Part shown: one piece after another, positions 1 through 64,000 of the stretch | How positions within the stretch are numbered: the stretch's first letter is position 1 | How the letters are laid out: each line of letters begins with the position of its first letter | From: a virus | Virus record (IMG/VR): IMGVR_UViG_3300033512_000125 | Location: 11,363 to 75,362 of that record | Reading direction: 5' to 3' (one strand) | DNA: 64,000 nt | The notes under the pieces: generated by a model | Seen by the model: the letters and a program-made list of their open reading frames with translations, nothing else | The model's database searches: none | Told to the model about the DNA's origin: nothing | Program-made: the position numbers and the translations under genes

Positions 1-130
1 AATAAAATATAAACGTTTTTTAAAAGATTGGAAACCTATTAATAAACAGGAAGAAGTAATTACTGATTATGAAATAATTTTTGTAGAAGTTCCTATTTCT
101 GAATATGAAGATATTCAACCTTTAGCTTCT

Positions 131-604
131 ATGGAAGATATAGATTCTTGTGAAAAGGCTATGTTTGTATATAGACCTAATCCTAAAAAGTATTTTACAG
201 AATATTGTGAGTCTTTAGGTATGGTTTTAGAACCAAATGATTTTAAAAAAACTCCTAATTCATATAGTTTTCCATCTTCAGGTATTGATTATGTTAAAAT
301 CAATGGAGAATATTTATTTTTAGGAGATAACAAACCTAAAATATTCCAAAAAACAGCTAAATATCAAGAATGTATTGATAAAATGGATCAGGATATTAAG
401 TTTATTAAAGATAATATTGATTTATTTTTACGAAAAAATGATAAGACTCCCCTAACAGAAATTGAAAGAGGTTCTTATTATAAAAATTTAATAAATATAC
501 AAAAAAGTATAAGAGGATTAGATGTTAATAAAAAAACTCAACAAAATCAAACAAGTTTATTACATCAAATTCAGAAATTAATAGAATCAATAAAAATAGA
601 ATAG
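131..604 (+). CDS. hypothetical protein, 5'-truncated by window edge
   Basis: Frame is open from nt 2 (IKYKRFLKDW...), so the true start lies upstream of the window. Confidence 0.7.
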   Translation: MEDIDSCEKAMFVYRPNPKKYFTEYCESLGMVLEPNDFKKTPNSYSFPSSGIDYVKINGEYLFLGDNKPKIFQKTAKYQECIDKMDQDIKFIKDNIDLFLRKNDKTPLTEIERGSYYKNLINIQKSIRGLDVNKKTQQNQTSLLHQIQKLIESIKIE

Positions 605-999
605 TGGAAAAAGAATTTATACCTTACGAACAAGCATTAGCTTTAAAAGAATTAGGATTTGATGATGTTTGCTTAGCTACTTGGAAAAACAAAAAACAAA
701 ATATTAAATTACACTTTAAGTACTATTTAACGAACAAAGCGTTAATAGGTACTGATGTAGGAATTATATGTACTGCACCACTATACCAACAAGCATTTAG
801 GTGGTTTAGAGAAAAACATGGGTATTTTACATCTCCTACGGAATCTGATGACGATATTACTAAAAAGTATGGTTGGTTAATAACTAAAAATTTAGATGGT
901 GGGAAAATATTTATTAATCTAATTGGTTATAAGGATTCTTACGAAGAAGCAGAACTTGAATGTTTAAAAAAATTAAAAGAAATTGTAAAAGAAAAATAA
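604..999 (+). CDS. conserved-looking phage hypothetical protein
   Basis: 131 aa; APLYQQAFRWFREKH and SYEEAELECLKKL motifs; stop/start coupling. Confidence 0.7.
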   Translation: MEKEFIPYEQALALKELGFDDVCLATWKNKKQNIKLHFKYYLTNKALIGTDVGIICTAPLYQQAFRWFREKHGYFTSPTESDDDITKKYGWLITKNLDGGKIFINLIGYKDSYEEAELECLKKLKEIVKEK

Positions 1000-1169
1000 T
1001 GGAAAAATTAGGATTAATATTAGCATTTTATGCTTTTGTAGGATGTTTATGGTGGGTAGCAGCTAAAATATCGGGAACAATTTGGGCTAAAATGTTTTTT
1101 AAAACTTTTGGTATTACAGGTTGTGTAATATCATGTATTTACATACTTAAATATTTTAATTTAATTTAG
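999..1169 (+). CDS. small membrane protein
   Basis: ATG at 999 (MEKLGLILAF...), two hydrophobic segments; the track start at 960 overlaps the previous gene. Confidence 0.55.
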   Translation: MEKLGLILAFYAFVGCLWWVAAKISGTIWAKMFFKTFGITGCVISCIYILKYFNLI

Positions 1170-1171
1170 AT

Positions 1172-1375
1172 ATGAATTTATATAAAGTAACATATGATAG
1201 TAAAATAAGTATATCCGATTTTTATTCTCCTTTATTTTATGAAGCAGAAAACGAGATTGATTCTTTATCTAAATTTATGAAAGATTGTGAAAAACATTTA
1301 TCTCCTCATTTTTCATTCAAACCCCAAAATATAACAGCAACAAAAATTTGTAAATTAAAAGAAATTAGAAAATGA
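1172..1375 (+). CDS. hypothetical protein
   Basis: 67-aa ORF in a tightly packed run. Confidence 0.55.
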   Translation: MNLYKVTYDSKISISDFYSPLFYEAENEIDSLSKFMKDCEKHLSPHFSFKPQNITATKICKLKEIRK

Positions 1376-1773
1376 CAGATGAATTCTTGGAATATGGAAA
1401 AAGCTATCGTAGATTATACGATGAATATAAAAAACATGGTAGTTTAGTAGTTGGATTTGATTTTGATGGAACAGTTCATGATTACCACAAAACTGGGGCT
1501 ACATATGAAAATGTAAGACAATTATTACGTGATTTAAAATCAATCGGTTGTAAAACATATTGTTGGACAGCTTATGAAGATTTAGATTATGTAAAACAAT
1601 TTTGTTTAGATAATAACATTCCTTGTGATGGAGTTAATTGTGATGGTATTCCATTACCTTGGGAAACAAGAAAACCTTTTTTCTCTGTTTTATTAGATGA
1701 TAGAGCAGGATTAATACAAGTTACTAAAGAATTAACAACATTGGTAAGAACAATAAAATTAGAGAATGAATAA
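1372..1773 (+). CDS. HAD-superfamily hydrolase-like protein
   Basis: FDFDGTVHD (DxDGT motif I), WTA, LLDDRAG (motif IV). Confidence 0.7.
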   Translation: MTDEFLEYGKSYRRLYDEYKKHGSLVVGFDFDGTVHDYHKTGATYENVRQLLRDLKSIGCKTYCWTAYEDLDYVKQFCLDNNIPCDGVNCDGIPLPWETRKPFFSVLLDDRAGLIQVTKELTTLVRTIKLENE

Positions 1774-1951
1774 ATATTATATAAGAATACATGGAAATAG
1801 GGTATTTGAAAATGTTGTATTGGCTAATCACTATGAATTTAATCGTACCTCTATCAATTTTTTTAATAATGTAAGTGGAAATTGGATATTAGTATATTCA
1901 TGTCCTGCAAATTTATCTGAGATTTATAAAATTGAGAAGACTGATGAATAA
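1766..1951 (+). CDS. hypothetical protein
   Basis: 61-aa ORF overlapping both neighbours. Confidence 0.5.
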   Translation: MNKYYIRIHGNRVFENVVLANHYEFNRTSINFFNNVSGNWILVYSCPANLSEIYKIEKTDE

Positions 1952-3161
1952 TTTAGATCCACAATATATAAATCTTGTAAAAGATATTTTAGTAAACGGT
2001 CATTCCAAGGAAGACAGAACGGGAACTGGTACTAAAAGTGTTTTCTCAAGACAAATCAGACATAAAATGTCTGATGGGTTTCCTCTACTTACAACAAAAA
2101 AGATGCCATTTAAAACAATCGTTACAGAACTTCTTTGGTTCTTAAGAGGTGATACAAATATTAAGTATTTGGTTGATAATAATTGTCATATTTGGGATGG
2201 TGATGCTTATAAAAATTATTTAAAGAATTGCACTGAAAATTATAAAACACACAATAAAAATGTTGTTGGAACAGATATACCAGACCATTGGAAAGACAGT
2301 GTTAAATTGGATTTAAGTGAACTATTAACACAAGAAGAATTCATCGACAAAATAAAAACCGATGAAGAGTTTGCTAAGAAGTGGGGTGAGTTAGGTCCAA
2401 TTTATGGTAAGCAATGGAGAAAATGGGGTACAAATAAATTAGAGAGTTTTAGTGGGGTTGATTATGATGGTTGTAAACCAATTTATATTGACCAAATCCA
2501 AAATTCAATTAACCTATTAAAAACTGAACCAGACTCAAGGAGAAATATTATTTCTGCTTGGAATGTGGGTGAGATGAAAGATATGGTTTTACCACCATGT
2601 CATAATTTTTTTCAATTTTACACAAGAAAATTAAATTTTAACACTAGATATAAAATTGGTAAATACCAACCTTACAACATTGAAGGAAAAGTTGAATATA
2701 AAAAGGGATTAAATTATATCACTCAGGAACAATTTGAAGATTTCCATAATTTGGAGATGGATATATTGGGTGTCCCAACCAGAGCAATCTCTTTAATGTG
2801 GAATCAACGTTCAGTAGATACAGGACTTGGTCTTCCTTTTAATATAGCTAGTTATGGTCTCTTATTAGAAATTATAGGTAAAATGGTTAATATGGTTCCA
2901 GATGAACTTATTGGAAATTTAGGTGATACTCATTTATATAATAACCACATCGAACCTATTCAAGAACAATTAGGAAGATCACCCTATAAATTACCAAAAT
3001 TAAATTTTAGTAAATTATTTAACATTGATATTCAAAAATATTCGAATCAATTTAATAATCCATTAGCTTTGGATATGTTTATATCTAGATTAAGTTCCGA
3101 TGATTTTATTCTAGAAGGATATGAATCACACCCAACAATAAAATTACCATTATCTAATTAA
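1944..3161 (+). CDS. thyA: thymidylate synthase
   Basis: DRTGTGT, FPLLTTKK, ELLWFLRG, LGPIYGKQWR, catalytic LPPCH, QRSVDTGLGLPFNIASY, GDTHLY; start placed at MNNLDPQY. Confidence 0.95.
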   Translation: MNNLDPQYINLVKDILVNGHSKEDRTGTGTKSVFSRQIRHKMSDGFPLLTTKKMPFKTIVTELLWFLRGDTNIKYLVDNNCHIWDGDAYKNYLKNCTENYKTHNKNVVGTDIPDHWKDSVKLDLSELLTQEEFIDKIKTDEEFAKKWGELGPIYGKQWRKWGTNKLESFSGVDYDGCKPIYIDQIQNSINLLKTEPDSRRNIISAWNVGEMKDMVLPPCHNFFQFYTRKLNFNTRYKIGKYQPYNIEGKVEYKKGLNYITQEQFEDFHNLEMDILGVPTRAISLMWNQRSVDTGLGLPFNIASYGLLLEIIGKMVNMVPDELIGNLGDTHLYNNHIEPIQEQLGRSPYKLPKLNFSKLFNIDIQKYSNQFNNPLALDMFISRLSSDDFILEGYESHPTIKLPLSN

Positions 3162-3162
3162 T

Positions 3163-3921
3163 ATGAAAGAAGGAGATTTAATACAAGAAAACATCCCACA
3201 AAAAAGGGATTTACAAAAAATATTATTATATATAGTATGTTTTTTATTACTTTTATTTACACTTAAATCATGTTTTGATACTTCGAAACTTGAAGGACAA
3301 GCTATTGAACTTAAGAAAAAAATTGAATTAACAGAAAAACAAGTATCTTTAAATAAAAAGGAATATAAAGTTTTGAAAGATTCTTTAAAAGAAGTTAGAG
3401 GAAAAAGGAATGATACTATTCAAAAACTTAGAGAGGAAAATAATAAACAGAAAGATGTAATAGCTTCATTAAGAGGTAAAAATAAAAAACAAAAAGAAGA
3501 CTTAGACAAATGGAATTATTCTACTTATACTAATTTTTTGAAAGATTATTATAAAACTCAAAATGTAGTTGAAACACCTCAAGGTGTTGAATTACAAAAA
3601 GATGTTCCAAAACAAGTTGCTATCACTATTTTCGATAAAGAAAAATTTGAGGGTGAAAGTAAAGCTAAGGACACTATTATTGAAAATAAAGATAAAGAAA
3701 TAGTTCAAGAACAGGAAAAAACTAAGGAAGCATTATTAGAAAGAGATAAAGCAGATAGTATAATTGTTGATATGACTAAATTAGATGGTGAAAAAAATAC
3801 ACTATTAGAAAATCAAGAGAAGAACATTAAATTTTTAGGAATTCAAAATAAATTTCTTAAAGTAGCGACTCCTGTTGCTTTTATTGCAGGTACTGTTTTA
3901 GGAATATTAATAGTAAAATAA
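3163..3921 (+). CDS. membrane-anchored coiled-coil protein (spanin-like?)
   Basis: N-terminal hydrophobic helix followed by LKSC, long coiled coil, C-terminal hydrophobic helix. Confidence 0.45.
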   Translation: MKEGDLIQENIPQKRDLQKILLYIVCFLLLLFTLKSCFDTSKLEGQAIELKKKIELTEKQVSLNKKEYKVLKDSLKEVRGKRNDTIQKLREENNKQKDVIASLRGKNKKQKEDLDKWNYSTYTNFLKDYYKTQNVVETPQGVELQKDVPKQVAITIFDKEKFEGESKAKDTIIENKDKEIVQEQEKTKEALLERDKADSIIVDMTKLDGEKNTLLENQEKNIKFLGIQNKFLKVATPVAFIAGTVLGILIVK

Positions 3922-3922
3922 C

Positions 3923-4111
3923 ATGGGTTTATTAGTTTTAGAATTACACCGTTTAGATTTTGAACCTAAGGAATGGGAATTATATGATAAAGGTATAAAA
4001 TCTTTAAATTATTCTATGTTAAAACCAAAATATCAAGAATTATATAGATTATCTAATGAAGTTTATATAATTTTAGGTAGAGATAAACATTATTTAAAAA
4101 AAAGAATGTAA
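3923..4111 (+). CDS. hypothetical protein
   Basis: 62-aa ORF, packed. Confidence 0.5.
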   Translation: MGLLVLELHRLDFEPKEWELYDKGIKSLNYSMLKPKYQELYRLSNEVYIILGRDKHYLKKRM

Positions 4112-4112
4112 T

Positions 4113-4298
4113 ATGAATCAAGAAATATATAAAATGAAACAAGTAAAAATTGGAGGACAATTAGTAGAATTTTCCTCACTAGACCAAAGACAATCTCTTA
4201 CAGAAGAGGTGAATCCTAATTTCTTAGGATATTTTAAAGAATACTATATTGATGGAGCATTAGTAACATTAGATAAACCAGCAAAATTTTATAAATAA
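4113..4298 (+). CDS. hypothetical protein
   Basis: 61-aa ORF, packed. Confidence 0.5.
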   Translation: MNQEIYKMKQVKIGGQLVEFSSLDQRQSLTEEVNPNFLGYFKEYYIDGALVTLDKPAKFYK

Positions 4299-4672
4299 TG
4301 GCAAAACAAACCACAAATAAAGCATCTAAGAGTAAAGAATTAAATATTCTTGAAAACCCAGCTACTAACACAGATGGAGGATTTGAAGTATTATTAACAA
4401 ATAAAGATATTGAAAACTTTCCAAAACTTCAAGATGCTGGAATTTTGGGTGGAGATAAAATTATTATATCTAATGAAGAATCTTTCATTGTTGAAGAACC
4501 AATGAATGCTAATAGTAAAAACCAAAATACCAATCCAATCATAACTGATGATTTAACACTCTTGAAATTTTATTCAGAAGAATTATTAGTTTCATTAGGA
4601 GATATTTACATTGGTGGACGTGCTGCTCAAAAAAGGGATCAACTCTTTGAGTTTCTTCAAAAGTTAAAATAA
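4298..4672 (+). CDS. hypothetical protein
   Basis: 124 aa; its C-terminal ...IYIGGRAAQKRDQL resembles LYIGGDAEFSKVEL in ORF 7811. Confidence 0.6.
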   Translation: MAKQTTNKASKSKELNILENPATNTDGGFEVLLTNKDIENFPKLQDAGILGGDKIIISNEESFIVEEPMNANSKNQNTNPIITDDLTLLKFYSEELLVSLGDIYIGGRAAQKRDQLFEFLQKLK

Positions 4673-4685
4673 TATAAAAAGGAAT

Positions 4686-4706
4686 AGGTCTCTTACGAGA
4701 CCTTTC
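4686..4706 (+). terminator. intrinsic terminator
   Basis: AGGTCTC-TTAC-GAGACCT followed by TT. Confidence 0.6.
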
Positions 4707-4738
4707 ATATTTTTACCAAGTAAATTAAAAGTATAGTT

Positions 4739-4996
4739 ATGTTTAAAGATGGAGATTTAGTTAGAATAAAAAATACTCCCCACATGATGGAATGGAGTAG
4801 ACCAAGAGGTATAAATATTGGTAAAACATTCACAATTAACTTTGGTCGTAATATAAATCCAAGATGGAAAAAAGAATGGCTAGATGGTGAGACAAAATCT
4901 TCAGTTTGTGATGTTAAAAATACTTATGGTATAAATTATCACATAGATGATTTAGAATTGGTGAATCCAATAGACCTAATATATGAAATTTATTAA
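4739..4996 (+). CDS. YEIY-tail family protein
   Basis: MFKDGDLVRIK...LIYEIY. Confidence 0.65.
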   Translation: MFKDGDLVRIKNTPHMMEWSRPRGINIGKTFTINFGRNINPRWKKEWLDGETKSSVCDVKNTYGINYHIDDLELVNPIDLIYEIY

Positions 4997-5007
4997 AAAT
5001 AAAGATT

Positions 5008-5241
5008 ATGGAATATAAAGTTGGTGATAAAATAAAATGTTTACCTGGTTTTAATAATGATTTACATTGGGAAAGTGAGAAATCTGGTGGTGCTGGTTAT
5101 AGTGATGGTACAGTGCTTACAATAAGAAGAATCACTATGAATAAGGGATATAATGATATTTTATGGTTTGATGAAATACATAAAGGTATATTCTCCCAGG
5201 CCGTAATTTTATATAATAATACCCATTATGAAATCTGCTAA
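5008..5241 (+). CDS. YEIY-tail family protein
   Basis: MEYKVGDKIKC...HYEIC. Confidence 0.65.
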   Translation: MEYKVGDKIKCLPGFNNDLHWESEKSGGAGYSDGTVLTIRRITMNKGYNDILWFDEIHKGIFSQAVILYNNTHYEIC

Positions 5242-5782
5242 TCATATATTAAATAAACAGTTTGAATGGTTGCGTTCTGGTAAAATGGGATGTACTTTTG
5301 GTACACTATTAGCCAAAAACCCAGATAAAATAGGGTGGAAGTTCCAAATTAATCCTACTAAATTAGAGTGGGAAGAAGATACTTATTTATTATCCATTAT
5401 ATTTCCTGATGAAGACACAAATTCAGTTCGTAATTGGGCTTTAGATAACGGAATGTATTTGGAAGATATTGAAGATTTATATCAAGGTCTTAGATTAAAA
5501 ATAGGGGATGATATTTCTTGGATTCAATATTTTGGACCCGATAGTCATGTAATTACAAGACAGGCACCATATCCAATGTTAAATCTTTGTGTAAAATTAC
5601 CATTATTTACTTATTATAAAGTTGGATTTAAAGGAATATTACACTTAGCACATGCAGGTGTAGGTAATTTAACAAACTATATTTGTGATAAATTATGGGA
5701 TTCTTCTTTCAAAAATACCAAGAAAATACTAGGTCATAAACCAACAATAAGAGAAGCAGCAAAAACAACATATATAAAATGA
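5228..5782 (+). CDS. hypothetical protein
   Basis: 184 aa; GCTFG and WIQYFGP motifs. Confidence 0.65.
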   Translation: MKSANHILNKQFEWLRSGKMGCTFGTLLAKNPDKIGWKFQINPTKLEWEEDTYLLSIIFPDEDTNSVRNWALDNGMYLEDIEDLYQGLRLKIGDDISWIQYFGPDSHVITRQAPYPMLNLCVKLPLFTYYKVGFKGILHLAHAGVGNLTNYICDKLWDSSFKNTKKILGHKPTIREAAKTTYIK

Positions 5783-6003
5783 TTATAATAATATTCGCGG
5801 TAATAGGAATGATTTTCTCTGTTATTTTTATAATTTACCTTCTTGTAATTATATCTAACTATTTTGAAAAAAATAAAATTAAAAGAAAAGAATTAATTAA
5901 TTTCAAAAATAAAATAGAAGATGAAGATTTAAAAAAATCTTGGGTCAATTTCTTAGAGAAAAAATATAATAATTCTTATTGGAATGAAAAATTAAATTAT
6001 TAA
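5779..6003 (+). CDS. small membrane protein
   Basis: N-terminal hydrophobic helix. Confidence 0.55.
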   Translation: MIIIIFAVIGMIFSVIFIIYLLVIISNYFEKNKIKRKELINFKNKIEDEDLKKSWVNFLEKKYNNSYWNEKLNY

Positions 6004-6005
6004 TC

Positions 6006-6242
6006 ATGGAAAATACAGAACGTTATATAGGTTATGGTAAATTATTAGATTTACCAAGCGGTAGAGTAGGTTTAGAACTTACTTTAAATAATTTAAGAGA
6101 ATTAGTTATTGAAATGGAAAAACTAGATAAAGTAAAAATTCTAGTTTTACCTGTTAAAGAACATAACGTTACAGAATGGAGAACTCATTCTGTGAAAGTA
6201 GGAGAAAGTAAATATAAAAAAGAACTTATAAATGAACATTAG
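6006..6242 (+). CDS. hypothetical protein
   Basis: 78-aa ORF, packed. Confidence 0.55.
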   Translation: MENTERYIGYGKLLDLPSGRVGLELTLNNLRELVIEMEKLDKVKILVLPVKEHNVTEWRTHSVKVGESKYKKELINEH

Positions 6243-6244
6243 TT

Positions 6245-6499
6245 ATGAAACATAAATTTAGTAGAGGTGATGGTTTTATTGGAACCCAAGAGGAGAGAAA
6301 AATATTACAACAATTAATAATAAATAAAGGATACAACCATTCCCCAGGTTTTAAAACAAATAATGGAGGAAATGATTTTCTCTGGAGTGTAAATGAATTC
6401 TATCTAACAATAAACAGATCAGGAATTACTAATCCAATCCCATTCGAAGAATTCAAAAGATTATTATCTAATAATGAATATGAGTATGAAATCTACTAA
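6245..6499 (+). CDS. YEIY-tail family protein
   Basis: MKHKFSRGDG...EYEIY; similar to ORF 7187. Confidence 0.65.
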   Translation: MKHKFSRGDGFIGTQEERKILQQLIINKGYNHSPGFKTNNGGNDFLWSVNEFYLTINRSGITNPIPFEEFKRLLSNNEYEYEIY

Positions 6500-6935
6500 G
6501 ATTTTAATCATAGGCCAAGCCCCACCCTCAGTAAATCAACGCGTTCCTTATGACACAACGATGTTATATGAAATATTAGAGTGGGTTAATATAACCAAAG
6601 AAGACGCGCATAATATATTTGAATTTGATGCAGTTTATAATAAATTTCCTGGTTATGGTCCTAATAAAGAACATTTAAAACCAACACAGGAACAAATGAA
6701 TTCTTATTGGGAACAGGAACTGGAGGGAAAAGTACAACTAGCTGATAAGATTATCTTATTAGGAAATGTTGCTAAAGATTTTATAAATTCTAAACCTAAA
6801 ACATGGTCTTGTAGTACAGAATTTTTAGAATTAGTTCACCCATCACGTTTAAATTATAATCGAATTATACAGAATAAAGAAAATATAACTAGTAAATTAA
6901 AACAATTTATATGGGGTTTCATAAAGGAGATATAG
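6486..6935 (+). CDS. uracil-DNA glycosylase-like protein
   Basis: ILIIGQAP (motif A-like), IILLGNVA, LVHPS (motif B). Confidence 0.65.
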   Translation: MKSTKILIIGQAPPSVNQRVPYDTTMLYEILEWVNITKEDAHNIFEFDAVYNKFPGYGPNKEHLKPTQEQMNSYWEQELEGKVQLADKIILLGNVAKDFINSKPKTWSCSTEFLELVHPSRLNYNRIIQNKENITSKLKQFIWGFIKEI

Positions 6936-7183
6936 TATACCATGGATGGAGTAATGGACATTATTATATAACAGAAGTTACGGAATGGAAAAAAGATTGG
7001 ATAAAAGGAAGGCATTGTTTGTGGATAAAACAGGAAAATTTTAAATTTGAAGATAACTATCAAAATAATATAGGAGATGAAATTAGATTAGCTACCAATG
7101 AAGAAGTTAGTTGGTTTAATGAATGCATAAAAAATAGAAAATATATACCCTTTAATAATAAACAATATTACGAAATATATTAA
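6911..7183 (+). CDS. YEIY-tail family protein
   Basis: FHKGDIVY...RLATNEE..WFNECIK...YYEIY. Confidence 0.65.
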   Translation: MGFHKGDIVYHGWSNGHYYITEVTEWKKDWIKGRHCLWIKQENFKFEDNYQNNIGDEIRLATNEEVSWFNECIKNRKYIPFNNKQYYEIY

Positions 7184-7186
7184 AAT

Positions 7187-7483
7187 ATGAAATATCAATT
7201 TAAAGAAGGAGATGGAGTAACCCATCTTACCGCAACGGTAGAGGAGAGAGAGAAAATATATAAATTATTAAAAAAAAATAATTATCCCTCATATGCTAAT
7301 TATGAAAATAATTCATATAGGTATGGAGGAAGTTGGGCTAATCAATTTACCAACAATTTCCGTTTTAATAAACAAGGTAAATGGGTTACTTCTAGTAAAC
7401 AACAAGTAACTAATGCTATGTCATATGAACAGTTTAAAACTTTAATTGAAAATGATGGTGAACCACAATACGAAATTTATTAA
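7187..7483 (+). CDS. YEIY-tail family protein
   Basis: MKYQFKEGDG...QYEIY. Confidence 0.65.
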   Translation: MKYQFKEGDGVTHLTATVEEREKIYKLLKKNNYPSYANYENNSYRYGGSWANQFTNNFRFNKQGKWVTSSKQQVTNAMSYEQFKTLIENDGEPQYEIY

Positions 7484-7485
7484 TT

Positions 7486-7779
7486 ATGGAAAAATCGAAA
7501 ATAAAAAGAGGAGATTACATTTATGAAGAGAATGAATATTTGATTTTTATAAATTTAATGAAAAACAAAGAAAAACCTTTATATTTTATTCAAATCAATA
7601 AAGGTGGAAAATTTATAGGCAAGGATAATGATTCAGGAATATATGGACAAAAATTATTGCGATACGCCACACCACTTGAAAAATTTTGGTTAGACGAATG
7701 TATTAAAATAGGACAATTTATTGAAAAGGATAAAATTGAGAAAAAATTCAATGGTGAAATTCATTATGAAATCTACTAA
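7486..7779 (+). CDS. YEIY-tail family protein
   Basis: IKRGDYIY...RYATPLE..WLDECIK...HYEIY; similar to ORF 6911. Confidence 0.65.
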   Translation: MEKSKIKRGDYIYEENEYLIFINLMKNKEKPLYFIQINKGGKFIGKDNDSGIYGQKLLRYATPLEKFWLDECIKIGQFIEKDKIEKKFNGEIHYEIY

Positions 7780-7810
7780 TTTTTAATATTTATAATAAAA
7801 ACAAAATAAA

Positions 7811-8092
7811 ATGAATAGATTTATATCAAAGGTTGAACCAAGAACAACTTATATTAAAGATGAATCATTAAAGGAAATTGGAGAGAGTTACAGTACTGAT
7901 ATATCAATATTAGTTAGTAAGGTAAATCAATTCTTAATATCACTCAATGGATTATATATTGGGGGTGATGCTGAGTTTAGTAAAGTAGAATTAATAAAAT
8001 ATATCGATTCTTTATATAACCCTGAGTTAATAGAATCTGATAATCCTAGAGGTGAAGGTTTAGGTGGTATAGAAGGTAATGGAAGAGTATAA
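7811..8092 (+). CDS. hypothetical protein (late-motif preceded)
   Basis: 93 aa; ATATTTATA at 7786. Confidence 0.6.
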   Translation: MNRFISKVEPRTTYIKDESLKEIGESYSTDISILVSKVNQFLISLNGLYIGGDAEFSKVELIKYIDSLYNPELIESDNPRGEGLGGIEGNGRV

Positions 8093-8625
8093 TGAAATTT
8101 AGAATAATAGAAAATCAGGAAGATATATCTCTAAATAGAGGTCATTCAAGAAGTGAATTAGATTTACTTTTAACCCCAATAGATTCAAAAACAAATGATG
8201 TTGATGCTGCTCTAAATAATAGGGAAAATTATGGTTCTTATTTAATTAATGTAAGAGATAAATCATCTGTAAATAAAGCAATTGAGGATTATTTTGGTCC
8301 TACATTACCTACAAAGAAAAAACCATTAGAAAAATTAAGAGGTGAACCATTTCCTCCCAAAACAAAACAAGCTATGGATGATTTTTTAAAAGGTTTGGAA
8401 GTAGGGAAACCTAATATATTAACTTGGGAAATTAAACCTAATGGTACTATATTATTTCCATCTAAGAAAAATGAATCACAACAAAAAACTATTAATGTTC
8501 TTAAACAAGTTTTAGGTAATGCTGGGATTAAATATAAATTAGAACATTTTGAAAATTTAGCAGAGTATTCTAAGCCATCTCTAAATGAAGTAAAAAGAAT
8601 GCAAAGATTAGCAGGTTTAAAATAA
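8092..8625 (+). CDS. hypothetical protein, C-terminal RMQRLAGLK motif
   Basis: 177 aa; the LAGL motif recurs in other late proteins. Confidence 0.65.
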   Translation: MKFRIIENQEDISLNRGHSRSELDLLLTPIDSKTNDVDAALNNRENYGSYLINVRDKSSVNKAIEDYFGPTLPTKKKPLEKLRGEPFPPKTKQAMDDFLKGLEVGKPNILTWEIKPNGTILFPSKKNESQQKTINVLKQVLGNAGIKYKLEHFENLAEYSKPSLNEVKRMQRLAGLK

Positions 8626-8660
8626 TTTTAAAGAAAAATTTGTTTACCCAAATATTTATT

Positions 8661-8670
8661 CGTATATTTA
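8661..8670 (+). promoter_or_regulatory. putative early/host-sigma promoter motif CGTATATTTA (type example)
   Basis: Also at 9218, 12909, 16182 and 49709; variants at 14006, 43395 and 60376; always intergenic and usually about 20 nt after a TTTG/TTG element; resembles the Bacteroidota TTTG...TAnnTTTG consensus. Confidence 0.65.
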
Positions 8671-8850
8671 ACCAAATAAAAATAATTAATATGAAACAAG
8701 ATATTATAGCAATGACTAAAACTGGTATTTAATTATGAAAAAATCAGATGTAATAATGGGTTCACCTATAAAAGGTGGAACAGGAATGAATAAAATAGAA
8801 GGAAATAGTTGGGAAGGATAAAAATTTCTCAATTTTTACAAAAACTTTAT

Positions 8851-8859
8851 ATATTTATA
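8851..8859 (+). promoter_or_regulatory. putative late promoter motif ATATTTATA (type example)
   Basis: Intergenic copies at 7786, 8851, 9528, 14009, 22398, 25675, 35149, 42616, 48483, 52568 and 63238 (variant 28368), mostly 6-30 nt before ATGs. Confidence 0.6.
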
Positions 8860-8865
8860 TATAAC

Positions 8866-8988
8866 ATGAAAAAATATAATAACATATCGAAAACGTTTAG
8901 AACACTTAATCATAGTGATTGGGCCGGTATGTCTATTTATAATACAGTAAGTTTACAACCGGAATCCCAAGGTGGAACGGAAGTTTGA
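8866..8988 (+). CDS. putative attenuator leader peptide (40 aa)
   Basis: MKKYNNISKTFRTLNHSDWAGMSIYNTVSLQPESQGGTEV*; contains GGAACGG complementary to the downstream terminator arm. Confidence 0.6.
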   Translation: MKKYNNISKTFRTLNHSDWAGMSIYNTVSLQPESQGGTEV

Positions 8989-9014
8989 TAGTAGTAATTT
9001 AAATATACTATATA

Positions 9015-9047
9015 AAACCCGTTCCTAAATAGAACGGGTTTCTTTTT
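9015..9047 (+). terminator. attenuator-type intrinsic terminator
   Basis: AAACCCGTTC-CTAAATA-GAACGGGTTT followed by CTTTTT. Confidence 0.85.
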
Positions 9048-9057
9048 ACAATAAAAT

Positions 9058-9130
9058 GCCTGTGTAGCTCAAATGGTAGAGCGCCGCTTTTGTACTGCGA
9101 TGGTTGGGGTTTCGATTACTCTCACAGGCT
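9058..9130 (+). tRNA. tRNA-Thr(UGU)
   Basis: GCCTGTG/CACAGGC acceptor; loop TTTGTAC; weak anticodon stem. Confidence 0.8.
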
Positions 9131-9250
9131 CAAAATTAAAAAACATTTTAAAAAAGGTTTGGATTTTAATAGAATTTAAAAATTCCAATAAAGGAATTTG
9201 AAAATTAAGTTTGAAATCGTATATTTACAATATAAGAAATTTAAATAATT

Positions 9251-9268
9251 CGTTATTTGACATATTGG
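9251..9268 (+). promoter_or_regulatory. boxA-like antitermination element
   Basis: CGTTATTTGACATATTGG just downstream of the promoter at 9218. Confidence 0.45.
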
Positions 9269-9277
9269 ATATTATTT

Positions 9278-9361
9278 GGTGGGTATCTGGCTGGATCAAG
9301 AGCGACTCTTGAAAAGTCGTAGCAGGTAAAACTGTTGTGAGTTCGAGTCTCACACCCACTT
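9278..9361 (+). tRNA. tRNA-Ser(UGA)
   Basis: CGACT-CTTGAAA-AGTCG; long variable arm; GTTCGAGTC. Confidence 0.9.
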
Positions 9362-9423
9362 CAAAGTAAGAAGTAAGGTAAGCGCACCTTGTTAAGAGCA
9401 GAACCTCTTAACCTTACTTATTT

Positions 9424-9495
9424 TGCCTGTTCGTATATCGGTTATTACAGATGTTTTTGGCGCATCTAAGGGTGGTTCGATTCCACCACAGGTAA
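9424..9495 (+). tRNA. tRNA-Gln(UUG)
   Basis: U1-A72 acceptor TGCCTGT/ACAGGTA; GATGT-TTTTGGC-GCATC. Confidence 0.85.
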
Positions 9496-9550
9496 CAAAA
9501 ATAGGTTCAAGTCTCTCAGAGAGACATATATTTATATTAAATAATTAGAT

Positions 9551-10012
9551 ATGAAAATATGTGCTAAATGTAAAGAAGAAAAAAACTTATATGAATTTAC
9601 AAAAAATAAATCTCAACCAGATGGGATGCAAAGATATTGTAAAAAATGTAAAAAGGTAAGTGATAAAAAATGGATTGACGAAAACCCTTCTATATGGAAA
9701 GAAGGAAATAGGCTAAAAAATGAAAAGATAAAATTAATATTATCAGAAATTAGAATATCTTTAGGAAGTAAATGCATAAAATGTAGTGAAAGTAGAGAAC
9801 ATTTACTCGATTTTCATCATATTGATAAGAATGATAAAGAAGCTATTATATCATCTATATTATCATATAATGGTTTTGGAACTCAAGCATTAAAAAAAGC
9901 TTATGATGAAGCTAATAAATGTGTTTTATTATGTTCTAATTGCCATCGTGACTTTCATTTCATGGAAAGAACGAATAATATAGATTTGAATAAATATTTA
10001 ACGGGATACTAG
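9551..10012 (+). CDS. HNH homing endonuclease
   Basis: CxxC zinc motifs, LDFHH, CVLLCSNCHRDFH. Confidence 0.9.
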   Translation: MKICAKCKEEKNLYEFTKNKSQPDGMQRYCKKCKKVSDKKWIDENPSIWKEGNRLKNEKIKLILSEIRISLGSKCIKCSESREHLLDFHHIDKNDKEAIISSILSYNGFGTQALKKAYDEANKCVLLCSNCHRDFHFMERTNNIDLNKYLTGY

Positions 10013-10078
10013 GGCAGACGCAAGAACCCACATGTTTTGGGAACATGAGATTCGCCGGTTGGATTCCGGCTATCCCGA
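10002..10078 (+). tRNA. tRNA-Pro(UGG)
   Basis: CGGGATA/TATCCCG; CATGT-TTTGGGA-ACATG; T-loop TTGGATT; overlaps the HNH stop. Confidence 0.85.
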
Positions 10079-10136
10079 CGAGAGAGACTGTTGTTAATTC
10101 ATAGGGCGTATAGAGTCGCTGCGTAGAATTAAATTT

Positions 10137-10207
10137 GCCCTCGAGGCTTTAAAGTGAAGCACCTAGCTTTTAACTAGGGTAAGAAGGAGCATTACCTTCC
10201 GGGGGTA
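10137..10207 (+). tRNA. tRNA-Lys(UUU), atypical T-loop
   Basis: CCTAG-CTTTTAA-CTAGG; T arm GAAGG-AGCATTA-CCTTC. Confidence 0.8.
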
Positions 10208-10300
10208 CAATAAGGTAGAACTAGAGGTTCCTAAATAGTACTTAAAATACCCTAGTAAGTTTTTTAGTTGACTTTTTCTTTAAAAAAGAAGTTTTCATCT

Positions 10301-10375
10301 GCTTCCTTAACTCAGCCTGGTAAGAGTGCTTGTCTTACATACAAGAAGTCGTAGGTTCAAATCCTACAGGAAGTA
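10301..10375 (+). tRNA. tRNA-Val(UAC)
   Basis: CTTGT-CTTACAT-ACAAG. Confidence 0.92.
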
Positions 10376-10458
10376 CGAGGAAATAAATAAGGGTATTACT
10401 ACTCCCTTATCACCCATATTTGAGGTGATTGGTGTAAATATAACACAATTTCCTTTTT

Positions 10459-10532
10459 GCCCTATTAGCTCATTTGGTTAGAGCGCATGTCTTATACACA
10501 TGAGGTACTTGGTTCAATCCCAATATAGGGTA
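10459..10532 (+). tRNA. tRNA-Ile(UAU)
   Basis: CATGT-CTTATAC-ACATG; canonical cloverleaf. Confidence 0.88.
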
Positions 10533-10540
10533 CAAATAAT

Positions 10541-10622
10541 GGGTAGTAAAAGTCATTCGGATATGGCAACGAGTCTGTAAAACTCGTCCTTACTGGGAGT
10601 GGTTCGAGTCCACTATTACCCA
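10541..10622 (+). tRNA. tRNA-Tyr(GUA)
   Basis: CGAGT-CTGTAAA-ACTCG; variable arm. Confidence 0.88.
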
Positions 10623-10628
10623 CAATTT

Positions 10629-10703
10629 GGGAATATAGCGCAGTTGGTCAGTTCGCGCTAGACTGAAAATCTAGAGATATGGGTTCGATTCCCATTATTC
10701 CCA
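10629..10703 (+). tRNA. tRNA-Phe(GAA)
   Basis: CTAGA-CTGAAAA-TCTAG. Confidence 0.92.
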
Positions 10704-10777
10704 CAAAAATCCTGCTTAGAGGGTCAGAGAGGAGAAGTTAAAATTTAATTTAACTAGCCGCTTTAAGTAGGTGAAAT

Positions 10778-10849
10778 TGCCCTCTCGTATAAAGGTTATT
10801 ACGGTTGACTGTTAATCAATTTATCAGAGTTCGAGTCTCTGGGGGGCAG
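10778..10849 (+). tRNA. tRNA-Asn(GUU)
   Basis: GTTGA-CTGTTAA-TCAAT; G73. Confidence 0.9.
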
Positions 10850-10855
10850 CAATAC

Positions 10856-10928
10856 AGGCGTATCGTCTAATTGGTTAGGACGCATGGCTGATAACTATGT
10901 AATCCCAGTTCAAATCTGGGTATGCCTA
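10856..10928 (+). tRNA. tRNA-Ile(GAU)
   Basis: CATGG-CTGATAA-CTATG. Confidence 0.9.
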
Positions 10929-10934
10929 CAAAAT

Positions 10935-11019
10935 GGAGATTTACTCAAACGGTAAAGAGGCTTGTTTGCTAAACAAGTAGGGTGTAATAACTACATGGGT
11001 TCGAATCCCATAGTCTCCG
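10935..11019 (+). tRNA. tRNA-Ser(GCU)
   Basis: CTTGT-TTGCTAA-ACAAG; long variable arm; G73. Confidence 0.92.
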
Positions 11020-11147
11020 CAAAAACCTATTCACCGTCCTCATTACGTGTTTAAGGAACACAGGAGATGAAAGTACGAACGGGGCTCCGTGGTAAAACAC
11101 ATAAAAATTATATAGTACAACGGTAAGTTAAAGGGTTCTTATCAAAT

Positions 11148-11217
11148 ACCGAATGGTCTTGGTGACCGAGAACGGCTCATATCCGATCTTAGATTGGTTC
11201 AAAACCAATATTCGGTA
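11148..11217 (+). tRNA. tRNA(CAU), Met or Ile2, compact D arm
   Basis: ACCGAAT/ATTCGGT acceptor; CGG-CTCATAT-CCG; T arm ATTGG-TTCAAAA-CCAAT. Confidence 0.65.
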
Positions 11218-11289
11218 CAAATCAGGTGGGGAAAATATACCTTAAATGCTAACGGTTAAAATCCATTAGGAGGTCAGCCTGTTTTATAT

Positions 11290-11378
11290 GGTGTGTAAGT
11301 TGGATATTGGTTTGCCAAGCTTGTCTGTGAAACAAGAGTTTAATTTAAAACATGCGGGTTCGATCCCCGTTATACACC
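11290..11378 (+). tRNA. tRNA-His(GUG) with long variable arm
   Basis: Encoded G-1:C73; CTTGT-CTGTGAA-ACAAG; 17-nt variable region. Confidence 0.85.
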
Positions 11379-11484
11379 CAAAAAAATCGTTATATAAATG
11401 CAATCCCTTTGGTAATGCAGAGTAGAACTTTATAAAAGGAGAATGCGCAACTCCGGAGGTTAAGCGATAATTCCTCCATTTTAT

Positions 11485-11556
11485 GTGCTTATAGTTTAAT
11501 TGGAAAAACTTTGAGGTACGATCTCAAGATTATAGGTTCGAATCCTATTAGGCATT
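11485..11556 (+). tRNA. tRNA-Arg(ACG)
   Basis: TTGAG-GTACGAT-CTCAA. Confidence 0.85.
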
Positions 11557-11560
11557 CAAG

Positions 11561-11840
11561 TATTAATTGATGACGTTTATGGACGTTCTTTAGGACGAGA
11601 GTTCGATCCTCTCCAGCTCCACTAATAGTGAGAAAAAATATGGGGCTGTTTGGTTTTGACTATAGTTTAGTAGATAAATCGAGATTAATATTAAAAGTAA
11701 AGGACAACTTTGCAATAGCAGCTTAATAAGCTCATAGCGTTGATGTTGTGTTCGACTTGGTCGCGGTAAAAAGAAGATACAAGGTATAGTCGTTTTATTT
11801 CCCAAGCAATGAGAGTGTAGCGTGATCTACCCAAATTCGA
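11561..11840 (+). ncRNA. ssrA: circularly permuted (two-piece) tmRNA; outer ends approximate
   Basis: 3' acceptor piece GGACGAGAGTTCGATCCTCTCCAGCTCCA (11593-11621) precedes 5' piece GGGGCTG...TTTTGAC (11642); G3.U70; tag frame 11697-11726 VKDNFAIAA*. Confidence 0.88.
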
Positions 11841-11848
11841 ACTTTTAA

Positions 11849-11921
11849 GCCTCTATAGTATAAATGGAAATACAGCTTCCTTCTAAGAAGTATTATACCT
11901 GTTCGAATCGGGTTAGGGGTA
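11849..11921 (+). tRNA. tRNA-Arg(UCU)
   Basis: GCTTC-CTTCTAA-GAAGT. Confidence 0.88.
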
Positions 11922-11930
11922 CAAGTAAAT

Positions 11931-12002
11931 GCGTCTGTCGGCAACGGTAGTCACCAACTCTCCAAAAGTTGAAAAGTGTAGGTTCGAATCCTACCAGGCG
12001 TG
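11931..12002 (+). tRNA. tRNA-Trp(CCA)
   Basis: CAACT-CTCCAAA-AGTTG; G73. Confidence 0.9.
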
Positions 12003-12070
12003 CAAAAATTAATTATTATGAAAAAATTATTAGATGCCTTATAAGTTAATAACTTATAAAAAAGGCAAAA

Positions 12071-12217
12071 ATGAGCAGAACATTCAGAGAAGATCCAAGA
12101 AGACACATTAAAGTACCAGATGGTAAATTTTGGAGAAAATGTAAATGTAATTGGTGTATAAATATACCTTATAGAGATAGATATGGTTTAACCGTTAAAG
12201 AAAATCTATCATTATGA
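12071..12217 (+). CDS. small basic Cys-containing protein (48 aa)
   Basis: MSRTFREDPRRH...CKCNWC; ATGA overlap with the next ORF; below the ORF-track size cutoff. Confidence 0.5.
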   Translation: MSRTFREDPRRHIKVPDGKFWRKCKCNWCINIPYRDRYGLTVKENLSL

Positions 12218-12381
12218 GAATTAAAGATTATACACAAAAAGAGTATAAAAGAGAAGCAGCATTTTATAAATATCCCCCATATTGGGATGAAGGATTAAGA
12301 TTAAAAGGAAGATTACAATCTTTTGAACAAAGAATGTATAAAACTTGGAAACACAATAGAAAAACACAATATAAGTTATGA
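12214..12381 (+). CDS. small basic protein (55 aa)
   Basis: ...RMYKTWKHNRKTQYKL*; ATGA-coupled on both sides. Confidence 0.55.
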   Translation: MRIKDYTQKEYKREAAFYKYPPYWDEGLRLKGRLQSFEQRMYKTWKHNRKTQYKL

Positions 12382-12881
12382 CACAGAAAAAAACATTAGT
12401 AATAGATTCAAGTTATATGCCACGGAGTATTATAAATTCCGAACGTGCTTTTGTAATCTCATATAAAGGAAATGCTGAAATTATATATGAACATAATGAA
12501 AGTTTTGGTTTAGTAAATCCTAATTTGGATATAAAAAAACCATCAATTATTAAAGTTCATAAATATGTAAATCAAAAGTTTCACAAAGTTCCTTTTAGTA
12601 GAGAAAATGTGTTTAAAAGAGATAACTATGAATGTGTTTATTGTGGTTGTTCAAATAGAAAAACATTAACATTAGATCACGTTCATCCAACATCTAAAGG
12701 AGGACAAAATACTTTTGAAAATGTTGTTACTGCTTGTAGATCATGTAATGGTGAAAAAGCAGATTTAACATTACAAGAATGGGGAAAGGATATCCCAGAA
12801 CCAAAACGACCTCATTATCTTATGTTAATGAGAGGATTAGATGAAATACCTAAAGAATGGGAAAAGTTTCTCTTCTTATAA
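12378..12881 (+). CDS. HNH endonuclease (McrA/HNH_5-like)
   Basis: RDNYECVYCG, LTLDHVHP..KGG, NVVTACRSCNGEK. Confidence 0.92.
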   Translation: MTQKKTLVIDSSYMPRSIINSERAFVISYKGNAEIIYEHNESFGLVNPNLDIKKPSIIKVHKYVNQKFHKVPFSRENVFKRDNYECVYCGCSNRKTLTLDHVHPTSKGGQNTFENVVTACRSCNGEKADLTLQEWGKDIPEPKRPHYLMLMRGLDEIPKEWEKFLFL

Positions 12882-12932
12882 AAGGAATTGGATTTTATAT
12901 TTTAAAATCGTATATTTACAACATAGAAATTT

Positions 12933-13001
12933 AAATAATTAGCTTAAGAGTTTAAAGCGTGTCCTAAGACAAGATATGGATTCAATAAACCATATTATTT
13001 A
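12933..13001 (+). ncRNA. tRNA-like element with collapsed anticodon arm
   Basis: AAATAAT/ATTATTT acceptor, D arm GCTT..AAGC, TGTC-CTAA-GACA, T-like arm ATGG..TTCAATA..CCAT. Confidence 0.5.
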
Positions 13002-13144
13002 ATTTTTTTAAAAACAGAAACAATATGAAAAAATTATTAAAAAACTTGTTTTCTAAAATTTCTTTTCGTATGTTTAAAAAGAAAGAAGAGATTCTTAGAA
13101 AAATTGAAATGCCAAGAGAATTTTGGTATTAAATTAAAAAAAAT

Positions 13145-13218
13145 GGTACTGTACCCGAGCGATCTAAGGGAGTCCGTTGCAACCGGAATGTTCGTAAGTT
13201 TGAATCTTACCAGTACTT
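13145..13218 (+). tRNA. tRNA-Cys(GCA)
   Basis: TCCG-TTGCAAC-CGGA; U73. Confidence 0.88.
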
Positions 13219-13225
13219 CAATTAA

Positions 13226-13437
13226 GATTCGACCCTCAACTAATTATTTAGTCAGAGGATGCTACCGAAATTGAAAAGTGGTCTTACATAAGATAAAATA
13301 AGGAGAATGTTAATTCGAATCTAACCGAATCGCACGGTTTAGTAGCTTGAATTGGTAAAGCACCTTACAAGATAAGAAGAGAGAACCGTGAGTTGCGATC
13401 GAAAGATTATAAACGAGCAAACGTCATACTCTTCTTA
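13226..13437 (+). ncRNA. YrlA/Y-RNA-like RNA (rod capped by a permuted tRNA-like domain); ends approximate
   Basis: TAAGG(13299)-AGAAT-T arm(13309-25)-closed acceptor-like loop-TA-D arm(13345-61)-A-CCTTA(13363); flanks pair into a rod 13258-13400. Confidence 0.65.
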
Positions 13438-13440
13438 AAC

Positions 13441-13520
13441 GCCCCAATGGTGAAATTGGTAAACACAGCAGGCTTAAAACTTGCCGTTTCGGCTTGAAGG
13501 TTCGAGTCCTTCTTGGGGTA
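13441..13520 (+). tRNA. tRNA-Leu(UAA)
   Basis: GCAGG-CTTAAAA-CTTGC; variable arm. Confidence 0.92.
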
Positions 13521-13633
13521 CAAGATTATTTACAGGGTAGAAATGCCGCGCTTTGATAGAACTATAGATAACTATTGGAGAAATGGATAAAAATGCGGTA
13601 GGTAAATCCTCTACCCTGTAAATGATTTAATAA

Positions 13634-13708
13634 GCTCGTGTGGCGGAACTGGTAGACGCGCTTGATTTAGGATCAAGATTTTTGTGGGTTCGAATCCCAC
13701 CTAGAGTA
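13634..13708 (+). tRNA. tRNA-Leu(UAG), short variable region
   Basis: CTTGA-TTTAGGA-TCAAG; Leu-type D loop; two acceptor mismatches. Confidence 0.82.
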
Positions 13709-13778
13709 CAAAAAACTTATTTTATATCGAAGGAACTTATAAAGGAAGCCCTAGTGTAATATTTAATAAGTTTTAATT

Positions 13779-13854
13779 GCGGAATTCGCATAGTGGTCGA
13801 TTGCGCTACACTTCCAATGTAGAATCACCGTGGGTTCGAATCCCACATTCCTCT
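13779..13854 (+). tRNA. tRNA-Gly(UCC)
   Basis: CTACA-CTTCCAA-TGTAG; U73. Confidence 0.9.
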
Positions 13855-14029
13855 CAAAAAACTTCTATTATCCATGAGGCGTTAGCGACACCGAGAGTAG
13901 GGTAACAAGAAAGGCGTACTAGATAATGCTAATAAGGCTAGTTATGTGTTACTCGTTGGGATTAGAAGTTTTTTTAAAATAGATTTGGATTTTAAAAATT
14001 AAGTTCATATATTTATAATATAATAATTT

Positions 14030-14101
14030 GACGCATTAGTGAAGTGGTTAACACGAGATACTTTCTATATCTAGGCACGGGTTCGAATCCCGTATGCGTT
14101 A
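14030..14101 (+). tRNA. tRNA-Glu(UUC)
   Basis: AGATA-CTTTCTA-TATCT. Confidence 0.9.
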
Positions 14102-14109
14102 CAAATAAT

Positions 14110-14182
14110 GGGTCGTTAGCATAAATGGCAAATGCGCTTGGTTTGCAACCAGGAAGATAGAGTTCGAATCTCTACGTATCCA
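14110..14182 (+). tRNA. tRNA-Ala(UGC)
   Basis: CTTGG-TTTGCAA-CCAGG; G3.U70; irregular lower acceptor stem. Confidence 0.82.
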
Positions 14183-14251
14183 CAACCGTATTAAGAGGTT
14201 AAAGTTTAATCTACTTGACAGATTTGACAACTTGGAACAGACAAGTATTTT

Positions 14252-14327
14252 GGTCCTATAAGCATCGTAGGTTGATGAATTGCGTTGTCACCGCTCTAAA
14301 ATGAGGGTTCGAAACCCTCTAGGACCG
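14252..14327 (+). tRNA. tRNA-Asp(GUC)
   Basis: GGTCCTA/TAGGACC; loop TTGTCAC; G73. Confidence 0.85.
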
Positions 14328-14342
14328 CGGAATAAAATAAAT

Positions 14343-14418
14343 CGCGAGTGGGAGGCATAGAGTTTTCGCAAGTCTCATAAACTTGACATAAGACAGGGGC
14401 GGTACCTGTACTTCGCTA
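14343..14418 (+). tRNA. tRNA-Met(CAU), initiator-like with atypical T-loop
   Basis: CGCGAGT start with a 1:72 mismatch; CAAGT-CTCATAA-ACTTG; T arm ACAGG-GGCGGTA-CCTGT. Confidence 0.7.
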
Positions 14419-14642
14419 CTAATGACTAAGAGGTGCTCAGAGTGTTTGTAACTTCACCATTAAAGAGTTATGGTTGGTTCTCCTACGATTTTACAGAAGG
14501 GGACCGTAGGGCAAAAGGATGTTACCAACTCCTCCACGGAAGGTTGCTTTATAGTTTCATCTGGTAAGACAGTAATGGTTTAATTTTTAAGAAAAAAACA
14601 ACCGTTAAAATCTAGTTACAGTAATCTCATGTAATGAAAATT

Positions 14643-14716
14643 GGCCTTATAGCTCAGTTGGTTAGAGCAGATGACTCATAATCATCAGGTCACAGGTTCG
14701 AGTCCTGTTGGGGCCA
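14643..14716 (+). tRNA. tRNA(CAU), Ile2-like
   Basis: GGCCTTATAGCTCAGTTGGTTAGAGCA...CTCATAA; body resembles bacterial tRNA-Ile2. Confidence 0.85.
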
Positions 14717-14750
14717 CAATTAATATTCAAAAACTAATTAAATTAAGATC

Positions 14751-15668
14751 ATGAGAAGAAATTCACTTTCTACAAAAGGTTTATCCCTATCTACAGCTCA
14801 ATCAATTTCTAACCTTTGTAATCAAAGAAGTAAAGAAATTAATTCTAAGTTAGAGCAAACAAATAATTTTTCCCGTACACTTAAAATTGATGGGGAAATT
14901 TATACCGAAACTGAGTCATCTCCATTGCCAGGAGATGTGGTATCTCTATTGAGAGAGAAGTCTCGTTTACATGCTTCCCAAGCTTTTCTTATGGAAAATA
15001 TTAAAGCTAAAGATGAAATGATTAATTCTATTAAAAAAGAATCATTTCAGTTTGAAGTAGAACAAACACAAAGAGGTCAATTAGAATCTCCTAAACTAAA
15101 TCAACTTGTTGATGAAAGTTGGGGTTGGGAACAGTTATCTATCCAAGAATATAACGAATTTCTTGAAGCAGAATCATATGCAGCCCATATCGGATAATAT
15201 ATTCATAATGGAGGTAAGTTAGATCGTTTAAGAAAAGAATTACCTAATATTAAAACATTGGAATTTTTTGAGGTTGAAGCAGGTAAGAAAACACCTATAA
15301 AAGTAAATATTCATCATACCTCAGAACAATTAGTTACTCTTCATGAAGAATTAGCTGCTTTGCATAGAGACTATGAGAAAAAAGTGAATTACTTTAAATC
15401 AAAAGTAAAAAATGCTGTTACAACAGAAAACGCTCGTATTTCGAAAGAAAATGGTGTTGAACAAGCTCGTGTGAATGAAATTAATAATAATATTAATGAA
15501 GTTTATCAAAAAGAATTCCAAGGTTGGGCAGCAAATTATAGAAAAGCTTTACAAGACTTTGAGGAAAAAAGACAAAATAGAATTCAAGAAGCAGTAGCTT
15601 TAAGAATTGAAGTACCATCTCAATTTCAAGGTGTGGTAGATGAATTTACTAAACAATTAGGTGAATAA
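14751..15668 (+). pseudogene. single coiled-coil protein gene (~305 codons) interrupted by in-frame TAA at 15195-15197
   Basis: Track ORFs 14751..15197 and 15258..15668 are in the same frame; the 20 intervening codons are open (AAHIG*YIHNGGKLDRLRKELPNIKTLEFF). Confidence 0.7.
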
Positions 15669-15882
15669 TATGGAAGGATTTTTCATGTGTTTAGCATTTA
15701 TATTCATTGTAGTCCTTATAGCAGCAGTATTTGGAAGTGATTAATATAATATGGTACCAAAAGGGATAAACATAAGTTGATTCTCTTAGGTTTTATGTTG
15801 GGTATTGAAGATTTTTACTTCATCGAAGTATTACTAAAAATATGATATATACATAAATTTAAACAGCAAATTTAAATTGGCA

Positions 15883-16120
15883 AATATGGGCTTCGGCGCA
15901 TATTATCAATCCATTCGCTTCTTCTTAAAATAAACCTAAACTGAGATAGAACTCAATGATTAAACAAGTTACTCAAAGCCATAGAGAAAGAGAAATCTTT
16001 ACCACTAGGGAGATAATTGGTTAATAAAAGAGACTTAGTTTTTGTCTTTGCCTGTGTAAAGAGGAAGGTCTTTGTTTTAGATTTTGATTTTATTTTAGAC
16101 TATATACTTTAATTACCCAA
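15883..16120 (+). ncRNA. candidate structured ncRNA
   Basis: C(UUCG)G hairpin, several long-range complementarities, downstream terminator. Confidence 0.45.
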
Positions 16121-16136
16121 CGACATATAAAATAGA

Positions 16137-16167
16137 AAGACTCTTATTAATTTAAGGGTCTTTTTTT
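16137..16167 (+). terminator. intrinsic terminator
   Basis: AAAGACTCTTA/TAAGGGTCTTT followed by a T tract. Confidence 0.8.
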
Positions 16168-16207
16168 ATCTAAAAAAATTTCGTATATTTACTAAAATAT
16201 TAAAATT

Positions 16208-16429
16208 ATGAAACCATATTCAAGAAATAACGGTACTATTAGAGTTAAAAATAGAAATAAATATAATTCTGTACCTCGTAAATTAAGAAGAACAGGATTT
16301 AAAGTATCTACCCCAAAATACTTTTGGGATGTTATTGCTGTTCACTCTGGAATATTACTATCTCGTTATAAAAAAGCTAGAGGTTTAAATAAATCAAACT
16401 TTGTAGAATTTGCTATTGATAAATTATAA
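16208..16429 (+). CDS. small basic hypothetical protein
   Basis: 73 aa, downstream of the promoter motif at 16182. Confidence 0.55.
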   Translation: MKPYSRNNGTIRVKNRNKYNSVPRKLRRTGFKVSTPKYFWDVIAVHSGILLSRYKKARGLNKSNFVEFAIDKL

Positions 16430-16609
16430 ATTAAGATTATGAGTTACAAATCTCCCAAACAAATAGATAACAATCTAAGATATAATAATCAATTAATGTT
16501 AAAAACATTAAAAATGATTATAGACAAAAGAAAATCACCATATTGGGATTCAGAATGTTGTGCTTTATTAGCAGAAGAAACAATTAAAAAATTAGAAAAC
16601 ATATAAGTT

Positions 16610-17158
16610 ATGAAAACATTTATCGACTTTTGCAAACATCAACATGATATAGAGTGTAACCAAAAATATGATGGTAATTTACCATATTCATTCCATTTAA
16701 ATCTTGCAGCTAAACAAGTAGATATATTTAAATATTTACTTTCTAAAAGAGACCAAGATATAGCAATTTGTGGTATTTGGGGACATGATCTAATAGAAGA
16801 TGCTCGTATTACTTATAATGATATAAGACAAATGAAAATATATCATAGATCCCCTCATGATACTGATGGATTAATATCTGAGGAAGTGGCAAATGTTATT
16901 TACGCTTGTACAGAATTACGTGGGAAAAATAGATCTGAACGTCATGGCCCTGAATTTATTCAGGGGTTAAGGGAATGTCGATTAGGTTTATTTGATAAAT
17001 TATGTGATATATCAGCTAATATTATTTATGGATTGGCTACTAATTCAAGAATGTATGATAAATATAAAAGTGAATTTCCATATTTAAAAGAAGAACTATA
17101 TACAGAAGAATTTAAACCAATTTGGGATTATATTGAAAAATTATTAAATTTAAGATAA
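16610..17158 (+). CDS. HD-domain hydrolase, RelA/SpoT/MESH1-like
   Basis: H..NQKYDG.LPYSFHL, GHDLIED, KLCD..AN. Confidence 0.75.
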   Translation: MKTFIDFCKHQHDIECNQKYDGNLPYSFHLNLAAKQVDIFKYLLSKRDQDIAICGIWGHDLIEDARITYNDIRQMKIYHRSPHDTDGLISEEVANVIYACTELRGKNRSERHGPEFIQGLRECRLGLFDKLCDISANIIYGLATNSRMYDKYKSEFPYLKEELYTEEFKPIWDYIEKLLNLR

Positions 17159-17159
17159 C

Positions 17160-17384
17160 ATGATTTATTTATTTATTATTATTTGGAGAATTTTAGTTGG
17201 ATTGTATTATATAATCCATGATATATTATATTTTTTCATATTTTTTCAATGGTTATTACCAAAACCAATTCACTTAGGTAAATGTGGTTATCCAACAAGA
17301 GAATTACATTGGAGTATAAGGGGGATAGATCAATATGTTTATGATAATATCTTTTATTATCTAATTAGACCAATAAAAATATAA
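17160..17384 (+). CDS. small membrane protein
   Basis: Hydrophobic N-terminus. Confidence 0.45.
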   Translation: MIYLFIIIWRILVGLYYIIHDILYFFIFFQWLLPKPIHLGKCGYPTRELHWSIRGIDQYVYDNIFYYLIRPIKI

Positions 17385-17899
17385 TATGAAAAAATATTTA
17401 ATAAGTTATTACAAGTATAAAAACGATCAATGGAATGATCTAGAATATATTATAGAAGCAAATAATCCAGAAGAAGCTTTAACTTCATTTAAAAATGAAA
17501 ATAGATTAGCTAGGGATATAACAATTAAAGAAATATGAGAGATTTAAGAAGAATTAATTCACTTTTATATACTACTAAAAAATTATTTGATGATTATAAA
17601 CTTACAACTTATGAATATCAAGAATTTAGAATAATAATTCGAGATTATTGTAAAAACAATAATTTAGATTTCAATATAGAAGATAATTTAATAAGAAATA
17701 AAGAATGAAAACTAAGATAATTATTGAAAATGGAGAAACAGAAATAGTTTTAACTCCAGAAAATGATTTTGATAGAGATGTATTAGAAAAAAATACATAA
17801 CAAAAAATCCAATTTTACAATCCATACAGATGTAAAAGCAGAATATAAATTTGGTAGTTATGAAAATCATAAACTTATTCTAAATATTAAAGAAATAAA

Positions 17900-18277
17900 A
17901 TGATATTTCCTTATAAAAATAGAGATATAGATTATAATAAAACTGTGGATTTCTATCGATGCTTAAATAGAAAAGGTTATATATTTTCATTAAGACAAAA
18001 TGGATTAGTAGTAGGTCATACTGATAATATTATCTTAAAAAATTGTAAATTTATTATTAATCAAACAAGTAAAGAAAGATGCATTAGGACTCAATCTAGA
18101 AATGTTCATGCCTTTATAAATGGTTTTATAGGTAATATAGATGATATAAAAAACCAATTTAGTTTTATACTTAACTATAATCCTTATATTAGTAAAGGTT
18201 TTTATACCTCTTTAGGAGAAATCAATAAATGTAAAATAATTTATATCCAAAATAAAACAATACTATGTCAGATTTAG
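17900..18277 (+). CDS. phage hypothetical protein
   Basis: YRCLNRKGYIFSLRQ and SRNVHAFING motifs. Confidence 0.6.
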   Translation: MIFPYKNRDIDYNKTVDFYRCLNRKGYIFSLRQNGLVVGHTDNIILKNCKFIINQTSKERCIRTQSRNVHAFINGFIGNIDDIKNQFSFILNYNPYISKGFYTSLGEINKCKIIYIQNKTILCQI

Positions 18278-18437
18278 AAAAATTAGAATATGAATCTTTA
18301 CGTAGATTAGATTTCCTAATTAATGGTTATTTTAATCATTGTTTAGGAAGTTTATTTCATAAATTAAATACAGAACGTATTTGTGAATTATATAATATCG
18401 AATTGAGCTATTTTAGACCGTGGATTAAATAAAAATT

Positions 18438-18857
18438 ATGAGAAAGAAATTATTATGGTTAGATGATTATAGAGATCCATTCGATAAGGAAGTGGATTGG
18501 ATGGTTTTCACTCCAATAGGAAGAGATGTTGAAATTCATTGGGTTTTGAGTTATTTAGAATTTACCCAATGGATTAAGAAAAATGGATTACCTGATGGTA
18601 TTTGTTTCGATCATGATTTAGGTGGTGATATAAAACAAAATTTAATAAAACAAGGTTATTCTAAAAGGGAAGCTAAGAAAATTAGACAAAATATGGAATT
18701 ACCAAATGGATACGATTGTGCGAAGTGGTTAGTTGATTATTGTATAGATAAAAAACAACCACTTCCTTTATATAATATTCAATCTGCAAATCCAACAGGA
18801 AAAGAAAATATTGATAAATTATTACAAAACTTTATAAAAAATGAGAGAAGAGGATAA
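18438..18857 (+). CDS. cyclic-phosphate-processing receiver-like domain protein
   Basis: LWLDDYRDP, FDHDLG, GYDCAKWLV, QSANPTG. Confidence 0.7.
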   Translation: MRKKLLWLDDYRDPFDKEVDWMVFTPIGRDVEIHWVLSYLEFTQWIKKNGLPDGICFDHDLGGDIKQNLIKQGYSKREAKKIRQNMELPNGYDCAKWLVDYCIDKKQPLPLYNIQSANPTGKENIDKLLQNFIKNERRG

Positions 18858-19086
18858 AATTATAAATGATTATTTAGATCCTATTTTAGGAGAAATAATG
18901 AAACAATCTTTAGATTCAATTCTAGAGATGAAGGAACAAAACGTTTTAACACGTGATAATAAAGAAGAAATTTTATTTATTTCTCAATTTATTGACGAAG
19001 CAGAACAATATTATTCTAATATGAAAGACGCGCATAATCTCGCGATTTTAAGCGATTTAAAACAATATTTATTAGGATTAATATAA
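18841..19086 (+). CDS. hypothetical protein
   Basis: 81-aa ORF. Confidence 0.5.
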   Translation: MREEDKIINDYLDPILGEIMKQSLDSILEMKEQNVLTRDNKEEILFISQFIDEAEQYYSNMKDAHNLAILSDLKQYLLGLI

Positions 19087-19125
19087 GTGTATGTTTAATA
19101 AATTTTTAATTTAAAATTAATAATT

Positions 19126-19365
19126 ATGTTAGAAGGCCAAAGATTAAAAAATATAAAAGAAGAATTAGAACAAGATAAAATATTAGAAATTTCTAAAGAG
19201 ATTATATTTCATTTAGAAAAAGCTATTAAAGAAGGTTTTAAAGGAACTTATTGGGGATTTTATATACATCCAAAAGTGGGAGAATACTTAACTAGTCAAG
19301 GAATTAGATGGAAAACATATTCTGATGGTATTGAGTTTGAAGAAAGCAAAGTGTGGATAGATTAA
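19126..19365 (+). CDS. hypothetical protein
   Basis: 79-aa ORF. Confidence 0.5.
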   Translation: MLEGQRLKNIKEELEQDKILEISKEIIFHLEKAIKEGFKGTYWGFYIHPKVGEYLTSQGIRWKTYSDGIEFEESKVWID

Positions 19366-19542
19366 CAATATTACTTTAATATGACGCTTTTTAATTCTAT
19401 TAAAATTCTCGTGATTACTAAAAGAAAAAATCGTAGATTCAATTTATAATTTAAAATAAATAATTTCTAAAATATAGAAATGAGAAAAAATGGTAAGGAT
19501 TAGAAGAAATATAAAAGTTATAAAGATTTAAAAATAAATATA

Positions 19543-19872
19543 ATGGTCAAAAAGGATAATACTAGGTTGATAGTTTATACACTACAAAACTGTATCTATT
19601 GTAATGATTTAAAGGGTAAATTAAAACAATTAGGAATTGATTATGCAGAACGTATATTAGATAATGGTGAATTGCATAATTCTCAATTTGGAGATTTTTT
19701 AGAAGAATTTTATAAAACTAAATCATATCCAATTGTTGAGTTACGTGATTCAAAAGAACAAATACTCTATTCTTTTATTTCTAAAACAGATTTGGAAGAA
19801 CAAAAGGGGATTTATATATTCGAAACAATAGAACAAATTATTAACAAATTAAAAGAATTATATGCGTTATAA
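19543..19872 (+). CDS. glutaredoxin-like protein
   Basis: YTLQNCIYC (CxxC), SYPIV cis-Pro motif. Confidence 0.8.
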   Translation: MVKKDNTRLIVYTLQNCIYCNDLKGKLKQLGIDYAERILDNGELHNSQFGDFLEEFYKTKSYPIVELRDSKEQILYSFISKTDLEEQKGIYIFETIEQIINKLKELYAL

Positions 19873-20038
19873 ACAACTTATTACTGATAAACTGATATCA
19901 GTATCAAACGGACTTAAACAATTAAGAGGACAAATGGAACGTGGAGAACGTCAAGAATATAGAGTTAAAACAGAACAACTTGAAGATATTCTAGAAGAAA
20001 TCCAAACACTAATAAATACTCAGACTGAAACTAACTAA
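19862..20038 (+). CDS. small helical hypothetical protein (58 aa)
   Basis: MRYKQLITDKL...NTQTETN*; fills the gap, below the track cutoff. Confidence 0.55.
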   Translation: MRYKQLITDKLISVSNGLKQLRGQMERGERQEYRVKTEQLEDILEEIQTLINTQTETN

Positions 20039-20040
20039 TT

Positions 20041-20706
20041 ATGACTTTAACACCTCAAGAAATACAAGATAACTGGATTAAATTTAATGGATATATTGAA
20101 AAATATATTCAGGGAAATAGAAAAAACCAATTATTAGACTTCTATAAAAAATACGAAGAAAGATTAATTATATATCCAGCAGCTAATATGACTAAATACC
20201 ATAGTTGTTTTCCTGGGGGGTATATTTATCATGTGAATAAAGTAGTTGAATCATCATTATATTTATATCAGCTGTGGGAAAAAATGGGAGCTGATATGAG
20301 TACTTTCACAAAGGAAGAATTAGTATTCTCTGCTATTAATCACGATTTAGGTAAAATGGGAGACATGTTCAATGAAGCATATCAACCCTCACAAGACCAA
20401 TGGAGAAAAGATAATTTAGGAGAACTATATACTTTTAATACTAAACTATCATTCATGTCAGTACCTGATAGATCATTATTTCTATTACAACAACATGAAA
20501 TATCAGTATCTCAAAATGAATGGGTAGCAATTAAAACACATGATGGTTTATATGATCAAGCTAATGAAGCTTACATAAAACCATTCCAGCCCGAAGCTAG
20601 ATTCCGTACAGTATTACCAATGATATTACATCAGGCTGATTTAATGAGTGCTGCTATTGAATTTGAGCAACAATATGTTGGAGAAGTAATTAAAAAGAAA
20701 AAATAA
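20041..20706 (+). CDS. HD-domain protein
   Basis: YHSCFPGGYIYH, NHDLGKMG, HDGLY, LHQAD. Confidence 0.8.
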   Translation: MTLTPQEIQDNWIKFNGYIEKYIQGNRKNQLLDFYKKYEERLIIYPAANMTKYHSCFPGGYIYHVNKVVESSLYLYQLWEKMGADMSTFTKEELVFSAINHDLGKMGDMFNEAYQPSQDQWRKDNLGELYTFNTKLSFMSVPDRSLFLLQQHEISVSQNEWVAIKTHDGLYDQANEAYIKPFQPEARFRTVLPMILHQADLMSAAIEFEQQYVGEVIKKKK

Positions 20707-20707
20707 T

Positions 20708-21016
20708 ATGTTTACAGAAGAACAAATTAAAAAATTTCAAAATAATCTTCCAAAATACACACCCGAAGAAAGAGAAGAAATATATCAAAAACATAAAGAA
20801 AGTATATTAAATTCAACAGATGAAAATTATTTCTATGGTATGATTTTTTATATGGATTTAATAGATGATGGAAAAGGAAATCTTAATCCTCAACTTAGAA
20901 GTTTTACTGAAAAATTTAAAAAGGAAGATTATGATAATATAAATAAATATTTTGCTGATAAATTACCTTCATTAATAGAAGCTGAGGAATTAATTAATAA
21001 ATATTCAATAAAATAA
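20708..21016 (+). CDS. hypothetical protein
   Basis: 102-aa ORF. Confidence 0.55.
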   Translation: MFTEEQIKKFQNNLPKYTPEEREEIYQKHKESILNSTDENYFYGMIFYMDLIDDGKGNLNPQLRSFTEKFKKEDYDNINKYFADKLPSLIEAEELINKYSIK

Positions 21017-21201
21017 TGGCTATTTTAAAATTTGAAGTAACTAAAATAACAAGAGAATGGGATGGGAGCTCTTGCGAAATAGAAAGTAAATTAATATCAG
21101 TACATAAAGATTTCTTCCCCAGTTTATTTAAACAAATATCTATGGTGAATTTGCAAGTAGGCCAAGAATTTCAAGAAACAAGTAAAATACAAAGAAAATA
21201 A
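21016..21201 (+). CDS. hypothetical protein
   Basis: 61-aa ORF, coupled. Confidence 0.5.
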   Translation: MAILKFEVTKITREWDGSSCEIESKLISVHKDFFPSLFKQISMVNLQVGQEFQETSKIQRK

Positions 21202-21491
21202 TGGTAAACGTTTGGGTATTTTTATTAATTCAATTTGGATTAATATTATTAGGAGTAGGATTTTGGTTAATTAGAAGTTTAATTATTCGAAATAGAAAAT
21301 TAAATGAGATAGTTAAAAAACAAGATACTTATATTTTAGAAATGTATGAAGCTATAAAATATACAGAAGCTAAAGTAAAAGAAATAGATAAAGCACAAAT
21401 ATTTCAAGGTGATGACGAAGTTGGTTTCTTCTTCCAAACTATGAAACAATTACAAGAAGCATTATCTGAATATATAAAATTTGTAAAATAG
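21201..21491 (+). CDS. membrane-anchored protein
   Basis: N-terminal TM helix; FQGDDEVGFFF motif. Confidence 0.6.
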   Translation: MVNVWVFLLIQFGLILLGVGFWLIRSLIIRNRKLNEIVKKQDTYILEMYEAIKYTEAKVKEIDKAQIFQGDDEVGFFFQTMKQLQEALSEYIKFVK

Positions 21492-21539
21492 ATAATTAAC
21501 AACTTGTTTTAAAAAAACATAACCACAAATTATCTAATT

Positions 21540-21570
21540 AAGCCTCGAAGAAATTCGAGGCTTTCCTTTT
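21540..21570 (+). terminator. intrinsic terminator
   Basis: AAGCCTCGAA-GAAA-TTCGAGGCTT followed by TCCTTTT. Confidence 0.8.
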
Positions 21571-21641
21571 CTCCAAAAATGGTTGGATTATAAAAATTTA
21601 GGTCGTACCATGTTAAATAAATTATTACTTAATTAAAAAAT

Positions 21642-22388
21642 ATGGAATTACAGTTAACCAAAAAAGGAACTCCACGTAAAAGAAAACCAAAAGAAAAAAT
21701 ATATTACTTTACAAAGGATACTGAAGAAGCTATTCTTGAATATGTAAGATCAACAGATCAAAAACATAGAAATAAATTATATAAAGATAGAATAGATTAT
21801 GCATTTTTTAAATTAACCCAAAATATAATAAATACATTTAAATTTCCATATATGGATGGCACTGTTGAAGATATTCAACAAGAATGTATTCATCATTTAT
21901 TAGAAAAACTCCACCATTATTCTCAAGATAAGGGTGCAGCTTATTCTTATTTTGGAACTATTGTTAAATATTATTTAATAAATAATAATAATGCTCAATA
22001 TAAAAAAATATTAGGCACTGATAATCTAGAAGGAATCGATGATGATAAAAGTATTGTAATAGATTTAATTAATAATCCGAATCCAAACGAAAGGCCATTT
22101 GATGATGATGATTATTGTATAGAACATTTTATTAAATATATGGATATATATAGTGAAAAAATATTCCCTAATCAAACAGACCTCAAAACAGCTATAGCAA
22201 TAGTTGAGTTATTTAGACAAAGAGAAAACATCGAAATATTTAATAAAAAAGCAATATTATTATATATAAGAGAAATGACAGATCAAGATACTCAACAAAT
22301 AACCAAAATTTCAAAAAAAATCCACAAGATATATAATAGATTAAATAATCAATATTTGAGTTATGGTTTTATCTCCCTAAATTTTTAA
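21642..22388 (+). CDS. sigma-factor-like protein (putative late sigma)
   Basis: Region-2-like EDIQQECIHHLLEKL..Y...KGAAYSYFGTIVKYYL; lies just before the structural module. Confidence 0.6.
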   Translation: MELQLTKKGTPRKRKPKEKIYYFTKDTEEAILEYVRSTDQKHRNKLYKDRIDYAFFKLTQNIINTFKFPYMDGTVEDIQQECIHHLLEKLHHYSQDKGAAYSYFGTIVKYYLINNNNAQYKKILGTDNLEGIDDDKSIVIDLINNPNPNERPFDDDDYCIEHFIKYMDIYSEKIFPNQTDLKTAIAIVELFRQRENIEIFNKKAILLYIREMTDQDTQQITKISKKIHKIYNRLNNQYLSYGFISLNF

Positions 22389-22422
22389 TACGATTATATA
22401 TTTATAATAAAAAAGTAATATT

Positions 22423-22761
22423 ATGGATTTTAAGGATATAAAATTATACGGCAAAAAAACTTTTGCAGATGTATTAAAAGAAATACATATTAATCAACAG
22501 GATAAAGAACAAGAATTAAAAAAATTAATTAATGATTTAAAACCATTAATAACAACAGCAGGTGATGCTGTTATAGTAGTCCCTCTAATCAAATCTTATA
22601 TAGATGTTGCTGTTAAAAATGATGATAATTTAATCAAAATGGCAACATTAGTGCAGAAAGCAATATCTTCAGGTAAAAAAGATGATAATGGTGATGTTAA
22701 TTTATCTGAAGAAGAAAAGGAACAACTATTAAAAAACGTACAAGATTTAAAAGTAGTTTAA
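22423..22761 (+). CDS. hypothetical protein (late)
   Basis: 112 aa helical; late motif at 22398. Confidence 0.65.
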   Translation: MDFKDIKLYGKKTFADVLKEIHINQQDKEQELKKLINDLKPLITTAGDAVIVVPLIKSYIDVAVKNDDNLIKMATLVQKAISSGKKDDNGDVNLSEEEKEQLLKNVQDLKVV

Positions 22762-22764
22762 TAT

Positions 22765-23565
22765 ATGTCTTTATATCCAAATAATGATCGTAATAATTCC
22801 ACCAAACAGTTAAATTCTAGTAGGAACTCATTATTTCCAGCTAGAGTAAAAGATGTTTTATTATCGAATGAAAATCCTCTTTTTAAAAAAACTAATGGTT
22901 GGGTTGATATTGGAACTATTACTTTCAAACCATTATATCAATCGATTGAAGGAGATTTTGACGATTCATTTTATATAGCAAAACCACTATTTACAAATTT
23001 AAAAAACTATCCTTTAAAAGAAGAATTAGTATTAATAATTAATTCACCTTCAATAGAATTAAATGATAACCCAAACGCTTCAACTTATTATTATCTCCCC
23101 CTACCTATAGGACTGTGGAATTCTCCCAACCATAATTCTTTCCCAGATATAGAAAAATATAATAGAAATCCCACTAATTTAGATTTTGGTAATACTTTTG
23201 AAGAAAATGAATTTATAAAATCTTTATTACCTGAAGAAGGGGATTTTATTATTGAGGGAAGATTTGGAAATAGTATAAGACTTTCATCAACCACCTCAAC
23301 AAAAAAAAATAATAATAATTCATGGAGTTCTCAAGGGGATAATGGTAAACCTATAATAATAATAAGAAATAACCCACAAAATGAAACATCACCATCTTGG
23401 ATTCCAATCCAAGAAGATATAAATAATGACGGTTCTTCTATATATATTTGTTCCAATCAAGAAATACCAATAGATTATGCTTGTAAAAACCTAAAATCCC
23501 TAAATATAACAATATCACCTAGTTTTAATTCTACATTACAAATTCCTGATAATAATAATTTTTAA
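22765..23565 (+). CDS. putative baseplate hub/spike-associated protein
   Basis: OB-fold-like N-terminus (ARVKDV..., YPLKEELVLI), EGDFIIEGRFGNSIRL; context. Confidence 0.5.
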   Translation: MSLYPNNDRNNSTKQLNSSRNSLFPARVKDVLLSNENPLFKKTNGWVDIGTITFKPLYQSIEGDFDDSFYIAKPLFTNLKNYPLKEELVLIINSPSIELNDNPNASTYYYLPLPIGLWNSPNHNSFPDIEKYNRNPTNLDFGNTFEENEFIKSLLPEEGDFIIEGRFGNSIRLSSTTSTKKNNNNSWSSQGDNGKPIIIIRNNPQNETSPSWIPIQEDINNDGSSIYICSNQEIPIDYACKNLKSLNITISPSFNSTLQIPDNNNF

Positions 23566-23569
23566 AAAA

Positions 23570-23986
23570 ATGGCATATATTCCTGAATTTCCATATAATA
23601 AAGACCAAATGATATTTAACTCAGATAGAATATCTTTAAACTCGAAAAATGATTCAATTTTTCTATTTTCATCAAAAATAATCAATCTTTCTTCTAATGA
23701 AGGTATTCATTTTAATACAGATAAAGAAACTATTATAAATTCATCAAAAATTCAACTTGGATTAAATGCTATTGAACCTATGGTATTAGGGAATCAACTT
23801 TATAATTTGTTAGAAAAGTTATTAAGCGATTTAAATAATATTGGTGATCAATTATCTAGTTCTGTTGATAGTAATGGAAATCCAATACCTGCTGTTCAAA
23901 CTGCTGGTAATAGTTTAATGAAATCGTCAATAAGAATAAAAACATTATTAAAAAAAATAAATTCTCAACAGAATTTTACAATATAA
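23570..23986 (+). CDS. putative baseplate spike-like protein
   Basis: Beta-repeat N-terminus, EPMVLGNQL; context. Confidence 0.45.
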   Translation: MAYIPEFPYNKDQMIFNSDRISLNSKNDSIFLFSSKIINLSSNEGIHFNTDKETIINSSKIQLGLNAIEPMVLGNQLYNLLEKLLSDLNNIGDQLSSSVDSNGNPIPAVQTAGNSLMKSSIRIKTLLKKINSQQNFTI

Positions 23987-25666
23987 ATGAATACAACTAA
24001 ATTTTCTAACATATTACTGGATAAATCACCTAAAAAAATAAATAATATTACAGAAAATGTAATTGATATTCTATTTAATATCAACGAGGTAGTAAGAGAA
24101 TTAAATTCTGTTGATTTTTGTAATCCTTTGGGATATATTTTAACAAAATCCTTACCTCCTGATGGTATTGTAGATCAAAAACTTAAAGATTATGGTAAAA
24201 GAATTACAAATTTTATAAATATTCAAACCACTAAAATTGAGAATATAAATAATACTGATGATTTAACTGATAATATTGAAGAAATTAGAATATTGTTAGA
24301 AGATATAATCCCAGATGAAGAATTAAAAAATATAATACCTGGTGGTGATGGGATTCTTAAAGTAATTCAAACATTAAATGATTCTTTAGTAGTAACAAAT
24401 ACATTATTTACTAATAATGATAAAAAATTATTAATAAAATCTTTTACAAACAGATTAATACCTTTATCAAATCCTATAAGTTTAACCGAATTATTAATAA
24501 AAAACCAATCTGAAAATTTAAATAAACAATTAAGAGGAATTATAAAACCGGAAAGATTTAGAAATGATCTATCTAAGTTAATTAAATTAATACTACAAGT
24601 AGATAAATCTATATCTAAAATTCAAAGTATCATTATTTTAATGAACAAAATAATAAAATCTATAAATGTATTAATAAAAATTACAAAATTAACAATATCT
24701 TTATTAAAAAAAATTCCAATACCTGCTAAATATGTTACAGTTGGAAATACCGTAACTTCATCTTCCAAAGTTTCAAAATCAGAAGCATTTATCTCAGATT
24801 TAGATAAATTATTAAACAGTGTTTCTATATTTTTATCTACCAATATTATAAAATCAATAAAAAGGATTAGAAATGAGATATTTACATTATTAATAGGATT
24901 AAACCAATTGTATGAAAATATAAAATCATGTGATTACTTACAAAATGATATTCTGGGAGACGAACTTCAAAATTTAATATTAAACCTAAATAATAATATA
25001 TTAATATTAGAAGAATTATTCCCAACTATTAAACCAACCAATGAATTAAATTCTATTTATAAAGGATTTAAAATTATAATCCTACAAGAAAAAACAACAG
25101 ATAATAATACAAAACTATTAAGAAAAAGAATAATTGTAACTAATTCCCAAGATATAATCGAATATGAAGGTACACCAACATATTCTAATAAGGACCAAAT
25201 ATTAATAAAAGAAGGACAATTTTATGTTGATTCTAAATTTGAACAAAACACATCAGATAATAAAAATAATAATATAACTGATGAAGAAACAAGTATATTA
25301 ATGAAACAAATAGGTATTGATGATAATACTATTCAAAAAGCATCACAAAAAGAAATAGAAGTGAATGAAATATTATATAATCAAATCCAAAATAATCCCG
25401 AAGATAAAAATCTATATAATTTATTAAATGGAGATGGTTCATCCTTGAATCCTAAAAGAGTAGAACAAATAAAAAGAATAATAAATTCATTAATTAAAAG
25501 TAATACCAATGTAAATTTAATCCAAAACCGTTTAAGTCGAATGTCTAAATCGTTATTAGAAAAAGGTTATAAATTAGAAGAAATTCAAGAAGCGTTCAGA
25601 TATCAATACTCGGAAAAATATAATATAAAAATAATAGATGGTAATATTACTATTAGTAAAAATTAA
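23987..25666 (+). CDS. hypothetical structural-region protein
   Basis: 559 aa helical, central amphipathic/hydrophobic segment. Confidence 0.65.
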   Translation: MNTTKFSNILLDKSPKKINNITENVIDILFNINEVVRELNSVDFCNPLGYILTKSLPPDGIVDQKLKDYGKRITNFINIQTTKIENINNTDDLTDNIEEIRILLEDIIPDEELKNIIPGGDGILKVIQTLNDSLVVTNTLFTNNDKKLLIKSFTNRLIPLSNPISLTELLIKNQSENLNKQLRGIIKPERFRNDLSKLIKLILQVDKSISKIQSIIILMNKIIKSINVLIKITKLTISLLKKIPIPAKYVTVGNTVTSSSKVSKSEAFISDLDKLLNSVSIFLSTNIIKSIKRIRNEIFTLLIGLNQLYENIKSCDYLQNDILGDELQNLILNLNNNILILEELFPTIKPTNELNSIYKGFKIIILQEKTTDNNTKLLRKRIIVTNSQDIIEYEGTPTYSNKDQILIKEGQFYVDSKFEQNTSDNKNNNITDEETSILMKQIGIDDNTIQKASQKEIEVNEILYNQIQNNPEDKNLYNLLNGDGSSLNPKRVEQIKRIINSLIKSNTNVNLIQNRLSRMSKSLLEKGYKLEEIQEAFRYQYSEKYNIKIIDGNITISKN

Positions 25667-25686
25667 AAATTAAAATATTTATAGTC

Positions 25687-26157
25687 ATGAAACTAAGCGA
25701 ATTAAAACAATTACTAGAACCATTGGTAAGAAAAATAGTAAAGGAAGAACTTAAAGAAATTCATAATACTTTATTAGAACAAAAAAAGATAACAGACCCA
25801 ATCAGAAAAGTAGGTGGTTTTACACCCCCTAATTACTCAGAAATTAATTCTCAACCTATTCCAAAAATAAATCATAATTCAGATCAATTAACTGGAGGTA
25901 ATCCTTTATTAAGTCTAATAAATGAGACAAAACAGACCATGACTGGGGATGATTGGACTAATTTAGGAAATTTTAATTCTGAAAATATAAATAATTTTCG
26001 AGGGTTTGTTCATGGAAATGAACCTGTTGTTGGAACGGTAGATGATATGTTGATGAAATCTTCAAAAAATACATATGATATAAACCAAGTAGAAATTGAT
26101 GTAGTTCCCAACTTTTCTCGAATAATGGGAGTAATGAAAGACCAAGGTAAAATATAA
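25687..26157 (+). CDS. hypothetical virion-associated protein
   Basis: MKLSELKQLL..IVKEE N-terminus; late motif. Confidence 0.6.
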   Translation: MKLSELKQLLEPLVRKIVKEELKEIHNTLLEQKKITDPIRKVGGFTPPNYSEINSQPIPKINHNSDQLTGGNPLLSLINETKQTMTGDDWTNLGNFNSENINNFRGFVHGNEPVVGTVDDMLMKSSKNTYDINQVEIDVVPNFSRIMGVMKDQGKI

Positions 26158-26558
26158 TGAATTATATAATCCAAAATATAAATAATAATAATTCTAAAGG
26201 TATAGGAATAAATATTCCATTTGGTGGTTCCACCGGTATTAATAATACTTTTAATACTAAAGATGCTACTAGAGCTAATCTATTAAACTTCTTATTAACG
26301 GGAAGGGGAGAAAGAATATTAAACACAACATTTGGCTCAGGAATAAGAGACCAAATTTTTGAAAATTTAGTCCAACATAATTTAGATAATATATATAATA
26401 TAATTTTTGATAATATTTTAAAATCATTTCCTAATATATTATTAGAAGAACTAAATATTATACCTAATGAGGATATGAATACTATAAATATATATTTAAA
26501 ATATTCAATAAAGAATACTAACATAACAGATGACATACAAATTAATATAAATCGATGA
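26157..26558 (+). CDS. baseplate wedge protein, gp25-like
   Basis: NLLNFLLTGRGERILNTTFGSGI. Confidence 0.8.
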   Translation: MNYIIQNINNNNSKGIGINIPFGGSTGINNTFNTKDATRANLLNFLLTGRGERILNTTFGSGIRDQIFENLVQHNLDNIYNIIFDNILKSFPNILLEELNIIPNEDMNTINIYLKYSIKNTNITDDIQININR

Positions 26559-28360
26559 ATACTAAAAATATACAATATTTAAATAAAGATTTCAACTCCT
26601 TTAAATCTAAATTAATAGATTTTGCAAAGACTTATTATCCTAACTCATATACCGATTTTTCAGAAAATTCACCAGGTATGATGCTTATAGAAATGGCTTC
26701 ATATGTGGGTGATGTATTATCATTATATCAAGATTCTCAAATCCAAGAAACCTTTCTTTCACATACAAAACAAAGAAAAAATTTACTAGCACAAGCATAT
26801 TTATATGGTTATACTCCCCAAGTAACATCGGTTTCAAACACAATAATTGATATATATCAAATTATACCATCAATAAATTTATCGGGTTCAATATACCCAG
26901 ATTATAATTATTCTTTAATAATTAATGAGGGTTCCCAAATCCAATCATCTCAAAACCAAAACCTTAAGTTTATAATTGAAGAAAAAATTGATTTCTCAAT
27001 ATCTAGTTCAAATGACATAACAGAAGTATCAGTGTATTCTTTAGATTCATTTCAACAACCTGAATATTTTTTATTAAAAAAACAAAGAAAAGCATATTCT
27101 GCTGATATTAAAACTACAGAGTTTATAATAAACTCTCCAGAAAAATTTAAAACTTTAGAATTAATAGATAATAAAATTATAAAAATATTAGAAATAAAAG
27201 ATTCTGATAATAATATATGGTATGAAGTTCCATATTTAGCCCAAGAAACTATATTCAATAAAATAGAATCCCCAACTTCTGATAATACTAAATATATATT
27301 AAAAACTAAAAAAGTACCAAGAAGATTTATCACCAGATTTAAAGAAAATAACAAAATCCAAATCCAATTCGGATCAGGTATATCTGAAGGTTCTGATGAA
27401 GAAATAATTCCTAACTCGGATAATATTGGTTTGGGTTTACCTTACGGGATAAATAAATTAAATGTGTATTATGATCCCTCCAACTTTATGTATACTAATA
27501 CATATGGGATTTCACCCTCTAACACTACATTAACTGTAAAATATTTAGTAGGAGGAGGAATAGAATCTAATACCCCCTCCAATACTTTAAATATTTTAAG
27601 TTCTGGGGATATTTTATTGAAAGGGGATGTGGATCCTTTGATATCTCCAATAGTGATAAACTCCTTATCTTTTAATAATGAATCACCTGCTGTGGGGGGT
27701 GGAGATGGAGATAATAATGATAATTTGAAATTAAATATATTATCCTCTTTTCCCACACAAAATAGAGCTGTTACATTAGAAGATTATATAATAAGAAGTA
27801 AATCTCTTCCATCAGAATTTGGAATTATAAGTAAATGTTTTATATCTAAAGATACTATAGATAGTAATTTATTATCATTATATATTTTATCTAAAAATAA
27901 TACTAATAATTTATCTATAGCGGATAATATATTGAAAAATAATTTAAAATTATATTTAAATGAATATAAGTTATTAACAGATGCTATTAATATAAAAGAT
28001 GCCTTTATAATTAATATTGGTATTAATTTTGATATTGTTGTAAAACCAAATTATAACAATAAATTAATTATAAGTAATTGTATAAATAAATTAATAAATT
28101 ATTTTTCAATAGATAAGTGGGAGATAAATCAACCTATAGTGATCTCTGATATTTTTACTTTTTTAGATAATATAGAGGGTGTTCAAACGGTAAAAAATAT
28201 TGAAATTATTAATAAGAGTGGAGAGATTAATAACTATTCTAAATATTCATATGATATAAAAAATGCTACTATGAATAATATTATATACCCATCATTAGAT
28301 CCTAGTATATTTGAATTAAAATCTATTGATGATATAAAAGGCAGATCTGTTAGTTTTTAA
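26555..28360 (+). CDS. baseplate wedge protein, gp6-like
   Basis: YLNKDFNSFKSKLIDFAKTYYPNSYTDFSENSPGMMLIEMASYVGDVLS; QNRAVTLEDY. Confidence 0.85.
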   Translation: MNTKNIQYLNKDFNSFKSKLIDFAKTYYPNSYTDFSENSPGMMLIEMASYVGDVLSLYQDSQIQETFLSHTKQRKNLLAQAYLYGYTPQVTSVSNTIIDIYQIIPSINLSGSIYPDYNYSLIINEGSQIQSSQNQNLKFIIEEKIDFSISSSNDITEVSVYSLDSFQQPEYFLLKKQRKAYSADIKTTEFIINSPEKFKTLELIDNKIIKILEIKDSDNNIWYEVPYLAQETIFNKIESPTSDNTKYILKTKKVPRRFITRFKENNKIQIQFGSGISEGSDEEIIPNSDNIGLGLPYGINKLNVYYDPSNFMYTNTYGISPSNTTLTVKYLVGGGIESNTPSNTLNILSSGDILLKGDVDPLISPIVINSLSFNNESPAVGGGDGDNNDNLKLNILSSFPTQNRAVTLEDYIIRSKSLPSEFGIISKCFISKDTIDSNLLSLYILSKNNTNNLSIADNILKNNLKLYLNEYKLLTDAINIKDAFIINIGINFDIVVKPNYNNKLIISNCINKLINYFSIDKWEINQPIVISDIFTFLDNIEGVQTVKNIEIINKSGEINNYSKYSYDIKNATMNNIIYPSLDPSIFELKSIDDIKGRSVSF

Positions 28361-28394
28361 AATATAAATATTTATGGTTATATAAATATATAAT

Positions 28395-29408
28395 ATGGCC
28401 GTATTTAAAATATTCCCAACCAAAGACAACTTCATTTCCCAAGGTTATTCTACTAATAACTATGGGAGAGATGAGATATTAGAAATATCATCAGAAATAA
28501 ATAATATAAAAAGAATATTAATATTATTTCCACAGGATGAAATATTAGATATTATTAATAATATTCCATCTAATGAATATTCCTCTAGTCTAAAACTATA
28601 TTTAGCTAATTCTAATAATCTAAGTGAAAATTATGATGTGTTCATATATCCTTTATCACAAAGTTGGGTTATGGGAACTGGAAGGAGTGGAGATGAACCC
28701 AATCCTAAGAATGGTAGTTGTTGGGATTCACCAGATATAAATAATTCAGGGAGTTGGGATTATTGGAGTGCTATGCCTAATGAGTATAAAATTTCCCAAT
28801 CTTTTAATTATAATTCTTCAAAAGATATAAATATTGATATAAAACCTATTATAGACGGGTGGGTAACCAGTTCAATAGATAATAATGGGTTATTATTAAA
28901 ATTTCCATCTCTTATAGAAAGTTCATCTAATAATCAATCTATATCTTTTTTCTCAATAGATACCCACACAATTTACCCCCCAGTATTAGAAATAAAATGG
29001 AATGATGTTTTATATAGTTCATCATTATCCCAAATTACTTCTGATTTCCACCTTGTTTTAAAAAACATCAAAAAAGAATTTCAACAATCAGAAATATATA
29101 AATTTAAAATACACGCAAGAGATGAATATCCTATTAGGAATTTCCAAACATCTTCATTATATTTGGATAAGAAAATTCTACCTGAAGAATCATATTGGTC
29201 TTTAAAAGATGTTAAAACAGAAGAAATTATTATAGATTTTGATTTAATTGGTACTAAAATAGGTGCCGATGATAATGGAAATTATTTTAACATAAATTTT
29301 AATGGTATACAACCGGAACGTTATTATCAATTAATTTTTAAAATAATAATTAATGGAGAGATAATAATAATAGATGATAAAAGTAATTATTTTAAAGTAA
29401 TAAGATAA
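28395..29408 (+). CDS. putative virion structural protein
   Basis: Beta-rich; FSIDTHTIYPPVLEIKWND; context. Confidence 0.55.
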   Translation: MAVFKIFPTKDNFISQGYSTNNYGRDEILEISSEINNIKRILILFPQDEILDIINNIPSNEYSSSLKLYLANSNNLSENYDVFIYPLSQSWVMGTGRSGDEPNPKNGSCWDSPDINNSGSWDYWSAMPNEYKISQSFNYNSSKDINIDIKPIIDGWVTSSIDNNGLLLKFPSLIESSSNNQSISFFSIDTHTIYPPVLEIKWNDVLYSSSLSQITSDFHLVLKNIKKEFQQSEIYKFKIHARDEYPIRNFQTSSLYLDKKILPEESYWSLKDVKTEEIIIDFDLIGTKIGADDNGNYFNINFNGIQPERYYQLIFKIIINGEIIIIDDKSNYFKVIR

Positions 29409-29737
29409 TGAGTGTTGTAAATCTAAAAAAAATATCATTTGATAAAAATAAATATCCTAATATAATTGATGTAAATTTTAATCAATTATTTAATAATAAT
29501 GGGGAAGAAACCAACCTGGTTACTGTTGATGAATTTTTCCAAATTTATGATAATATATTTTATTCAATACCAATAGAAGGAGAGTTTAATTCCCATAAAG
29601 AATTAATTAAAAGATCTACAGAATATGTAGGTGAAACTCAAAATACAGAAGAAATAGATTTACTTCTGGAAGAAATAAACCAATTAAGATTAGATTTATT
29701 AGAATCTAGACAAATAATAGAAGACTTAACTAAATAA
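29408..29737 (+). CDS. hypothetical structural-region protein
   Basis: 109 aa, C-terminal coiled coil. Confidence 0.6.
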   Translation: MSVVNLKKISFDKNKYPNIIDVNFNQLFNNNGEETNLVTVDEFFQIYDNIFYSIPIEGEFNSHKELIKRSTEYVGETQNTEEIDLLLEEINQLRLDLLESRQIIEDLTK

Positions 29738-29739
29738 TA

Positions 29740-32700
29740 ATGGAAACATTCCAACTAGAAACATTACCTCCAGATCAATATATTATTCAAGATTATTCTG
29801 ATAAAGATATAAATTTATTGGAACCTATTCAATTAAATAAAGAATTTGGTTTATCTCAAGATGGAATTGAGATGATTATTTTCAATTCTAATGGAGATAT
29901 ACTTGATGTTAATTATAACCATACTGATTTTAAAAATATTGGGAATATTAATAATACTAGTTTATATAATTCTGTATCCTTAGATCCTGAAAATGATTTA
30001 TTGAAATTTGGTTATTCTGATGGACAATTTGATGTGTTATATACTTTTTATAGAAATTTATTTTCTAGTTCTTTTAACCAAAAATTTTATATAAAAGAAA
30101 TATCATTAGATAGAAAAGAAATAAAAATTATAAATCCTAATATAGATTATTTGGATTTGCAAAAACAATTCATTGATTATATTTCTATAAAGAATACCAA
30201 CACCTTTTATTATGATTTTGAAATAAATTTTGGGGATAATAATAAATATATAGGTGTTAATATAGCATTAGATAATACTAATACCATAGAACCAGGATTA
30301 TATATTAAATTATATGAACCTCTACCCACAGATTTTAATCCTAAAGATACATTGTGGTTAAATGAAATATTATCTGAGCCTGTATCATATAGGTTAAATA
30401 AAACTTTTACTTTTAACGAACAATTAGGAGTAGAAACTATTAAAGGACCAAATTTTAATATAGATATAAACCAATCTATATCAACATCAACACCATATTT
30501 AAATATTTCTAATATAGTTAGTGGTAATTTCTCATCTTCATTAAACCAATTAGAATCCCATACAAATAACATAAATATAAATATAGATTATGGTAATTTT
30601 AACGATTTTATCCATTTCTCATCAGCTAAAGAAAGATTAGAAAACTTTATTTACAAAATCACCCAAATCCAAAACCTTGAAAACGATATATTACTACTAT
30701 CAGAAATAACAGGTTCTAATATTATAAGTGGTTCTATAATAAATATAAATAATAAAAAAAACGAAATTATTAAAAACCTAGATGGTTATGAATATTATTT
30801 ATATTATACATCAGGTTCTAATAATTACCCAAAATCCGGTTCCCAAAACTTACCATATAATTCATCTCAAGTATTAGAATGGTTAGGTTCAGATGATATA
30901 CAAAATAATTATTATGGGGGGAAAATTCTAGAAGCTAGTAATTATGATATCGAAAACAGAGATTATTTATGGAATAATCTCCCAGATTATATAAAGTTTG
31001 ATGAACAAAATGAATCCTTAAAGTTATTTATATCTATGTTAGGACAACATTTTGATTATTTATGGACATATTCCAAAGATATCACTAATAAAAATATAAA
31101 TGATAATAGATTAACATCTGGGATTTCAAAAGATCTTGTGGCAGATGCTTTACAATCTTTAGGAATAAAATTATATACAAATTCACAAAATAAAAATGAT
31201 ATATTTTCTTCATTTCTAGAAAATAATTATTATAATACTGGTTCTATGGTATTAGATAATTACATAACATCATCTAATATTATTCCTTCAAATGATATAC
31301 AAAAAGAAGTATATAAAAGATTATATCACAATATTCCTTATCTTTTAAAATCAAAAGGAACTAAAAAAGGATTAAGAGCATTAATAAATTGTTTTGGTAT
31401 ACCTGATACAATATTGAGGATAAAAGAATATGGAGGGAATATAAAAGAATTAGATATAACAGAAAATCAAATTGAAAAATTTAATTATTCATTAACATTA
31501 TCAAATTCTGATGCTATATACATTCCATTTTATCCATCATATAAACAATATAATGATACTGGATATGATGATATATATCCTGATTCTTTAGAATTTAGAT
31601 TTAAATTAAACAGAAATATATCAACTCAATCATTATTAGAAAGTAATAATAATGATAAAATAATAAAAATAAATGCAAATACAGGTTCATTAGTCGATAT
31701 TAATTTCGGTTTAAGTGATGGTAGTGATTGGATATTCTCAGAAAATATTACTTTACCTCTATTTAATGATGATTGGTGGAATATTTCTCTATCTAGAGAA
31801 ACAGGAAGTTTAAGAGCTAATAATAATAATTATAACCAAAAATACACATTAATTGTAGGGAATAAAAATAATAATGGGATTGAATATATTGAATCAAAAT
31901 CTATAATAATTGATGGAACAACATCCAGTTCTTATAATAATTCTTGGAGTAATTATGATAATTTATTTTTTGGTGGTATTAATGGTAATTATCCATTATT
32001 TGCAGAAATTCAAGAATTTAGATATTGGATTAATGATATTCCATTACAAGATTTTAAAAACCATATATTAAACCCTAGATCAATTTCCCTAAAAAACCCA
32101 ACAAGTTCATATGATAATTTAATATTTAGAATACCTTTTGGAAGCGAATTAAATAATACAATCCAAAACCAATATATATCAATCCACCCATCAGATTCCC
32201 CAACTTTTATATCAGGAGGTATTACTTCTTCAAATGTTATTGTATCTGATTCTCAAAGTATCTCCTATTCCCCAAATTATGAAATATTTCAAATAAATTC
32301 ACCTAATAATGGGTTATATGTTGAATCTAACGAAAAAATAAAAATATTAAATAATAATATATTAACGGATAATGTTTTATCTAAAGATGTTTCTATAATT
32401 TTACCATCAATTAATCAAATAGAGAATTCTTCCAATATCGAAGTTTCCTTTTCACCAACAGATATAGTAAATGATGATATAATAGATCAACTAGGAAATT
32501 TTAATATTGATGATTATATAGGTGACCCTTTAGACAAAAATAAAACATTATATCCTGATTTAGAAAAATTAAAAAGAGATTATTATAAAAAATATTTAAA
32601 TAACCAAACAACAATAGGTTTAATTCAACTTTTATCATCTTTTGATAATTCATTATTTAAAATGATAAAAGATTTTATACCAGCAAAGGCTAACCCATCA

Positions 32701-35142
32701 ACAGGTTTAGTAATAAAATCTAATATATTAGATAGAAATAAAATAGAAATATTTGAACCTACAGCAACTTATGAAAATTATAATTGTGATATAAAAACGG
32801 CATTTATTTCTGGGGGAAATCCATTAGATAGTGTTTTATTATTCAATAATACTACATCATATTCTACACCAAACGGGAATATAAATATAATAAATAATGA
32901 TAACAAGGAAATATATAATGGAGAAATAAAAGGTAGTAATATAACAATCCATTCCCAATCACAAAATAATATAATATATGAAATAAATAAATTACCGGAA
33001 AATAATCACACTAATATTAATAAAATAATTTTAAACCCAATTCTTAATAATATTGATGATTATCCTAAAAATAAAAAACTACTTAATATAGAATATGGAC
33101 ATGATATAAATACTCCATCTAATATAAATTATATTACATCTTCACTAATAGATGGGGATGATAATAAGATACTATACTCAGGAGTTCAAAGCACTAATTA
33201 CACCTTAACTAGATTCACATCACCAAGATTTTCAGGATGTAAAATGATATCTAAAGAATATAATATATTTAATAAAGGAGATATATCATACGGGAGTCAA
33301 CCAGTAATAGATTATAACAAAATAAAATTTGCATATTTTGAAGAAATAACTTCACAATCATTAACATTTCCAGATAGAAGTAATGTATATATTAAATATT
33401 TGATTGATAAAGATTCTAATATAACTGAATTATCTAAACAAAATAAATCTATATTCGATATTCAATCTATATTTAATGTGGATAAAGTAGATATAATCCT
33501 TGATAATAATCAATCTCCAAGTAAACAAAAACAACTAGATGGATTATCTGAAGTATTTGCAGGGGGGTACAAATTTCTCCCAATTTTACAAAATCTAACC
33601 ACAAATATCACAACAACAAATACTATAGATTTTGTTTTCGAGAATGATATAGCTATATTAAATAATAATACATCATCAATAATTCAGAATTTACCAAACA
33701 ATAGTCTATTATTTGGTGCCCCTTTTTATGAAGGAAGCCTTTCATTTCCTAATACCTCTAATTCTAATTTAATTTATAATAATAATTTTAAAATTAAATT
33801 CCCTGTAACAAGAAATACTCCATATCCGGGAGAGATAAGACAAAAAATAATAGGTACTTTGAAATTAAAAATAGAAGTATCCCCTTTCTCAAATTTTATA
33901 ACAAAATTTTATAATAGCAATAATGGAACTGGGGTATCCAAAGATGTAGTAGGAATATATGAAAATCCATGGCTTATAGCAAGTTCCCCAGATGATCCAT
34001 TATTTGATTCTGCAAATGGTATTAGATCTATTTTAGTACCTAGTGGTTCTCAAGTTATAATAGGTAATAGTATAGATCCTGTAACATATGTAACAATATA
34101 TAATACTCCTGGGTTAAAAACTACAACTCCACATCCTAATAATTACCCATTATGTCTTTGTAATGCTGGTGTCGATTATGTTAAAATAATAGCAAATAGT
34201 ATAACAGGTTCTTACACTTTAAATAGTTATCAAAATGATTTTGGGGGTGTTCCAACCACAGATTTATTAACACCAACCTTCCCATTAGAAGACCAAAAAT
34301 TTATTACTTTAACTTTTAATATAAATGGAGAGATAATAATTCCGGATGGAAGCACAACAGGTGATTTCTACCTTTTAAAACCAAACACAAATATTCCTGG
34401 GGTAATACAAACTAATATTAAAATCCAAGGAATTGGGGGGAATGTGAAAAATAGTATTCCAACAGAATTAATATATAGTGGATTGTCATTGAATAGTAGT
34501 TCATACTTTTTCACAAACCCTCCAGAATTTATTTACCAAACAGGTTCCTCAGATTATGGGTTTAATTCCGGTTCTTCTCCATCAAATAATTGGTATTTTG
34601 AAAGAGTAAACAGTATAGATAGTGGTAGCTTTTATAACAAATTAATAAGTTCATATTATTTATCCAAAATAATTTATGAGCAATCTAACAACTCAATAAT
34701 ACAATCATCACCAGATATGGTTCCATCAGGATATGAATCGGTTGAAGATTATCTTAATATTAAAGTTGGAGATTTAATAAGATTTTGGAATCATGATAAA
34801 AATTCTTTTCCAAAAAATTTTGAAAATGAAATAAAAAATATTATATTACCATTATCTGAACCATCAACTGGTTCTTATGATAATAGATTTATCATTGAAA
34901 TGAAAAATGAAATCCCAAACCAAGCATGTTTGGATTATTTTGAAAGTGGTAGTTTATCTAAAAAAATTCAAAATTTTATATTTTTGAATAAACAGGAAGA
35001 TGAAACTAATATTATAATCAATAAACCAAAAAGAGAAGGAGAAACATCATCAGGTATTATATTACCTTTTAATATAGATAAACAAACAAAAAATAACGCA
35101 GGTAATATAATTAAACAATTAAAAAATCAAAATTTAATTTAA
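29740..35142 (+). CDS. large baseplate/tail structural protein (1800 aa)
   Basis: KRLYHNIPYLLKSKGTKKGLRALINCFGIP wedge-like motif, LamG-like central region. Confidence 0.7.
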   Translation: METFQLETLPPDQYIIQDYSDKDINLLEPIQLNKEFGLSQDGIEMIIFNSNGDILDVNYNHTDFKNIGNINNTSLYNSVSLDPENDLLKFGYSDGQFDVLYTFYRNLFSSSFNQKFYIKEISLDRKEIKIINPNIDYLDLQKQFIDYISIKNTNTFYYDFEINFGDNNKYIGVNIALDNTNTIEPGLYIKLYEPLPTDFNPKDTLWLNEILSEPVSYRLNKTFTFNEQLGVETIKGPNFNIDINQSISTSTPYLNISNIVSGNFSSSLNQLESHTNNININIDYGNFNDFIHFSSAKERLENFIYKITQIQNLENDILLLSEITGSNIISGSIININNKKNEIIKNLDGYEYYLYYTSGSNNYPKSGSQNLPYNSSQVLEWLGSDDIQNNYYGGKILEASNYDIENRDYLWNNLPDYIKFDEQNESLKLFISMLGQHFDYLWTYSKDITNKNINDNRLTSGISKDLVADALQSLGIKLYTNSQNKNDIFSSFLENNYYNTGSMVLDNYITSSNIIPSNDIQKEVYKRLYHNIPYLLKSKGTKKGLRALINCFGIPDTILRIKEYGGNIKELDITENQIEKFNYSLTLSNSDAIYIPFYPSYKQYNDTGYDDIYPDSLEFRFKLNRNISTQSLLESNNNDKIIKINANTGSLVDINFGLSDGSDWIFSENITLPLFNDDWWNISLSRETGSLRANNNNYNQKYTLIVGNKNNNGIEYIESKSIIIDGTTSSSYNNSWSNYDNLFFGGINGNYPLFAEIQEFRYWINDIPLQDFKNHILNPRSISLKNPTSSYDNLIFRIPFGSELNNTIQNQYISIHPSDSPTFISGGITSSNVIVSDSQSISYSPNYEIFQINSPNNGLYVESNEKIKILNNNILTDNVLSKDVSIILPSINQIENSSNIEVSFSPTDIVNDDIIDQLGNFNIDDYIGDPLDKNKTLYPDLEKLKRDYYKKYLNNQTTIGLIQLLSSFDNSLFKMIKDFIPAKANPSTGLVIKSNILDRNKIEIFEPTATYENYNCDIKTAFISGGNPLDSVLLFNNTTSYSTPNGNINIINNDNKEIYNGEIKGSNITIHSQSQNNIIYEINKLPENNHTNINKIILNPILNNIDDYPKNKKLLNIEYGHDINTPSNINYITSSLIDGDDNKILYSGVQSTNYTLTRFTSPRFSGCKMISKEYNIFNKGDISYGSQPVIDYNKIKFAYFEEITSQSLTFPDRSNVYIKYLIDKDSNITELSKQNKSIFDIQSIFNVDKVDIILDNNQSPSKQKQLDGLSEVFAGGYKFLPILQNLTTNITTTNTIDFVFENDIAILNNNTSSIIQNLPNNSLLFGAPFYEGSLSFPNTSNSNLIYNNNFKIKFPVTRNTPYPGEIRQKIIGTLKLKIEVSPFSNFITKFYNSNNGTGVSKDVVGIYENPWLIASSPDDPLFDSANGIRSILVPSGSQVIIGNSIDPVTYVTIYNTPGLKTTTPHPNNYPLCLCNAGVDYVKIIANSITGSYTLNSYQNDFGGVPTTDLLTPTFPLEDQKFITLTFNINGEIIIPDGSTTGDFYLLKPNTNIPGVIQTNIKIQGIGGNVKNSIPTELIYSGLSLNSSSYFFTNPPEFIYQTGSSDYGFNSGSSPSNNWYFERVNSIDSGSFYNKLISSYYLSKIIYEQSNNSIIQSSPDMVPSGYESVEDYLNIKVGDLIRFWNHDKNSFPKNFENEIKNIILPLSEPSTGSYDNRFIIEMKNEIPNQACLDYFESGSLSKKIQNFIFLNKQEDETNIIINKPKREGETSSGIILPFNIDKQTKNNAGNIIKQLKNQNLI

Positions 35143-35177
35143 GAATATATATTTATAATAGAATAAAAAAATAAAAA

Positions 35178-35837
35178 ATGGGATATTTAAATAATACAAC
35201 AGTATCAATAGATGCTATTTTAACAAAAAAAGGTAGAGAGCTCTTAGCGAAAAATGATGGTTCTTTCAAAATAACACAATTCGCATTATCTGATGATGAA
35301 ATTGATTATACATTATATAACCCAGAACATCCATCTGGTTCTGCTTTTTTTGGGGAAGCTATTGAAGCTATGCCAATATTAGAAGCATTCCCTGATGAAA
35401 CTCAAATGGTTAAATATAAATTAATAACATTACCTAGAGGTACAGCTAAAATTCCTATATTAGATGTTGGATATACATCAATTTCAATAAGACAAGGTTC
35501 ATCTTTATCTATTACCCCTCAAACATTAAATTATTTAGGAGCCGCATCTACTTTTGAATCATCAGGATACACATTTACTATAGGAGATTCCAGACTATTA
35601 TCTAATTTTGAAGGATTAGGAATAACAACCCCAACCGTATCTCAACAAAATTCTACATCAACTACTGGAACTAATGTTTCTAAAACAGTTATAGGAACAG
35701 TATTAAATATAACAGGAACTACAATAAATACATTATTTGGTTCACAAACTTCTATATCTACTACACTTACTATAGTTGGAAGAGATTCAGGAAGTAGAAT
35801 AATAATCCCAATAACATTAACAAAAAATAATAATTAA
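35178..35837 (+). CDS. virion structural protein
   Basis: MGYLNNTTVSIDAILTKKGRELLA, FALSDDEIDY; late motif at 35149. Confidence 0.65.
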   Translation: MGYLNNTTVSIDAILTKKGRELLAKNDGSFKITQFALSDDEIDYTLYNPEHPSGSAFFGEAIEAMPILEAFPDETQMVKYKLITLPRGTAKIPILDVGYTSISIRQGSSLSITPQTLNYLGAASTFESSGYTFTIGDSRLLSNFEGLGITTPTVSQQNSTSTTGTNVSKTVIGTVLNITGTTINTLFGSQTSISTTLTIVGRDSGSRIIIPITLTKNNN

Positions 35838-35840
35838 GAC

Positions 35841-36845
35841 ATGAGTTTTTCTCCAATAAACCAAGAAGATATACAAATAAGTTCTGATTCCGTAGTTTCT
35901 ACATTATGGAGTAATGACCAAACCGTTTTAACTAATATATATAAAAAAAATACAAACACAACAACATATTTACCTGTATATAACTCAAACCCAGACTCAG
36001 ACACAAACTCTGAAGTTCAATTTACCATAAATTATGGGAACATAAATGGTTCTGGTTCTTCTCCAATAAACAGTTTAGTTGCTGAAGCTACCCCAACAAG
36101 AATGTTTTATGGTCAAATTAGAACTCTTATTAATGGGGATGAAAATACAAAGATAAATTTTGGAATAGGAAACCAAGAAGCTGAAGATTTTTACCTTTTA
36201 AATATAGAAAGAGCTAGATATAAAGAAAAGCTATTTTTAAATACATTTAATATAAAATTAAGTAATTCTTCAAGTTCTTTATCACTAACTAATAATAGTA
36301 AAGATTCAAATAATGTTAATTATTGTGATGCAGGAAGAATATTTGATATAGTTAGTGGAAGTAATGGTCAATCTATTACTGGTGGTGGATTAACAGTATC
36401 TGGTTCTTATGGTAAATTTTTACCTGATGTTGGTTTATTACTTTTAAATCCAAAATCTTTATCTCTTCCATATATTAGTGGTGGATTAGGAATATATATT
36501 GATCCAAATTCTAATAATAATGCATTGGATAATAATAATAATACAATGTTTGATCTAATAAATAGTGGAAGTTATTTCTCATTAAATAGTGAAGAAACAA
36601 TAACATCAGATTATATATTTGTTAGAGTGAAAAATAATGATTTTAATTATACAACCAACCCATCTATTATAAATTCAAATGGTGAGTTCTATTATAATAC
36701 ATTAGTTAATAACCCTCAAACATTTATAACAACAATAGGTTTATATAATGAATCTAATGATTTATTAGCCGTAGCCAAATTAAGTAAACCATTAAAAAAA
36801 GATTTTACAAAAGAAGCACTTCTAAGAATTAAATTAGATTTTTAA
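35841..36845 (+). CDS. virion structural protein
   Basis: C-terminal ITTIGLYNESNDLLAVAKLSKP domain. Confidence 0.65.
   Translation: MSFSPINQEDIQISSDSVVSTLWSNDQTVLTNIYKKNTNTTTYLPVYNSNPDSDTNSEVQFTINYGNINGSGSSPINSLVAEATPTRMFYGQIRTLINGDENTKINFGIGNQEAEDFYLLNIERARYKEKLFLNTFNIKLSNSSSSLSLTNNSKDSNNVNYCDAGRIFDIVSGSNGQSITGGGLTVSGSYGKFLPDVGLLLLNPKSLSLPYISGGLGIYIDPNSNNNALDNNNNTMFDLINSGSYFSLNSEETITSDYIFVRVKNNDFNYTTNPSIINSNGEFYYNTLVNNPQTFITTIGLYNESNDLLAVAKLSKPLKKDFTKEALLRIKLDF
36726..36769 (+). repeat. 44-nt direct repeat, copy 1 (copy 2 at 39561-39604)
   Basis: ATAACAACAATAGGTTTATATAATGAATCTAATGATTTATTAGC identical in both copies. Confidence 0.95.
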
Positions 36846-36881
36846 TATCCGATATTTTAATTTTTATAATAAAATACTAAC

Positions 36882-38873
36882 ATGAGTTTTGCTTTTAAAC
36901 CGATTCCTCCATCAAATATATCAATTTATCCTTATAAGGTAAATAAAGAATATAATATAACTGATCTATTTAATGATGGAATTACTTTATATGTTGGGGA
37001 GAATATACCATTAAATCAATTAAACTTTTTTGATCCTACTAATGACGATCAAACATCAAATAATGAATACAAAAGATTAATATTCAGTTCAATAAAACAT
37101 TTATTTTACAAAAATTATATAAATGACCAACAAAACTTTATAGAATCATCATCACATGATAATTTTCTCCAATCTACATTATATTCAGGCTCATATTATA
37201 CTAATATTAGAAAATTAAATAATATAACTGGTTCTTCTTTTACTGGAATAAATAGTATATATAATAATTCTATTATATATGATGATATCTATAATTATGA
37301 TGAAAGTGTATATAATTCTAATAAAGGAACATTGATAACTGTACTATCTATAGATAAAGATATATATGGAAATGGAATTAAACCAAATACCTTTCTTATA
37401 AATACTGGATCTTATTTCATAAAAGATGATGGTGAAGGAAATTTATATAATTATATAAATTATGATAATTACGTAAATGAACAACAAACCAGAACACCAG
37501 AATATGAATATATAGGAAACATAATATACTCATTGGGGATTATAATAATAACAAACCAAAATTATATATGTATATTTAATTCCCCACCAACAGTAGTAAA
37601 CGATTATTACTCATACAAAAACATTGAACAACCAATAAATTTCGATATTACTGAAAATGATTATTCAGATTGTAGTGGTATAAATTATTCATCATTAACT
37701 TTAATTCCCATCCCAAATAATACATTCCCCGATTGTTATTTAGGTGGAGATGGAAAATTATATATAATTAATAACCAAACAAGTTATATTCCTGGGGAAT
37801 ATAAAATAGGTTATACATTACTAAGTAATAATGGATTATTAAGCAATACAGGTTCAATATGTGTTAATATAGATAGTTATCCATTAATCATAACTGAATT
37901 TTCATCTTCTAAAACATGTTTTAATTCTATAAATCCTATATCATATTCTTTTAATATATTTGGGGGGGTTCCTGAGTATTCATATTCATGGGATAATAAT
38001 ACATATAATCCAATATCAGGATTTTTAAATATATCACTAAGTGGTTCAATTTTACCATCAACATCTTCAATATATATAAAAGATTATATAGGTAATATAA
38101 CTAGTAAATCTTTTACCACATATTATGATGATATTACATATAATTTAATAATAAATAATTCCTCACCATGTGATACCCAAGGTTCCATAAATATAATATC
38201 AGAACAAGGAATAAAATTTGTAATTAGTGGTTCTTTAACAGAATATAATACAAACGAAATTAATATTATAAATACAGGTTCGTATACAGCATCAATATTT
38301 GATATAAATAATTGTAGTAAAATAGTTAATTTTAAAATAGATCAAATCCAACCAATAACATTTAATATAACATCTTCATCAACTACATGTTATGGTGGTA
38401 ATAATGGTTTTATAGAAATATCTAATATAACAGGAGGAATACCTCCATATATTATCAGTTATAATATACCATCTACACCACCTACATCATCTTCAAATAT
38501 AATTAATAATTTATCATCTAATACATATGAAATAACAATTTCAGATAATGGTGGATGTTATGTGCAAGAAGAAATAACAATAAACCAACCCATAATATTA
38601 TCAATGTCTTTAAATGATTTATATATAGATCAATGTTATTCTTCGATAGAAATAAGTGGTTCTGGTGGTATTACTCCATATACATATTCTATAATAACAC
38701 CAATGAATATATATAATTCAAATGAAGGGTTAATACCAATGCCTCAAGAAGGTTTATCTAATTATATAATAACAGCATCTATTATTGATAATAATGGATG
38801 TATAATAACATCATATAAAGAAATCCAAAGTAGAACCTTTATATATAGCGGTTCATATTGCGAATCAATATAA
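36882..38873 (+). CDS. tail/adhesin-like protein with Ig-like and SprB-like repeats
   Basis: GGVPEYSYSW, TCYGGNNGFIEISNITGGIPPY, YEITISDNGGC, GSGGITPYTYS. Confidence 0.65.
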   Translation: MSFAFKPIPPSNISIYPYKVNKEYNITDLFNDGITLYVGENIPLNQLNFFDPTNDDQTSNNEYKRLIFSSIKHLFYKNYINDQQNFIESSSHDNFLQSTLYSGSYYTNIRKLNNITGSSFTGINSIYNNSIIYDDIYNYDESVYNSNKGTLITVLSIDKDIYGNGIKPNTFLINTGSYFIKDDGEGNLYNYINYDNYVNEQQTRTPEYEYIGNIIYSLGIIIITNQNYICIFNSPPTVVNDYYSYKNIEQPINFDITENDYSDCSGINYSSLTLIPIPNNTFPDCYLGGDGKLYIINNQTSYIPGEYKIGYTLLSNNGLLSNTGSICVNIDSYPLIITEFSSSKTCFNSINPISYSFNIFGGVPEYSYSWDNNTYNPISGFLNISLSGSILPSTSSIYIKDYIGNITSKSFTTYYDDITYNLIINNSSPCDTQGSINIISEQGIKFVISGSLTEYNTNEINIINTGSYTASIFDINNCSKIVNFKIDQIQPITFNITSSSTTCYGGNNGFIEISNITGGIPPYIISYNIPSTPPTSSSNIINNLSSNTYEITISDNGGCYVQEEITINQPIILSMSLNDLYIDQCYSSIEISGSGGITPYTYSIITPMNIYNSNEGLIPMPQEGLSNYIITASIIDNNGCIITSYKEIQSRTFIYSGSYCESI

Positions 38874-38883
38874 AAAACAAAAT

Positions 38884-39408
38884 ATGCCAAATACAGGATA
38901 TATAATTAACCCATATGTAAAACAAATATTTACTTCTGGCCCTAATTCAGGATCAGGAGTAAATAATTTATTTGATATTGAATTTGATATCAGTTCCAGT
39001 TTTACTTCATCAATAGTATGTAATGATATATATAATTATAAAATATTTAACCCAATCCAATGTAATATAAGTGGGGGGTATTGTATATATCCAACAATAA
39101 TAGAAATAACTCCATTTGAGTGTACTAGATTTTCTTTTTACAGATATTCAATAGAATATAATACTAATGATGTTTCAATAGATAATAGTATAATTGAATA
39201 TAGCTTAACATCAGATTTCACAGGTGAGGTTGGTTCTACATTACTATTAAATGGGTCTGATCCTAATGCAACAATAATAGATATATCTGATGGTTTATCG
39301 ATATTACCATTAAATGGAAATATTTACATATATTTTAGAATAAAAAATATATGTATATCTGGCGATTCTATATATTCCAATATAATTTCAAGTAATTGTG
39401 TGATATGA
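38884..39408 (+). CDS. Cys-containing beta-rich protein (FnIII-like C-terminus)
   Basis: IEYSLTSDF...YFRIKNIC..GDSIYSN. Confidence 0.5.
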   Translation: MPNTGYIINPYVKQIFTSGPNSGSGVNNLFDIEFDISSSFTSSIVCNDIYNYKIFNPIQCNISGGYCIYPTIIEITPFECTRFSFYRYSIEYNTNDVSIDNSIIEYSLTSDFTGEVGSTLLLNGSDPNATIIDISDGLSILPLNGNIYIYFRIKNICISGDSIYSNIISSNCVI

Positions 39409-39680
39409 TAAGTTTTAAAAATGAATATATAATATATGAGAATGAGATCAAATGTATTATCGGAGAGAATGAATTTAATTATTCGCAAAATCCAACATTA
39501 CAAACAGGTTCATTTGGGGAATTAAAAGAATTTGCTCAAGATCCTAATTTTACTCCATACATAACAACAATAGGTTTATATAATGAATCTAATGATTTAT
39601 TAGCTGTAGCTAAATTAAGTACCCCATTAAGAGTATCACAGAATACAGATACTATAATTTTAATAAAAATAGATAGATAA
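39396..39680 (+). CDS. structural C-terminal-type domain, paralogous to the 35841 ORF end
   Basis: ENEFNYSQNPT, PYITTIGLYNESNDLLAVAKLSTP. Confidence 0.7.
   Translation: MCDMISFKNEYIIYENEIKCIIGENEFNYSQNPTLQTGSFGELKEFAQDPNFTPYITTIGLYNESNDLLAVAKLSTPLRVSQNTDTIILIKIDR
39561..39604 (+). repeat. 44-nt direct repeat, copy 2
   Basis: Identical to 36726-36769. Confidence 0.95.
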
Positions 39681-40118
39681 ATGTGGATAGATTTACAAGG
39701 AAAAGAATATAAAGAAATAAATGATTTCCAAAATGCATATGGATTTATATATAAAATAACCCATAAAGAAACAGGAAAATTTTATATAGGAAAAAAACAA
39801 TTGGTTTTTAAAAGAAAGAAAAAACTTGGTAAGAAAGAATTATCTTTAATAGAAGTTAAACCAGGACGTAGACCAACTTCTAAATTAGTAGAAAGTGAAA
39901 GTGATTGGAAAACATATTGGGGATCTTCGAAAGAACTTTGTGAAGAAATCCAAAAACAAGGACAAGATAAATTTGACAGAGTAATAATCCAATTAGCATA
40001 TACATCAAAACTATTAACATATTATGAAGCAATGTATCAGATGAAAGAAGATGTATTGCAAATAGATTCATATAATCATAATATTTTAGGAAAAATACAT
40101 AGAAAAGATTTTTTATAA
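39681..40118 (+). CDS. GIY-YIG family nuclease-like protein
   Basis: GFIYKITHKETGKFYIGKK, WKTYWGSS. Confidence 0.75.
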   Translation: MWIDLQGKEYKEINDFQNAYGFIYKITHKETGKFYIGKKQLVFKRKKKLGKKELSLIEVKPGRRPTSKLVESESDWKTYWGSSKELCEEIQKQGQDKFDRVIIQLAYTSKLLTYYEAMYQMKEDVLQIDSYNHNILGKIHRKDFL

Positions 40119-40591
40119 TGAAAGAAATAACACGATTACAGCAACTAGCGGGTATATTAACCGAGATAAAAGTGAATAATCCAATTTTATATGCTAATAG
40201 AATAGTAATATCTAAAGATAATACAGTAGACGGTTTAGAAGGATATGAAAATTTCATAGAAGACTATGGAAATATAATAGATTTTATTACACCTATAATT
40301 TATAAAAAATATAAAGAAGGTGAAGGTATTGGAGAAGACTTAATTAAATTTATAATAAATAATATTAATATTTTAGATAATAAATATCAGTTTGGAGCAT
40401 CAGAAGACTCATGGAAAGGTTGGTTAGACCAATATAAAGATGGGATGGATTTACCTCCAAACTCATCTGGAGGAATTTTAGGAGGACTTGATTATAATGA
40501 TGAATGGTTGTATGACGAAAATATAGCAGAAATTTTTCAAATTGATGAAGATGAAATTCATGATTATTATGAACAATTTAAAACTTGGTAA
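40118..40591 (+). CDS. hypothetical protein with RLQQLAG and EIKVNNP motifs
   Basis: MKEITRLQQLAGILTEIKVNNP. Confidence 0.65.
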   Translation: MKEITRLQQLAGILTEIKVNNPILYANRIVISKDNTVDGLEGYENFIEDYGNIIDFITPIIYKKYKEGEGIGEDLIKFIINNINILDNKYQFGASEDSWKGWLDQYKDGMDLPPNSSGGILGGLDYNDEWLYDENIAEIFQIDEDEIHDYYEQFKTW

Positions 40592-40598
40592 ATAAATT

Positions 40599-40619
40599 AG
40601 GCTCTTTAAGAGCCTTTTT
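40599..40619 (+). terminator. intrinsic terminator
   Basis: AGGCTCT-TTA-AGAGCCT followed by TTTT. Confidence 0.75.
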
Positions 40620-40621
40620 GT

Positions 40622-40840
40622 ATGTTACCAACAAAAATTTCCCTTATGGCAAAATATGGTTTATTCTTAAAAGATGGAAAAGAATGTATATCTCTTTATA
40701 ATACAACAGCAGATTCATTGCGATATAAAGTTAATACAGATAACTTAGCGAGAAAGTATTTTATTACCATTAAACGTTTATCTGAGGAAGATTTTAATAA
40801 ATTATTTGATGTAAAAAGAATACCTAACTATTTAAAATAA
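40622..40840 (+). CDS. hypothetical protein
   Basis: 72 aa; AKYFITIKRL...FNKLFDV. Confidence 0.5.
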   Translation: MLPTKISLMAKYGLFLKDGKECISLYNTTADSLRYKVNTDNLARKYFITIKRLSEEDFNKLFDVKRIPNYLK

Positions 40841-41790
40841 TGGTAGATCCCATATTATTAGGATTAGTAGAATCTATTTTAGGGAAAGGTAAAGAAACTT
40901 CAAAAGGAAATTATTCTTTCAAGTGTTTTAACCCTAAATGCAGTTCTATAGCTAAAGGAAATAATAAATTAGAAATTAATTTAATACCAACGCTTAAAAA
41001 CAAAAATCCATGGAATTGTTGGGTATGTAATTCAAAAGGAACTACATTAAAATCCCTATTTAATTCAATTAAATTACCGCAATCTAAATATGATCAATTA
41101 AATAATATTTTAGGCACAACTTATAAGGTTGAAAAAGTTAAAGTTGAAATACAAGTTGAATTACCTAAAGAATTTAAACCTTTTATTGAATTAAGAAAAA
41201 CAAATATTATTTCTCGTCATGCACTTCATTATCTTATAAATAAAAGAGGAATTACATTTGAAGATATTTTAAAACATAATATTGGATATTGTGAAACAGG
41301 ACGATATAGAAACAAAGTAATAATTCCTTCATATAGTAAAGAAGGTAAATTAGATTATTTTGTTGCTCGAGCATTTATGGAAGATGATTCTCATAAACTT
41401 GATGCCCCTCAATGTGATAAAAATATAATTGGTTTTGAAAGTTTAATCAATTATGATTTACCTCTTATTATATGTGAAGGTCCATTTGATGCTATTGCTA
41501 TTAAAAGGAACGCAATACCTTTGTTTGGAAAAAATATATCTCCAAAATTAAGAGAAAAATTAATGCTTAATAGTATTAAATCAATATATTTATGTTTAGA
41601 TGAAGATGCATTAAAAAATACAATTAAGATTACAGAAGAATTAATATCTCTAGGTAAAAAAGTATATGTAGTTCGTTTACCAAGTAAAGACCCATCTGAA
41701 CTTGGGTTTGAAAAATTTAACAATTTAATCCAATTTCAAAAACCATTCACATTAATGGATTTAATGAAATTAAAAATGGAAATTAATTAA
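40840..41790 (+). CDS. DNA primase (Zn-finger + TOPRIM)
   Basis: CF..C and WNCWVC zinc site, ICEGPFDA, LCLDEDA, KDPSE. Confidence 0.88.
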   Translation: MVDPILLGLVESILGKGKETSKGNYSFKCFNPKCSSIAKGNNKLEINLIPTLKNKNPWNCWVCNSKGTTLKSLFNSIKLPQSKYDQLNNILGTTYKVEKVKVEIQVELPKEFKPFIELRKTNIISRHALHYLINKRGITFEDILKHNIGYCETGRYRNKVIIPSYSKEGKLDYFVARAFMEDDSHKLDAPQCDKNIIGFESLINYDLPLIICEGPFDAIAIKRNAIPLFGKNISPKLREKLMLNSIKSIYLCLDEDALKNTIKITEELISLGKKVYVVRLPSKDPSELGFEKFNNLIQFQKPFTLMDLMKLKMEIN

Positions 41791-41791
41791 T

Positions 41792-42583
41792 ATGAGTGAA
41801 ACCAAACCAACACTATTAAAAAACAAAAAGTATAAAAGAATTCTTGAACTAAGTGGAGACGCATTACAAATTACAACCTTAGACTCCAGATTTTACAGAC
41901 GTAACGGTAAATATTATCCATCTATAACACACGTTTTATCAGTATTTCCTAAAGGCCCTCATTATGAAGATTGGTTAAAAAAACATGGTTATACAAGTGA
42001 ACATATAGCTAAAAAAGCTGCGGAAGAAGGAACTCAAACACATGAATTATGTGAATTATATCTTTTAGGTCAAGAACTTCATTTTTTAAATGAACAACAA
42101 CAACCTAAATACAGTCCTGAAGTGTGGAAAATGTTTTTACGTTTTGTTGATTTTTGGGAAACATTTAAACCAACATTATTAGAAACCGAAGTACATTTAT
42201 TTAGTGATGAATTAAAAATAGCAGGAACTTGTGATATTGTGTGTGAAATAAATGGAGAAATATGGATTATAGATTTAAAAACATCTAACGCTGTCCAAGA
42301 AGTATATGAAATCCAAACCTCATTATATCAAAAATGTTATGAAGAATGTTTTGGTAAAAAAGTAGGTAAAACAGGTATTCTTTGGTTAAAATCATCATCT
42401 AGAGGCCCTGACAAATCAGGACAAAAAATACAAGGTAAAAACTGGCAACTTATTGAAGCTACTAGAAAACATGAAAAAAACTTAGAAATATTTACTCATA
42501 TAAGAGCTATATTTGATTTGGTAAACCCAAAAAGCGCACCAAATCATACACAATTTCCTACTGTTATCATTAGAAAAGAATAA
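41792..42583 (+). CDS. PD-(D/E)xK exonuclease
   Basis: YPSITHVL, EGTQTH, AGTCD, IIDLKTS, Q..LY. Confidence 0.85.
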   Translation: MSETKPTLLKNKKYKRILELSGDALQITTLDSRFYRRNGKYYPSITHVLSVFPKGPHYEDWLKKHGYTSEHIAKKAAEEGTQTHELCELYLLGQELHFLNEQQQPKYSPEVWKMFLRFVDFWETFKPTLLETEVHLFSDELKIAGTCDIVCEINGEIWIIDLKTSNAVQEVYEIQTSLYQKCYEECFGKKVGKTGILWLKSSSRGPDKSGQKIQGKNWQLIEATRKHEKNLEIFTHIRAIFDLVNPKSAPNHTQFPTVIIRKE

Positions 42584-42586
42584 ATA

Positions 42587-42606
42587 AAGCCCTTGAATAA
42601 GGGCTT
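42587..42606 (+). terminator. hairpin, probable terminator
   Basis: AAGCCCTT-GAAT-AAGGGCTT; no clear T tract. Confidence 0.5.
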
Positions 42607-42648
42607 AAGGAAGTAATATTTATATGTGCTAACATTAATAATATCACG

Positions 42649-43344
42649 ATGATAAATATTACAACTTCTCCTCAAATCACAAAAATTTACCTAGTAGAAA
42701 ATTGCTATGGAGACCCTAATAAGGTCTATATAGGTAAAACAAAAAATAGAACTAGACAAAATGACCATAAAATAAAATATGGTAAAGATATAATCTTTAC
42801 TTACATTGATGAAATAGAATCTCTAGAATCTAAAGATTGGAAACCATTAGAATGTTTTTGGATTGAATATTTTAGACAATTAGGATTTGAAATATTAAAT
42901 AAGAATGAAGGTGGAGGAGGATTAGGAATGATAAGTGAAAAAACTCGAAATAAAATGAGTCAATCCCATCTTGGTAAAGGAGGGAAAATGATTTTACAAT
43001 ATGATTTAAAAGGTAACTTTATTAGAGAATGGTCTAGTATTATAGAAGCCTCTCAAAATTTAGGAATAGCTAATACTACCATTTCTAATTGTTGCGTTGG
43101 TATTATTAGAAGCTGTTATAAATATGTTTTTAGCTTTACTCCTTTACCTAAAAACTACAAATATATAAAAAATCAAACCTCCTCCAAAAAAATACAACAG
43201 TTCGACATCCAAGGAAATTTTATAAAACAATGGAATAGTCTAAGTGATGTAGAAAGAGAACTAGGATTCAGAACAAATAATATATCAATGTGTTTAAAAG
43301 GAAATACTAAATCAGCTAATAAATTTATTTGGAAATATAATTAA
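42649..43344 (+). CDS. GIY-YIG homing endonuclease with NUMOD-type repeats
   Basis: KIYLV...VYIGKT, LNKNEGGGG, two QYDLKGNFIREW/QFDIQGNFIKQW repeats. Confidence 0.85.
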   Translation: MINITTSPQITKIYLVENCYGDPNKVYIGKTKNRTRQNDHKIKYGKDIIFTYIDEIESLESKDWKPLECFWIEYFRQLGFEILNKNEGGGGLGMISEKTRNKMSQSHLGKGGKMILQYDLKGNFIREWSSIIEASQNLGIANTTISNCCVGIIRSCYKYVFSFTPLPKNYKYIKNQTSSKKIQQFDIQGNFIKQWNSLSDVERELGFRTNNISMCLKGNTKSANKFIWKYN

Positions 43345-43355
43345 TATAAAATTTT

Positions 43356-43379
43356 AAGACCCTAAAAAGGGTCTTTTTT
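43356..43379 (+). terminator. intrinsic terminator
   Basis: AAGACCCT-AAAA-AGGGTCTT followed by TTTT. Confidence 0.85.
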
Positions 43380-43423
43380 ATTATGTATAAGATTCGTATG
43401 TTTATTAATTAAAAATAAAAGTT

Positions 43424-43624
43424 ATGAAAGTGAATAATCCACAGTTAAAAAATGGAGTATATAAAATAGGAAATTATAATAATATCCCTGTGTATTATAG
43501 TTCAACCCAAGATCCTAATAATATTTTAATAGGAAATAAAGGAGGGAAGAAATCATTTTATATTACAGGATTACCAAATATAAATCAAGTAAAAAAACAT
43601 ATAGTAAGTTATGAAAGTAAATAA
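43424..43624 (+). CDS. hypothetical protein
   Basis: MKVNNP...; follows the promoter variant at 43395. Confidence 0.5.
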   Translation: MKVNNPQLKNGVYKIGNYNNIPVYYSSTQDPNNILIGNKGGKKSFYITGLPNINQVKKHIVSYESK

Positions 43625-43788
43625 CCCACAAACCCACCAAAAATTTATTATTGAAAACCAAAAATGGAAAAAATTAATCCAAAAACAAATAAGTGAAATA
43701 ATAGATGACATACAAATCATTCTCTTACAGAAATAGAAGTTCTAAAACATTTACTTAAAAATACAACAGGTTCTAAATATCATAACTA

Positions 43789-44532
43789 ATGAATAAAGGT
43801 ATAATAATATTAGGCTCAGCAGCATCAGGAAAAAGTCACTTTGAAGAACAATTATATAATTATTTATATAATAAACGTAATAGACACGAATTTAGGGTAA
43901 ATCCCGATTATTATGTAGAAGATGAAGAATCTGAATATTATAATAATCCATTAAGGGCTTATAATTATGTTTACAAAACCATTCTACCAGAAATAATTGA
44001 TTTAAATGGTAATTTTATACTACAAAACACCGGAGCTAATACGAAGACTCTACGTAAAATAATTGATACTCCCAACTATCAATTTAAAGCCGTGATGGTA
44101 TATTGTAATCCAATTATTGCGTTTATACGCAATTTTTCCCGTGAACGAAAACTTCCAAAACAAGTATTATTAGAGAATTGGCTTAAAGTATATTCTCAAA
44201 TAGAAGAATATCAAGATATATTTGGGAAGGATAATATTTATATTTACGAGACAGAATATACAGAAGATGAATTATTTACTTTATATCGATATCAAACAGG
44301 ACGTATGAATATTAAAGATGGATTACTAAAAATGGATGTCGAATCTTCATTTAAAAAGGAATCTACAATTTACACTCCTGAACAAATAAAGATAAAAGAA
44401 CAAAAATTTAAAGAAATTTTAGAGAAAGTTTCAAATAGATTATTTGAATTAGAAGACGAGAATAATTATTTAGCACCGATGGGAGTTAATATAGAATATA
44501 TAAAAGAAGAATTAAATAAATGGATAACTTAG
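43789..44532 (+). CDS. P-loop kinase (zeta-toxin/AAA_33-like)
   Basis: GSAASGKS Walker A, VNPDYY, RNFSRERKLP. Confidence 0.7.
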   Translation: MNKGIIILGSAASGKSHFEEQLYNYLYNKRNRHEFRVNPDYYVEDEESEYYNNPLRAYNYVYKTILPEIIDLNGNFILQNTGANTKTLRKIIDTPNYQFKAVMVYCNPIIAFIRNFSRERKLPKQVLLENWLKVYSQIEEYQDIFGKDNIYIYETEYTEDELFTLYRYQTGRMNIKDGLLKMDVESSFKKESTIYTPEQIKIKEQKFKEILEKVSNRLFELEDENNYLAPMGVNIEYIKEELNKWIT

Positions 44533-47042
44533 GACAAGTAGTAGCAGAACAACTTATAACAGAATTAACACAAACAATAGCCCTTTACCCAGGTGCTTTT
44601 AAACCAAGTACTAAAGCTCATTTTGATATTGTTAAAAGAATATCTCCAACAGTAGATGAGGTACATGTTATTATAGCTAATAATGTTAGAGAAGGTTATA
44701 CACCAGAATTATCACTTAAAATTTGGGAACAATATAAAAAATTATTACCTAATAATGTAAAAGTTTATATATCCAAAGATCCATCTCCTATTACAGAAGT
44801 TTATTCTGTAGTAAAAGATAAATCCAATAATTATGTTGTGGTTTATGGTAAAGGAGAACAAGATAGATATAACTCTATAAATGAGAATAGAGATAAATAT
44901 TCTAATGTTGATGTAGTTGATGCTGGTCAAATAGGTGATATATCTGCAACTAAATTAAGAGAAGCTATAAAAACTAGAAACAAATTAGCTATTAAATCAC
45001 TCATACCTGAAGGAATAAAAGTTAATGATTTCTTAATAAATTTTCAGATTCATGAAATAAAAGTAAATCAACCAAAAACATTAAATTTTCCTATAAATTT
45101 AGATAATCAGGAAAAAGCAATAGAAGTAGGTAAAAAATTATTTAATCTAGATTATTATTGGTTAAACGATAGAAGACCTGATTGGACTAATGCCCCTTTC
45201 AAAACACCAAATTTTGAACCATTTAATATATTTCTAGTAAATGATAATAAAAAAATTATTGACTATGAATATACAACCGAAATAGATGAAGATAAAATCC
45301 CCGGTGGTTTAGCGAAAGGAAAATCAATAGTTGATTTAGCTATCCATCACGGAGATGATTCATGGGCTTCAATTCAATTTGAGTCATTAGAAGCTCAACT
45401 TAAGAAACAGTTGGAAAAAGGTATTAAAGTTGAAATGGAACATACCACTTCAAAAGAAGTAGCAAAAGAAATAGCAATGGATCATTTATGGGAAGATCCA
45501 AAATATTATAATAAATTAGCTTCTATAGAAGAAATTAAAATAAATAAACCTGTAAAACTTTGGAAATTTGATACCGAACTTAAAATTGGGGATAGAGTAA
45601 AAATACCTCAAAAATTCATGGAGGGTGATGTATTTGTTTATTTAGGAGGGGATATTTTGAAGGATGAAAAATCTGAAAACACTTATAGTATAAAAGCTAT
45701 GAAACGTATGTATGATTGGGATTTAGAGCAGATTAAGAATGGAACCCAAACTCAAATAATAGATGAATCTAAAAATTTAGGTACTCTATATCATTTCACA
45801 AATTTACAAAATGCTTCTAATATAATCAAATCAAATCAGATAGTAGCATCAACAACAGAATCATCAGATTATCAAAGAGATTTCCAATTTTTTAAAAAGA
45901 AAGGACAAGAAGTTAGAGATAAAGGTTTAAGTTACTTAACATTTGTTTCTTTAACTCGTGATAAATTATTTTATAAAAAAAGACCTAAAATATCATCCGC
46001 ACCTATAGTAAGATTTGAATTAGATGGAAATAAATTATCTTCAAAATACAAGATAAAACCCTTTAATTATTATGCTGATGAAATAGAAAATGAAACTGAT
46101 AGATTTTATTCTAATGAAGGTGAGGAAAGAGTAAATCTGTATACTAAAGGAGAAATATCTAATTTAGATAGATATACTACTAGAATATGTGTGTTATTAG
46201 ATTTTATTGAAGATAATGAAAGTTATTTAAAACAAGCTAAAGAATTAATATCTACATATCCTGGTAAAGTTATCTCTTTATATAAGGAAAAACCAATGAG
46301 TATAGAAGATTATGAAAAAAATGTATTACCCACTATAGAACCATATAGAGATGAAGAATTTTTAGAAGAAGCTAAAAACTCTATTAAAGAAGCATTGGAT
46401 GAAATAAAAGTAAAATCTCCCCATAATAATTTATCTGTAGATAATTTTATAGAGTTATATAATAAATTAAATGTTTATTACAGTTATGAAATAAGGGATT
46501 TAATAAATACAAAATATGGTTATATAAAAACAGAAGGATTAATAAAATTTTATGAAAGACAACCTTTATTACAAAAAGTATCTTTAATGAAGGATATGAA
46601 TATACTAAATAAAAAATCTAAAGAAAATCTATTAAATACACGAGAATTAAATGAATCAATCCAAATTAATCCTAAAAAATATGTAAATATTTTAAATAAA
46701 CTTGCAGAGGAATGTTGTAGAGAGTTGGAGATACAAAAACCTAACATTATATTAATAAATAACGATAAATACACTTTAGAAAATAAAAGCTATGGGGGGT
46801 ATTTCCCCGGTAAAGATTTAATTAAGTTGGTTATATATGGAAGATTATTAAAAGACGCTTGTGTTACTCTTGTACATGAATTAAGACATCATTACCAATA
46901 TAAGAATAATTTAATAAAATCCGGAGATGGTAAAGATGGAGATGAAATTGAAAATGACAGTAATTCCTTTGCTGGTTCATATTTAAGAAAATTCGGAAGA
47001 AACAACCCAGAAATATATTTTACAAGATATGATAAAAATTAA
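44520..47042 (+). CDS. multidomain mosaic: cytidyltransferase-like + GIKVEMEH module + HExxH zincin-like, with three IKVNxP cassettes
   Basis: YPGAFKPSTKAHF (HIGH-like), ISATKLR, GIKVEMEHT..AKEIAMDHLWEDPKYY, TLVHELRH. Confidence 0.7.
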   Translation: MDNLGQVVAEQLITELTQTIALYPGAFKPSTKAHFDIVKRISPTVDEVHVIIANNVREGYTPELSLKIWEQYKKLLPNNVKVYISKDPSPITEVYSVVKDKSNNYVVVYGKGEQDRYNSINENRDKYSNVDVVDAGQIGDISATKLREAIKTRNKLAIKSLIPEGIKVNDFLINFQIHEIKVNQPKTLNFPINLDNQEKAIEVGKKLFNLDYYWLNDRRPDWTNAPFKTPNFEPFNIFLVNDNKKIIDYEYTTEIDEDKIPGGLAKGKSIVDLAIHHGDDSWASIQFESLEAQLKKQLEKGIKVEMEHTTSKEVAKEIAMDHLWEDPKYYNKLASIEEIKINKPVKLWKFDTELKIGDRVKIPQKFMEGDVFVYLGGDILKDEKSENTYSIKAMKRMYDWDLEQIKNGTQTQIIDESKNLGTLYHFTNLQNASNIIKSNQIVASTTESSDYQRDFQFFKKKGQEVRDKGLSYLTFVSLTRDKLFYKKRPKISSAPIVRFELDGNKLSSKYKIKPFNYYADEIENETDRFYSNEGEERVNLYTKGEISNLDRYTTRICVLLDFIEDNESYLKQAKELISTYPGKVISLYKEKPMSIEDYEKNVLPTIEPYRDEEFLEEAKNSIKEALDEIKVKSPHNNLSVDNFIELYNKLNVYYSYEIRDLINTKYGYIKTEGLIKFYERQPLLQKVSLMKDMNILNKKSKENLLNTRELNESIQINPKKYVNILNKLAEECCRELEIQKPNIILINNDKYTLENKSYGGYFPGKDLIKLVIYGRLLKDACVTLVHELRHHYQYKNNLIKSGDGKDGDEIENDSNSFAGSYLRKFGRNNPEIYFTRYDKN

Positions 47043-47218
47043 ATGAAGTTAAAGAAAAATAAAATTATTCCAACAATTCCGAGATTAATTAAAGAAGGTA
47101 CAATAGGAGATTGTCCTAAATGTAGAAGTACTACTATAAAAAGATTTATATGGTTTGGACGATCTATAGGATGCATCCAACCTAAATGTAATAATTATTA
47201 TAAAATTAAATAAAGAAT

Positions 47219-47743
47219 ATGACATTAATAGAACAATTAGTGGAAGGACAATATAAAATATATTGTGATTTAGATGGAGTGTTATGTGATTTTGATTCAA
47301 GGTTTGAGCACTACACAGGTATGAACCCAGACGAATATAAAAATAACGCTATATTAAAATATGGTGATAAAAAGGGTACCGAAAAATTTTGGGATGTGAT
47401 AGATAATCAAGTTGGTATGAGATTTTGGGCAGGTATGTCGTGGATGCCTGAAGGACAACAACTTTGGGATTATATAAAAAAATATAATCCAATTTTATTA
47501 ACAGCACCATCATATGAAGATTCATCAAAAGAAGGAAAAACTCTATGGGTCCAAGAACATCTTGGAGATTATCAAATAGAATTTAGACAAGCAAAGCAAA
47601 AATCTGAGTTTGCTGGTCCTAACAAAATCCTAATAGATGATAGATTAGATACTATCCAGAGTTGGAAAAGTAAAAATGGTATTGGGATATTATATGAAAA
47701 TACAGAAGATGTAATAAGAGAACTTCAAAAAATGGGAATATGA
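47219..47743 (+). CDS. HAD-family 5'(3')-deoxyribonucleotidase-like
   Basis: IYCDLDGVLCDF, ILLTAP, ILIDDR..TIQSW...GIGI. Confidence 0.8.
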   Translation: MTLIEQLVEGQYKIYCDLDGVLCDFDSRFEHYTGMNPDEYKNNAILKYGDKKGTEKFWDVIDNQVGMRFWAGMSWMPEGQQLWDYIKKYNPILLTAPSYEDSSKEGKTLWVQEHLGDYQIEFRQAKQKSEFAGPNKILIDDRLDTIQSWKSKNGIGILYENTEDVIRELQKMGI

Positions 47744-47904
47744 AATTAAAATATATAATAAATTGGTTAATGTTTTCTTTAATTATGAGTTTTTTTTTAA
47801 TCCCATTTTGTATTGATTATAAACAAGTAATTGGTGGTGGATTTATATTAGGATTTATAACTGGTGTGTTATCAAAAATTGAGGGAAATGCAAGAAAATA
47901 AAAG

Positions 47905-48483
47905 ATGAGTAAAGATACACAATTAAAAAAAGAATTTCAAGAAAAAGATTTAAGTAGAATTAGAAATATAATTGAAAAAAGATATGACGATTCTACAGGT
48001 ATTCAAATAGGATATTCTAAAGAACAAAAAGAATATAGAGAAGGTGATATCTGGGAAGAAAATGGTAAAACTTGGACTATTAAAGATGGTATAAGACAAA
48101 CTATTACCAAATTAGACTCATTTAAAAAATATTCCTCATATCCTTTGATATGTCCTTGTTGTAAAAACCATTTTAAATTACATGAGTTAAATAAAAAAAT
48201 GTATAATATACATGGAAAATGCTCTGATTGTGTTATTGAAATGGAAACTCAACTAAAAATAGAAGGAAAATATGAGGAATATGAAAAAGATTTAATGAAT
48301 AAAAATAAGAATTCTGTTTTAGATGATTTTGAACAAGCTTTAGATGAATATCTTAATTCTCCTATGGACTCCTTTTACACAGAAGATGGACAAAAAGAAA
48401 GTTGGCAAGGTGGACAAGTTGATAAGGAACATATATTAAAAATAAAAGAAGAAATAAAACAACAAAAACTTAAATCTATATAA
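47905..48483 (+). CDS. hypothetical Zn-binding protein
   Basis: EGDIWEENGKTWTIKDGI, CPCC...CSDC. Confidence 0.65.
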   Translation: MSKDTQLKKEFQEKDLSRIRNIIEKRYDDSTGIQIGYSKEQKEYREGDIWEENGKTWTIKDGIRQTITKLDSFKKYSSYPLICPCCKNHFKLHELNKKMYNIHGKCSDCVIEMETQLKIEGKYEEYEKDLMNKNKNSVLDDFEQALDEYLNSPMDSFYTEDGQKESWQGGQVDKEHILKIKEEIKQQKLKSI

Positions 48484-48507
48484 TATTTATATAATATAAA
48501 AAATAAC

Positions 48508-49065
48508 ATGGGAAATACTAAACTTAAAGAAGCTATAAAGCAAGAATTAAAAAGAAAATTACAAGAGGGTGGAGAATTACTTGATTCACAACCTGAAACT
48601 CAATTTGATATGGAAGACCAGATTGGTAATTTCTGGATTGTTAAAAAAACAATGAAGGAATCTACCGAAGATGATATTGTTTGTGAAACTGATATATTTG
48701 GTTTAGCCGAAATGATTAACAATGGCGAACTAAACAGAGAAGACATTTCTGGGATATATCAAATGGAAAATAGAGCAAGAAGAGCTGCTTTAAGAGGTGT
48801 AAGAGAAAGAGATAAAGGTATTAAAGAAGAAATTAAAGAAGGTTCTAACGTTAAAAAACAATTAGAAGATTCTATTAAAAATATTAAATTAGATATTCAA
48901 GCTAGAACACAAGAAGGAATAGATAATCCTGGTTCAAGAGATTCTGTTTCAAGTGATATATCTAATCTTTATTCTAAATTAGATAAACAAACAGAATTGT
49001 TAACAAGATTAGAAAATTCATTAGATAAAGAAACTGGAACTAAAGATGAACCTAAAGAAGATTAA
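48508..49065 (+). CDS. hypothetical late protein
   Basis: 185 aa; late motif at 48483. Confidence 0.65.
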   Translation: MGNTKLKEAIKQELKRKLQEGGELLDSQPETQFDMEDQIGNFWIVKKTMKESTEDDIVCETDIFGLAEMINNGELNREDISGIYQMENRARRAALRGVRERDKGIKEEIKEGSNVKKQLEDSIKNIKLDIQARTQEGIDNPGSRDSVSSDISNLYSKLDKQTELLTRLENSLDKETGTKDEPKED

Positions 49066-49681
49066 CAAACTATTTCTAAAAGAAATAATATTCCAACTAT
49101 TAGAGGAAGAAACCAAGTACCAACCTGGGGATAAAGTATCTTCTAAAGATGGTGAAGGTGTAGTTCGTTTATCAAAACACCCATATTATTCAGTAACTAT
49201 AGATTCCACAGGAGTTACAAAATCTTTCCATTTTGATGAAATAGAAAAAATTGAAGGTGAAGATGGAGAATTCGGAAAATATGACATAAATGAGTCTTCT
49301 TCTGAAAATTTAATAAAATTTACAGGAATAATAATTCTGAAAGATGATGTATGGATGACTGATATATTATCTAGCGTTAGAAGTATAACAGGAATTACAA
49401 TTGTAAGAAACGAAGATATAGAAACTGTAGATCGTAATGAAAAAGCAAGATTACATATTAAAATAGATCCATACCCATTTGGTTCTCAATCAGCAGAAAA
49501 AATAGAGAGAATAATTATTTCAAAAATAACCAAAATTCCTGGAGTAAAATCATTTAGTAAAACCAAACACGAAGATAAACCAAAAGAAAAACCCACAATA
49601 ATACAATCCCCAATACCTGTTTCTAGTATAGAAGATTTACAAGAAAATAAACTAAAATTTAAAATTAAAGACCCTAAATAA
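49046..49681 (+). CDS. hypothetical late protein (SH3-like + ferredoxin-fold-like segments)
   Basis: YQPGDKV..., DILSSVRSITGITIV. Confidence 0.6.
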   Translation: MNLKKINKLFLKEIIFQLLEEETKYQPGDKVSSKDGEGVVRLSKHPYYSVTIDSTGVTKSFHFDEIEKIEGEDGEFGKYDINESSSENLIKFTGIIILKDDVWMTDILSSVRSITGITIVRNEDIETVDRNEKARLHIKIDPYPFGSQSAEKIERIIISKITKIPGVKSFSKTKHEDKPKEKPTIIQSPIPVSSIEDLQENKLKFKIKDPK

Positions 49682-49695
49682 GGGTCTTTGTTTTT
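49667..49695 (+). terminator. intrinsic terminator
   Basis: AAAGACCCT-AAATA-AGGGTCTTT followed by GTTTTT. Confidence 0.8.
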
Positions 49696-49909
49696 CTAAA
49701 ATATATTTCGTATATTTACTTAAAATAAAATTATGAGATATATAATATTAATGGCTAATAAACCAACAGAGTTATCCCAAGTAATAAATGAATTTATTAA
49801 ACAACATCCTACCTGTAAATTACAAGGAGGGCCATATTGTGATAATTATGGACATTATCAAGCAATAACTATTTTAGAAACCCAACAATTAAACGATTAA
49901 ATTAAGATT

Positions 49910-51109
49910 ATGGAACAAACACAACCTGTAAGTATTGTAACTATTAAACAAAAATCTCCTTTATTTAAAGACGGACAACCTGCAGAACGAATTGAATTAA
50001 TTGAATTAGAGGAAAATGGATTTACTTTAGTATCTCAAAAAGATTTATATCAAGTAGGAGATAAAGCCGTTTATATTCAACCTGATTATAATTTATCTGA
50101 TATTTCTTTATTTGAAGGATTTTTACGTCCTGGAGGAGATGTTTCTAAAAGCATGTTAGGTAAAGTTGAGGGAGTACCACTTCGTATCAGAGCAAAGAAA
50201 TTTAATTTCTCTCGTGAAGGAAGTATTGATCCTGTTTATAGTAATGGGATTTTATTACCAAGAAAAGACGTAGCTGATTATATTTGGAAAAACGATTATA
50301 CAGATGATAACTTATTAATTCATTTTTATCAATTAGATCTTACTAAAGAACTTGGTATTACCAAATGGGAAGAACCTGAAGTACGAGATAAAGCTGGTAA
50401 TAAAGTAGGTGGAGCACGAGTATTTCCTGAAGGGCTTTATAAAACAGATGAAACCAATATCAATAATTTATGGGGTCATCTTGAAAATAAAATTACTTAT
50501 CCTGTTACTTTAATTGGTACTGAAAAAGTTGATGGTTCTAGTATTACTATTGGTGTAAAAAATGGTAAAGGATTTATTTGTTCTCGTAACCAACAATTAG
50601 ACCTTATGGTTAAAAAACATGTTGGTAGACGTGAAAAAACCTTGTTGGAAAAAATAATGTTTTGGACTAATCCAGATTTAAATCTATATAAGGAAGCAGA
50701 AAATGATTCTGATTTTGTTAAATATGGTAAACCTTATTTAGAATTACTAGAGGGATATAATGATGTGGTTTTACGTGGTGAATTAAATGGCTCGCACCTA
50801 AAAGGATCAGGTAATAAAAATAATCCAAGTTCAAAATTACCCCCAAATATCCAATTTTTCGGAATAGATTATATCAAACAAGGAATTAGTGAAAAAGTAG
50901 ATTATAATACTTTTAAATATTTTACTAATAAATTAGGTTTACCAACAGTTAAAGAAATATTTGCTAAAGAATTTAACTCAAAACAAGAAATCGAAGATGA
51001 ATGTAATAAGTTCTTCAAAACCACCCTCACAGAAGGTATTGTGATAAGAACAGAAGATAGTAAATTTTCAGCAAAATTTATGTCATTAGAATATGACAGT
51101 AAAAAATAA
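49910..51109 (+). CDS. RNA ligase (Rnl2/DRB0094-like)
   Basis: TEKVDGSS (motif I KxDG), RGELNG, FFGID, EGIVIR, AKFMSLEY; N-terminal OB-like domain. Confidence 0.85.
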   Translation: MEQTQPVSIVTIKQKSPLFKDGQPAERIELIELEENGFTLVSQKDLYQVGDKAVYIQPDYNLSDISLFEGFLRPGGDVSKSMLGKVEGVPLRIRAKKFNFSREGSIDPVYSNGILLPRKDVADYIWKNDYTDDNLLIHFYQLDLTKELGITKWEEPEVRDKAGNKVGGARVFPEGLYKTDETNINNLWGHLENKITYPVTLIGTEKVDGSSITIGVKNGKGFICSRNQQLDLMVKKHVGRREKTLLEKIMFWTNPDLNLYKEAENDSDFVKYGKPYLELLEGYNDVVLRGELNGSHLKGSGNKNNPSSKLPPNIQFFGIDYIKQGISEKVDYNTFKYFTNKLGLPTVKEIFAKEFNSKQEIEDECNKFFKTTLTEGIVIRTEDSKFSAKFMSLEYDSKK

Positions 51110-51884
51110 AATTATGAAAAAATTTGTAATAGGTGACATACATGGTAATAGAAAGGGTTTGATTCAATGTCTCGAACGCGCTAATTTTGATTATAAAAAT
51201 GATCATTTAATTACACTTGGGGATATTGTTGATAGAGGACCTGAGACTTATGAATGTATTGAAGAACTCCTAAAAATAAAAAATAGAATTGATATTAAAG
51301 GGAATCATGATAAGGTTTGGGAAACATGGATTCATACCGGTTTTCATGAGTTAGATTTTCATCACGGAGCTATTTCTACTATACAGTCATATGTAGATCA
51401 CATTGAAGACGATTTAGGATATAATAGATTTATTAAATATAATAATGGAGGATTGATAACTAATTTATCTAAAATAGATATTCCTAAATCCCATATTAAT
51501 TTTTTTAAAAATCAAGTATATTATTATATAGATGAAGAAAATAGATGTTTTGTTCATGGTGGTTTTGATAGATATGAGTCTATTATAAATCAAGATGAAG
51601 AAAATCTTATTTGGGATAGAAGTTTAGTTAGATCTGTTTTATCTTATAAACCATTTAATGGAGATAAATTTAAAATATTAGATGATTTTAAAGAAATTTA
51701 TGTAGGCCACACACCAACAATATCTTGTGGGTTAGGAATATCTCCCCACTTTCAAGGACCTGTAATTATGATGGATACTGGAGGGGCTTATCCTGAAGGT
51801 AAAGTAACAATAATGAATATAGATACTAAAGAATATTTTCAAAGTGATTTAGGAAATACTCTATATGAAAAATTTTCAAGGTAA
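51093..51884 (+). CDS. metallophosphoesterase (Ser/Thr phosphatase-like)
   Basis: GDIHG, GDIVDRG, GNHD, FVHGG, VGHT, DTG. Confidence 0.9.
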   Translation: MTVKNKIMKKFVIGDIHGNRKGLIQCLERANFDYKNDHLITLGDIVDRGPETYECIEELLKIKNRIDIKGNHDKVWETWIHTGFHELDFHHGAISTIQSYVDHIEDDLGYNRFIKYNNGGLITNLSKIDIPKSHINFFKNQVYYYIDEENRCFVHGGFDRYESIINQDEENLIWDRSLVRSVLSYKPFNGDKFKILDDFKEIYVGHTPTISCGLGISPHFQGPVIMMDTGGAYPEGKVTIMNIDTKEYFQSDLGNTLYEKFSR

Positions 51885-52567
51885 TGAAAAAATTAACATT
51901 TATAAGTGATACTCATACTAGAGAACAATTAATCACCCCAGACTTACCTGGGGGTGATTTTTTATTTCATTCTGGAGACATAATGAATTCAGGTTATAAT
52001 CCTCAAGATATAGAAAATTTTTGTTCTTGGTTTGATTCTTTATCTAACTACAAATATAAAATTTTCATAGCAGGTAATCATTGTCGCTTATTTGAAGATA
52101 ACCCACAACAGGCTTTAGAAATAGTAAATAAATATAAAAATATTATATATTTACAGGATTCATTTGTTGTATTAGATGGTATAAAAATATATGGATCTCC
52201 ATGGCAACCTGAATTTTATAATTGGGCTTTTAATTTACCTAGAAATGGATATGGATTAGCCTCTAAATGGGAAATGATCCCTAAAGATATAGATATATTG
52301 TTAACTCATGGTCCTGCTTATGGTTATGTAGACACGGTAAAGGGAAGAGAATATGATCATTTAGGATGCGAATTATTACAAGATAGAATACTACAAATCC
52401 AACCTAAAATCCATTCATGTGGTCATATTCATTCAGGTTATGGTTATACATCAAATAAAAATACCCACTTCTTTAATGCATCTGTTTTATATGAAGATTA
52501 TAATTATAGTCAAAAACCATGGAATGTTGAGTGGGATAAAAAAACTAATATATTAAATATCCTTTAA
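51884..52567 (+). CDS. metallophosphoesterase
   Basis: SDTH, HSGD, AGNH, LTHGP, CGHIH. Confidence 0.9.
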   Translation: MKKLTFISDTHTREQLITPDLPGGDFLFHSGDIMNSGYNPQDIENFCSWFDSLSNYKYKIFIAGNHCRLFEDNPQQALEIVNKYKNIIYLQDSFVVLDGIKIYGSPWQPEFYNWAFNLPRNGYGLASKWEMIPKDIDILLTHGPAYGYVDTVKGREYDHLGCELLQDRILQIQPKIHSCGHIHSGYGYTSNKNTHFFNASVLYEDYNYSQKPWNVEWDKKTNILNIL

Positions 52568-52593
52568 ATATTTATATGATATAAAATAATCAT

Positions 52594-53058
52594 ATGAAAA
52601 AAAATAGATTAAAAGAAATAATCAAAGAAGTTCTTCTTGAAGAAAAAGGATATTCAAAATATATTCCTGGGGGAAAGACTGATGGATTAACTCAAGATAC
52701 ATTAGAACAAATATTATTAAATATTGCTAATGAGGAAGAAATTGAAGAAAAGTATGAAGGTGATCCTGAACGTGGTAATAAAATTCTAGATACAGCTGAT
52801 CAAGAAAATGTAGATCGTATTTTAAGAGGTGAAGAACCTGAAGTAGACAGAATGAAAGAATTAGCTGGGTTAAAAAAAGAAATAACAGTAAATGACCCTT
52901 CCGATCCTAATTTAAAATATAAACCTTTATTAGATAAATATAATATAGATAAAGATTGGTTACTCCTCCACTTAGGTGATATTGATGATTTAACACCAGA
53001 AGAATGGGATGATTTAGAATATGTAGAAGATAGAATCCAAGCTCATTTAGATCAATAA
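52594..53058 (+). CDS. hypothetical acidic late protein
   Basis: MKKNRLKEIIKEVLLEE; RMKELAGLKKEITVNDP. Confidence 0.65.
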   Translation: MKKNRLKEIIKEVLLEEKGYSKYIPGGKTDGLTQDTLEQILLNIANEEEIEEKYEGDPERGNKILDTADQENVDRILRGEEPEVDRMKELAGLKKEITVNDPSDPNLKYKPLLDKYNIDKDWLLLHLGDIDDLTPEEWDDLEYVEDRIQAHLDQ

Positions 53059-53843
53059 TGACTCCACAACAAATACAACAAAAACTATCCAAAGGTGATG
53101 AAGTCCGTTTTAAAAACGGACTAATCCTGTATTATGTTGGTCCGAAAGATAATATCACTGGTTGGTTTAAAGAAAACCATGGTTCAACCAATACAGTAAA
53201 ACAATATAAATATATTGAAAAAATCCAAGGTAGACCTATAAACGAACAAAAAATGGAATTTAAAAAACTTCTAAAAGAAGAATTAGAAAACGCTATACAA
53301 TCCCAAAAAAAAGAAACACTTACTTTTGAAAGCGATCCTATAGAATATATAATTCAAAGATATCCATCATTAGATGCTACTATGATAGATTTAATGACTA
53401 ATACTTATAGAGACTATCTTACAGGTATTTATGTTATGGCTCCAAAACCGACAACATTTAAGATACTACTTCACAACGGACAATCATTTTACCTAATATA
53501 TAACCCAAAAGCGTATATTGCAAAAATATCAGGAAAGCAATACCATTTGATGTCTTTAAAAGATGAAGAATATGCTGTTAAAGCTATATCGAGATTACTA
53601 TTAATGGGTATTCCTCCAAGTTCTCCTGGTCCTGATGGAGAAGTAGAAAATGAGGCAGATGGTAAAGATGATTTCATATCTGATATGACTTCAGAACCTG
53701 ATTTAGGGTTAGATGGAATTGATGCTTCACCAGAAACAGAACCTGGGGAAGAACCCACTGAAGAACCTGAAGAAGAATTACAAGAACAAGAAGAACCTAA
53801 AAAGAAAATACCTACAAGATTTAGAATTATAAAAAATAAATGA
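53058..53843 (+). CDS. hypothetical protein
   Basis: 261 aa; acidic EEP-rich tail. Confidence 0.65.
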   Translation: MTPQQIQQKLSKGDEVRFKNGLILYYVGPKDNITGWFKENHGSTNTVKQYKYIEKIQGRPINEQKMEFKKLLKEELENAIQSQKKETLTFESDPIEYIIQRYPSLDATMIDLMTNTYRDYLTGIYVMAPKPTTFKILLHNGQSFYLIYNPKAYIAKISGKQYHLMSLKDEEYAVKAISRLLLMGIPPSSPGPDGEVENEADGKDDFISDMTSEPDLGLDGIDASPETEPGEEPTEEPEEELQEQEEPKKKIPTRFRIIKNK

Positions 53844-55144
53844 GTGTAAGTTTATCACCAGACCAGTTATTGAAACCTTATCATTCTAATCATGAATTTT
53901 ATGGTTTATATCAAGACCGAGGAGAACGATTTTTAGAAAAAATAGAAAAACAAGAACCATTTGAATTAACAGATGGTTCTTCTTCAACTATATCTAAAAG
54001 TTCACCTGGTGTTAGATTATTAATGGAAAAAAACTATAAAGAATTAGGTGGAGGTAAAAAATTATTTTATAAAGAAGGAGGAGAATTTATTTCATTATCT
54101 CAATTTATAAAAACAGCAGAATTTGGTTCAAATAATGGGCAAGGGGCTGGTTCTAAAAATACAGCAATACAAGAGAGCACTCAATGTGTTTTTAATTCTA
54201 TGTTGCGTTCACTACAGAAAACATATCTTGATGTAGAAGATATAACAATGGAAAATATATCATCTTCATATCAATACTGCAATACAACAACTCCTTGGGA
54301 AGAGATATATGAATTTTCCCAAATACCATCTTGGCAACAATCATTCCTTACTTCATCTAACATACTTCAAGAATATGTAGGAGAAATGGAATACGAAAAT
54401 CATCGTGATTCATTATTTGTAGATTCTATATATAATTCCTATAAAGAAAACGGTAATTTTCAATTAGATAAATGGAATCCGGCAGATATATGGCTTGTAA
54501 AAGATCATGTTTTAAACACAAGATTCTCAAGTAGTCTCGATGAATTAAATCAACAAATAGAAAATATGTTTGATAAAAAAGAATTAATTGGTGTTTCATT
54601 AAAAAAGATTGGAAAAGAACCTAAAGTCGAGATTAAAAACAAAAAGAAAACAAAGAAACAATATAAATATCTTGGTTATAAAACTACATATAAAAGCAAA
54701 GATGTTAAATTATTATTTGATGGAGGTCAAATATGTTTTAGAACATTTAATTTTGGTACTAATTGGGCTGGAGAAATTTTAGGTAAAACAGCATCTCATG
54801 GTAAAATAGGTTTTGGAGCTATAAATGCAATTTTAAAAAAATATAATTGTGGTTTAAAAACAACAAAAGAGATTAAGCAATTATGGGAAGAACATGAATA
54901 TATTGGTATAAGTTCTTTAATGATATTATTTACAACTAAAATGGAAATCTTACCTAAAGAAGATTTTAATATATTTATACAGGAGAAGAATATTGATTGG
55001 AGAGTTTCTAAACTATTGGGATTACAACTTGTATCTAAAATAGAAAACCAACCAATTGATATACAAAATAAAATTATAACAGAAATAATAAATTATGCTT
55101 CATCTGAACTAGATGAATCTTCTGTTTATTTAAAAATATCATGA
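53840..55144 (+). CDS. hypothetical protein, possible PD-(D/E)xK-like nuclease
   Basis: QES, DKWNPADIW, GVSLKK motifs. Confidence 0.55.
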   Translation: MSVSLSPDQLLKPYHSNHEFYGLYQDRGERFLEKIEKQEPFELTDGSSSTISKSSPGVRLLMEKNYKELGGGKKLFYKEGGEFISLSQFIKTAEFGSNNGQGAGSKNTAIQESTQCVFNSMLRSLQKTYLDVEDITMENISSSYQYCNTTTPWEEIYEFSQIPSWQQSFLTSSNILQEYVGEMEYENHRDSLFVDSIYNSYKENGNFQLDKWNPADIWLVKDHVLNTRFSSSLDELNQQIENMFDKKELIGVSLKKIGKEPKVEIKNKKKTKKQYKYLGYKTTYKSKDVKLLFDGGQICFRTFNFGTNWAGEILGKTASHGKIGFGAINAILKKYNCGLKTTKEIKQLWEEHEYIGISSLMILFTTKMEILPKEDFNIFIQEKNIDWRVSKLLGLQLVSKIENQPIDIQNKIITEIINYASSELDESSVYLKIS

Positions 55145-56574
55145 TAAAAATAAAAGACATAACATCAGAATTATCCCAACTTACAGATAAATATGATGAA
55201 AAATATATTGATGGTCTTGTTAGAGAACAACTTGCTATTTTAGATTATAAAAAGACGTTTCAAGGTGAATTAAATGAACAGGATGAAGAAGATGAGATAG
55301 AATTAGACCCAGAAGAATTACCTGTAGATAAGGAAGAACCTATCGAAAAAGAACCTGAGAGCCAAGAAGAACCAGAAATTGAAACTCAACCAGAAGAAGA
55401 ACCAGAATCAGAGGTACAAGGTGGAGAAGATGGTGAGATAGAATTAGAACCTGAAGAATTACCTACACCAAAACCATTACCTATAGTTCCTACTCCAAAA
55501 GAGGATTATGAAACTATAAGTAGAAAACAAGCACAAGAATTACTTTCTTATAAAGGGAAGATATTCACTGCTGTTTTTTCTAAAAGAGAAGATGGTTCTT
55601 TAAGAGCTATGAATGGAATGACGGGTGTAAGGAAATTTACTGTTGGTGGAGAATTACCATATTCTCCTCAAGAAAAAGGTTTAGTTCCTGTTTATGATTT
55701 AAAAATTGGTTTAGGACGTAAAGGATATAGAATGTTACCATTAGAAGGTTTAAAAACTTTAAACATTAATGGTAAAAAATATAAAATAGATCAAAATATT
55801 AAAGAAATAAAAGTAAATCCACCAAGCCTGTATAAATTCCCTATTAGTATTAATAATGAAATTGAATTAAAAAGGTATTTAGATATATTAAAAGGGGATG
55901 GGTATAGTTTAATAAAATATTTACCAAGATTCAATCAAAAATTGGTTCCAATCAAATATTATAAATATTTATTCCAACATTTTCCATGTTATATATATGA
56001 TAAAAGTGGGGATGGAATAAGGAAAATAGAAGTCTCCCCATTCAAATTACATGAAATTAAGGTAAATAGACCTAATAAATATGTTATAGGAAAAGAATAT
56101 AAAGTTGATACTATTAATGGTACAAAATTATTAAAATTAAATTCCATTGGAAAAGGAAACCATTACAGATTTAAAGATGGTGTAACGATATATCACCTAA
56201 CACAAGACCAAATGGATAGAAAAAATTTAAATGAAAATATGAAAAAATCTGAATTAAGACAATTAGTAAAAGAAGCTATATTAGAATCAAACCCACAACC
56301 ACAAAGAGTATCACCAGATAGAGAAACTATTACAAAACCTGAAACTGATACTCCTGAACGTAAACCAAAAAGACGCACTTTAACTCCACCCACTGAAGCT
56401 CCAAATACAAAACCAAAAGCTGAAGGTGTAATTAAAGAAAACGAGCAACAGATATCTGATAAAATAGCCCAAAGATATAACAATTTAAAACAACCAGAAC
56501 AGTTAGACGAAGCTGTAGGTAGTTTAATTATTGGAGGATTATTGGAGGATTATTGGCTGCCCCTAAAGTATTAG
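55141..56574 (+). CDS. mosaic late protein with SH3-like domain and two IKVNxP cassettes
   Basis: KIFTAVFSKREDGSLRAMNG...VYDL...YRML; acidic linker. Confidence 0.6.
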   Translation: MIKIKDITSELSQLTDKYDEKYIDGLVREQLAILDYKKTFQGELNEQDEEDEIELDPEELPVDKEEPIEKEPESQEEPEIETQPEEEPESEVQGGEDGEIELEPEELPTPKPLPIVPTPKEDYETISRKQAQELLSYKGKIFTAVFSKREDGSLRAMNGMTGVRKFTVGGELPYSPQEKGLVPVYDLKIGLGRKGYRMLPLEGLKTLNINGKKYKIDQNIKEIKVNPPSLYKFPISINNEIELKRYLDILKGDGYSLIKYLPRFNQKLVPIKYYKYLFQHFPCYIYDKSGDGIRKIEVSPFKLHEIKVNRPNKYVIGKEYKVDTINGTKLLKLNSIGKGNHYRFKDGVTIYHLTQDQMDRKNLNENMKKSELRQLVKEAILESNPQPQRVSPDRETITKPETDTPERKPKRRTLTPPTEAPNTKPKAEGVIKENEQQISDKIAQRYNNLKQPEQLDEAVGSLIIGGLLEDYWLPLKY

Positions 56575-56945
56575 AATGGATAGGTAAAGCTACCAAATTT
56601 ATTGTAGGTAAATTAGGTAAAGACGAATCTCAAGCAGCACAAAATATAACAAAATTCGCTCACAAATGGGAAGGATTTTATGTTGGTTCTATCGAGAAAG
56701 TAATTAAAGCAACTGGTGTTGCTAAAAACGTTTGGAAAAACGAAGATGGATTTATAGATTCGGATAAATTACATACTACAGCTAAAGTATTATATGCTGT
56801 TATACTAGCAGTAGCTGCTGGTTATGCAGTAAATGGAGTACTATCATCAAATTCAGCAGTAATTAAAGCAATTGAAAGTGCTATTGGTGGTGTGAAAGGT
56901 GTTGAAATAGCTCAAATAGCATCAAAAATTAAATCTAGTCTATAA
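56553..56945 (+). CDS. hypothetical membrane-associated protein
   Basis: Hydrophobic C-terminal half; start uncertain. Confidence 0.5.
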   Translation: MAAPKVLEWIGKATKFIVGKLGKDESQAAQNITKFAHKWEGFYVGSIEKVIKATGVAKNVWKNEDGFIDSDKLHTTAKVLYAVILAVAAGYAVNGVLSSNSAVIKAIESAIGGVKGVEIAQIASKIKSSL

Positions 56946-58075
56946 TGAATTACGAAGATATATTTTCTCCCCAAACCTTATCTAAATTAAATAAAAAATC
57001 TGCAGAGAATCTAAAACAGATGATTGGAGACAAAAATTTAATGCAGACTATGATTTCTTCCCAAAAATTATTGGGAGAAATATCTAAAGCTGAAGCTCCA
57101 TATAAAGAACAACTTGAAGAATTAGCTGTTCAAATGGTAGAGGATTTATATCCTATTATAAATGAAGAAGGAATAAAAATAGATGCGAAAATAGTGGGAA
57201 TTGGAGATGTTAATTCTTCATTGGATGAGTCTATATCACCGGAATCTCGTCGTCGTATTATAAATGGTATTACTCAAGGCGCAGCATTAAGAGGTGCATT
57301 TTCATTCTATCTTTTTAAAGAATATTTAGATACTATGGATGATACCTTAGTAGACAAATATAACCAAATAATGAAAAATTCATTTGGAATTTATGATGAT
57401 GATAATGCTATAGCAATGTTATTATCTCTATTAGCTCAAGGTCATAAAGCTGCTGGTGGTTCAAGTAAAGTAATAATGAATGAAATAAAGGTAAATAATC
57501 CAACAAAAATAGACCAAAGTAAAGAATTTGAAAAAATTATATCCAAATTAGAAGATAAATATCCTAACTATAATGATACTAAAATATTTAATTTAGCTAA
57601 TAATGAATTTAAAAAGAAATTTGGATATGGTGTAGGAGAAAAATTAAATGAGTCCCAAGAATCTGGTATAACAATTCGTGCTCGTGCCATTTGCTTTCCA
57701 ATGTTAGTTCATGAAATAATTAAAGGTTTATATGAATTAGTTTCATTACAAGGGTTTAAAGGCGATAAAGAAGCTAATCAAGGAGTTGTAGATAAAGTAG
57801 ATAAATTAGAACATGAGCCTCATGATTTAAAATACGGTAAATATATTTATGATGCGTTAAATGATATATTTGCTGAATCTCAATATTCCGATCCAAGGAT
57901 TAGAGAATTCTTCTTTCAAGAAGTATATCAACTAGAAGATGAAGAATTTTTAACTTTAATAGAAAATGCAATTAATGAAGAATTAACTCCATCACAAAAA
58001 AGATGGGTTGACCAAACATTAAAGGAAATATCAATGGATTTAAAAGCAGATGATGCTTCTCAATATATAGATTAA
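56945..58075 (+). CDS. hypothetical late protein with one IKVNxP cassette
   Basis: RRRIINGITQGAA; FPMLVHEIIKGLYE. Confidence 0.7.
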   Translation: MNYEDIFSPQTLSKLNKKSAENLKQMIGDKNLMQTMISSQKLLGEISKAEAPYKEQLEELAVQMVEDLYPIINEEGIKIDAKIVGIGDVNSSLDESISPESRRRIINGITQGAALRGAFSFYLFKEYLDTMDDTLVDKYNQIMKNSFGIYDDDNAIAMLLSLLAQGHKAAGGSSKVIMNEIKVNNPTKIDQSKEFEKIISKLEDKYPNYNDTKIFNLANNEFKKKFGYGVGEKLNESQESGITIRARAICFPMLVHEIIKGLYELVSLQGFKGDKEANQGVVDKVDKLEHEPHDLKYGKYIYDALNDIFAESQYSDPRIREFFFQEVYQLEDEEFLTLIENAINEELTPSQKRWVDQTLKEISMDLKADDASQYID

Positions 58076-58077
58076 AT

Positions 58078-60330
58078 ATGATTAGTTTAAAAGAATTAAT
58101 ATTAAATGAGTATAGTGAAAAAACAATCACTACAACTATAGACCGTTGGAAGAATACCAACCCAAACTTAGACACTAATATAGCAAGACAAGTAATCCAA
58201 AGATTTGACCAAGTCAAATCTGGTTTATCTACTAAATTACAACAAATAGCCTTATCAGATGAATTAAAACAAGGGCAAAATTATCTTAATATAGATAAAT
58301 ACTCTTGGGAAGATATGGTAAATTTACTTCGTTCATTACCAGAAAAGGATGATAAAGTAAAAAAAGATGCCATAAATAAATTCGTTCAAGAAGAACGTAT
58401 GGATAAAGGTACAGTTACTTCTTATGTTATTCGTTTTATGAATAATAGACGTAATTTAAAATATGCTTTAGATAATGGAACTGAAGATGGAAATTATTCA
58501 AAAGAAGAAGTAAAAAAATTAATACCATCCCGTTTAATCCCAAATAATTTATATTTAGATCCTAGAGCATATAATTTCCAACAATTAGAAAATTTATTAG
58601 ACACCTTATTTCCTATGAATGTAGAAGTAGGTGCTGATGAAAATAATGTAACAACAGATGCTGATAAAGTATATGAAAGTGATGGGATAGAAATATATAA
58701 AGGAGATTCTCAACATAAATGTATATCTTATAATCCAACAATTGGTACTAAGAAAAAATATGGGTGGTGTATATCCCAACCTTCTAACCAAATGTATGAT
58801 AGATATAGATTTATGGAAGAAGGTAAAAATAGAATGTTTTATTTTATCTTTGATAGAACTAAAACTTCCGAACCTGAACATAAACCATTTAAAGATCCTT
58901 GGCATTCATTTGTAATTCATGTTGGAGAAGGAAATAGAAGATATTGGATAACAGATGCTGATAATGATTTTGAAAAAGAATTTTCTTCTTGGTCTGATTT
59001 GCAAAAAATAGCTCCCAAAGTATGGAAACGTATTGGAGGTTTAGAATCTGTATTTAAGTTTATAGCACCATCCAAAGCTGAAATATCTGGGGCTGCTATG
59101 AGAGGAAAAAGATTATCCGCTCAAGATTTTCGTGAATTGGATTATGAAGATAAACAACAATATGTTCAATCTAATGCTGGTTCTTTATCAAAAGAAATCT
59201 TAGAAATCTTAGATAAAGAATTAAAAAACTTAGCTATTAATTATGGTCAAAAATTTCCATATTCTCTTTTAAAAGATAATGAAAGTTTAGCAAAAAGATA
59301 TGCTATATTTCGTTTTAGACATACTAATTATGGTAATGAAGCAATTCCACTTCCTTATGTTAAATATTTAGATGAAGATGCTAAGGAAAAATATTTAACT
59401 ACATTCGATGGTAATTTAACATTTGAATTAATTGAAAAATATTTTGGTCCTCAATCGGCAGAAAAATATATTCAAGAACAAATACAAAAATTAGACTTTA
59501 TTCCACCAAATGCTTTAAAATATATTAAAGATCCTAAAATTAAAAAATTATACGAAGTTTATTCATCGTTATTTAAAAATTGGGAATTTGAAAATAATAC
59601 TGATATAAGTGATGAAGAATTAGCTAATAAAGAATCAATGCCTGCACAGTCTGTTACTCCAAAACCTCTAACAGTTGATGATTGGAAAGAATTATCATCA
59701 TCTAAAAGAAAAACAATAATAGACTTAGCAAAGAAATTTACAGGAAACGAAGAATATTTAATTGTATTATATTCAGTTCCATTTGTAGTAAATGACGGTG
59801 ATAGAGATTTAGTTTTACTTCCTATTAATTTAGATGATTTTACGGGAAAATGGTACTTAATGGATATTAATGGTATGGTTATTGATGAGTATAGTGGAGA
59901 AAATGCTATGTTAGGTTCTATTCCATTATATGAAGGTTATCCTAATTTTAATGATGGTGATTTTACTAGAGTTTATAATATAGATGATATTAAAGTTCAA
60001 AAAGAAATAAACGAATATAAATTCCTAGCTGAAATTAAAATAAATAATCCCCAATCTTTATTAATAAAAACAATAGAATTATATAAGAAAAAATATAGTG
60101 CTTTAGAACAAGGATTTGATGGTAATTTAGCAGAAGAAATATATGAATTATTTTTAGATGGTTGGATATGGCATGAAGATGAAAATCTAGAAGATTTATT
60201 TTATAAATTATCCCAAGATGAATTAAAACGATTATATAATTTTCTACAAAGTTATTCTAATATAGATGAAGAAACATTTGAAGAGCAATATCTTCGTGAA
60301 CGACTTGTAGTTCGAGCTGGATTAAAATAA
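58078..60330 (+). CDS. large hypothetical late protein
   Basis: MISLKELILNE; GWCISQ..MYDRYR; C-terminal IKINNP...RAGLK. Confidence 0.7.
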   Translation: MISLKELILNEYSEKTITTTIDRWKNTNPNLDTNIARQVIQRFDQVKSGLSTKLQQIALSDELKQGQNYLNIDKYSWEDMVNLLRSLPEKDDKVKKDAINKFVQEERMDKGTVTSYVIRFMNNRRNLKYALDNGTEDGNYSKEEVKKLIPSRLIPNNLYLDPRAYNFQQLENLLDTLFPMNVEVGADENNVTTDADKVYESDGIEIYKGDSQHKCISYNPTIGTKKKYGWCISQPSNQMYDRYRFMEEGKNRMFYFIFDRTKTSEPEHKPFKDPWHSFVIHVGEGNRRYWITDADNDFEKEFSSWSDLQKIAPKVWKRIGGLESVFKFIAPSKAEISGAAMRGKRLSAQDFRELDYEDKQQYVQSNAGSLSKEILEILDKELKNLAINYGQKFPYSLLKDNESLAKRYAIFRFRHTNYGNEAIPLPYVKYLDEDAKEKYLTTFDGNLTFELIEKYFGPQSAEKYIQEQIQKLDFIPPNALKYIKDPKIKKLYEVYSSLFKNWEFENNTDISDEELANKESMPAQSVTPKPLTVDDWKELSSSKRKTIIDLAKKFTGNEEYLIVLYSVPFVVNDGDRDLVLLPINLDDFTGKWYLMDINGMVIDEYSGENAMLGSIPLYEGYPNFNDGDFTRVYNIDDIKVQKEINEYKFLAEIKINNPQSLLIKTIELYKKKYSALEQGFDGNLAEEIYELFLDGWIWHEDENLEDLFYKLSQDELKRLYNFLQSYSNIDEETFEEQYLRERLVVRAGLK

Positions 60331-60335
60331 ATTCT

Positions 60336-60360
60336 AAGACCTCAATAGAGGTCTTTGTTT
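60336..60360 (+). terminator. intrinsic terminator
   Basis: AAGACCTC-AATA-GAGGTCTT followed by TGTTT. Confidence 0.8.
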
Positions 60361-60398
60361 ACTTAAAATAAATTTCGTATATTAAGTAAAATTAATTT

Positions 60399-60743
60399 AT
60401 GAAATTAGCTATAATAGGTAGTAGAGATTTTAATGATTATGATTTACTTTCTAAAGAATTAAAACAATATGAAGATAAAATCACTCGAGTTATAAGTGGT
60501 GGTGCTAAAGGTGCTGATACTTTAGGTGAAATTTGGGCTGAAGAAAATAATGTTCCTGTCCAAATATTTTTACCTGATTGGAATAAACATGGTAAAGGAG
60601 CTGGTTTATTGAGAAACCATGATATAATAAAAAATAGTGATATTGTAATAGCTTTTTGGGATGGTAAAAGTACTGGAACAAAACAAGCATTGGAATTAAC
60701 TTCAATTTATAATAAACCTAAGAAAATAATAATCTATGAATAA
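60399..60743 (+). CDS. SLOG/DUF2493 (YspA-like) protein
   Basis: AIIGSRDF, SGGAKGAD, AGLLRN, AFWDGKSTGT. Confidence 0.85.
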   Translation: MKLAIIGSRDFNDYDLLSKELKQYEDKITRVISGGAKGADTLGEIWAEENNVPVQIFLPDWNKHGKGAGLLRNHDIIKNSDIVIAFWDGKSTGTKQALELTSIYNKPKKIIIYE

Positions 60744-60935
60744 ACAAGAACGTAAATTAAAAGGTCAAGCTAAATTCAAAAACGACTTAAAAATTATGGT
60801 TATACTTTAGATGACGTTAAAAAATCAGACCATAACTTATTTGTATTTAAAACAACTGGAAAGCCTTGTTCATGTTGGATGTGTAGAGGAGAAAAAGATA
60901 AGAAAATAAAACATAAAAATAAAATTGATGAATAA
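60736..60935 (+). pseudogene. small CSC..C protein apparently frameshifted in an A run
   Basis: MNKQERKLKGQAKFK then continues RLKNYG...TGKPCSCWMC in another frame. Confidence 0.45.
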
Positions 60936-61093
60936 ATTTATAAAATGGATTAAAAATTTTCTACATCAAGATGTAGTAATAGTAGAAAATAATAAAAATA
61001 GTAAAATAACGATAAACGGCAAAGTAATATTTGATGATATTACTAATAGAAAAATAGTAGTTAAAGACGGAAAAATAATATCAAATATAAAGA

Positions 61094-62458
61094 ATGAATA
61101 AAAAAATAGTTATAGTAGGTGCGGGAGTAGCTGGTATTAATGCTGCTACTAAATTAGTGGATAATGGTTATCCTGGTGAATTAATTACTATTATAGATAA
61201 GGGTAATGATCCTTATAATAGAAAACCTGATGAGGTAATGACTGGGATGTTAGGTAGTGGCGGATGGAGTGATGGTAAACTTACTTATCATACAGCAATT
61301 GGGGGTCAATTATCAAAATATTGTGGTGAAGAAAAAGCAATGGAATTAATGGATCAAGTTATCTCTAATTTTAGAAGATTCCACCCAAAACCTGAAGAAA
61401 TATTTTGTTCTGATCCTGTTGAAGAACCAGAATTTATTAAACCTAAATTTGGTTTAAGATTATTTCCTGTATGGCATATTGGTTCCAACTTCTTACATGA
61501 GATTGCTAAAAATTGGTATCAACATTTAGTTGATAAAGGAGTAGAATTTAGATGGGAGTGTGAAGTAAAAGATATATCATTTAAAGACAATATGATTGGA
61601 TATATTTATAATAAGGGACAAAAATTATTACCTTATAGAGATTTTTATGACCAACTTATTTTTGCAGTAGGTAAATCAGGTATTGATTTTGGTAAACAAT
61701 TAGCAGAACAATATGAATTAGAGACTGAACCTAAATCAGTTCAAATTGGTGTTCGTTTTGAGGCCCCACAAAAATACTTCCAAAAATTAATTGATGTTAG
61801 TTATGATTTCAAATTATATCAAAAACCTAACGATCAAGTATCATTAAGATCATTTTGTACAAATAATAATGCTGCTTATGTTGCTGTAGAGGAAACTTAT
61901 GGAGATATTAGTTATAATGGTCATGCTAAGAAAGGTGAAGAATTTAGAAATGATATGACTAATTTTGGCATATTAATGGAAATTAAAGGTATTGAAAATC
62001 CATTTGAATGGTGTCGTAAAGTAGTAGATAAATGTAATTTTAGTGGCACTTTACCTAGATTTCAAAATGATGGAATTTCTAATTTTAATTTTAGAACAGG
62101 GATGTTTTATTCCCCAAACCAAACACGTAAACCATCTAATACATCAGAAGGTACAATAGTTAATAGTTTAGAATTAATGACTGGATTAGATAATATTAGA
62201 GAAGCTTTTGAAGGTAATTTTGAATATGTTGAGAATTTTATTGATGATATGAATAAAGTATTTGAATTTGGAGATGATTGGGGAATGTATATACCAGAAG
62301 TTAAATATCTAAGTCCCGAACCCTTAGTAGATTATACTAACTTGTCACTACCAAATTATAATAATGTTCATTTTGTGGGTGATGCATTAAGTGCAAGAGG
62401 AATAACCGTGTCAGGAGCTCATGGAATATATGTAGCAGAAGATTTATTAAAAAACTAA
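61094..62458 (+). CDS. FAD/NAD(P)-dependent oxidoreductase
   Basis: VGAGVAG Rossmann motif, GSGGWSDGKL, IGVRFE, RSFCTN, FVGDALSARGITVSGAHG. Confidence 0.85.
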   Translation: MNKKIVIVGAGVAGINAATKLVDNGYPGELITIIDKGNDPYNRKPDEVMTGMLGSGGWSDGKLTYHTAIGGQLSKYCGEEKAMELMDQVISNFRRFHPKPEEIFCSDPVEEPEFIKPKFGLRLFPVWHIGSNFLHEIAKNWYQHLVDKGVEFRWECEVKDISFKDNMIGYIYNKGQKLLPYRDFYDQLIFAVGKSGIDFGKQLAEQYELETEPKSVQIGVRFEAPQKYFQKLIDVSYDFKLYQKPNDQVSLRSFCTNNNAAYVAVEETYGDISYNGHAKKGEEFRNDMTNFGILMEIKGIENPFEWCRKVVDKCNFSGTLPRFQNDGISNFNFRTGMFYSPNQTRKPSNTSEGTIVNSLELMTGLDNIREAFEGNFEYVENFIDDMNKVFEFGDDWGMYIPEVKYLSPEPLVDYTNLSLPNYNNVHFVGDALSARGITVSGAHGIYVAEDLLKN

Positions 62459-62460
62459 TT

Positions 62461-62706
62461 ATGAAAAAAGAAAACGAATTTAAAACAAAAACATTTACAT
62501 CACCTGACGGCATTAAAAGAACTATATTTGATGGTAAATTACATTCTTGGGAAGGACCCGCAGTTCAATATCCTAAAGAAATTAAAAAGAAAGATGAATA
62601 TTATGTTTATGGTATTCAACACACAAAAGATCAATGGTTAGAAGCAAAGCGAGACACTAATGGTGTCCCACCAGATAAAAATCCACAAGTAAATTCAAGA
62701 TTTTAA
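62461..62706 (+). CDS. hypothetical protein
   Basis: GKLHSWEGPA motif. Confidence 0.6.
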   Translation: MKKENEFKTKTFTSPDGIKRTIFDGKLHSWEGPAVQYPKEIKKKDEYYVYGIQHTKDQWLEAKRDTNGVPPDKNPQVNSRF

Positions 62707-62707
62707 T

Positions 62708-63238
62708 ATGAGAATAGGATTAGTAGGTACAGTTTCTGTTGGAAAAACTACATTAGTTAATGCATTAAAAGAATTACCACAATTTAAAGGATATCATTTT
62801 GCTACTGAACGAAGTAAATATTTAAGTGATCTAGGTATTCCTTTAAATACTGACTCAACCATTAAAGGTCAAATGATTTTTGGAGCTGAAAGAGCATCTG
62901 AATTATTTCATGAAAAGTTATTAACAGATAGAACTATTATAGATGTAATATCTTTTACTAAATTAGCTAAAACTATAGAACCTTTTGAAAAAGAACAATT
63001 TTATGATTTATACAAAAATTTAATATCGGAATATGATTATATATTTTATATATCCCCAGAAGGATTACCTATAGAGGATAATGGTATACGTACTATAGAC
63101 CCTGTTTACAGAGAAGATATTGATTGGGTTATTAAAAGAGTAATTGAACAGAATAAATTTAGAATTAATAATTATCATGAAATTTCTGGTAGTACAGAAG
63201 ATAGAATCAAACAAATTTTAGAAATTATTTTTCCTTAA
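62708..63238 (+). CDS. P-loop nucleotide kinase (AAA_28/NadR-like)
   Basis: GTVSVGKTT, TDRTIID, YDYIFY, EDNGIR. Confidence 0.8.
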   Translation: MRIGLVGTVSVGKTTLVNALKELPQFKGYHFATERSKYLSDLGIPLNTDSTIKGQMIFGAERASELFHEKLLTDRTIIDVISFTKLAKTIEPFEKEQFYDLYKNLISEYDYIFYISPEGLPIEDNGIRTIDPVYREDIDWVIKRVIEQNKFRINNYHEISGSTEDRIKQILEIIFP

Positions 63239-63274
63239 TATTTATAATATATAAACGATAAAATTATTAAAAAA

Positions 63275-63946
63275 ATGGATATTGCAAAATCAAGAAATTT
63301 CCTATTAAAAGAGAGTATTGAACAGCCTTTAGATGAAATGGCTAAAATTCAAGGTGAATTAAAAGACTCTATTGAAGCTGTAATTGCAGCGAATCCAGAC
63401 CTTAATGGTCTTCCATTAAAAAAAGCTATTAGAGCAGACCAAAGAGTATTAGACGCACTAGATGGTGACGATTTGTATGACAATCAATTAAATAAATTCA
63501 TAGCATCAGCTAAAGGTGAGAGAGAAGTTGGTTCTAGAGGTAGAAAACCTGGAGGTTCTATGGATGCTAAAAACGATATTATAGATGATTTAGGAACTCC
63601 TGCTCCCGAACCAGAGATGACAACATCTATAGGAGGAGAAGATAATGAAGATATTGATGATGTAATTGATACTTGGGCCGCTCCAGAAGAAGAAGAGGAG
63701 GAAGTTGTTGGTACACCAACAATAGATAAATCTATTGAAAAGGAATTGCCAAGTGATGTTAGTTCTGCTAATGCTTATAAAAATATTATTTTGAAAAAAG
63801 TTCAAAAAATAGAAGCTTTATCTCCACAAGAAAGAGCTAATTCTATTGATATGGCTGCTTTAAAATCATATATTAAAAAACCAGAAGTATTCAAAACTTT
63901 AGGTAGAGAAACAATCCAAAATTTAGTTTCTCCTATCATAGGATAA
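63275..63946 (+). CDS. hypothetical acidic late protein
   Basis: MDIAKSRNFLLKE; late motif at 63238. Confidence 0.65.
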   Translation: MDIAKSRNFLLKESIEQPLDEMAKIQGELKDSIEAVIAANPDLNGLPLKKAIRADQRVLDALDGDDLYDNQLNKFIASAKGEREVGSRGRKPGGSMDAKNDIIDDLGTPAPEPEMTTSIGGEDNEDIDDVIDTWAAPEEEEEEVVGTPTIDKSIEKELPSDVSSANAYKNIILKKVQKIEALSPQERANSIDMAALKSYIKKPEVFKTLGRETIQNLVSPIIG

Positions 63947-63970
63947 AATAATAAAATATAAAAATAAATA

Positions 63971-64000
63971 AAGCCTCTCATTATGGGAGGCTTGTTTTTT
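63971..64000 (+). terminator. intrinsic terminator
   Basis: AAGCCTCTCA-TTA-TGGGAGGCTT followed by GTTTTTT. Confidence 0.8.

Follow-up and report, generated by a model that had tools for sequence, protein, structure and literature searches.

A short region in front of the tRNA-Thr(UGU) gene of an uncultured phage may well be a ribosome-operated transcription attenuator, in which RNA polymerase would read through into the tRNA gene only when a preceding 40-codon leader is read slowly; we assign this reading a probability of roughly 0.55. The parts of such a switch are present, they are conserved and covary among relatives, the two alternative RNA pairings are mutually exclusive, and the leader stop codon keeps a fixed geometry relative to them. 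If the reading is correct, the phage gauges how much translation capacity is available and tunes its tRNA output accordingly. The common view of phage tRNA arrays is that of constitutive cargo, serving to match codon usage or to make up for tRNAs that host defences have destroyed (for example, PMC11555353), and a full-text search of the literature retrieved no account of tRNA genes, whether of phages or not, that are controlled by leader-peptide attenuation.

Source of the sequence and its promoter-like motifs

The window, as we call the whole 64,000-nt stretch analysed here, corresponds to bases 11363-75362 of the 90-kb IMG/VR record IMGVR_UViG_3300033512_000125, the completeness of which was estimated at ~56% by CheckV. 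The record has a G+C content of 27.5%, carries nearly all of its genes on the + strand, and encodes a baseplate wedge protein, a terminase, a portal protein and a major head protein. No Shine-Dalgarno sequence was found before any gene of the record. Because Shine-Dalgarno sites are absent and promoter-like sequences of the form TTTG-N19-20-TAnnTTTG resemble those of Flavobacterium sigma-A, the source fits an uncultured phage of the Flavobacterium type. The features discussed below are listed in Table 1.

Table 1. Features in and around the putative attenuator (positions in the window)
Feature	Position	Strand	Description
Host-type promoter-like site, upstream	8639-8670	+	TTTG, 20 nt, TATATTTA; kept in relatives
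Two mini-ORFs	8691-8821	+	13 and 28 codons; between the upstream promoter-like site and the leader
Late-type promoter-like motif	8851-8859	+	ATATTTATA; 6 nt before the leader ATG
Leader ORF	8866-8988	+	ATG, 40 sense codons, TGA at 8986-8988
Segment 1 (minimum-energy folds)	8885-8898	+	Contains codons TCG-AAA-ACG
CCG..UCC	8959-8967	+	Codons 32-34
Segment 2	8974-8980	+	GGAACGG; codons 37-39; 5' strand of the antiterminator
Middle hairpin	8988-9011	+	8988-8993 with 9006-9011; top of the antiterminator stem-loop
Intrinsic terminator (predicted)	9015-9047	+	5' arm 9015-9024 (segment 3), 3' arm 9032-9041 (segment 4), C and T-run 9042-9047
tRNA-Thr(UGU)	9058-9131	+	Rfam 54 bits; 10 nt past the T-run
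Host-type promoter-like site, next	9196-9227	+	TTTG, 20 nt, TATATTTA; ahead of tRNA-Ser(UGA) at 9278
Permuted tmRNA	11575-11726		Rfam 61.8 bits (gathering score 47)

Two promoter-like classes were noticed genome-wide, namely ATATTTATA and CGTATATTTA(C) with TTTG 19-20 nt upstream. The former occurs in 24 copies on the + strand (7.8 expected), 15 of which lie 3-28 nt ahead of an ORF start. Since the genes behind it include those for the terminase large subunit, a PhoH-like protein and an adaptor-like protein (all annotated outside the window), 'late-type' is a reasonable label for this putative promoter class. Many structural and packaging genes have the motif 13-20 nt ahead. It precedes the leader in 10 of the 11 variants described below, and if the copy at 8851 is read like a -7 box, the leader mRNA would be nearly leaderless. 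A perfect inverted repeat, TTTCTCA...TGAGAAA, stands directly before the late-type motif in the clade of L047 and L049 (L047:100-150; L049:860-880); the window retains only its left half (8826-8832).

The second motif, CGTATATTTA, is present in seven copies on the + strand and none on the - strand, with 0.35 expected. Its class fits the Flavobacterium sigma-A consensus, in which the -7 box TAnnTTTG is located at -12 to -5 (PMC9723704). Sites of this class (8639-8670, 9196-9227 and one at 12910) precede small genes that look early and also occur within the tRNA array. Transcripts from the putative promoter upstream of the mini-ORFs would also traverse the leader, and the putative promoter behind tRNA-Thr, the motif of which was also read in L002, L047 and L049, serves tRNA-Ser(UGA) and the genes beyond. 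For tRNA-Thr itself, we found neither a promoter-like site between the T-run and the gene nor, on inspection of 8911-8950 by eye, a sigma-A-type or -35/-10-type promoter with a workable spacer within the leader ORF.

Relatives of the leader region

Ten related metagenomic phage contigs were gathered for comparison, giving 11 variants together with the window. The close relative L002 was reached via a neighbouring 177-residue protein, further small ORFs were recovered by searches with the 40-residue leader peptide and then with its profile, after which their contigs were taken, and L049, which comes from a 175-kb contig, was added by a DNA pattern scan. Of the 22 loci returned by that loose scan, just two were genuine, namely L049 and the L002 contig that had been found before. 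The sole locus from a peptide-profile scan of metagenomes was discarded as a false positive, since the match lay out of frame in a bacterial gene rich in G+C. When viral contigs were scanned for exact patterns of the terminator and of segment 2, one close relative and nothing further came up, a blastn search against annotated phages matched only the tRNA-Ser, and no tRNAs were found near the genes for more distant relatives of the 177-residue protein (L003-L012). Among sequencing runs kept as contigs, at most 21% of the sampled words were found in any run. A 1006-nt contig of a relative from a wastewater metatranscriptome spans 8987-9284 and thereby bridges the terminator; it is indistinguishable from DNA, and contigs show no transcript ends.

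The order of elements common to the variants is a promoter-like motif, the ORF, the terminator, tRNA-Thr(UGU), a host-type promoter motif and tRNA-Ser(UGA), usually followed by tRNA-Gln and tRNA-Pro(UGG). Exceptions are L038, in which tRNA-Thr is separated from the terminator by a homing-endonuclease gene and the terminator has a degraded T-run, and L041, in which the 5' end is replaced. G001, a distant relative with a complete 172-kb genome, has a late-type motif, a 22-codon ORF and tRNA-Thr; in this genome we detected no homologue of the leader, no terminator and no significant structure (z = 0), and the putative attenuator is therefore specific to one clade. In a further stretch of G001 (L028:16361-17040), ARAGORN called a tRNA with a four-base anticodon (gaaa), which is accompanied by two more tRNA-like genes that have the same acceptor and T arm and long inserts, with short ORFs between them.

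The leader ORF

An ATG start and an open frame of 35-41 codons are kept in all 11 variants. At least five indels have accumulated in the leader, each of them a multiple of three (9, 3 and 3 nt in the body, and tails of 21, 24 or 27 nt), and in L041 the 5' end has been replaced, yet the ATG and the frame are kept. Between clades, the leaders differ by synonymous changes (ACA/ACG, CTT/CTA, ATT/ATC, GGT/GGA, GTA/GTG and TCT/AGT) and by replacements that are mostly conservative; within the window clade, a 48-nt core is identical in nucleotides, without any synonymous change. We regard the leader ORF as a real, maintained coding frame, because it is open in 11 variants, its indels are all multiples of three and the clades are separated by synonymous changes. 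Its conservation in relatives had been named in the first-pass annotation as a check on the attenuator, and that check came out positive.

At the protein level, the core FRT(L/I)N..W.G..YN..QP is conserved, with the W and the QP invariant and a W-to-P distance of 13, 10 or 9 residues depending on the variant. This conservation suggests that the peptide itself may have a function, and no PHROG family matched it. The tail after QP is variable, and the tails ESQGGTEV, KPNTGMGI, GSKTRTGI, DPHRTDI and NPNMDGN are unrelated as peptides. In the window clade, the leader ends with four consecutive in-frame stops, TGA TAG TAG TAA (8986-8997), which lie within the middle hairpin; this run is missing from L047, L049 and L031. 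The mini-ORFs upstream of the leader differ in number and length among relatives (window 8691-8821; L038:291-401; L040:685-798) and have the short modules KGGTGMN.(I/L)EG and GGTEV in common. In L038, the upstream mini-ORF and the leader share the ending GGAGGAAC.GAAGTTT, suggesting a duplication.

Competing structures in the window copy

The first-pass annotation described a late-type motif, a 40-codon ORF, a strong terminator and the first tRNA in succession, together with an exact complement between GGAACGG near the end of the ORF and the 5' arm of the terminator, and all of these positions hold on recheck. The predicted terminator has a 10-bp stem with five G-C pairs, a 7-nt loop and then a C and five T, with an energy of -13.1 to -13.3 kcal/mol; its description as strong is borne out, as it ranks best among the eight terminator-like sites in 6000-16000. 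Segment 2 is the exact reverse complement of CCGTTCC at 9019-9025 in the 5' arm, and GAACGG recurs as a direct repeat in segments 2 and 4. In full, the antiterminator comprises ~50 nt folded as a stem-loop, with the helix between segments 2 and 3, a short helix holding the stop codon, and the middle hairpin. In minimum-energy folds, segment 1 is predicted to pair with segment 2 until segment 3 is made; this pairing is predicted in the window clade and is absent in L041, L031 and the other clade. Once the terminator has formed, a weak local hairpin is predicted between CCG..UCC and segment 2. CAACCG is invariant in 11 of 11 variants, and since both sides of the hairpin are invariant, covariation has nothing to read there.

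To judge how unusual the upstream pairing is, we took every terminator-like hairpin found on the + strand of the 90-kb record, 13 in all, and computed how much energy the 5' arm gains from pairing with the preceding 100 nt while the 3' arm has yet to be made. The terminator in front of tRNA-Thr gains -9.7 kcal/mol, by far the strongest of the 13 (0 to -4.6 kcal/mol for the other 12), and one of 100 shuffles was as low. Random 24-nt windows of the genome pair equally well with the terminator arm in 0.17% of cases.

At equilibrium, the terminator of the window copy has a probability of 0.95 under every ribosome mask. It is favoured by ~2-5 kcal/mol in the window, L040, L041 and L031, in which masking is without effect (P 0.91-0.96); the extension helix is weaker in the window, because AUAAAAC, not AUACGAAC, precedes the arm. 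The free RNAs of L037, L002 and L042 favour the antiterminator (terminator P 0.00-0.12), and masking a ribosome footprint at the stop codon raises the terminator to 0.93-0.96. Natural variants thus include strong (L037 and L002) and weak (window and L040) antiterminators. As the terminator wins at equilibrium in the window copy, control there would have to be kinetic. The antiterminator is the lowest-energy fold of this copy until the transcript reaches ~9037, and the barrier from the antiterminator to the terminator along the direct path is estimated at 12.5 kcal/mol. A kinetic block of the terminator is plausible in these models, because the antiterminator occupies the loop-proximal part of the arm, where the terminator must nucleate.

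Covariation and the position of the stop codon

In an alignment of 10 sequences, 98.8% of the cells in the terminator are paired, with two pairs changed on both sides. The corresponding figure for the antiterminator is 94.2%, against 33-47% when the partners are slid by one to three columns; three of its pairs are changed on both sides, and its covariation score was reached by none of 500 shuffles. As the conserved antiterminator shares the 5' arm of the terminator, the claim that the two pairings exclude each other stands. Two pairs of the middle hairpin are changed on both sides in L047 and L049. When the transcript is cut before the 3' arm, the lowest-energy fold pairs segment 2 with the arm in every variant folded (eight in full, L045 and L047 as a local piece, and L049 as a duplex only).

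The clearest compensating change is found in L047 and L049, in which segment 2 reads GGACGG instead of GGAACGG, segment 3 CCGUCC instead of CCGUUCC, and segment 4 GACGGG instead of GAACGGG, so that one A-U pair has been replaced or lost jointly in all three. Consistent with this, the matrix of duplex energies is block-diagonal, with -13 kcal/mol for window-type segments on their own arm, -12 for those of L047 and L049 on theirs, and -9 for the crosses. L037 carries GGAAUGGG and keeps the pairing through a G-U pair, with 10 of the 24 nt of the patch differing. L031, whose 3' region is the most diverged, has a G-to-A change in the arm that is compensated in the 3' arm; its segment 2 pairs only with a 2-nt bulge (-7.8 kcal/mol), and its own arm serves no better than the arms of other variants. 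The covariation rests on few independent events, essentially those of the L047/L049 clade.

Segment 2 lies in reading frame 1 in the window, 0 in L037 and 2 in L049. Its presence in three frames, with tails that are unrelated as peptides, points to a constraint on the RNA and not on the peptide. In all variants, the stop codon stands 3-5 nt behind segment 2 and within the antiterminator stem; such a fixed position despite unrelated tails is as expected if what counts is where the ribosome terminates, and not the tail of the peptide. On this comparative evidence, the complement of GGAACGG and CCGTTCC is not a product of chance, and its conservation in the 10 relatives, with compensating changes, answers a question raised in the first-pass annotation.

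Rare codons and the tRNA array

GC-ending codons of the leader had been described as uncommon in this genome, and codon usage in 81 long ORFs agrees, with rates per 1000 codons of 1.3 for TCG, 1.0 for ACG, 0.9 for CCG, 2.1 for GCC and 5.4 for TCC. In the window, the leader has TCG at codon 8, ACG at 10, GCC at 20, CCG at 32 and a second ACG at 38. The excess of NCG codons extends across all variants, each of which has three or four where 0.15-0.18 would be expected (Poisson 2e-5 to 9e-4); among in-frame 40-codon windows of the 81 long ORFs, none has four NCG codons and 0.3% have three. ACG and CCG are present in 11 of 11 variants and TCG in nine. The window clade has its ACG and TCG at codons 8-10, whereas the other clade has them at 13 and 16; the codon pair CAA-CCG is invariant. 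The leader contains no tandem run of one regulatory codon. The CpGs of the rare codons could serve RNA pairing instead of slow decoding, and the CCG of the leader can indeed pair with the CGG of segment 2.

ACG, UCG and CCG are the wobble codons of tRNA-Thr(UGU), tRNA-Ser(UGA) and tRNA-Pro(UGG); wherever a variant extends far enough, these three are found among the first four tRNAs of the array, a match noticed post hoc. By a calculation likewise made post hoc, a random order of 23-24 tRNAs would put all three in the first four ~0.2% of the time.

The first-pass annotation had the element gate entry into the whole island of tRNAs and tmRNA, and this part of its proposal did not survive. tRNA-Thr, the arrangement of which is the same in nine of the 10 relatives, is the only tRNA between the terminator and the next promoter-like site; the later tRNAs and the tmRNA have promoter-like sites of their own, and further copies of the motif occur inside the array. 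tRNA-Thr alone is without a promoter of its own, so neither the array as a whole nor the tmRNA is under the control of the element. From the arrangement of these sites, it would strictly gate tRNA-Thr and add late or read-through transcription to the next tRNAs.

Several further features of the array deserve mention. Relatives with nearly identical leaders carry tRNA-Thr(UGU) in at least four versions that differ strongly in sequence (window 9058-9131; L002:6719-6793; L040:1085-1157; L045 ~745-820; L047 ~330-400), and those of L045 and L047 have an odd T arm and were not called by ARAGORN. An HNH homing-endonuclease gene changes its place among relatives, being located between tRNA-Gln and tRNA-Pro in the window (9551-10012) and between the terminator and tRNA-Thr in L038 (L038:665-1243). 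The tRNA at 10137-10207 (Rfam 38 bits), missing from the ARAGORN list, is probably tRNA-Lys(UUU), judging from its position in relatives. The spacer between tRNA-Ser and tRNA-Gln (9363-9423) is filled by a long imperfect hairpin, AAGTAAGGT...CCTTACTT, part of which was listed as a weak terminator in a consensus scan.

Proposed mechanism

Under the attenuator reading, transcription would begin at one of two sites, the late-type motif or the host-type promoter further upstream, and the transcripts would carry the translated leader. Segment 2 and the leader stop codon would supply the 5' strand of a long stem-loop and the loop-proximal half of the terminator's 5' arm its 3' strand, and this antiterminator would form ahead of the synthesis of the 3' arm. 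A ribosome that has arrived at the end of the leader would melt or cover segment 2, so that the terminator could form and end transcription 10 nt short of tRNA-Thr. A lagging ribosome, held up for instance on the rare ACG, UCG and CCG codons, would leave the antiterminator in place, and RNA polymerase would read through into tRNA-Thr(UGU) and on into tRNA-Ser(UGA), tRNA-Gln and tRNA-Pro(UGG). We infer that the choice between the two outcomes is made by translation, with the threshold given by the rare codons and too little decoding capacity as the physiological signal. The leader-peptide attenuator put forward in the first-pass annotation is thus upheld in its architecture, by conservation, covariation and the geometry of the stop codon; on the other hand, the copy in the window itself favours the terminator whatever the ribosome mask.

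It is tempting to go one step further and regard the element as a codon-matched feedback sensor of wobble decoding, in which slow reading of ACG, UCG and CCG would lead to read-through into the genes for tRNA-Thr(UGU), tRNA-Ser(UGA) and tRNA-Pro(UGG), which come at the head of the array in this order. If so, the phage would top up U34 tRNAs when the host pool is depleted or cleaved, and the peptide core FRT..W.G..YN..QP might tune pausing at the invariant CAA-CCG as a nascent-chain element. We offer this extension tentatively, the odds being against it.

Alternative explanations

The region could instead hold a small late gene of the ordinary kind, ended by a terminator of its own, with the peptide of 35-41 residues as the product that matters. 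The hairpin over the last codons would then serve mRNA stability, translation termination or the processing of the tRNA precursor, and tRNA-Thr would be supplied by constitutive leakage of the terminator, without sensing. Such a gene would be expected to keep its peptide core between clades through synonymous and conservative changes, as the leader does; it would also agree with the promoter-like motif of its own at the usual distance in L031, L037 and L045, and with a terminator that is the equilibrium structure in the window copy. We nevertheless consider this explanation unlikely, as the C-terminal tail is unconserved as a peptide and yet its nucleotides pair with the arm in three frames. 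In addition, a plain stabilising hairpin need not compete with the terminator's own arm, the codon quality of the NCG codons is the poorest of the genome, and the peptide matched no PHROG family.

Alternatively, the switch may be real but controlled by a factor acting in trans, be it a tRNA, a small RNA or a protein of phage or host origin, which binds segment 2 or the middle hairpin in place of control by the ribosome, and the leader ORF may be translated for some other reason. This appears quite improbable, because it leaves the invariant stop 3-5 nt behind segment 2 unexplained while the tails are unrelated; no candidate factor was found, and no T-box, riboswitch or leader family reached its threshold. 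The covarying middle hairpin and the conserved internal loops of the antiterminator would nonetheless suit a factor of this kind, and the GAACGG direct repeat of segments 2 and 4 could just as well be bound by a protein.

A non-coding small RNA of ~180 nt, running from the late-type motif to the terminator with an incidental open frame, would account for a region that folds better than its shuffles (z = -3.4) and for the window-clade core of 48 nt without synonymous change. It is very unlikely, since the frame is open in 11 of 11 variants, whereas a random 40-codon frame would be open in ~3% of cases (an estimate from base composition), and since all indels are multiples of three and L041 kept the ATG and the frame after replacement of its 5' end. 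That a chance complement lies beside a normal terminator is scarcely credible, even though the match in the window itself is only 7 nt, given a pairing kept with compensating changes in 10 relatives that is also the strongest upstream pairing of 13 terminators, with a random-window frequency of 0.002.

Comparison with known systems

The ribosome-operated attenuator, which we prefer over these alternatives, can be compared with three kinds of known regulators. T-box leaders are tRNA-sensing riboswitches that switch between a terminator and an antiterminator. The element described here resembles them in that the choice between the two structures would be tied to tRNA supply, and differs in that its leader is far shorter and would be translated; the T-box covariance model of Rfam gave no match in 8600-9300 at E up to 10. 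TnaC of tnaCAB and SecM are nascent-peptide sensors. As in these, a short leader with an invariant Trp and Pro is found here, and regulation would take place at or near the leader stop. Unlike in TnaC, the terminator is of the intrinsic type and not Rho-dependent; unlike in TnaC and SecM, there is no sign of arrest in what the sequence alone reveals. A fixed arrest-peptide geometry of the TnaC/SecM type was rejected, as the W-to-P spacing is 13, 10 or 9 residues.

The closest parallels are the classical leader-peptide attenuators of amino-acid operons, namely trpL, thrL, hisL, leuL, pheL and ilvL (Rfam RF00513, RF00506 and relatives). Membership by homology fails for the Thr_leader family (RF00506), as the score was 27.4 bits against a gathering score of 55, mostly from the terminator hairpin and with 41 model positions skipped; the score for Trp_leader was also below threshold. 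The target here is a phage tRNA gene, unlike the biosynthetic operons behind classical leaders. Unlike trp, his and leu, the leader has no tandem codon run, and has three or four scattered rare NCG codons for Thr, Ser and Pro instead. The conserved peptide core and a 1:2 anti-antiterminator that is weak or clade-specific are further differences from the classical attenuators. Like them, the element has a short leader ORF, a predicted intrinsic terminator directly ahead of the gene to be regulated and an antiterminator built on the 5' arm of the terminator, and its stop codon is placed so that the terminating ribosome would cover the 5' strand of the antiterminator. The rare leader codons may in addition be poorly decoded and correspond to the regulated product. 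Leader-peptide attenuation has been inferred for amino-acid operons of Flavobacterium (PMC9723704). The leader family supplies natural variants for further work, in which the antiterminator is strong or weak, the frame is shifted or an endonuclease gene has been inserted. If the attenuator is genuinely operated by ribosomes, the oldest bacterial RNA control circuit would be extended from amino-acid supply to tRNA supply.

What the first reader, a model, noticed from the sequence alone, without database searches (positions are those of the whole stretch)
11561..11840. Phage-encoded circularly permuted (two-piece) tmRNA
Seen: the tmRNA 3' module (GGAC, T arm GAGAG-TTCGATC-CTCTC, CAGCTCC-A; 11593-11621) lies upstream of the 5' module (GGGGCTG...TTTTGAC; 11642), separated by a 20-nt spacer. 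The two strands form a 7-bp acceptor stem with the Ala identity pair G3.U70. A tag frame (A)VKDNFAIAA* is at 11697-11726, and no second 3' module follows. Established: permuted tmRNAs are known from alphaproteobacteria, some betaproteobacteria and cyanobacteria, and some mitochondria; Bacteroidota hosts use one-piece tmRNA with GENNYALAA-like tags. Inference: this is an independent permutation in a phage lineage, very compact (about 280 nt), processed along with the neighbouring tRNAs.
Basis: partly seen in the sequence, partly recalled or inferred. Interest (0 to 1): 0.75.

Follow-up and report, generated by a model that had tools for sequence, protein, structure and literature searches.

The report
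Compact two-piece tmRNA in phage
This uncultured large phage, whose closest cultured relative infects Flavobacterium, carries a real back-to-front (two-piece) gene for tmRNA, the RNA that rescues stalled ribosomes; phage two-piece tmRNAs are already known, but this one belongs to a small, stripped-down lineage that fits none of the three bacterial types and probably arose separately.

Summary
Observation confirmed. Rfam's general permuted-tmRNA model hits 11575-11726 (+) at 61.8 bits (threshold 47). No matching 3' module lies downstream.

Ten further sequence variants in related uncultured phages share the layout. In nine aligned members the G3.U70 pair is invariant and the T stem, acceptor stem and helix 2 covary. 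The 9-codon tag is conserved with synonymous changes.

The gene sits in a tRNA array between tRNA-Arg(ACG) and tRNA-Arg(UCU). tRNA-processing enzymes can plausibly release a 64-nt acceptor piece and a coding piece of up to 207 nt. No SmpB or CCA-adding enzyme is encoded, so host factors are needed.

The novelty was overstated: phage two-piece tmRNAs are published. It is still a distinct variant:
- The alpha, beta and cyanobacterial models all fail, whereas a pelagiphage control scores 83.8 bits on the alpha model.
- Pseudoknot 1 is replaced by an intermolecular helix.
- The tRNA-like domain resembles Bacteroidia and flavobacterial-phage one-piece tmRNAs.
- Sister phages carry one-piece tmRNA.
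- None of 151 sampled Bacteroidota genomes has a permuted form.

An independent permutation is plausible (about 0.6) but unproven. Processing, alanylation and tagging are untested. This scan noted the same kind of lineage earlier on other genomes.

The parts
11485..11557 (+). tRNA-Arg(ACG); its 3' processing would create the 5' end of the acceptor piece
   Evidence: ARAGORN; Rfam tRNA 52.5 bits. The same neighbour is found in L070, L072 and L075.
11558..11621 (+). Acceptor piece (64 nt; CCA not encoded). Contains the 5' tail, the 3' strands of helix 2, the T arm, the acceptor 3' strand and discriminator A.
   Evidence: RF04321 alignment. A family profile built from six members finds it in all relatives. 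Covariation.
11560..11568 (+). Tail helix, 5' strand (GTATTAATT). Pairs with 11683-11691.
   Evidence: RNAalifold: 9 pairs, none broken in nine members, with only one-sided G-U/A-U/G-C changes. A near-identical contig in run X2 has changes at three paired positions (11560, 11565, 11687) that all keep the pair.
11576..11593 (+). Helix 2, acceptor-piece strands: 2b at 11576-11580 pairs with 11674-11678; 2a at 11587-11593 pairs with 11660-11666.
   Evidence: In helix 2a five pairs show changes on both sides across members.
11597..11613 (+). T arm (5-bp stem, 7-nt loop TTCGATC)
   Evidence: All five pairs covary.
11614..11620 (+). Acceptor stem, 3' strand (CAGCTCC). Includes U70 of the G3.U70 pair.
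11622..11641 (+). Intervening spacer, predicted to be discarded
   Evidence: Not conserved. It is 20-79 nt in most relatives and 492 nt with a 108-codon ORF in L051.
11642..11848 (+). Coding piece (up to 207 nt). Contains the acceptor 5' strand, a D-loop-like GGTTTTGAC, the 5' strands of helix 2, the tail-helix partner, the tag ORF and the 3' domain.
11683..11691 (+). Tail helix, coding-piece strand (GATTAATAT). It occupies the place of pseudoknot 1, 5 nt before the resume codon.
   Evidence: The model's 14-position element right after helix 2, which I read as the PK1 hairpin, is deleted in the window's RF04321 alignment and present in the pelagiphage control.
11697..11729 (+). Tag reading frame VKDNFAIAA (resume codon GTA at 11697) followed by two in-frame stops, TAA TAA
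   Evidence: GTA aligns with GCA (Ala) in L147 and L212. Tags in relatives: VKDNFAIAA, VKGNFAIAA, VKDNFAFAA, VKDNFAYAA, ANGNFAIAA, ANGNFALAA.
11730..11848 (+). 3' domain of the coding piece. It is expanded and divergent compared with relatives. A helix-5-like hairpin with a CAAGG loop lies near 11775-11795. The terminal hairpin is decayed.
   Evidence: Alignments. A contig of run X1 covers 11688-12100 with 4 differences, so this is not an assembly artefact.
11849..11922 (+). tRNA-Arg(UCU). RNase P cleavage at its 5' end would create the 3' end of the coding-piece precursor.
   Evidence: A tRNA-Arg gene follows the tmRNA in all 11 variants: UCU in 9 by ARAGORN, ACG in L071 by ARAGORN and ACG in L212 read by eye.

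Best explanation
The locus 11558-11848 is a functional gene for a minimal two-piece tmRNA. It is transcribed as part of the phage's tRNA array. Inferred processing: 3' trimming of tRNA-Arg(ACG) frees the 5' end of a 64-nt acceptor piece. An RNase Z-type cut after discriminator A11621, followed by host CCA addition, makes its 3' end. RNase P cuts before G11642. RNase P at tRNA-Arg(UCU) ends the coding piece. The 20-nt spacer is lost. The two RNAs stay together through about 28 base pairs: the acceptor stem, helix 2a, helix 2b and a 9-bp tail helix. That tail helix sits where pseudoknot 1 lies in ordinary tmRNA and ends 5 nt before the resume codon. Host alanyl-tRNA synthetase would charge it through G3.U70. 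Host SmpB and EF-Tu would deliver it to stalled ribosomes, and translation would resume at GUA to add (A)VKDNFAIAA, a degradation-type tag. Likely benefit to the phage (speculative): it keeps ribosomes recycling while host RNA synthesis is shut down or mRNAs and tRNAs are being cut, alongside its 23 tRNAs and an RNA ligase/phosphatase pair. Shown: the sequence anatomy, covariation, tag conservation, synteny, and the absence of phage SmpB and CCA-adding enzyme. Inferred: all processing steps, charging, tagging and the benefit. Ancestry: most likely derived from a Bacteroidia or flavobacterial-phage one-piece tmRNA, that is, a permutation event separate from the three bacterial ones (about 0.6).
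For: - RF04321 scores 61.8 bits against a threshold of 47.
- Ten further variants have the same order of parts inside tRNA arrays.
- In nine aligned members G3.U70 and the first two acceptor pairs never vary, while acceptor positions 5-7, the whole T stem and helix 2a covary.
- The tag frame and stop are conserved, with 26 synonymous against 22 non-synonymous pairwise codon differences; the last four residues stay A-x-A-A with a hydrophobic x.
- The spacer is unconserved in length and sequence, 20 to 492 nt.
- The consensus scan found no terminator-like site on the + strand between 9525 and 15300 and no excess of promoter-like sites.
- No SmpB (PF01668) or CCA-adding enzyme (PF01743) is found in this record or in two complete relatives that carry the gene.
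- A review states that a small stable hairpin can replace PK1 and that two-piece tmRNAs work with fewer pseudoknots (PMC3968760).
- Ancestry, model scores: the alpha model gives no hit, the cyano model 36 of 70 bits and the beta model 35.8 of 84 bits. The pelagiphage HTVC008M gene scores 83.8 on the alpha model.
- Ancestry, profile scores: the 3' half of the family's tRNA-like domain scores mostly 8-24 bits (lowest 3-4, highest 23.9) against the Bacteroidia profile and mostly 5-22 bits (lowest 0.6) against the flavobacterial-phage one-piece profile. Against other members of the sampled phylum it scores 0-10 bits, and HTVC008M scores about 0.
- Ancestry, Bacteroidia-like features: GGTTTTGACA, CCA usually not encoded, 9-codon tags.
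- Ancestry, distribution: sister phages G015 and G019 carry one-piece tmRNA like that of Cellulophaga phage Calle. None of 151 sampled Bacteroidota genomes has a permuted form and 38 of 41 have the standard one.
Against: - There is no direct evidence of transcription, cleavage, charging or tagging.
- The resume codon is GUA (Val) rather than the usual GCN.
- No pseudoknot at all is present, which is unusual for an active tmRNA.
- The window's own 3' domain carries a 54-nt insertion and a decayed terminal hairpin compared with relatives.
- ARAGORN misses the gene.
- The gene is sporadic: the RF04321 scan found it in only 2 of 7 complete related genomes, and that scan misses members such as G038, so it is dispensable.
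- For ancestry: only about 120 nt are comparable; AT bias and co-adaptation to host SmpB and AlaRS could mimic Bacteroidia features; I compared beta and cyanobacterial types only through Rfam models, not sequence by sequence.
Confidence: 0.75

Rival explanations
1. It is a decoy rather than a working tmRNA. The tRNA-like domain soaks up host SmpB, or is charged without tagging, and so blocks host trans-translation, as proposed for the TLD-only gene of mycobacteriophage DS6A.
For: All pseudoknots are lost and the resume codon is not Ala. The DS6A precedent is cited in PMC4131195 and PMC11915505. One relative, L150, keeps only the acceptor piece.
Against: The tag frame, its length, its A-x-A-A end and its stop codon are conserved across the family with many synonymous changes. 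The 5' half and the helices that position the resume codon covary. A pure decoy would not need them.
Confidence: 0.08
2. The window's copy is a decaying pseudogene of an otherwise functional family.
For: Its 3' domain has a 54-nt insertion and lacks the terminal hairpin that relatives share. ARAGORN does not call it.
Against: The tRNA-like domain, all helices and the tag are intact, and it has the highest RF04321 score of the family. Near-identical copies occur in two other runs; the one that spans the helices (X2) has only pair-preserving substitutions there. Relatives swap the region after the stop codon, so that region seems loosely constrained.
Confidence: 0.07
3. Ancestry rival: the gene was captured from a bacterium or phage that already had an alpha-, beta- or cyanobacterial-type permuted tmRNA and was then stripped down. 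In that case there was no new permutation event.
For: Aquatic myophages are known to carry and exchange such genes (PMC9004378). The beta model aligns end to end at 35.8 bits and the cyano model aligns to the tRNA-like domain at 36 bits. The A-N-x-N-F-A start of some tags (L147, L212) resembles proteobacterial tags.
Against: All three lineage models fall far below threshold, while the general model scores much higher; the database paper reports the reverse for known permuted tmRNAs on average. The control phage gene is plainly alpha-type. CCA is not encoded and the D-loop and tag length are Bacteroidia-like. The profile scores point to Bacteroidia and flavobacterial-phage one-piece tmRNA.
Confidence: 0.3

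Closest known systems
Phage-encoded two-piece tmRNAs of marine T4-like myophages (Pelagibacter phage HTVC008M, Methylophilales phage Melnitz; PMC9004378)
   Same: A permuted ssrA gene on a large myophage genome: acceptor piece first, then a spacer, then the coding piece with a short tag ending in AA. No phage SmpB was found here.
   Different: The marine genes are clearly alpha-type. HTVC008M scores 83.8 bits on RF01849, encodes CCA, keeps what I read as the PK1 hairpin and has the 10-codon tag ANFNEYALAA. The window's gene gets no alpha hit, encodes no CCA, has no PK1, lies inside a tRNA array and belongs to phages related to a Flavobacterium phage.
Bacterial two-piece tmRNAs of Alphaproteobacteria, some Betaproteobacteria and Cyanobacteria (RF01849, RF01850, RF01851; merged model RF04321)
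   Same: Circular permutation of the gene; a tRNA-like domain formed by two RNAs; a reduced number of pseudoknots; matched by the merged model above threshold.
   Different: All three lineage models fail. From my own knowledge of those structures, which I did not test here, they keep PK1 and join the coding-piece 3' end to the acceptor-piece 5' end. Here the acceptor-piece 5' tail pairs just upstream of the resume codon, and I found no significant closing helix.
One-piece tmRNA of flavobacterial phages (Cellulophaga phage Calle, phi38:1; uncultured G015 and G019) and of Bacteroidia hosts
   Same: The GGTTTTGACA motif after the acceptor stem, a near-identical T arm, CCA not encoded, the same CTAA-like trailer after the discriminator, and a 9-codon host tag of the form x-x-N-N-Y-A-L-A-A.
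   Different: Those are contiguous RNAs of 350-400 nt with PK1 to PK4. The phage ones have tags of 25 or more codons.
Engineered E. coli tmRNA with PK1 replaced by a hairpin (Tanner et al. 2006, as reviewed in PMC3968760)
   Same: A simple stable helix in place of PK1, between helix 2 and the resume codon.
   Different: That one is a laboratory construct made in cis. Here the helix is natural and is formed between the two RNA pieces.

Membership tests
tmRNA (SsrA), any gene form | tRNA-like domain: 7-bp acceptor stem, T arm, D-loop-like GAC segment, no anticodon arm | tested here: met
   Acceptor and T stems covary in nine members.
tmRNA (SsrA), any gene form | G3.U70 alanine identity pair with discriminator A | tested here: met
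   Present in the window. Invariant in the nine aligned members and read directly in the L040 and L212 sequences.
tmRNA (SsrA), any gene form | Internal tag frame without a start codon, ending in a hydrophobic A-A terminus and a stop | tested here: met
   VKDNFAIAA followed by TAA TAA. Conserved, with synonymous changes.
tmRNA (SsrA), any gene form | Pseudoknot 1 upstream of the resume codon (typical, not universal) | tested here: not met
   The 14-position element I read as the PK1 hairpin is deleted in the RF04321 alignment. Only 17 nt separate helix 2 from the resume codon, and 9 of them form the tail helix.
tmRNA (SsrA), any gene form | Alanylation, SmpB binding and trans-translation activity | not testable with these tools
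   No phage SmpB is found. Host SmpB is assumed.
Permuted (two-piece) tmRNA, RF04321 | 3' half of the tRNA-like domain upstream of the 5' half on one strand, with no 3' module downstream; score above the gathering threshold | tested here: met
   61.8 bits against 47. The matching 3' module is unique in the window.
Permuted (two-piece) tmRNA, RF04321 | Mature RNA exists as two base-paired pieces, with the spacer removed | not testable with these tools
   Only assembled contigs were available, and these cannot show RNA ends.
Alphaproteobacterial type, RF01849 | Score of at least 50 bits on the lineage model | tested here: not met
   No hit at E up to 10. The control HTVC008M scores 83.8 bits.
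Cyanobacterial type, RF01851 | Score of at least 70 bits on the lineage model | tested here: not met
   36 bits, tRNA-like domain only.
Betaproteobacterial type, RF01850 | Score of at least 84 bits on the lineage model | tested here: not met
   35.8 bits.
Standard one-piece tmRNA, RF00023 | Contiguous order: 5' half, tag, pseudoknots, 3' half | tested here: not met
   Only a 5'-truncated 31.8-bit match to the 3' half, at 11540-11624.

The most novel reading that the evidence does not exclude
This is a fourth, separate circular permutation of the tmRNA gene. It arose inside the tRNA arrays of phages that infect Bacteroidota, from a one-piece Bacteroidia or flavobacterial-phage tmRNA. It produced the smallest known tag-encoding tmRNA design: no pseudoknots, with an intermolecular helix standing in for PK1. 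Its ends are made entirely by the processing of flanking tRNAs, and it works with the SmpB of a host that itself uses one-piece tmRNA.
Probability: 0.5. Interest if true: 0.65.

Novelty: new variant of a known kind. Interest (0 to 1): 0.5.

Why it matters
It would give a natural minimal design for a tag-encoding tmRNA: about 64 nt plus 90-200 nt and no pseudoknots. That bears on the old question of what PK1 and the pseudoknot ring are for. It would also be a further case of gene permutation in this RNA, in a setting (a tRNA array) that explains how both new ends get processed.

For annotation, ARAGORN and the three lineage models miss or mis-call these genes; only the merged Rfam model finds them. 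For phage biology, it adds ribosome rescue to the translation kit of tRNA-rich phages of Bacteroidota.

Tried and rejected
- **Closing helix.** I tested for a helix between the coding piece's 3' domain and the internal loop of the acceptor piece (GACGT with ACGTC). Duplex energies are no better than shuffles, with z between -2.4 and +1.6. A few members (L072, L212) show long matches, so I leave it as unsupported.
- **Expression.** No public run holds more than 29% of the sampled words. All four runs I laid are assembled contigs, which cannot show RNA ends, strand or level. Contigs of relatives of the tag region and acceptor piece do occur in one wastewater RNA library (X8), but DNA carry-over cannot be excluded. 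This is not evidence of transcription or of habitat.
- **Close copies in GenBank phages.** blastn found none at E 1e-5. At E 1 there were only weak matches over the T arm, acceptor strand and trailer, to the one-piece tmRNA of Cellulophaga phages.
- **Family pattern scans.** No hits in 185,579 species-representative genomes, 5 viral contigs and 8 metagenome contigs.
- **Loose pattern.** A loose 5'-tail pattern gave 60 viral loci, of which the family profile confirmed only the known members plus L147 and L150.
- **ARAGORN on relatives.** It mis-called L072, with wrong extent and a nonsense tag.
- **Homology of the 5' tail.** The acceptor-piece 5' tail may be homologous to the conserved GTATAAAGTTGTATTGA that lies upstream of the tRNA-like domain in phage one-piece tmRNAs. 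This adds only about 6 bits and is AT-rich, so it is suggestive only.
- **Papers not held.** Two older papers on two-piece tmRNA (PMC516066, PMC16621) are not in the library.

Full report
**1. The observation**

The sequence at 11558-11848 contains, in this order on the + strand:
- GGAC (11593-11596)
- a T arm (11597-11613)
- CAGCTCC (11614-11620)
- discriminator A (11621)
- a 20-nt spacer
- GGGGCTG (11642-11648)
- a D-loop-like TTTGGTTTTGAC
- further on, the frame GTA AAG GAC AAC TTT GCA ATA GCA GCT TAA TAA (11697-11729)

The two 7-mers form a 7-bp acceptor stem with G3.U70. Rfam 15's merged model for permuted tmRNA (RF04321) matches 11575-11726 at 61.8 bits, against a gathering score of 47, with E 1.5e-9 for the window.

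The standard model RF00023 finds only the 3' half, as a 5'-truncated 31.8-bit match. A T arm followed by an acceptor strand that fits GGGGCTG occurs once in the 64-kb window, upstream of the 5' module. ARAGORN lists 23 tRNAs but no tmRNA.

The locus fills the gap between tRNA-Arg(ACG) (11485-11557) and tRNA-Arg(UCU) (11849-11922).

**2. Relatives**

The window is part of a 90-kb IMG/VR virus record that is about 56% complete. GC content is about 25%.

I fetched related viral contigs through the neighbouring HNH endonuclease gene and scanned them with RF04321. I then used a family profile and pattern scans of the viral and metagenome collections. Together these gave ten further sequence variants:
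- L070
- L071, which is identical to L073
- L072
- L074
- L075
- L038
- L147
- L051
- L040
- L212

All ten have the acceptor piece first, then a spacer, then the coding piece. All sit in tRNA arrays, and a tRNA-Arg gene follows the tmRNA in all 11 variants (window included). It is UCU in 9 and ACG in L071 by ARAGORN. For L212 I read ACG by eye from the sequence.

The acceptor stems differ but stay complementary: GGGGCTG, GGGGAGG, GGGGTTG, GGGGTAG, GGGGTAT, GGGGATG, GGGGCCG, GGGGGTG, GGGTCAG and GGGATCG, each with its matching 3' strand. G3.U70 is always kept.

RNAalifold on nine members predicts 37 pairs, 13 of them with changes on both sides. My own count on a spacer-free alignment gives 17 of 38.

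**3. Anatomy**

The consensus structure is one long irregular helix capped by the tRNA-like domain. In window coordinates its parts are:
- acceptor stem, 11614-11620 with 11642-11648
- T arm
- helix 2a, 11587-11593 with 11660-11666
- helix 2b, 11576-11580 with 11674-11678
- a 9-bp tail helix between the 5' end of the acceptor piece (11560-11568) and 11683-11691 of the coding piece

The tail helix ends 5 nt before the resume codon. It takes the place of pseudoknot 1. The model's 14-position element right after helix 2, which I read as the PK1 hairpin, is simply absent in the window's alignment. It is present in the pelagiphage control.

The resume codon is GTA in five members. It aligns with GCA in L147 and L212. 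In L051 a GCA codon lies one codon further upstream. The tags are VKDNFAIAA, VKGNFAIAA, VKDNFAFAA, VKDNFAYAA, ANGNFAIAA, ANGNFALAA, (R)RNNNFALAA, AINSNLKLAA and VNGEYAIAA. Among the six closest members there are 26 synonymous and 22 non-synonymous pairwise codon differences.

After the stop codon, relatives share a covarying hairpin with a C(A/T)AGG loop, an invariant ACGT (CGT invariant in every member) and a terminal hairpin with an AACG(A/T)A loop core. The window keeps a version of the first hairpin. It also has a 54-nt insertion and a decayed terminal hairpin.

A contig in run X1 covers 11688-12100 with four differences. A contig in run X2 covers 11472-11727 with eight differences and diverges right after the stop codon. 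Its changes in helices (at 11560, 11565, 11575 and 11687) all keep the pair. The 3' domain is therefore real but loosely constrained and is exchanged between relatives.

**4. How it most likely works**

A permuted precursor cannot be charged unless the acceptor 3' end is freed, so processing is obligatory. The flanking tRNAs supply the outer ends. The acceptor/T-arm minihelix is the usual substrate for RNase P (before G11642) and for an RNase Z-type cut after A11621.

CCA is not encoded. It is also not encoded in the neighbouring tRNA-Arg(ACG) gene or in most of the sampled Bacteroidia tmRNA genes.

No SmpB and no CCA-adding enzyme are encoded in this record or in two complete relatives, so host factors are required.

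The consensus scan found no terminator-like site on the + strand between 9525 and 15300 and no excess of promoter-like sites. This is weak evidence for co-transcription.

A review reports that PK1 can be replaced by a small stable hairpin, that two-piece tmRNAs function with fewer pseudoknots, and that ClpX reads the C-terminal LAA (PMC3968760). The tail helix is a natural candidate for that stabilising role. All of these steps are inferences.

**5. Who carries it**

The closest cultured phage is Flavobacterium phage vB_FspM_immuto. The baseplate wedge protein is 47-50% identical and the primase 41%. A tail protein carries an SprB repeat. These two points suggest, but do not prove, a Bacteroidota host.

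Immuto itself has no tmRNA. Baseplate wedge identity to the window, with the tmRNA form carried, is as follows:

| Record | Wedge identity | tmRNA form |
|---|---|---|
| G002, G003 | 67-68% | two-piece |
| G051 | 47% | two-piece |
| G038 | 42% | two-piece |
| G015, G019 | 45-46% | one-piece |

The one-piece genes of G015 and G019 are 360-368 nt. They are homologous to the annotated tmRNA of Cellulophaga phage Calle. Both gene forms therefore occur in one phage clade, and the gene is sporadic: the RF04321 scan found the two-piece form in only 2 of 7 complete genomes, and that scan misses members such as G038.

**6. Comparison with what is known**

Phage two-piece tmRNAs are published. PMC9004378 reports that ARAGORN suggested 53 of 133 unique phage tmRNAs to be two-piece. 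These were mostly marine, and the paper places them in the alpha, beta/gamma and cyanobacterial lineages. The 2025 tmRNA database sorts every permuted gene into alpha, beta or cyano types.

Scores on the Rfam models:

| Gene | General permuted (RF04321) | Alpha (RF01849) | Cyano (RF01851) | Beta (RF01850) |
|---|---|---|---|---|
| Pelagibacter phage HTVC008M (control) | 90.6 | 83.8 | not tested | not tested |
| This window | 61.8 | no hit | 36 (needs 70) | 35.8 (needs 84) |

The control also encodes CCA and has what I read as the PK1 hairpin.

In a sample of Bacteroidota genomes, none of 151 has a permuted tmRNA and 38 of 41 have the standard form. The family pattern is absent from 185,579 representative genomes.

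Sampled Bacteroidia tmRNAs share with the phage family the motif GGTTTTGACA, a nearly identical T arm, the usual absence of encoded CCA, and 9-codon tags such as GENNYALAA. The Bacteroides tag GETNYALAA is confirmed in a preprint.

Profile scoring points the same way. The family's 3' tRNA-like half scores mostly 8-24 bits (lowest 3-4, highest 23.9) against the Bacteroidia profile. It scores mostly 5-22 bits (lowest 0.6) against the flavobacterial-phage one-piece profile. Against the rest of the sampled phylum it scores 0-10 bits. The alpha-type control scores about 0 against the first two. The trailer after the discriminator (CTAAT...) also resembles that of Calle.

**7. Verdict**

The object is a genuine permuted tmRNA gene of a small family that is under selection. 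It is not new as a category. It is a distinct variant:
- it has no pseudoknots
- an intermolecular helix replaces PK1
- its ends are set by a tRNA array
- it is carried by phages whose probable hosts use one-piece tmRNA

A separate permutation event is the better-supported ancestry, at about 0.6. The comparable sequence is short and AT-biased, and I could compare the beta and cyanobacterial types only through their models.

Two earlier notes of this scan, on other genomes (e1-3440233 and e1-3441539), describe a compact, pseudoknot-free two-piece tmRNA lineage in phages of Bacteroidota. My results agree with them but were obtained independently on this window.

Noticed in passing
L051:4523-5014 (spacer), ORF at L051:4709-5035: In one relative (G038) the tmRNA intervening segment is 492 nt long and holds a 108-codon ORF that runs into the start of the coding piece. 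Earlier notes of this scan report genes inside phage tmRNA spacers in other lineages.
   Followed up: partly
L051:8670-9157: A GOLLD RNA (RF02032, 152 bits, threshold 150) lies in the tRNA array of a related phage.
   Followed up: no
L150:749-812: An orphan acceptor piece (49 bits on the family profile) lies after tRNA-Arg(ACG), with no detectable coding piece within the next 300 nt. It may be a remnant or a TLD-only form.
   Followed up: partly
window 12378-12881; L072 (record G037): An HNH endonuclease gene lies next to the tRNA array. A 100% identical protein is encoded in record G037, whose tmRNA is a different variant (GGGGTAG, tag VKDNFAFAA). This suggests a mobile gene or recombination within the array.
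   Followed up: partly
L159:1501-1868 (G015), L160:1501-1860 (G019), L198:371-732 (Cellulophaga phage Calle): A family of one-piece phage tmRNAs has unusually long tag frames (about 25 codons or more, ending VAVAA or LAAA in the two uncultured phages). It is shared between uncultured immuto-like phages and cultured Cellulophaga phages. In phi38:1 and phi40:1 the gene is unannotated.
   Followed up: partly
window 49910-51884: An RNA ligase (phrog_968) sits beside a NinI-like phosphatase/phosphoesterase (phrog_246). This is a possible RNA-repair pair that would fit a translation-maintenance role together with the tRNAs and tmRNA.
   Followed up: no
window 1932-3161: The thymidylate synthase is 409 aa and matches the Pfam domain in two stretches, which suggests a large insertion.
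   Followed up: no
L071:1710-1801 (- strand): A tRNA-like 3' end (T arm plus acceptor strand) lies directly upstream of the tmRNA. ARAGORN does not call it as a tRNA.
   Followed up: no

Follow-up and report, generated by a model that had tools for sequence, protein, structure and literature searches.

The window, by which we mean the whole analysed stretch of 64,000 nucleotides, belongs to an IMG/VR contig of 90 kb with a completeness rating of ~56%. It derives from an uncultured, T4-like phage of the Flavobacterium type, with genes for a T4-type terminase and the capsid protein Gp23; the baseplate protein shares 47% identity with its counterpart in the 160-kb Flavobacterium phage vB_FspM_immuto (immuto). 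An array of 23 tRNA genes (ARAGORN) lies at 9058-14717, and tRNA-Lys is not among them. A circularly permuted tmRNA is located in the array at 11575-11726 (RF04321, 61.8 bits), and genes for HNH and other homing endonucleases are found within and near the array. The phage also encodes an RNA ligase and two phosphoesterases. The region described below lies on the + strand between tRNA-Cys(GCA) (13145-13219; ARAGORN) and tRNA-Leu(UAA) (13441-13521; ARAGORN and Rfam tRNA). The closest coding sequences on the upstream side are an open reading frame of 36 aa and a gene for an HNH endonuclease, and no protein gene adjoins the region. In an Rfam scan of the window at the gathering thresholds, only the tRNAs and the permuted tmRNA are detected. 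About 90 related loci were fetched via two neighbouring proteins and searched by BLAST and with a covariance model (CM R1). A Protein Atlas search with the conserved neighbour protein of 148/307 aa gave no usable match.

Judging from the comparison of strains, positions 13221-13373 (+ strand) are a discrete accessory non-coding RNA cassette of 153 nt, which is composed of a structured leader (module A), a circularly permuted tRNA-like domain (module B), and a 6-nt tail. A contig assembled from a public run (X25), representing a near-identical wastewater strain without 13221-13373, joins 13220 to 13374 and thus skips exactly 153 nt, and its 150 nt of flank contain 1 mismatch. The closest relative, L007, also lacks 13221-13373; its tRNA-Cys leads straight into the hairpin that starts at 13374, and the 67 nt at 13374-13440 are kept at 95.5% identity (BLAST). 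L022:6933-7086 matches 13220-13373, likewise between tRNA-Cys and tRNA-Leu(UAA), and is without this hairpin. tRNA-Cys precedes the element in L134 as well. In L022, L134, and L150, the first base of tRNA-Leu follows 3 nt past the closing stem of module B. The exact skip in X25, the ends of the homologues 3 nt past the stem, and the independence of the downstream hairpin (module C) together delimit the cassette, whose absence from L007 and the X25 contig indicates that it is dispensable in nature. The contigs from public runs (X25 and another, X27) are probably DNA and bear on the presence and sequence of the cassette, not on transcripts or ends; no RNA run bearing the element is listed among the public runs. 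In scans of viral contigs, the exact T-loop-to-D-arm pattern found no match and a 23-mer across the junction of modules A and B found the L022 contig only. A metagenome scan with a 19-mer gave 37 loci, 36 of which belong to an unrelated repeat family, the sole homologue being L134.

Module C (13374-13437, + strand) is an independent structured spacer hairpin outside the cassette. Its stem is AAGAAGAG/CUCUUCUU, its minimum free energy is −14.3 kcal/mol (z −2.5), and it is missing from L022, L134, and L150. The position of module C should be noted, since it decides on the Ro60-binding rod proposed in the first-pass annotation, in which 13279-84 would pair with 13382-88 and 13258-65 with 13392-400. 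These segments are present and can pair, but they are not inherited together. On the 5' side, positions 13281-94 pair among themselves in a covarying hairpin (P2, described below). The 3' strands lie in module C, which is present in L007 without modules A and B, and L022, L134, and L150 have no such strand; the rod is therefore unsupported. The alternative helices listed in the same annotation do occur, but the one formed by TAAGAAGAG and CTCTTCTTA is the stem of the module C hairpin.

Module B (13299-13367, + strand), the single tRNA-like head of the cassette, contains every tRNA-like string that the first-pass annotation had read there in permuted order. The closing, "anticodon-like" stem TAAGG/CCTTA (13299-303/13363-67) encloses a V loop, AGAAT (13304-08), and a T arm, GTTAA-TTCGAAT-CTAAC (13309-25), in which 13313 and 13321 form an A.C mismatch. 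A closed acceptor-like hairpin of 17 nt with four of six possible pairs follows (13326-42), and then U8-A9 (TA; 13343-44), the D arm GCTT-GAATTGGTA-AAGC (13345-61), and A26 (13362). The sole meaningful Rfam family in 13200-13460 is YrlA (RF02553), a Y RNA of bacteria and phages that mimics tRNA and is a ligand of Ro60/Rsr (Chen et al. 2014, PMC4201824; structure preprint 10.1101/312249). The Rfam model matches exactly 13299-13369, with model positions 21-89 of 114 aligned, so the tRNA-like domain is recognized, though as a partial match of 22.3 bits, where the gathering score is 69. The E value is 0.013 in the 261-nt search of 13200-13460 and 0.001 in the 90-kb contig. This is the best YrlA match contig-wide, and the weaker ones on the contig overlap annotated tRNA genes. 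In the covariance model searches, matches of this kind turned out to be junctions of tandem tRNA genes, which mimic the permuted order.

Seven copies of module B were segmented by hand, since MAFFT alignments (A3 and A6) misaligned the D arms; counts were taken from the covariance model alignment. All seven share a constant plan: a 5-bp closing stem, a V loop of 3-5 nt, a T stem of 5 bp whose loop reads UUCNAUN, an acceptor-like hairpin of 4-9 pairs, a UA linker, a 4-bp D stem with a GG-containing loop, one nucleotide (three in L014), and the closing strand. Five relatives (L022, L134, L150, L010, and L014) form the same four helices with differing sequences. The T stems are GUUAA/CUAAC in the window, GUCAG/CUGAC in L022, AUAGG/CCUAU in L134, GUGGG/CCCAC in L010, and GUGAG/CUCAC in L014, and the D stems are, in the same order, GCUU/AAGC, GUGU/ACAC, GUAU/UUAC, GUGU/ACAU, and GUUU/AAAC. 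The closing stem is UAAGG/CCUUA in the window, L022, and L134, GAAGG/ACUUC in L010, AAAAG/CUUUU in L014, and AUAGU/ACUAU in L033. L022, L134, and L150 combine the closing stem found in the window and module A with different T, acceptor-like, and D stems, all of which are still paired. The T and D arms diverge so strongly between cassettes that are otherwise near-identical that the apparent covariation could in part stem from recurrent recombination between cassettes and tRNA genes instead of selection on one evolving RNA.

Module B is found in several surroundings. It stands alone in L014 and in L010, where it fills a slot of tRNA size flanked by tRNA-Phe and tRNA-Asn, and in L033, L042, and L053, it is carried by an AU rod of 11 bp that lies upstream of tRNA-Cys. 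In the covariation analysis of six copies (A8), whose alignment was fitted to the model and is thereby biased in favour of the structure, 94.1% of the cells are paired, as against 34-47% when the partners are slid. Both sides have changed in 17 of the 29 pairs, and none of 500 shuffles reaches this result. The permuted domain proposed in the first-pass annotation is thus real, being borne out by the YrlA match and by compensatory changes in the five relatives. These alignments establish module B as a covarying tRNA body that lacks an anticodon and has its acceptor end closed by a loop, with the T arm, the D arm, and the elbow intact. Since the acceptor end is closed in this way and the 5' and 3' ends lie at the site of the anticodon loop, module B can be neither charged nor decode.

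The permuted order could also arise as a scar of tandem duplication or recombination of tRNA genes, in which the 3' half of one copy and the 5' half of the next have been left to drift without function. Homing endonuclease genes are at hand in the array, the presence of the cassette varies among near-identical strains, and ordinary tandem tRNA junctions yield similar sub-threshold matches to YrlA and CM R1. The condition of the window copy, the weakest of the family, would fit such an origin. Its T stem is mismatched, its acceptor-like hairpin is weak, and position 14 is G, not A. While the cloverleaf-like shape is the minimum-energy structure of module B in L022 and L134, that of the isolated window copy is not a cloverleaf (z −0.8). 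From these features, the window copy could be decaying. A search for a source tRNA, conducted half by half with BLAST against ~1900 phage tRNAs, returned only an 18-nt D-arm match to tRNA-His, and the D arm does resemble the tRNA-His D arm of the relatives. However, the closing stems are fully paired (5/5) in the window, L022, L134, L150, L014, and L033, which is not the case at tandem tRNA junctions, and no tRNA in ~100 loci has the anticodon stem CCUUA/UAAGG. The T and D stems have stayed paired through many double changes. The acceptor-like hairpins have 6-9 bp and a closing loop of 4-6 nt instead of 7 bp, a discriminator, and a spacer. Moreover, the element occupies differing array positions across several lineages, and the X27 contig of a near-identical strain carries A13313G, which converts the A.C mismatch in the T stem to G-C; its three other changes in the cassette are at unpaired positions. 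A functionless scar is therefore improbable in our view, although it is one of the two main rivals to the reading that we prefer.

A circularly permuted gene for a working tRNA, perhaps matured by the phage RNA ligase, would make another use of the same topology. The ligase and phosphoesterases are encoded, the phage has a genuine permuted two-piece tmRNA, the array is without the tRNA-Lys that such a gene might supply, and one element in L013 has GCCA after the acceptor 3' strand. Against this, module B is flanked by AUAAAA and CAAGAU (AAU in the homologues), so that no 7-nt loop of U33, anticodon, and purine can be formed. Neither CCA nor a discriminator is present, and the dimensions of the acceptor-like hairpin given above do not suit an acceptor stem. 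In addition, the array of L007 includes an ordinary tRNA-Lys gene at another position. We regard a decoding tRNA as scarcely credible here.

Module A (13220-13298, + strand) is a clade-conserved structured leader. Single-stranded AAGAUUCGA is followed by hairpin P1 (13234-13258), the invariant linker GCUACCGAAAUUGAAAAGUG with CGAA at 13266-69, hairpin P2 with the loop ACAU (13281-13294), and the tail AAAAU. CM R1 finds module A in ~21 related loci as an element of ~94 nt. It usually begins there directly past tRNA-Cys, and in every case a long-arm tRNA, tRNA-Leu(UAG) or tRNA-Ser, starts immediately 3' of it. The genomes of L023, L041, and L034 have module A only. RNAalifold predicts P1 and P2 from 17 copies with 18 pairs, 7 of which have changed on both sides, and the single-stranded blocks AAGGUUCGA and AGCUACCGA(AA)UUGAUAAGUG are near-invariant. 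In the cultured phage immuto, module A is 91% identical and lies directly 5' of tRNA-Ser. It is annotated there as a hypothetical protein of 51 aa, which is probably a mis-annotation. Module A is confined to Immutovirus-like phages. A search of 401 sampled Bacteroidota genomes, run without a positive control, gave no match, and a scan of the module A region of L033 at E ≤ 10 returned no Rfam family. The linker (TCGGTAG and similar) gave no consistent tRNA target as an antisense sequence; it has 9-bp complementarity to module B in L022 and only the generic GUAG in the others.

The conserved blocks of module A also include hexamers (TTGAAA-17 nt-TAAAAT, 13271-13299) resembling a promoter of the sigma-70 type, whose spacer contains an inverted repeat similar to an operator. 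A promoter scan scores the site at 10 of 12 matches, and conservation at the DNA level could then reflect transcription of the downstream tRNAs. Such sites are, however, no more frequent than chance (23 found versus 27 expected from shuffled sequence). In the relatives, the −10 box is separated by 0-3 nt from the start of the tRNA, which would place the onset of transcription within the tRNA or, in the window, within the closing stem; moreover, the −10 box is not conserved in immuto. The inverted repeat covaries as an RNA stem, including G.U pairs. Bacteroidota promoters have a consensus other than the sigma-70-type TTGAAA/TAAAAT, and the hosts are probably Bacteroidota. We therefore consider a promoter very unlikely, and the misplaced start and unconserved −10 box lead us to favour a role of module A as RNA.

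The next question is whether Ro60 could be the partner. As the first-pass annotation had noted, no TROVE (Ro60) gene is present in the 64,000-nt window, and this holds for the whole 90-kb contig, which includes the complete tRNA array. The search beyond the contig was likewise negative in the L022 contig (rated 80% complete) and in four related genomes, which range from 151 to 168 kb and have completeness ratings of 93-100% (three at 100%, 162-168 kb). The most decisive case is the 175-kb L150 genome, which bears the cassette, is rated 100% complete, and has no TROVE gene. DUF2828 (PF11443) gave no match in the contig, and none in the control genomes either. DUF7873, a family whose accession is unconfirmed, gave no match when all 60 contig open reading frames of 195-340 aa were compared with Pfam.

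Two clades of more distant relatives do encode TROVE proteins inside the tRNA array. The protein has 526 aa in L021, L018, L019, and L032 (Pfam TROVE, 40.8 bits) and 541 aa in L047 and L013, and the two are 37% identical. In both clades, the TROVE gene is preceded on its own strand, at a distance of 60 nt to 1.6 kb, by YrlA-like tRNA mimics scoring 32-33 bits. These RNAs have a distinct handle, which consists of a covarying closing rod (GUCAGAGU/ACUCUGAC vs AAAUAGU/GCUAUUU), a GUUACUUCG box, a GUAGYGA bulge, and a UUUCUC 3' strand. On the + strand, 3-6 copies of the GUUACUUCG/GUUACAUCG box are found in each of L013, L018, L019, L021, L032, L047, L105, and L106, the TROVE-bearing loci that were examined for it; the box is nearly absent from the remaining loci, with single matches in 3 of them. 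On the + strand of the window and the remainder of the contig, the box is not found. Module A has GCUACCGA in its place, and the closing rod and the UUUCUC strand are absent from the cassette.

These observations bear on the proposal of the first-pass annotation that the element is a Y RNA of the YrlA type, whose Ro60 would have to be encoded by the host or in the 44% of the phage genome that is unsequenced, with module A as a divergent Ro60-binding module. The topology of the domain and the sole Rfam family agree with this proposal, and the two TROVE-bearing clades provide a precedent for similar elements upstream of the gene. A Bacteroidota bacterium has four tandem YrlA-like RNAs beside a TROVE gene, and these genuine cases, which align to the full model, also score below the gathering score (28-46 bits). 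Their handle likewise includes the closing rod and the GUUACUUCG box. A CGAA is placed in the single-stranded linker 5' of the domain, as in the YrlA 5' motif GNCGAAN0-1G, the putative Ro60 contact (PMC4201824). The motif itself is, however, unmatched, since the linker ACCGAAAUUG (13264-73) lacks the first G and has the closing G 3 nt off. A weak link is given by a motif defined post hoc, TAC..CGAA..ATTGAAAG (UAC..CGAA..AUUGAAAG in RNA), which has 4 occurrences in 3.2 Mb, at the window, at L022, and in the TROVE-adjacent RNAs of L013 and L047 only.

The other side of the comparison weighs more. The relatives keep TROVE in the tRNA array, and the array is entirely contained in the contig, yet no TROVE gene is there, nor in the cassette-bearing complete-rated genome and the four related ones. 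The conserved rod, the GUUACUUCG handle, and the UUUCUC strand are all missing, the homologues leave no room for a 5'/3' rod, and nhmmer with module A against the TROVE loci gave nothing significant. A host-encoded Ro60 is possible but unlikely a priori, because TROVE is carried by only 20 of 301 sampled Bacteroidota genomes (~7%). A true Ro60 Y RNA, the other main rival, is accordingly rated as quite unlikely, below the scar. From its sequence, the element would work like the tRNA-mimic half of YrlA, yet it does not classify as a Ro60 Y RNA.

On balance, we consider it probable that the locus encodes a Ro60-independent tRNA-mimic RNA cassette in a polycistronic tRNA operon, with a lineage-specific leader joined to a permuted tRNA body. 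The 5' end of the cassette RNA would be set by 3' processing of tRNA-Cys, and RNase P cleavage at the 5' end of tRNA-Leu would set the 3' end of the RNA upstream of it. The released RNA is expected to be ~150 nt in L022, L134, and L150 and ~220 nt in the window phage, in which module C would be included. Module B may offer a tRNA-shaped surface to a factor that binds tRNA bodies, candidates being enzymes of tRNA processing or modification and host nucleases that target tRNA; it may also serve as a cap that guards the 3' end from exonucleases. Module A could be the specific handle for a putative partner.

A broader and clearly more tentative suggestion is that these phages use the permuted tRNA body as an exchangeable "tRNA-mimic plug-in" on differing protein-binding handles, with module A as an undescribed phage RNA family that has its own putative partner. 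Module B looks swappable because the Ro60-encoding relatives attach a similar tRNA-like plug-in to the Ro60 handle. The relatives of 430 kb would use the Ro60 handle and the Immutovirus-like phages of 160-175 kb module A, and others would have a bare AU rod or no handle. tRNA mimics of the Y RNA type are usually viewed as Ro60 partners, and here the module is found in phages without a Ro60 gene. The Ro60-less phages, the different conserved handle, and the clean presence or absence of 153 nt among near-identical strains lead us to argue that the tRNA-mimic domain may have its own job, e.g., protection, processing, or a decoy or tether for tRNA-binding factors. The finding thus bears on why bacterial Y RNAs mimic tRNA. 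Module A, in addition, is an abundant, unannotated structured RNA that is present in a cultured phage-host pair, immuto and Flavobacterium sp. LMO8, which makes bench study possible.

Among known systems, YrlA is the nearest to module B. Both have a closing stem replacing the anticodon stem, a V loop, a T arm with a canonical T loop, a loop-closed acceptor-like stem, U8-A9, and a D arm with GG; both are placed on the tRNA strand of a phage, with CGAA in a single-stranded 5' region. The cassette differs in having neither a rod of the 5' and 3' ends nor GNCGAAN0-1G, in the absence of a Ro60 gene nearby (for YrlA, on the same strand within ~4 kb) or in the L150 genome rated 100% complete, in scoring 22 bits versus 69 through the tRNA-like part only, and in being fused to an unrelated conserved leader. 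The Ro60-linked RNAs of L013, L021, and L105 have the T arm, the closed acceptor, and the D arm in the same layout, and the TROVE-bearing relatives belong to the same phage family and keep these RNAs in the same place, the tRNA array. Those RNAs, unlike the cassette, have the covarying rod, the GUAGYGA bulge, the GUUACUUCG box, UUUCUC, and an adjoining TROVE gene. Pairs of Ro60 and Yrl in phages are known, e.g., in Thermus phage phiLo (PMC12135203).

The cassette also differs from the two-piece tmRNA, which has a G3.U70 acceptor, a degenerate D arm, and a tag frame; in the cassette, the D arm is complete and a tag frame is absent, and the RF04321 match is restricted to the separate locus at 11575-11726. 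The tRNA cluster of phage T4 contains two stable RNAs, species 1 and 2 (rnaC and rnaD), which are co-transcribed with the tRNAs and cut out by tRNA-processing enzymes. Like these RNAs, to which it is likened by description and not by sequence, the cassette would be a small structured non-tRNA RNA within a T4-like tRNA operon, while its module A, unlike the T4 species, is confined to the Immutovirus-like lineage.

The tRNA array, which spans 9058–14717 and contains 23 tRNA genes, holds structured RNAs other than the tRNAs. A genuine circularly permuted (two-piece) tmRNA is encoded at 11575–11726 inside the array and matches the Rfam tmRNA_permuted model with 61.8 bits (gathering score, 47). Its GGGGCUG is preceded by the T arm and the 3′ strand of the acceptor, and the tag frame ends in ...AIAA*. 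Between the tRNA-Leu(UAA) and tRNA-Leu(UAG) genes, a structured 112-nt spacer (13522–13633) has a long closed fold whose outer stem is predicted to span 19 bp. The folding energy is −37.5 kcal/mol (z = −6.2), and none of 200 shuffled sequences folded equally well. This spacer is conserved at L022:7168–7270, in a locus that also has a cassette homologue. At the same position in L134, another such locus, a different sequence forms a similarly long closing stem. No Rfam family matched the spacer at the gathering score. Three further spacers of 200–310 nt in the array (10080–10300, 11021–11290, and 14329–14642) contain neither tRNA genes nor long open reading frames.

The first-pass annotation described an unpermuted tRNA look-alike with a 4-nt "anticodon loop" at 12933–13001 and a CGTATATTTAC motif just 5′ of it, which occurs a second time at 9208. 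The sequence of the look-alike is kept in L007, the closest relative. Three related loci (L033, L042, and L053) have a permuted mimic, set on an AU rod, in a comparable position 5′ of tRNA-Cys.

In the cultured Flavobacterium phage immuto, module A, the conserved structured leader, abuts tRNA-Ser and is overlapped by gp238, annotated as a 51-aa "hypothetical protein" (L103:5915–6070, corresponding to NC_055915.1 20739–20894). The gp238 annotation is probably a mis-annotation over this structured RNA.

Candidate RNA-repair genes are located at 49910–52567 (and 43789–44532). An RNA ligase (PF09414; PHROG "RNA ligase") is followed by two calcineurin-like metallophosphoesterases, possibly constituting an RNA-repair gene set, and a weak match to a Zeta-toxin-like P-loop kinase lies 6 kb upstream.

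In about 180 related contigs, a 148-aa protein (14751–15197) borders the tRNA array; Pfam, PHROGs, and the protein Atlas assigned it no family. Its homologue in TROVE-bearing relatives (L021:10001–10924 and L047:10001–10918) is about 305 aa long and directly adjoins the Ro60 gene. In these relatives, which are more distant and reach 430 kb, Ro60/TROVE genes lie within the tRNA array and are preceded by several Y-like RNAs sharing a GUUACUUCG box (L021:9560–12919, L013:1–2350, and L047:7400–9766). In one of these RNAs, GCCA comes after the 3′ strand of the acceptor, and in one, an anticodon arm that is complete (loop CUAAAAA or CAGUAAA) lies behind a closed acceptor.

In a Bacteroidota MAG (JAZKFS010000001.1), a TROVE gene is immediately preceded by four tandem YrlA-like RNAs and two further handle-like repeats (L105:2146–2950), the repeats giving no YrlA match. 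All six units end in UUUCUC at the 3′ end, and five share GUAGYGA...GUUACUUCG. Since the four YrlA-like RNAs score 28–46 bits, below the gathering score of Rfam YrlA, Bacteroidota Y RNAs are under-detected by this model.

Follow-up and report, generated by a model that had tools for sequence, protein, structure and literature searches.

Mullaney and Black reportedly described, in 1996, the capsid-targeting sequence and gp21 processing of the internal proteins of phage T4. The targeting sequence is 10 residues long, and gp21-type proteases are active only inside proheads. Short peptides also delimit the swappable ends of polymorphic toxins, whose demarcation motifs include VENN in CdiA and PxxxxDPxGL in Rhs proteins. 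The T4 proteins IPI, IPII, IPIII and Alt combine a capsid-targeting sequence with processing by gp21, which cleaves after (L/I)-x-E and whose known substrates share few determinants beyond P1 and P3 (review PMC9026906). In the giant phages phiKZ, 201phi2-1 and SPN3US, many head and ejection proteins are processed by a gp21-related protease, which cuts them behind the Glu of a short motif (PMC5694885, PMC7411985). Packaging, joint delivery with the DNA and processing have been predicted for the polyvalent proteins that phages and conjugative elements encode, and embedded metallopeptidases have been proposed as the processing enzymes (Iyer et al. 2017, PMC5512222).

The window analysed here comprises 64,000 nt of IMG/VR record IMGVR_UViG_3300033512_000125 (positions 11,363-75,362), and motif positions are given in its numbering. 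A sequence-only reading had listed nine copies of E-I-(K/T)-(V/I)-(N/K)-x-P, all of which were recovered exactly where claimed, with Glu codons at 40163, 45054, 45531, 46401, 52879, 55804, 56053, 57482 and 60031. They are spread over six ORFs, namely 40118 (one copy), 44520 (three), 52594 (one), 55141 (two), 56945 (one) and 58078 (one), and 9/9 are in frame on the + strand. The DNA pattern GARATHAMRRTNAAYNNNCC, slightly narrower than the peptide motif, gave nine matches, all on the + strand, against a mean of 0.01 expected from dinucleotide shuffles. A tenth peptide match missed by that reading, EITINQP at 38571, lies inside an SprB-repeat fibre protein, has no Leu/Ile at P3 and probably arose by chance. 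The whole 90,452-base contig, all of whose genes lie on the + strand, holds two more copies downstream of the window, at genome positions 80065 and 88384.

The phages that carry the motif form an uncultured lineage of AT-rich, T4-like myophages. In its major capsid protein, the present phage shares 54% identity with Flavobacterium phage immuto, whose genome contains zero motif copies, and the motif was not found in any cultured relative. In related viral contigs the copies, numbering 22, 9, 10, 8 and 1, lay on the coding strand without exception, and a reversed-pattern control gave zero matches there. Two relatives were especially informative: L001, with near-identical flanks around the cassettes, and the more distant G001 (major capsid protein 91% identical, other orthologues mostly 45-80%). 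A junction consensus was built from 67 internal copies drawn from this phage, these two relatives and metagenome homologues. P1 was Glu in 67/67 and P3 was Leu/Ile in 58/67 (background ~18%), and the sequence after the P1 Glu was I-K-[VI]-N-x-P. Codons within the motif match genome usage, and selection therefore acts on the peptide; synonymous sites vary freely except that the Val codon GTT appears in 1/29 copies, compared with ~36% elsewhere. As in the giant phages, a short Glu motif recurs at several sites in some proteins. The giant-phage motif, however, is (S/A/G)-x-E with little else conserved, whereas the motif here bears an IKVNxP cap (PMC5694885, PMC7411985); moreover, the giant-phage substrates are paralogous inner-body proteins rather than a shuffling set of capped mini-domains.

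The gp21 rule invoked by the sequence-only reading fits the junction, and the contig itself carries a gene for a T4 gp21-type Peptidase_S77 prohead protease (genome 81372-81992, E 1.1e-29), flanked by the portal gene on one side and the scaffold/capsid genes on the other. The primed side IKVNxP is, however, far more conserved than in known gp21 substrates, and the likely cut sites of the phage's own capsid protein (LLE/TQAK or VLE/NNTT, slash marking the junction) are without it. Since gp21-type activity is confined to proheads, cutting at the junctions presupposes loading. Several junctions are preceded by a leader that reproduces the scaffold protein's tail and is a plausible capsid address. 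The scaffold protein ends in R-M-Q-K-L-A-G-I-K in this phage, G001 and immuto, and the peptide R-M-Q-x-L-A-G-I forms an N-terminal leader, or stands directly upstream of a junction, in at least 12 proteins. One of these is ORF 40118 (40118..40591, 157 aa), in which the 16-residue leader MKEITRLQQLAGILTE matches the scaffold C-terminus and is followed directly by the junction, with IKVNNP at 40166 and the payload running to the C-terminus; only 3 homologues were found. A further ORF (8092..8625, 177 aa) ends in KRMQRLAGLK, and its G001 orthologue continues ...RMKKLAGINE/IKVNNP and a payload. Other relatives possess short leaders of ~10 residues ending in [LI]xE, with the motif starting at residue 10-11.

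This arrangement resembles the T4 internal proteins in several respects: a gp21-type S77 protease is encoded, small proteins otherwise unrelated to one another begin with a common short leader ending in (L/I)-x-E, and the payloads are highly variable among related phages. Unlike the T4 system, the leader copies the scaffold C-terminal tail, the primed side IKVNxP is near-invariant, and the modules occur not only behind a leader but also in tandem, in loops of conserved proteins, at C-termini and as free-standing genes.

All six internal cassettes of the earlier reading were confirmed, with lengths of 78, 78, 84, 83, 60 and 56 aa and ends reading IDE, IDE, LNE, LHE, LNE and LNE. A cassette is a small domain of ~45-100 aa that starts with I-K-[VI]-N-x-P, ends in [LI]-x-E and is inserted in frame directly after a carrier [LIM]-x-E, which may lie in a loop, between domains or at the C-terminus. 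As a result, [LI]-x-E/ stands at both junctions, and the right-hand ends are [LI]xE without a following IKVNxP. The prediction that relatives would show clean presence/absence indels bounded by x-E was tested and borne out in L001, G001 and homologues: comparison of the three phages shows cassettes that are there in one and missing or exchanged in another, with boundaries exactly at the motif, and contigs from four metagenome runs break at 52898, 55817/8, 57483/9 and 57656. Blocks behind the motif are thus true cassettes. In G001 they also occur in head-module genes located between those for the portal and the protease. As claimed, IKVNxP....FPI.[IL][ND]N is common to two cassettes, which are members of a real domain family. 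In the model of payload family 'a' the motif is coil, and no fold match was found for the payloads.

The description of the carriers as late proteins was only partly right. The unit 52594-60330 is preceded by the late-promoter-like element ATATTTATA (core TATTTATA at 52569..52576, + strand, 25 nt before the ATG of ORF 52594), and 40118-51000 also contains genes of the primase-like, nuclease, homing-endonuclease, RNA-ligase and phosphatase types. This element, a candidate late promoter, also occurs 11-36 nt upstream of TerL, baseplate, head and neck genes, mostly at 21-25 nt. The first gene of the unit, ORF 52594 (52594..53058, 154 aa), contains an internal RMKELAGL, then KKE/ITVNDP at 52882 and a C-terminal payload that is replaced, exactly after 52898, in L001 and in a contig from run X1. 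ORF 55141 (55141..56574, 477 aa) holds two tandem cassettes, one of 83 aa belonging to family 'a' (55807-56055) and one of 60 aa (56056-56235). The first is cleanly missing from L001, where the flanks are ~95% identical, and contigs of runs X1, X3 and X5 lose homology at 55817/55818. ORF 58078 (58078..60330, 750 aa) carries LAE/IKINNP at 60034 and a C-terminal cassette, and terminates in RLVVRAGLK, which resembles the scaffold C-terminal tag; its L001 orthologue has an extra cassette ahead of the conserved ...RAGLK end. A hairpin followed by a T-run, at ~60336-60356 on the + strand, forms a terminator after this ORF.

Empty and filled sites can be compared in the carrier ORF 56945 (56945..58075, 376 aa), a member of a large family with 1202 homologues. 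No cassette occupies site 1, which follows LDE (codon 57227-57229); site 2 holds a cassette of 56 aa (57485..57652, MNE/IKVNNP...KLNE/SQES), and the protein terminates at YID, one residue short of a C-terminal cassette site that is filled in relatives. Site 2 is empty in 12 homologues (...VI[IM]xE/xxSGITI...) and filled in 14; the motif stands at the start of 11/14 inserts and [LI]xE at the end of 13/14. Site 1 obeys the same rule in homologues. In a contig from run X1, 4 letters separate 57483 from 57656, which makes it an empty-site variant. New cassettes were proposed to enter at E-codon sites, and in these homologues they are indeed located directly after a pre-existing [LIM]-x-E. In the predicted structure, the site 2 cassette is a helical hairpin in the turn of a beta-hairpin with flexible linkers at both junctions. 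Confidence is low (pLDDT <50) at residues 181-188 and 228-240, and the low-confidence stretches comprise only the motif and the cassette end, besides the empty site 1. The left-hand [IM]xE belongs to the native strand and need not be a cut site, and the model suggests that this cassette could stay attached and still work as a permanent surface decoration.

The most cassette-rich proteins are ORF 44520 (44520..47042, 840 aa), a 'polyvalent' protein, and its orthologues, which are rich in enzymes, among them housekeeping-like ones, and are without the address leader. Three cassettes alternate with other domains in the order PPAT/NMNAT-like nucleotidyltransferase, cassette, DUF5661, cassette, DarT/ART-like domain, cassette and HExxH metallopeptidase-like domain; in immuto the NMNAT domain is a separate gene. 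The first cassette (45057..45290, 78 aa, IHE/IKVNQP...EIDE/) belongs to payload family 'a' (FPI...GYxW), the second (45534..45767, 78 aa, IEE/IKINKP...IIDE/) is SH3-like with many IGDR-type motifs, and the third spans 46404..46655 (84 aa, LDE/IKVKSP...ELNE/). The DarT/ART-like assignment is a lead only; such a possible ADP-ribosyltransferase-like domain recalls the packaged T4 Alt. By joining nucleotidyltransferase, ART-like and zincin-like peptidase domains in one phage protein, ORF 44520 resembles the polyvalent proteins, but the work on those describes no conserved junction peptide, no very small non-enzymatic cassettes and no cassette turnover between near-identical genomes (PMC5512222).

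Modules also exist unfused. ORF 43424 (43424..43624, 66 aa) begins MKVNNP, as the sequence-only reading had stated, and is preceded by an early-type promoter-like motif, TTCGTATGTTTA, 29 nt upstream; a second such module missed by that reading (43611..43736, 41 aa, also starting MKVNNP) overlaps its end. At the same place in G001, bounded by the same neighbouring genes, are two tandem MK[VI]NNP ORFs. There are 2 free-standing M-K-[VI]-N-x-P genes in this phage and at least 9 in G001, and 25/62 sequences retrieved by profile search start in this way. These genes need neither cutting nor packaging, and the role of primed side at a cleavage site is therefore not enough by itself to account for the IKVNxP cap. 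A short conserved peptide that marks the exchange point, together with unfused 'orphan' modules bearing the same motif, recalls the polymorphic toxins. Unlike these, there are no evident toxin/immunity pairs, the modules are internal as well as C-terminal, and the setting is phage head assembly, not secretion.

How the junction works can be read in several ways. It may go uncut, serving as a flexible insulating linker between domains and as a short homology handle for recombination, comparable to VENN or DPxGL, with cassettes staying attached as decorations on the loops and ends of their carriers and the MKVNxP genes acting as an unfused reservoir. We regard this as possible though rather unlikely. 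The ORF 56945 cassette in its beta-hairpin turn leaves the carrier fold with no need of excision, the same cap is found on free-standing modules, one fused copy still has the Met with which a leader ORF began (...T-MNEIKRLQQLAGILSE/IKINNP), showing gene fusion at such points, and the near-absence of GTT hints at shared descent or conversion of DNA copies. Yet neither a linker nor a recombination handle explains the invariant P1 Glu and the P3 Leu/Ile, or the 13/14 inserts that end in [LI]xE with no motif following, and the freely varying synonymous sites mean that a DNA homology handle alone is not the conserved thing. Cleavage by another protease is improbable. Such a protease could be, in line with the polyvalent-protein model, the HExxH domain that ends ORF 44520; this domain would act in the cytoplasm or after injection and accept Ile in a hydrophobic S1' pocket. 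Zincin-type enzymes typically read the primed side, which would account for the conserved IKVNxP, and the proteins ending in this domain are the richest in cassettes. However, its weak Pfam matches (DUF3920/DUF6782) fall below the curated cut-off (24.4 versus 27.3 bits), and right-hand ends of [LI]xE without IKVNxP fit a protease reading P3-P1. Every motif-bearing genome seen encodes both proteases.

That the junction acts during translation is very unlikely. It would be either a 2A/StopGo-like peptide that separates products on the ribosome or a site of weak internal initiation at AUA/AUU, giving the same M-K-V-N-x-P N-termini as the free-standing genes have. The ...LQQLAGILTEIKVNNP sequence is superficially like the viral 2A sequence ...LKLAGDVESNPGP, and free-standing and internal copies differ at one codon, ATG versus ATA/ATT. 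Nonetheless, the 2A core NPGP is absent, the motif being N-x-P without Gly-Pro, and 2A would sit at the end of a product rather than its start; AUA/AUU are very poor initiators in bacteria, and the invariant Glu, P3 Leu/Ile and [LI]xE cassette ends are left unexplained. It is hardly credible that the motif is an element of the DNA, for example a promoter, a homing-endonuclease site or a transposable-element end, and is translated only by accident. The copies do occupy one strand only, but so does every gene of the contig; and the GIY-YIG endonuclease gene (42649-43344) that adjoins the free-standing modules lies elsewhere in G001. Every copy is in frame, the residues are conserved despite variation at third codon positions, at the x codon and between V and I, and no inverted repeats were seen in the cassette boundary sequences.

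We give an even chance to the explanation that the exchangeable cargo modules are bounded by portable cut sites of gp21 type, and that some of these modules are addressed to the prohead. The proposal of head-packaged polyproteins is partly supported, by the indels, the S77 protease, the (L/I)-x-E junctions and the scaffold-like leader, and needs amending as regards the cap, which is not only a primed side. Cleavage, capsid loading, ejection and the work of the payloads are inferred. Carriers and leader-tagged small proteins would enter the prohead, some by means of the R-M-Q-x-L-A-G-I peptide copying the scaffold C-terminal tail. The prohead protease would then cut after Glu, freeing modules with the new N-terminus IKVNxP, and these would leave the capsid together with the DNA. 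Because the modules share an IKVNxP start immediately after a motif matching the phage's own head-protease cut site, they probably constitute a plug-in set of proteins that is loaded into the capsid and cut loose, and the short conserved junction would double as the point at which phages acquire, lose, duplicate and exchange modules.

A six-frame scan of the window located nine copies of E-I-[KT]-[VI]-[NK]-x-P, each with its Glu codon exactly where the sequence-only reading had put it. All nine lie in the reading frame of six plus-strand ORFs, named here by their window start: 40118, 44520 (three copies), 52594, 55141 (two copies), 56945 and 58078. Searched for as a DNA pattern, the motif matched nine times, whereas dinucleotide shuffles averaged 0.01 matches. 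The internal blocks opened by the motif, termed cassettes, were confirmed to be 78, 78, 84, 83, 60 and 56 aa long and to close on IDE, IDE, LNE, LHE, LNE and LNE. ORF 43424 does begin MKVNNP, and another MKVNNP-starting ORF, of 41 aa, was found at 43611. A looser form of the pattern matches a tenth time, as EITINQP (window 38571-38591), within a repeat of a SprB-repeat fibre protein. Having Gln instead of Leu or Ile at P3 (three residues before the proposed cut) and lying in a repeat, this is probably a chance match.

The viral contig comprises 90,452 bases with approximately 25% G+C, 23 tRNA genes and every gene on one strand. It is collinear with G001, a complete 175-kb IMG/VR genome (capsid protein 91% identical, other proteins mostly 45-80%), and thus probably represents roughly half the genome of a T4-like phage. 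A baseplate wedge gene is found upstream. Downstream of the window, the genes run from a large terminase through a gp20-like portal and three unnamed genes to a prohead protease of the T4 gp21 type (Peptidase_S77); next come a small ORF and an acidic scaffold-like protein, and then a gp23-type capsid protein. The latter is 54% identical to that of the cultured Flavobacterium phage immuto, with which the head-module gene order is shared; immuto itself has no copy of the motif. The large terminase of G001 (G001:C1:152859-155639) has 926 aa versus 528 here, and contains a classical intein of about 400 aa with endonuclease-like content, Cys at its start and His-Asn then Cys at its end. A degenerate DNA pattern for the motif occurred 22 times in G001 and 9, 10, 8 and 1 times in four other IMG/VR contigs, always on the coding strand, while the reversed-pattern control gave no match over the same five. 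The carrier proteins were not found in any cultured phage by tblastn against 50,697 phage records, most motif-bearing proteins and portal-to-protease genes received no name from PHROGs or Pfam, and a literature search with the motif strings found nothing relevant. Sequencing runs with matches were metagenomes of runoff, sludge, freshwater and wastewater, whose word shares were too small to point to a habitat; no RNA run was listed.

To define the junction we pooled this phage with G001, with 37 metagenome homologues of ORF 55141 and with L001, a contig of 13.8 kb whose flanks are near-identical, which gave 67 distinct internal copies and 11 motif-starting ORFs. The residue before the proposed cut (P1) is Glu in 67/67, and P3 is Leu or Ile in 58/67, against a background of about 18%; of the 14 cassettes found at one site of ORF 56945 homologues (site 2, below), 13 likewise end in [LI]xE. 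The sequence directly before the proposed cut is therefore (L/I)-x-E, as for gp21-type processing. Beyond it, P1' is Ile in the 67 internal copies and Met in the other 11, only as a start codon; P2' is Lys (74/78), P3' Val or Ile (78/78), P4' Asn (75/78) and P6' Pro (78/78). One possibility for this IKVNxP segment is a primed-side sequence that is optimal whatever the context and has a strand-breaking Pro at its end; another is an N-terminal cap with a function of its own, shared by injected and early-expressed modules. Codons for Glu, Ile, Lys, Asn and Pro in the motif track genome-wide usage and the x codon is variable, so selection acts on the peptide. The Val codon is GTT in one of 29 copies from the window and G001, the other 28 being GTA, GTG or GTC, compared with about 36% GTT before Asn elsewhere. 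This near-absence of GTT could stem from common descent of the copies or from conversion among them.

Comparison with relatives revealed the clean presence/absence indels bounded by xE that the sequence-only reading had predicted, in L001, G001, homologues of ORF 56945 and metagenome contigs; relatives do not carry the same segments at constant positions. Relative to L001, ORF 55141 has an additional 83-aa block exactly between ...IKE and the following EIKVNRP, and ORF 52594 has its C-terminal payload (the domain behind the motif) swapped right after EITVNDP. ORF 56945 holds one 56-aa block where L001 has two different blocks plus a C-terminal one, and ORF 58078 is without the block that precedes the conserved ...RAGLK end in L001. 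The cassette sites are again filled differently in G001, in which two head-module genes, between portal and protease, bear cassettes absent from this phage. In contigs from four metagenome runs, which belong to three studies, similarity is lost or regained at 52898, 55817/55818, 57483/57489 and 57656; in one of them, an empty-site variant, 57483 is joined to 57656 across four letters. A 130-aa TTG-start ORF with a hydrophobic C-terminal half (window 56553-56945) is absent from L001 and is skipped in contigs from two metagenome runs, X3 and X5 (joint 56489 to 56942).

The carrier ORF 56945 (window 56945-58075) belongs to a family with 1202 detected homologues, many of about 338 aa on 160-180 kb contigs. 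The family has a name in neither Pfam nor PHROGs, and no cultured phage gave a match. Site 2 of this family is empty in 12 listed homologues (GGSSKVI[IM]xE, 3-4 residues, GITI[RK]A) and filled in 14, where the inserts start I-[KQ]-[VI]-[NK]-x-P in 11/14 and end on [LI]-x-E just before the native sequence resumes in 13/14. Site 1, after LDE, is empty in ORF 56945 and L001 and filled in five other homologues, all five with a motif start, four ending INE or LNE and one IKE. A third site is the natural C-terminus after G[LI]DE; ORF 56945 stops at YID, one residue short. The predicted structure of ORF 56945 (mean pLDDT 83.6) pairs a small beta sheet with a long helical bundle. Its cassette is modelled as a confident helical hairpin between strands 172-179 and 241-248, and would thus be inserted in a beta-hairpin turn. 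Only three stretches have pLDDT below 50, namely residues 92-98 (the empty site 1), 181-188 (IKVNNPTK) and 228-240 (the cassette end ...KLNE|SQES). The junctions so modelled would be exposed and flexible, as a protease would require; the carrier could equally tolerate a permanent insert. A fold search with this model gave no match at E <= 0.001; its only hits, very weak ones to ClyA/NheA-type helical toxins (TM ~0.1), were disregarded.

The payloads are diverse, falling by rough clustering into 40 clusters among 78. The two cassettes sharing an FPI segment, as noted from sequence, belong to one payload family, 'a' (FPI..., helix, GYxW), and a profile search with this family returned 67 representative clusters in 1.84 billion proteins. 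The 62 sequences retrieved include 25 free-standing ORFs of 60-90 aa starting at the motif and nine with short leaders, the remainder being embedded in proteins that reach 1810 aa and nine junctions. AlphaFold predicts a small alpha/beta domain (mean pLDDT 80) whose first ten residues, the motif, are coil (pLDDT 62). Foldseek against the PDB found no structural relative at E <= 0.001, and the best VIA-align wide score was Z 4.5. In polymorphic toxins of the CdiA/Rhs type, a variable toxin end is paired with an adjacent immunity gene. Searches with Pfam and PHROGs recognised no toxin family in the payloads; an Imm5-like domain is present in one relative's polyprotein.

ORF 44520 encodes, in order, a PPAT/NMNAT-like transferase, a cassette, DUF5661, a cassette, a DarT/PARP-like domain (a lead only), a cassette and an HExxH domain, and these domains are separate genes in other phages. 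Several unrelated catalytic or effector domains thus share one chain on a contig that also bears TerL and portal, an arrangement typical of the polyvalent proteins described by Iyer et al. (2017, PMC5512222). A zincin-like metallopeptidase embedded in the chain is a further trait of that class, for which the HExxH domain would be the candidate here. Language-model features and an Atlas model gave window 45768-46403 (residues 417-628) a DarT/PARP/DUF952-type ADP-ribosyltransferase likeness at modest scores, and we regard an ADP-ribosyltransferase-like domain there as a lead only.

The prohead protease (genome 81372-81992, in contig coordinates) was assigned to PF03420 (Peptidase_S77; E 1.1e-29, 103.8 bits against a cut-off of 27). 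It lies between the portal and the scaffold and capsid genes, so that a gp21-family protease sits within a T4-like head module, as in phages with T4-type processed head proteins. The scaffold-like protein ends, at its extreme C-terminus, in R-[ML]-Q-x-L-A-G-[IL] here, in G001 and in immuto. Two further proteins end in the same motif, ORF 8092 and, in the form ...RAGLK, ORF 58078. It recurs within a 16-aa N-terminal leader, ...R[LM]QQLAGIxxE, on ORF 40118, genome ORF 82000 (between protease and scaffold), six small G001 ORFs and L001 ORFs, and is internal in ORF 52594 and others. Wherever it is not C-terminal, it is followed by E|IKVNxP within one to three residues. One fused copy in a G001 protein retains the start Met of a leader ORF, indicating gene fusion at that point, and other relatives have leaders of about 10 residues ending [LI]-x-E. 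One N-terminal leader is therefore common to otherwise unrelated proteins, as with T4-type capsid targeting. In T4, a 10-residue capsid-targeting sequence precedes highly variable internal proteins and is removed by gp21 after Glu (PMC9026906); the LAGI leader parallels it and by this analogy would be a capsid address label. A complex prediction for the capsid protein with the first 40 residues of ORF 40118 scored 0.00, which is evidence neither way. Past the window end, the ORF between protease and scaffold (genome 82000-82404) continues from its LAGI leader into a variant junction, ILME|NETNNP, and the capsid protein has LVLE|NNTTNQ close to its expected maturation site.

Two upstream motifs offer hints on expression. 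ATATTTATA occurs in 13 intergenic spots, 11-36 nt (mostly 21-25) before start codons: window 7787, 9529, 22399, 25676, 35150, 42617, 48484, 52569 and 63239, and genome 75414, 78962, 85933 and 86646. Besides TerL, baseplate, head and neck genes, it precedes ORF 52594, which opens the cassette-rich unit, and is a candidate late promoter; a terminator is predicted after ORF 58078. T4-type processed head proteins are expressed late, alongside the head genes. TTCGTATRTTTAC (TTCGTAT[AG]TTTAC) has 21 copies on the plus strand and none on the minus strand, at window -11225 to 16182, 43395 and 49709 (genome 137-27544, 54757 and 61071), with 18/21 in the small-ORF and tRNA part. Most copies are in the tRNA region or 24-48 nt ahead of small ORFs, and one precedes the free-standing module 43424, which suggests an early-type rather than a late promoter. 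Motif-bearing ORFs outside the 52594 unit are in mixed operons. The T4 late promoter TATAAATA was discarded as an expression classifier, being equally common on both strands.

The sequence-only reading proposed head-packaged polyproteins whose payloads are freed by gp21-type cutting. We give an even chance to the view that portable gp21-type cut sites delimit exchangeable modules. Its support is cumulative: Glu never varies at P1, Leu or Ile stands at P3, inserts close on a matching tripeptide, the contig has an S77 gene, a leader resembles the scaffold tail, and the modelled junctions are flexible. Doubt arises because so strongly conserved a primed side is not a known gp21 determinant, cut-site candidates in the phage's own capsid protein are without IKVNxP, the same cap opens many free-standing genes, and loop insertion would work without cutting. 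The junction might instead be a linker that stays uncut and doubles as a recombination handle, a serious contender that we nevertheless think improbable on balance. That cutting is performed by the HExxH domain embedded in ORF 44520 appears distinctly unlikely; HExxH is present in the sequence, and the region scored below cut-off for both DUF3920 (24.4 bits, cut-off 27.3) and DUF6782 (16.1 bits, cut-off 27).

Devices acting at translation are very improbable. 2A/StopGo sequences read D-[VI]-E-x-N-P-G-P and stand at the C-terminal end of the upstream product; the consensus E-I-K-[VI]-N-x-P is without G-P and opens products, as in the M-K-V-N-x-P genes, and 2A/StopGo was rejected. An intein begins with Cys, Ser or Thr, has another such residue just behind it, ends in His-Asn and contains Hint-fold blocks. 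Inteins too were rejected, as the cassettes start with Ile, end with Glu, span 45-100 aa in many unrelated families and have no Cys/Ser/Thr or His-Asn at their ends; the one true intein seen was that of the G001 terminase. An element acting at the DNA level is scarcely credible given that selection acts on the peptide. A transposon-like element was dismissed for the absence of inverted repeats at cassette ends. The two MKVNNP ORFs are separated from a PD-(D/E)XK nuclease gene by a GIY-YIG homing-endonuclease-like gene (window 42649-43344). In G001 the homologue of this endonuclease gene is elsewhere (17524-18237), so the gene is probably mobile, and the motif was rejected as its homing site on the same ground.

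The principle behind portable cut sites is already known in its parts: addressing, cleavage by gp21, internal proteins that vary, and polyvalent proteins. New are a nine-residue junction that carries a conserved cap, a leader mimicking the scaffold tail, two-sided [LI]-x-E cassettes in loops and termini of a very large protein family, and the same modules coexisting as free-standing genes. A far-reaching extension, which we consider unlikely in its full form, is a general plug-and-play code to load and release arbitrary small proteins from T4-like capsids. Its tripartite tag would consist of the scaffold-tail address, the [LI]-x-E cut site and the IKVNxP cap. The head protease would excise loop cassettes from folded virion proteins, as a protease-driven, non-ligating counterpart of inteins, and the IKVNxP neo-N-terminus would be a signal (for stability, ejection or common host-target docking) shared with free-standing early genes.

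The cassettes point to dozens of uncharacterised mini-domain families, with 67 representative clusters for family 'a' alone. Even if the junctions are uncut, they present an unusually clear case of in-frame domain cassettes entering and leaving loops of a conserved family of about 1200 members. If they are cut, a compact tag would be suggested for engineering cargo loading of T4-like capsids, and this phage lineage would have made a portable code out of its head protease and scaffold interaction. Any small protein with the cap and a terminal [LI]-x-E could then be spliced into virion proteins and delivered with the DNA, and modules would be exchangeable between phages over very short evolutionary distances. 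The rapidly evolving proteins injected in the 'first wave', possibly counter-defence factors, would thereby become directly accessible to study.
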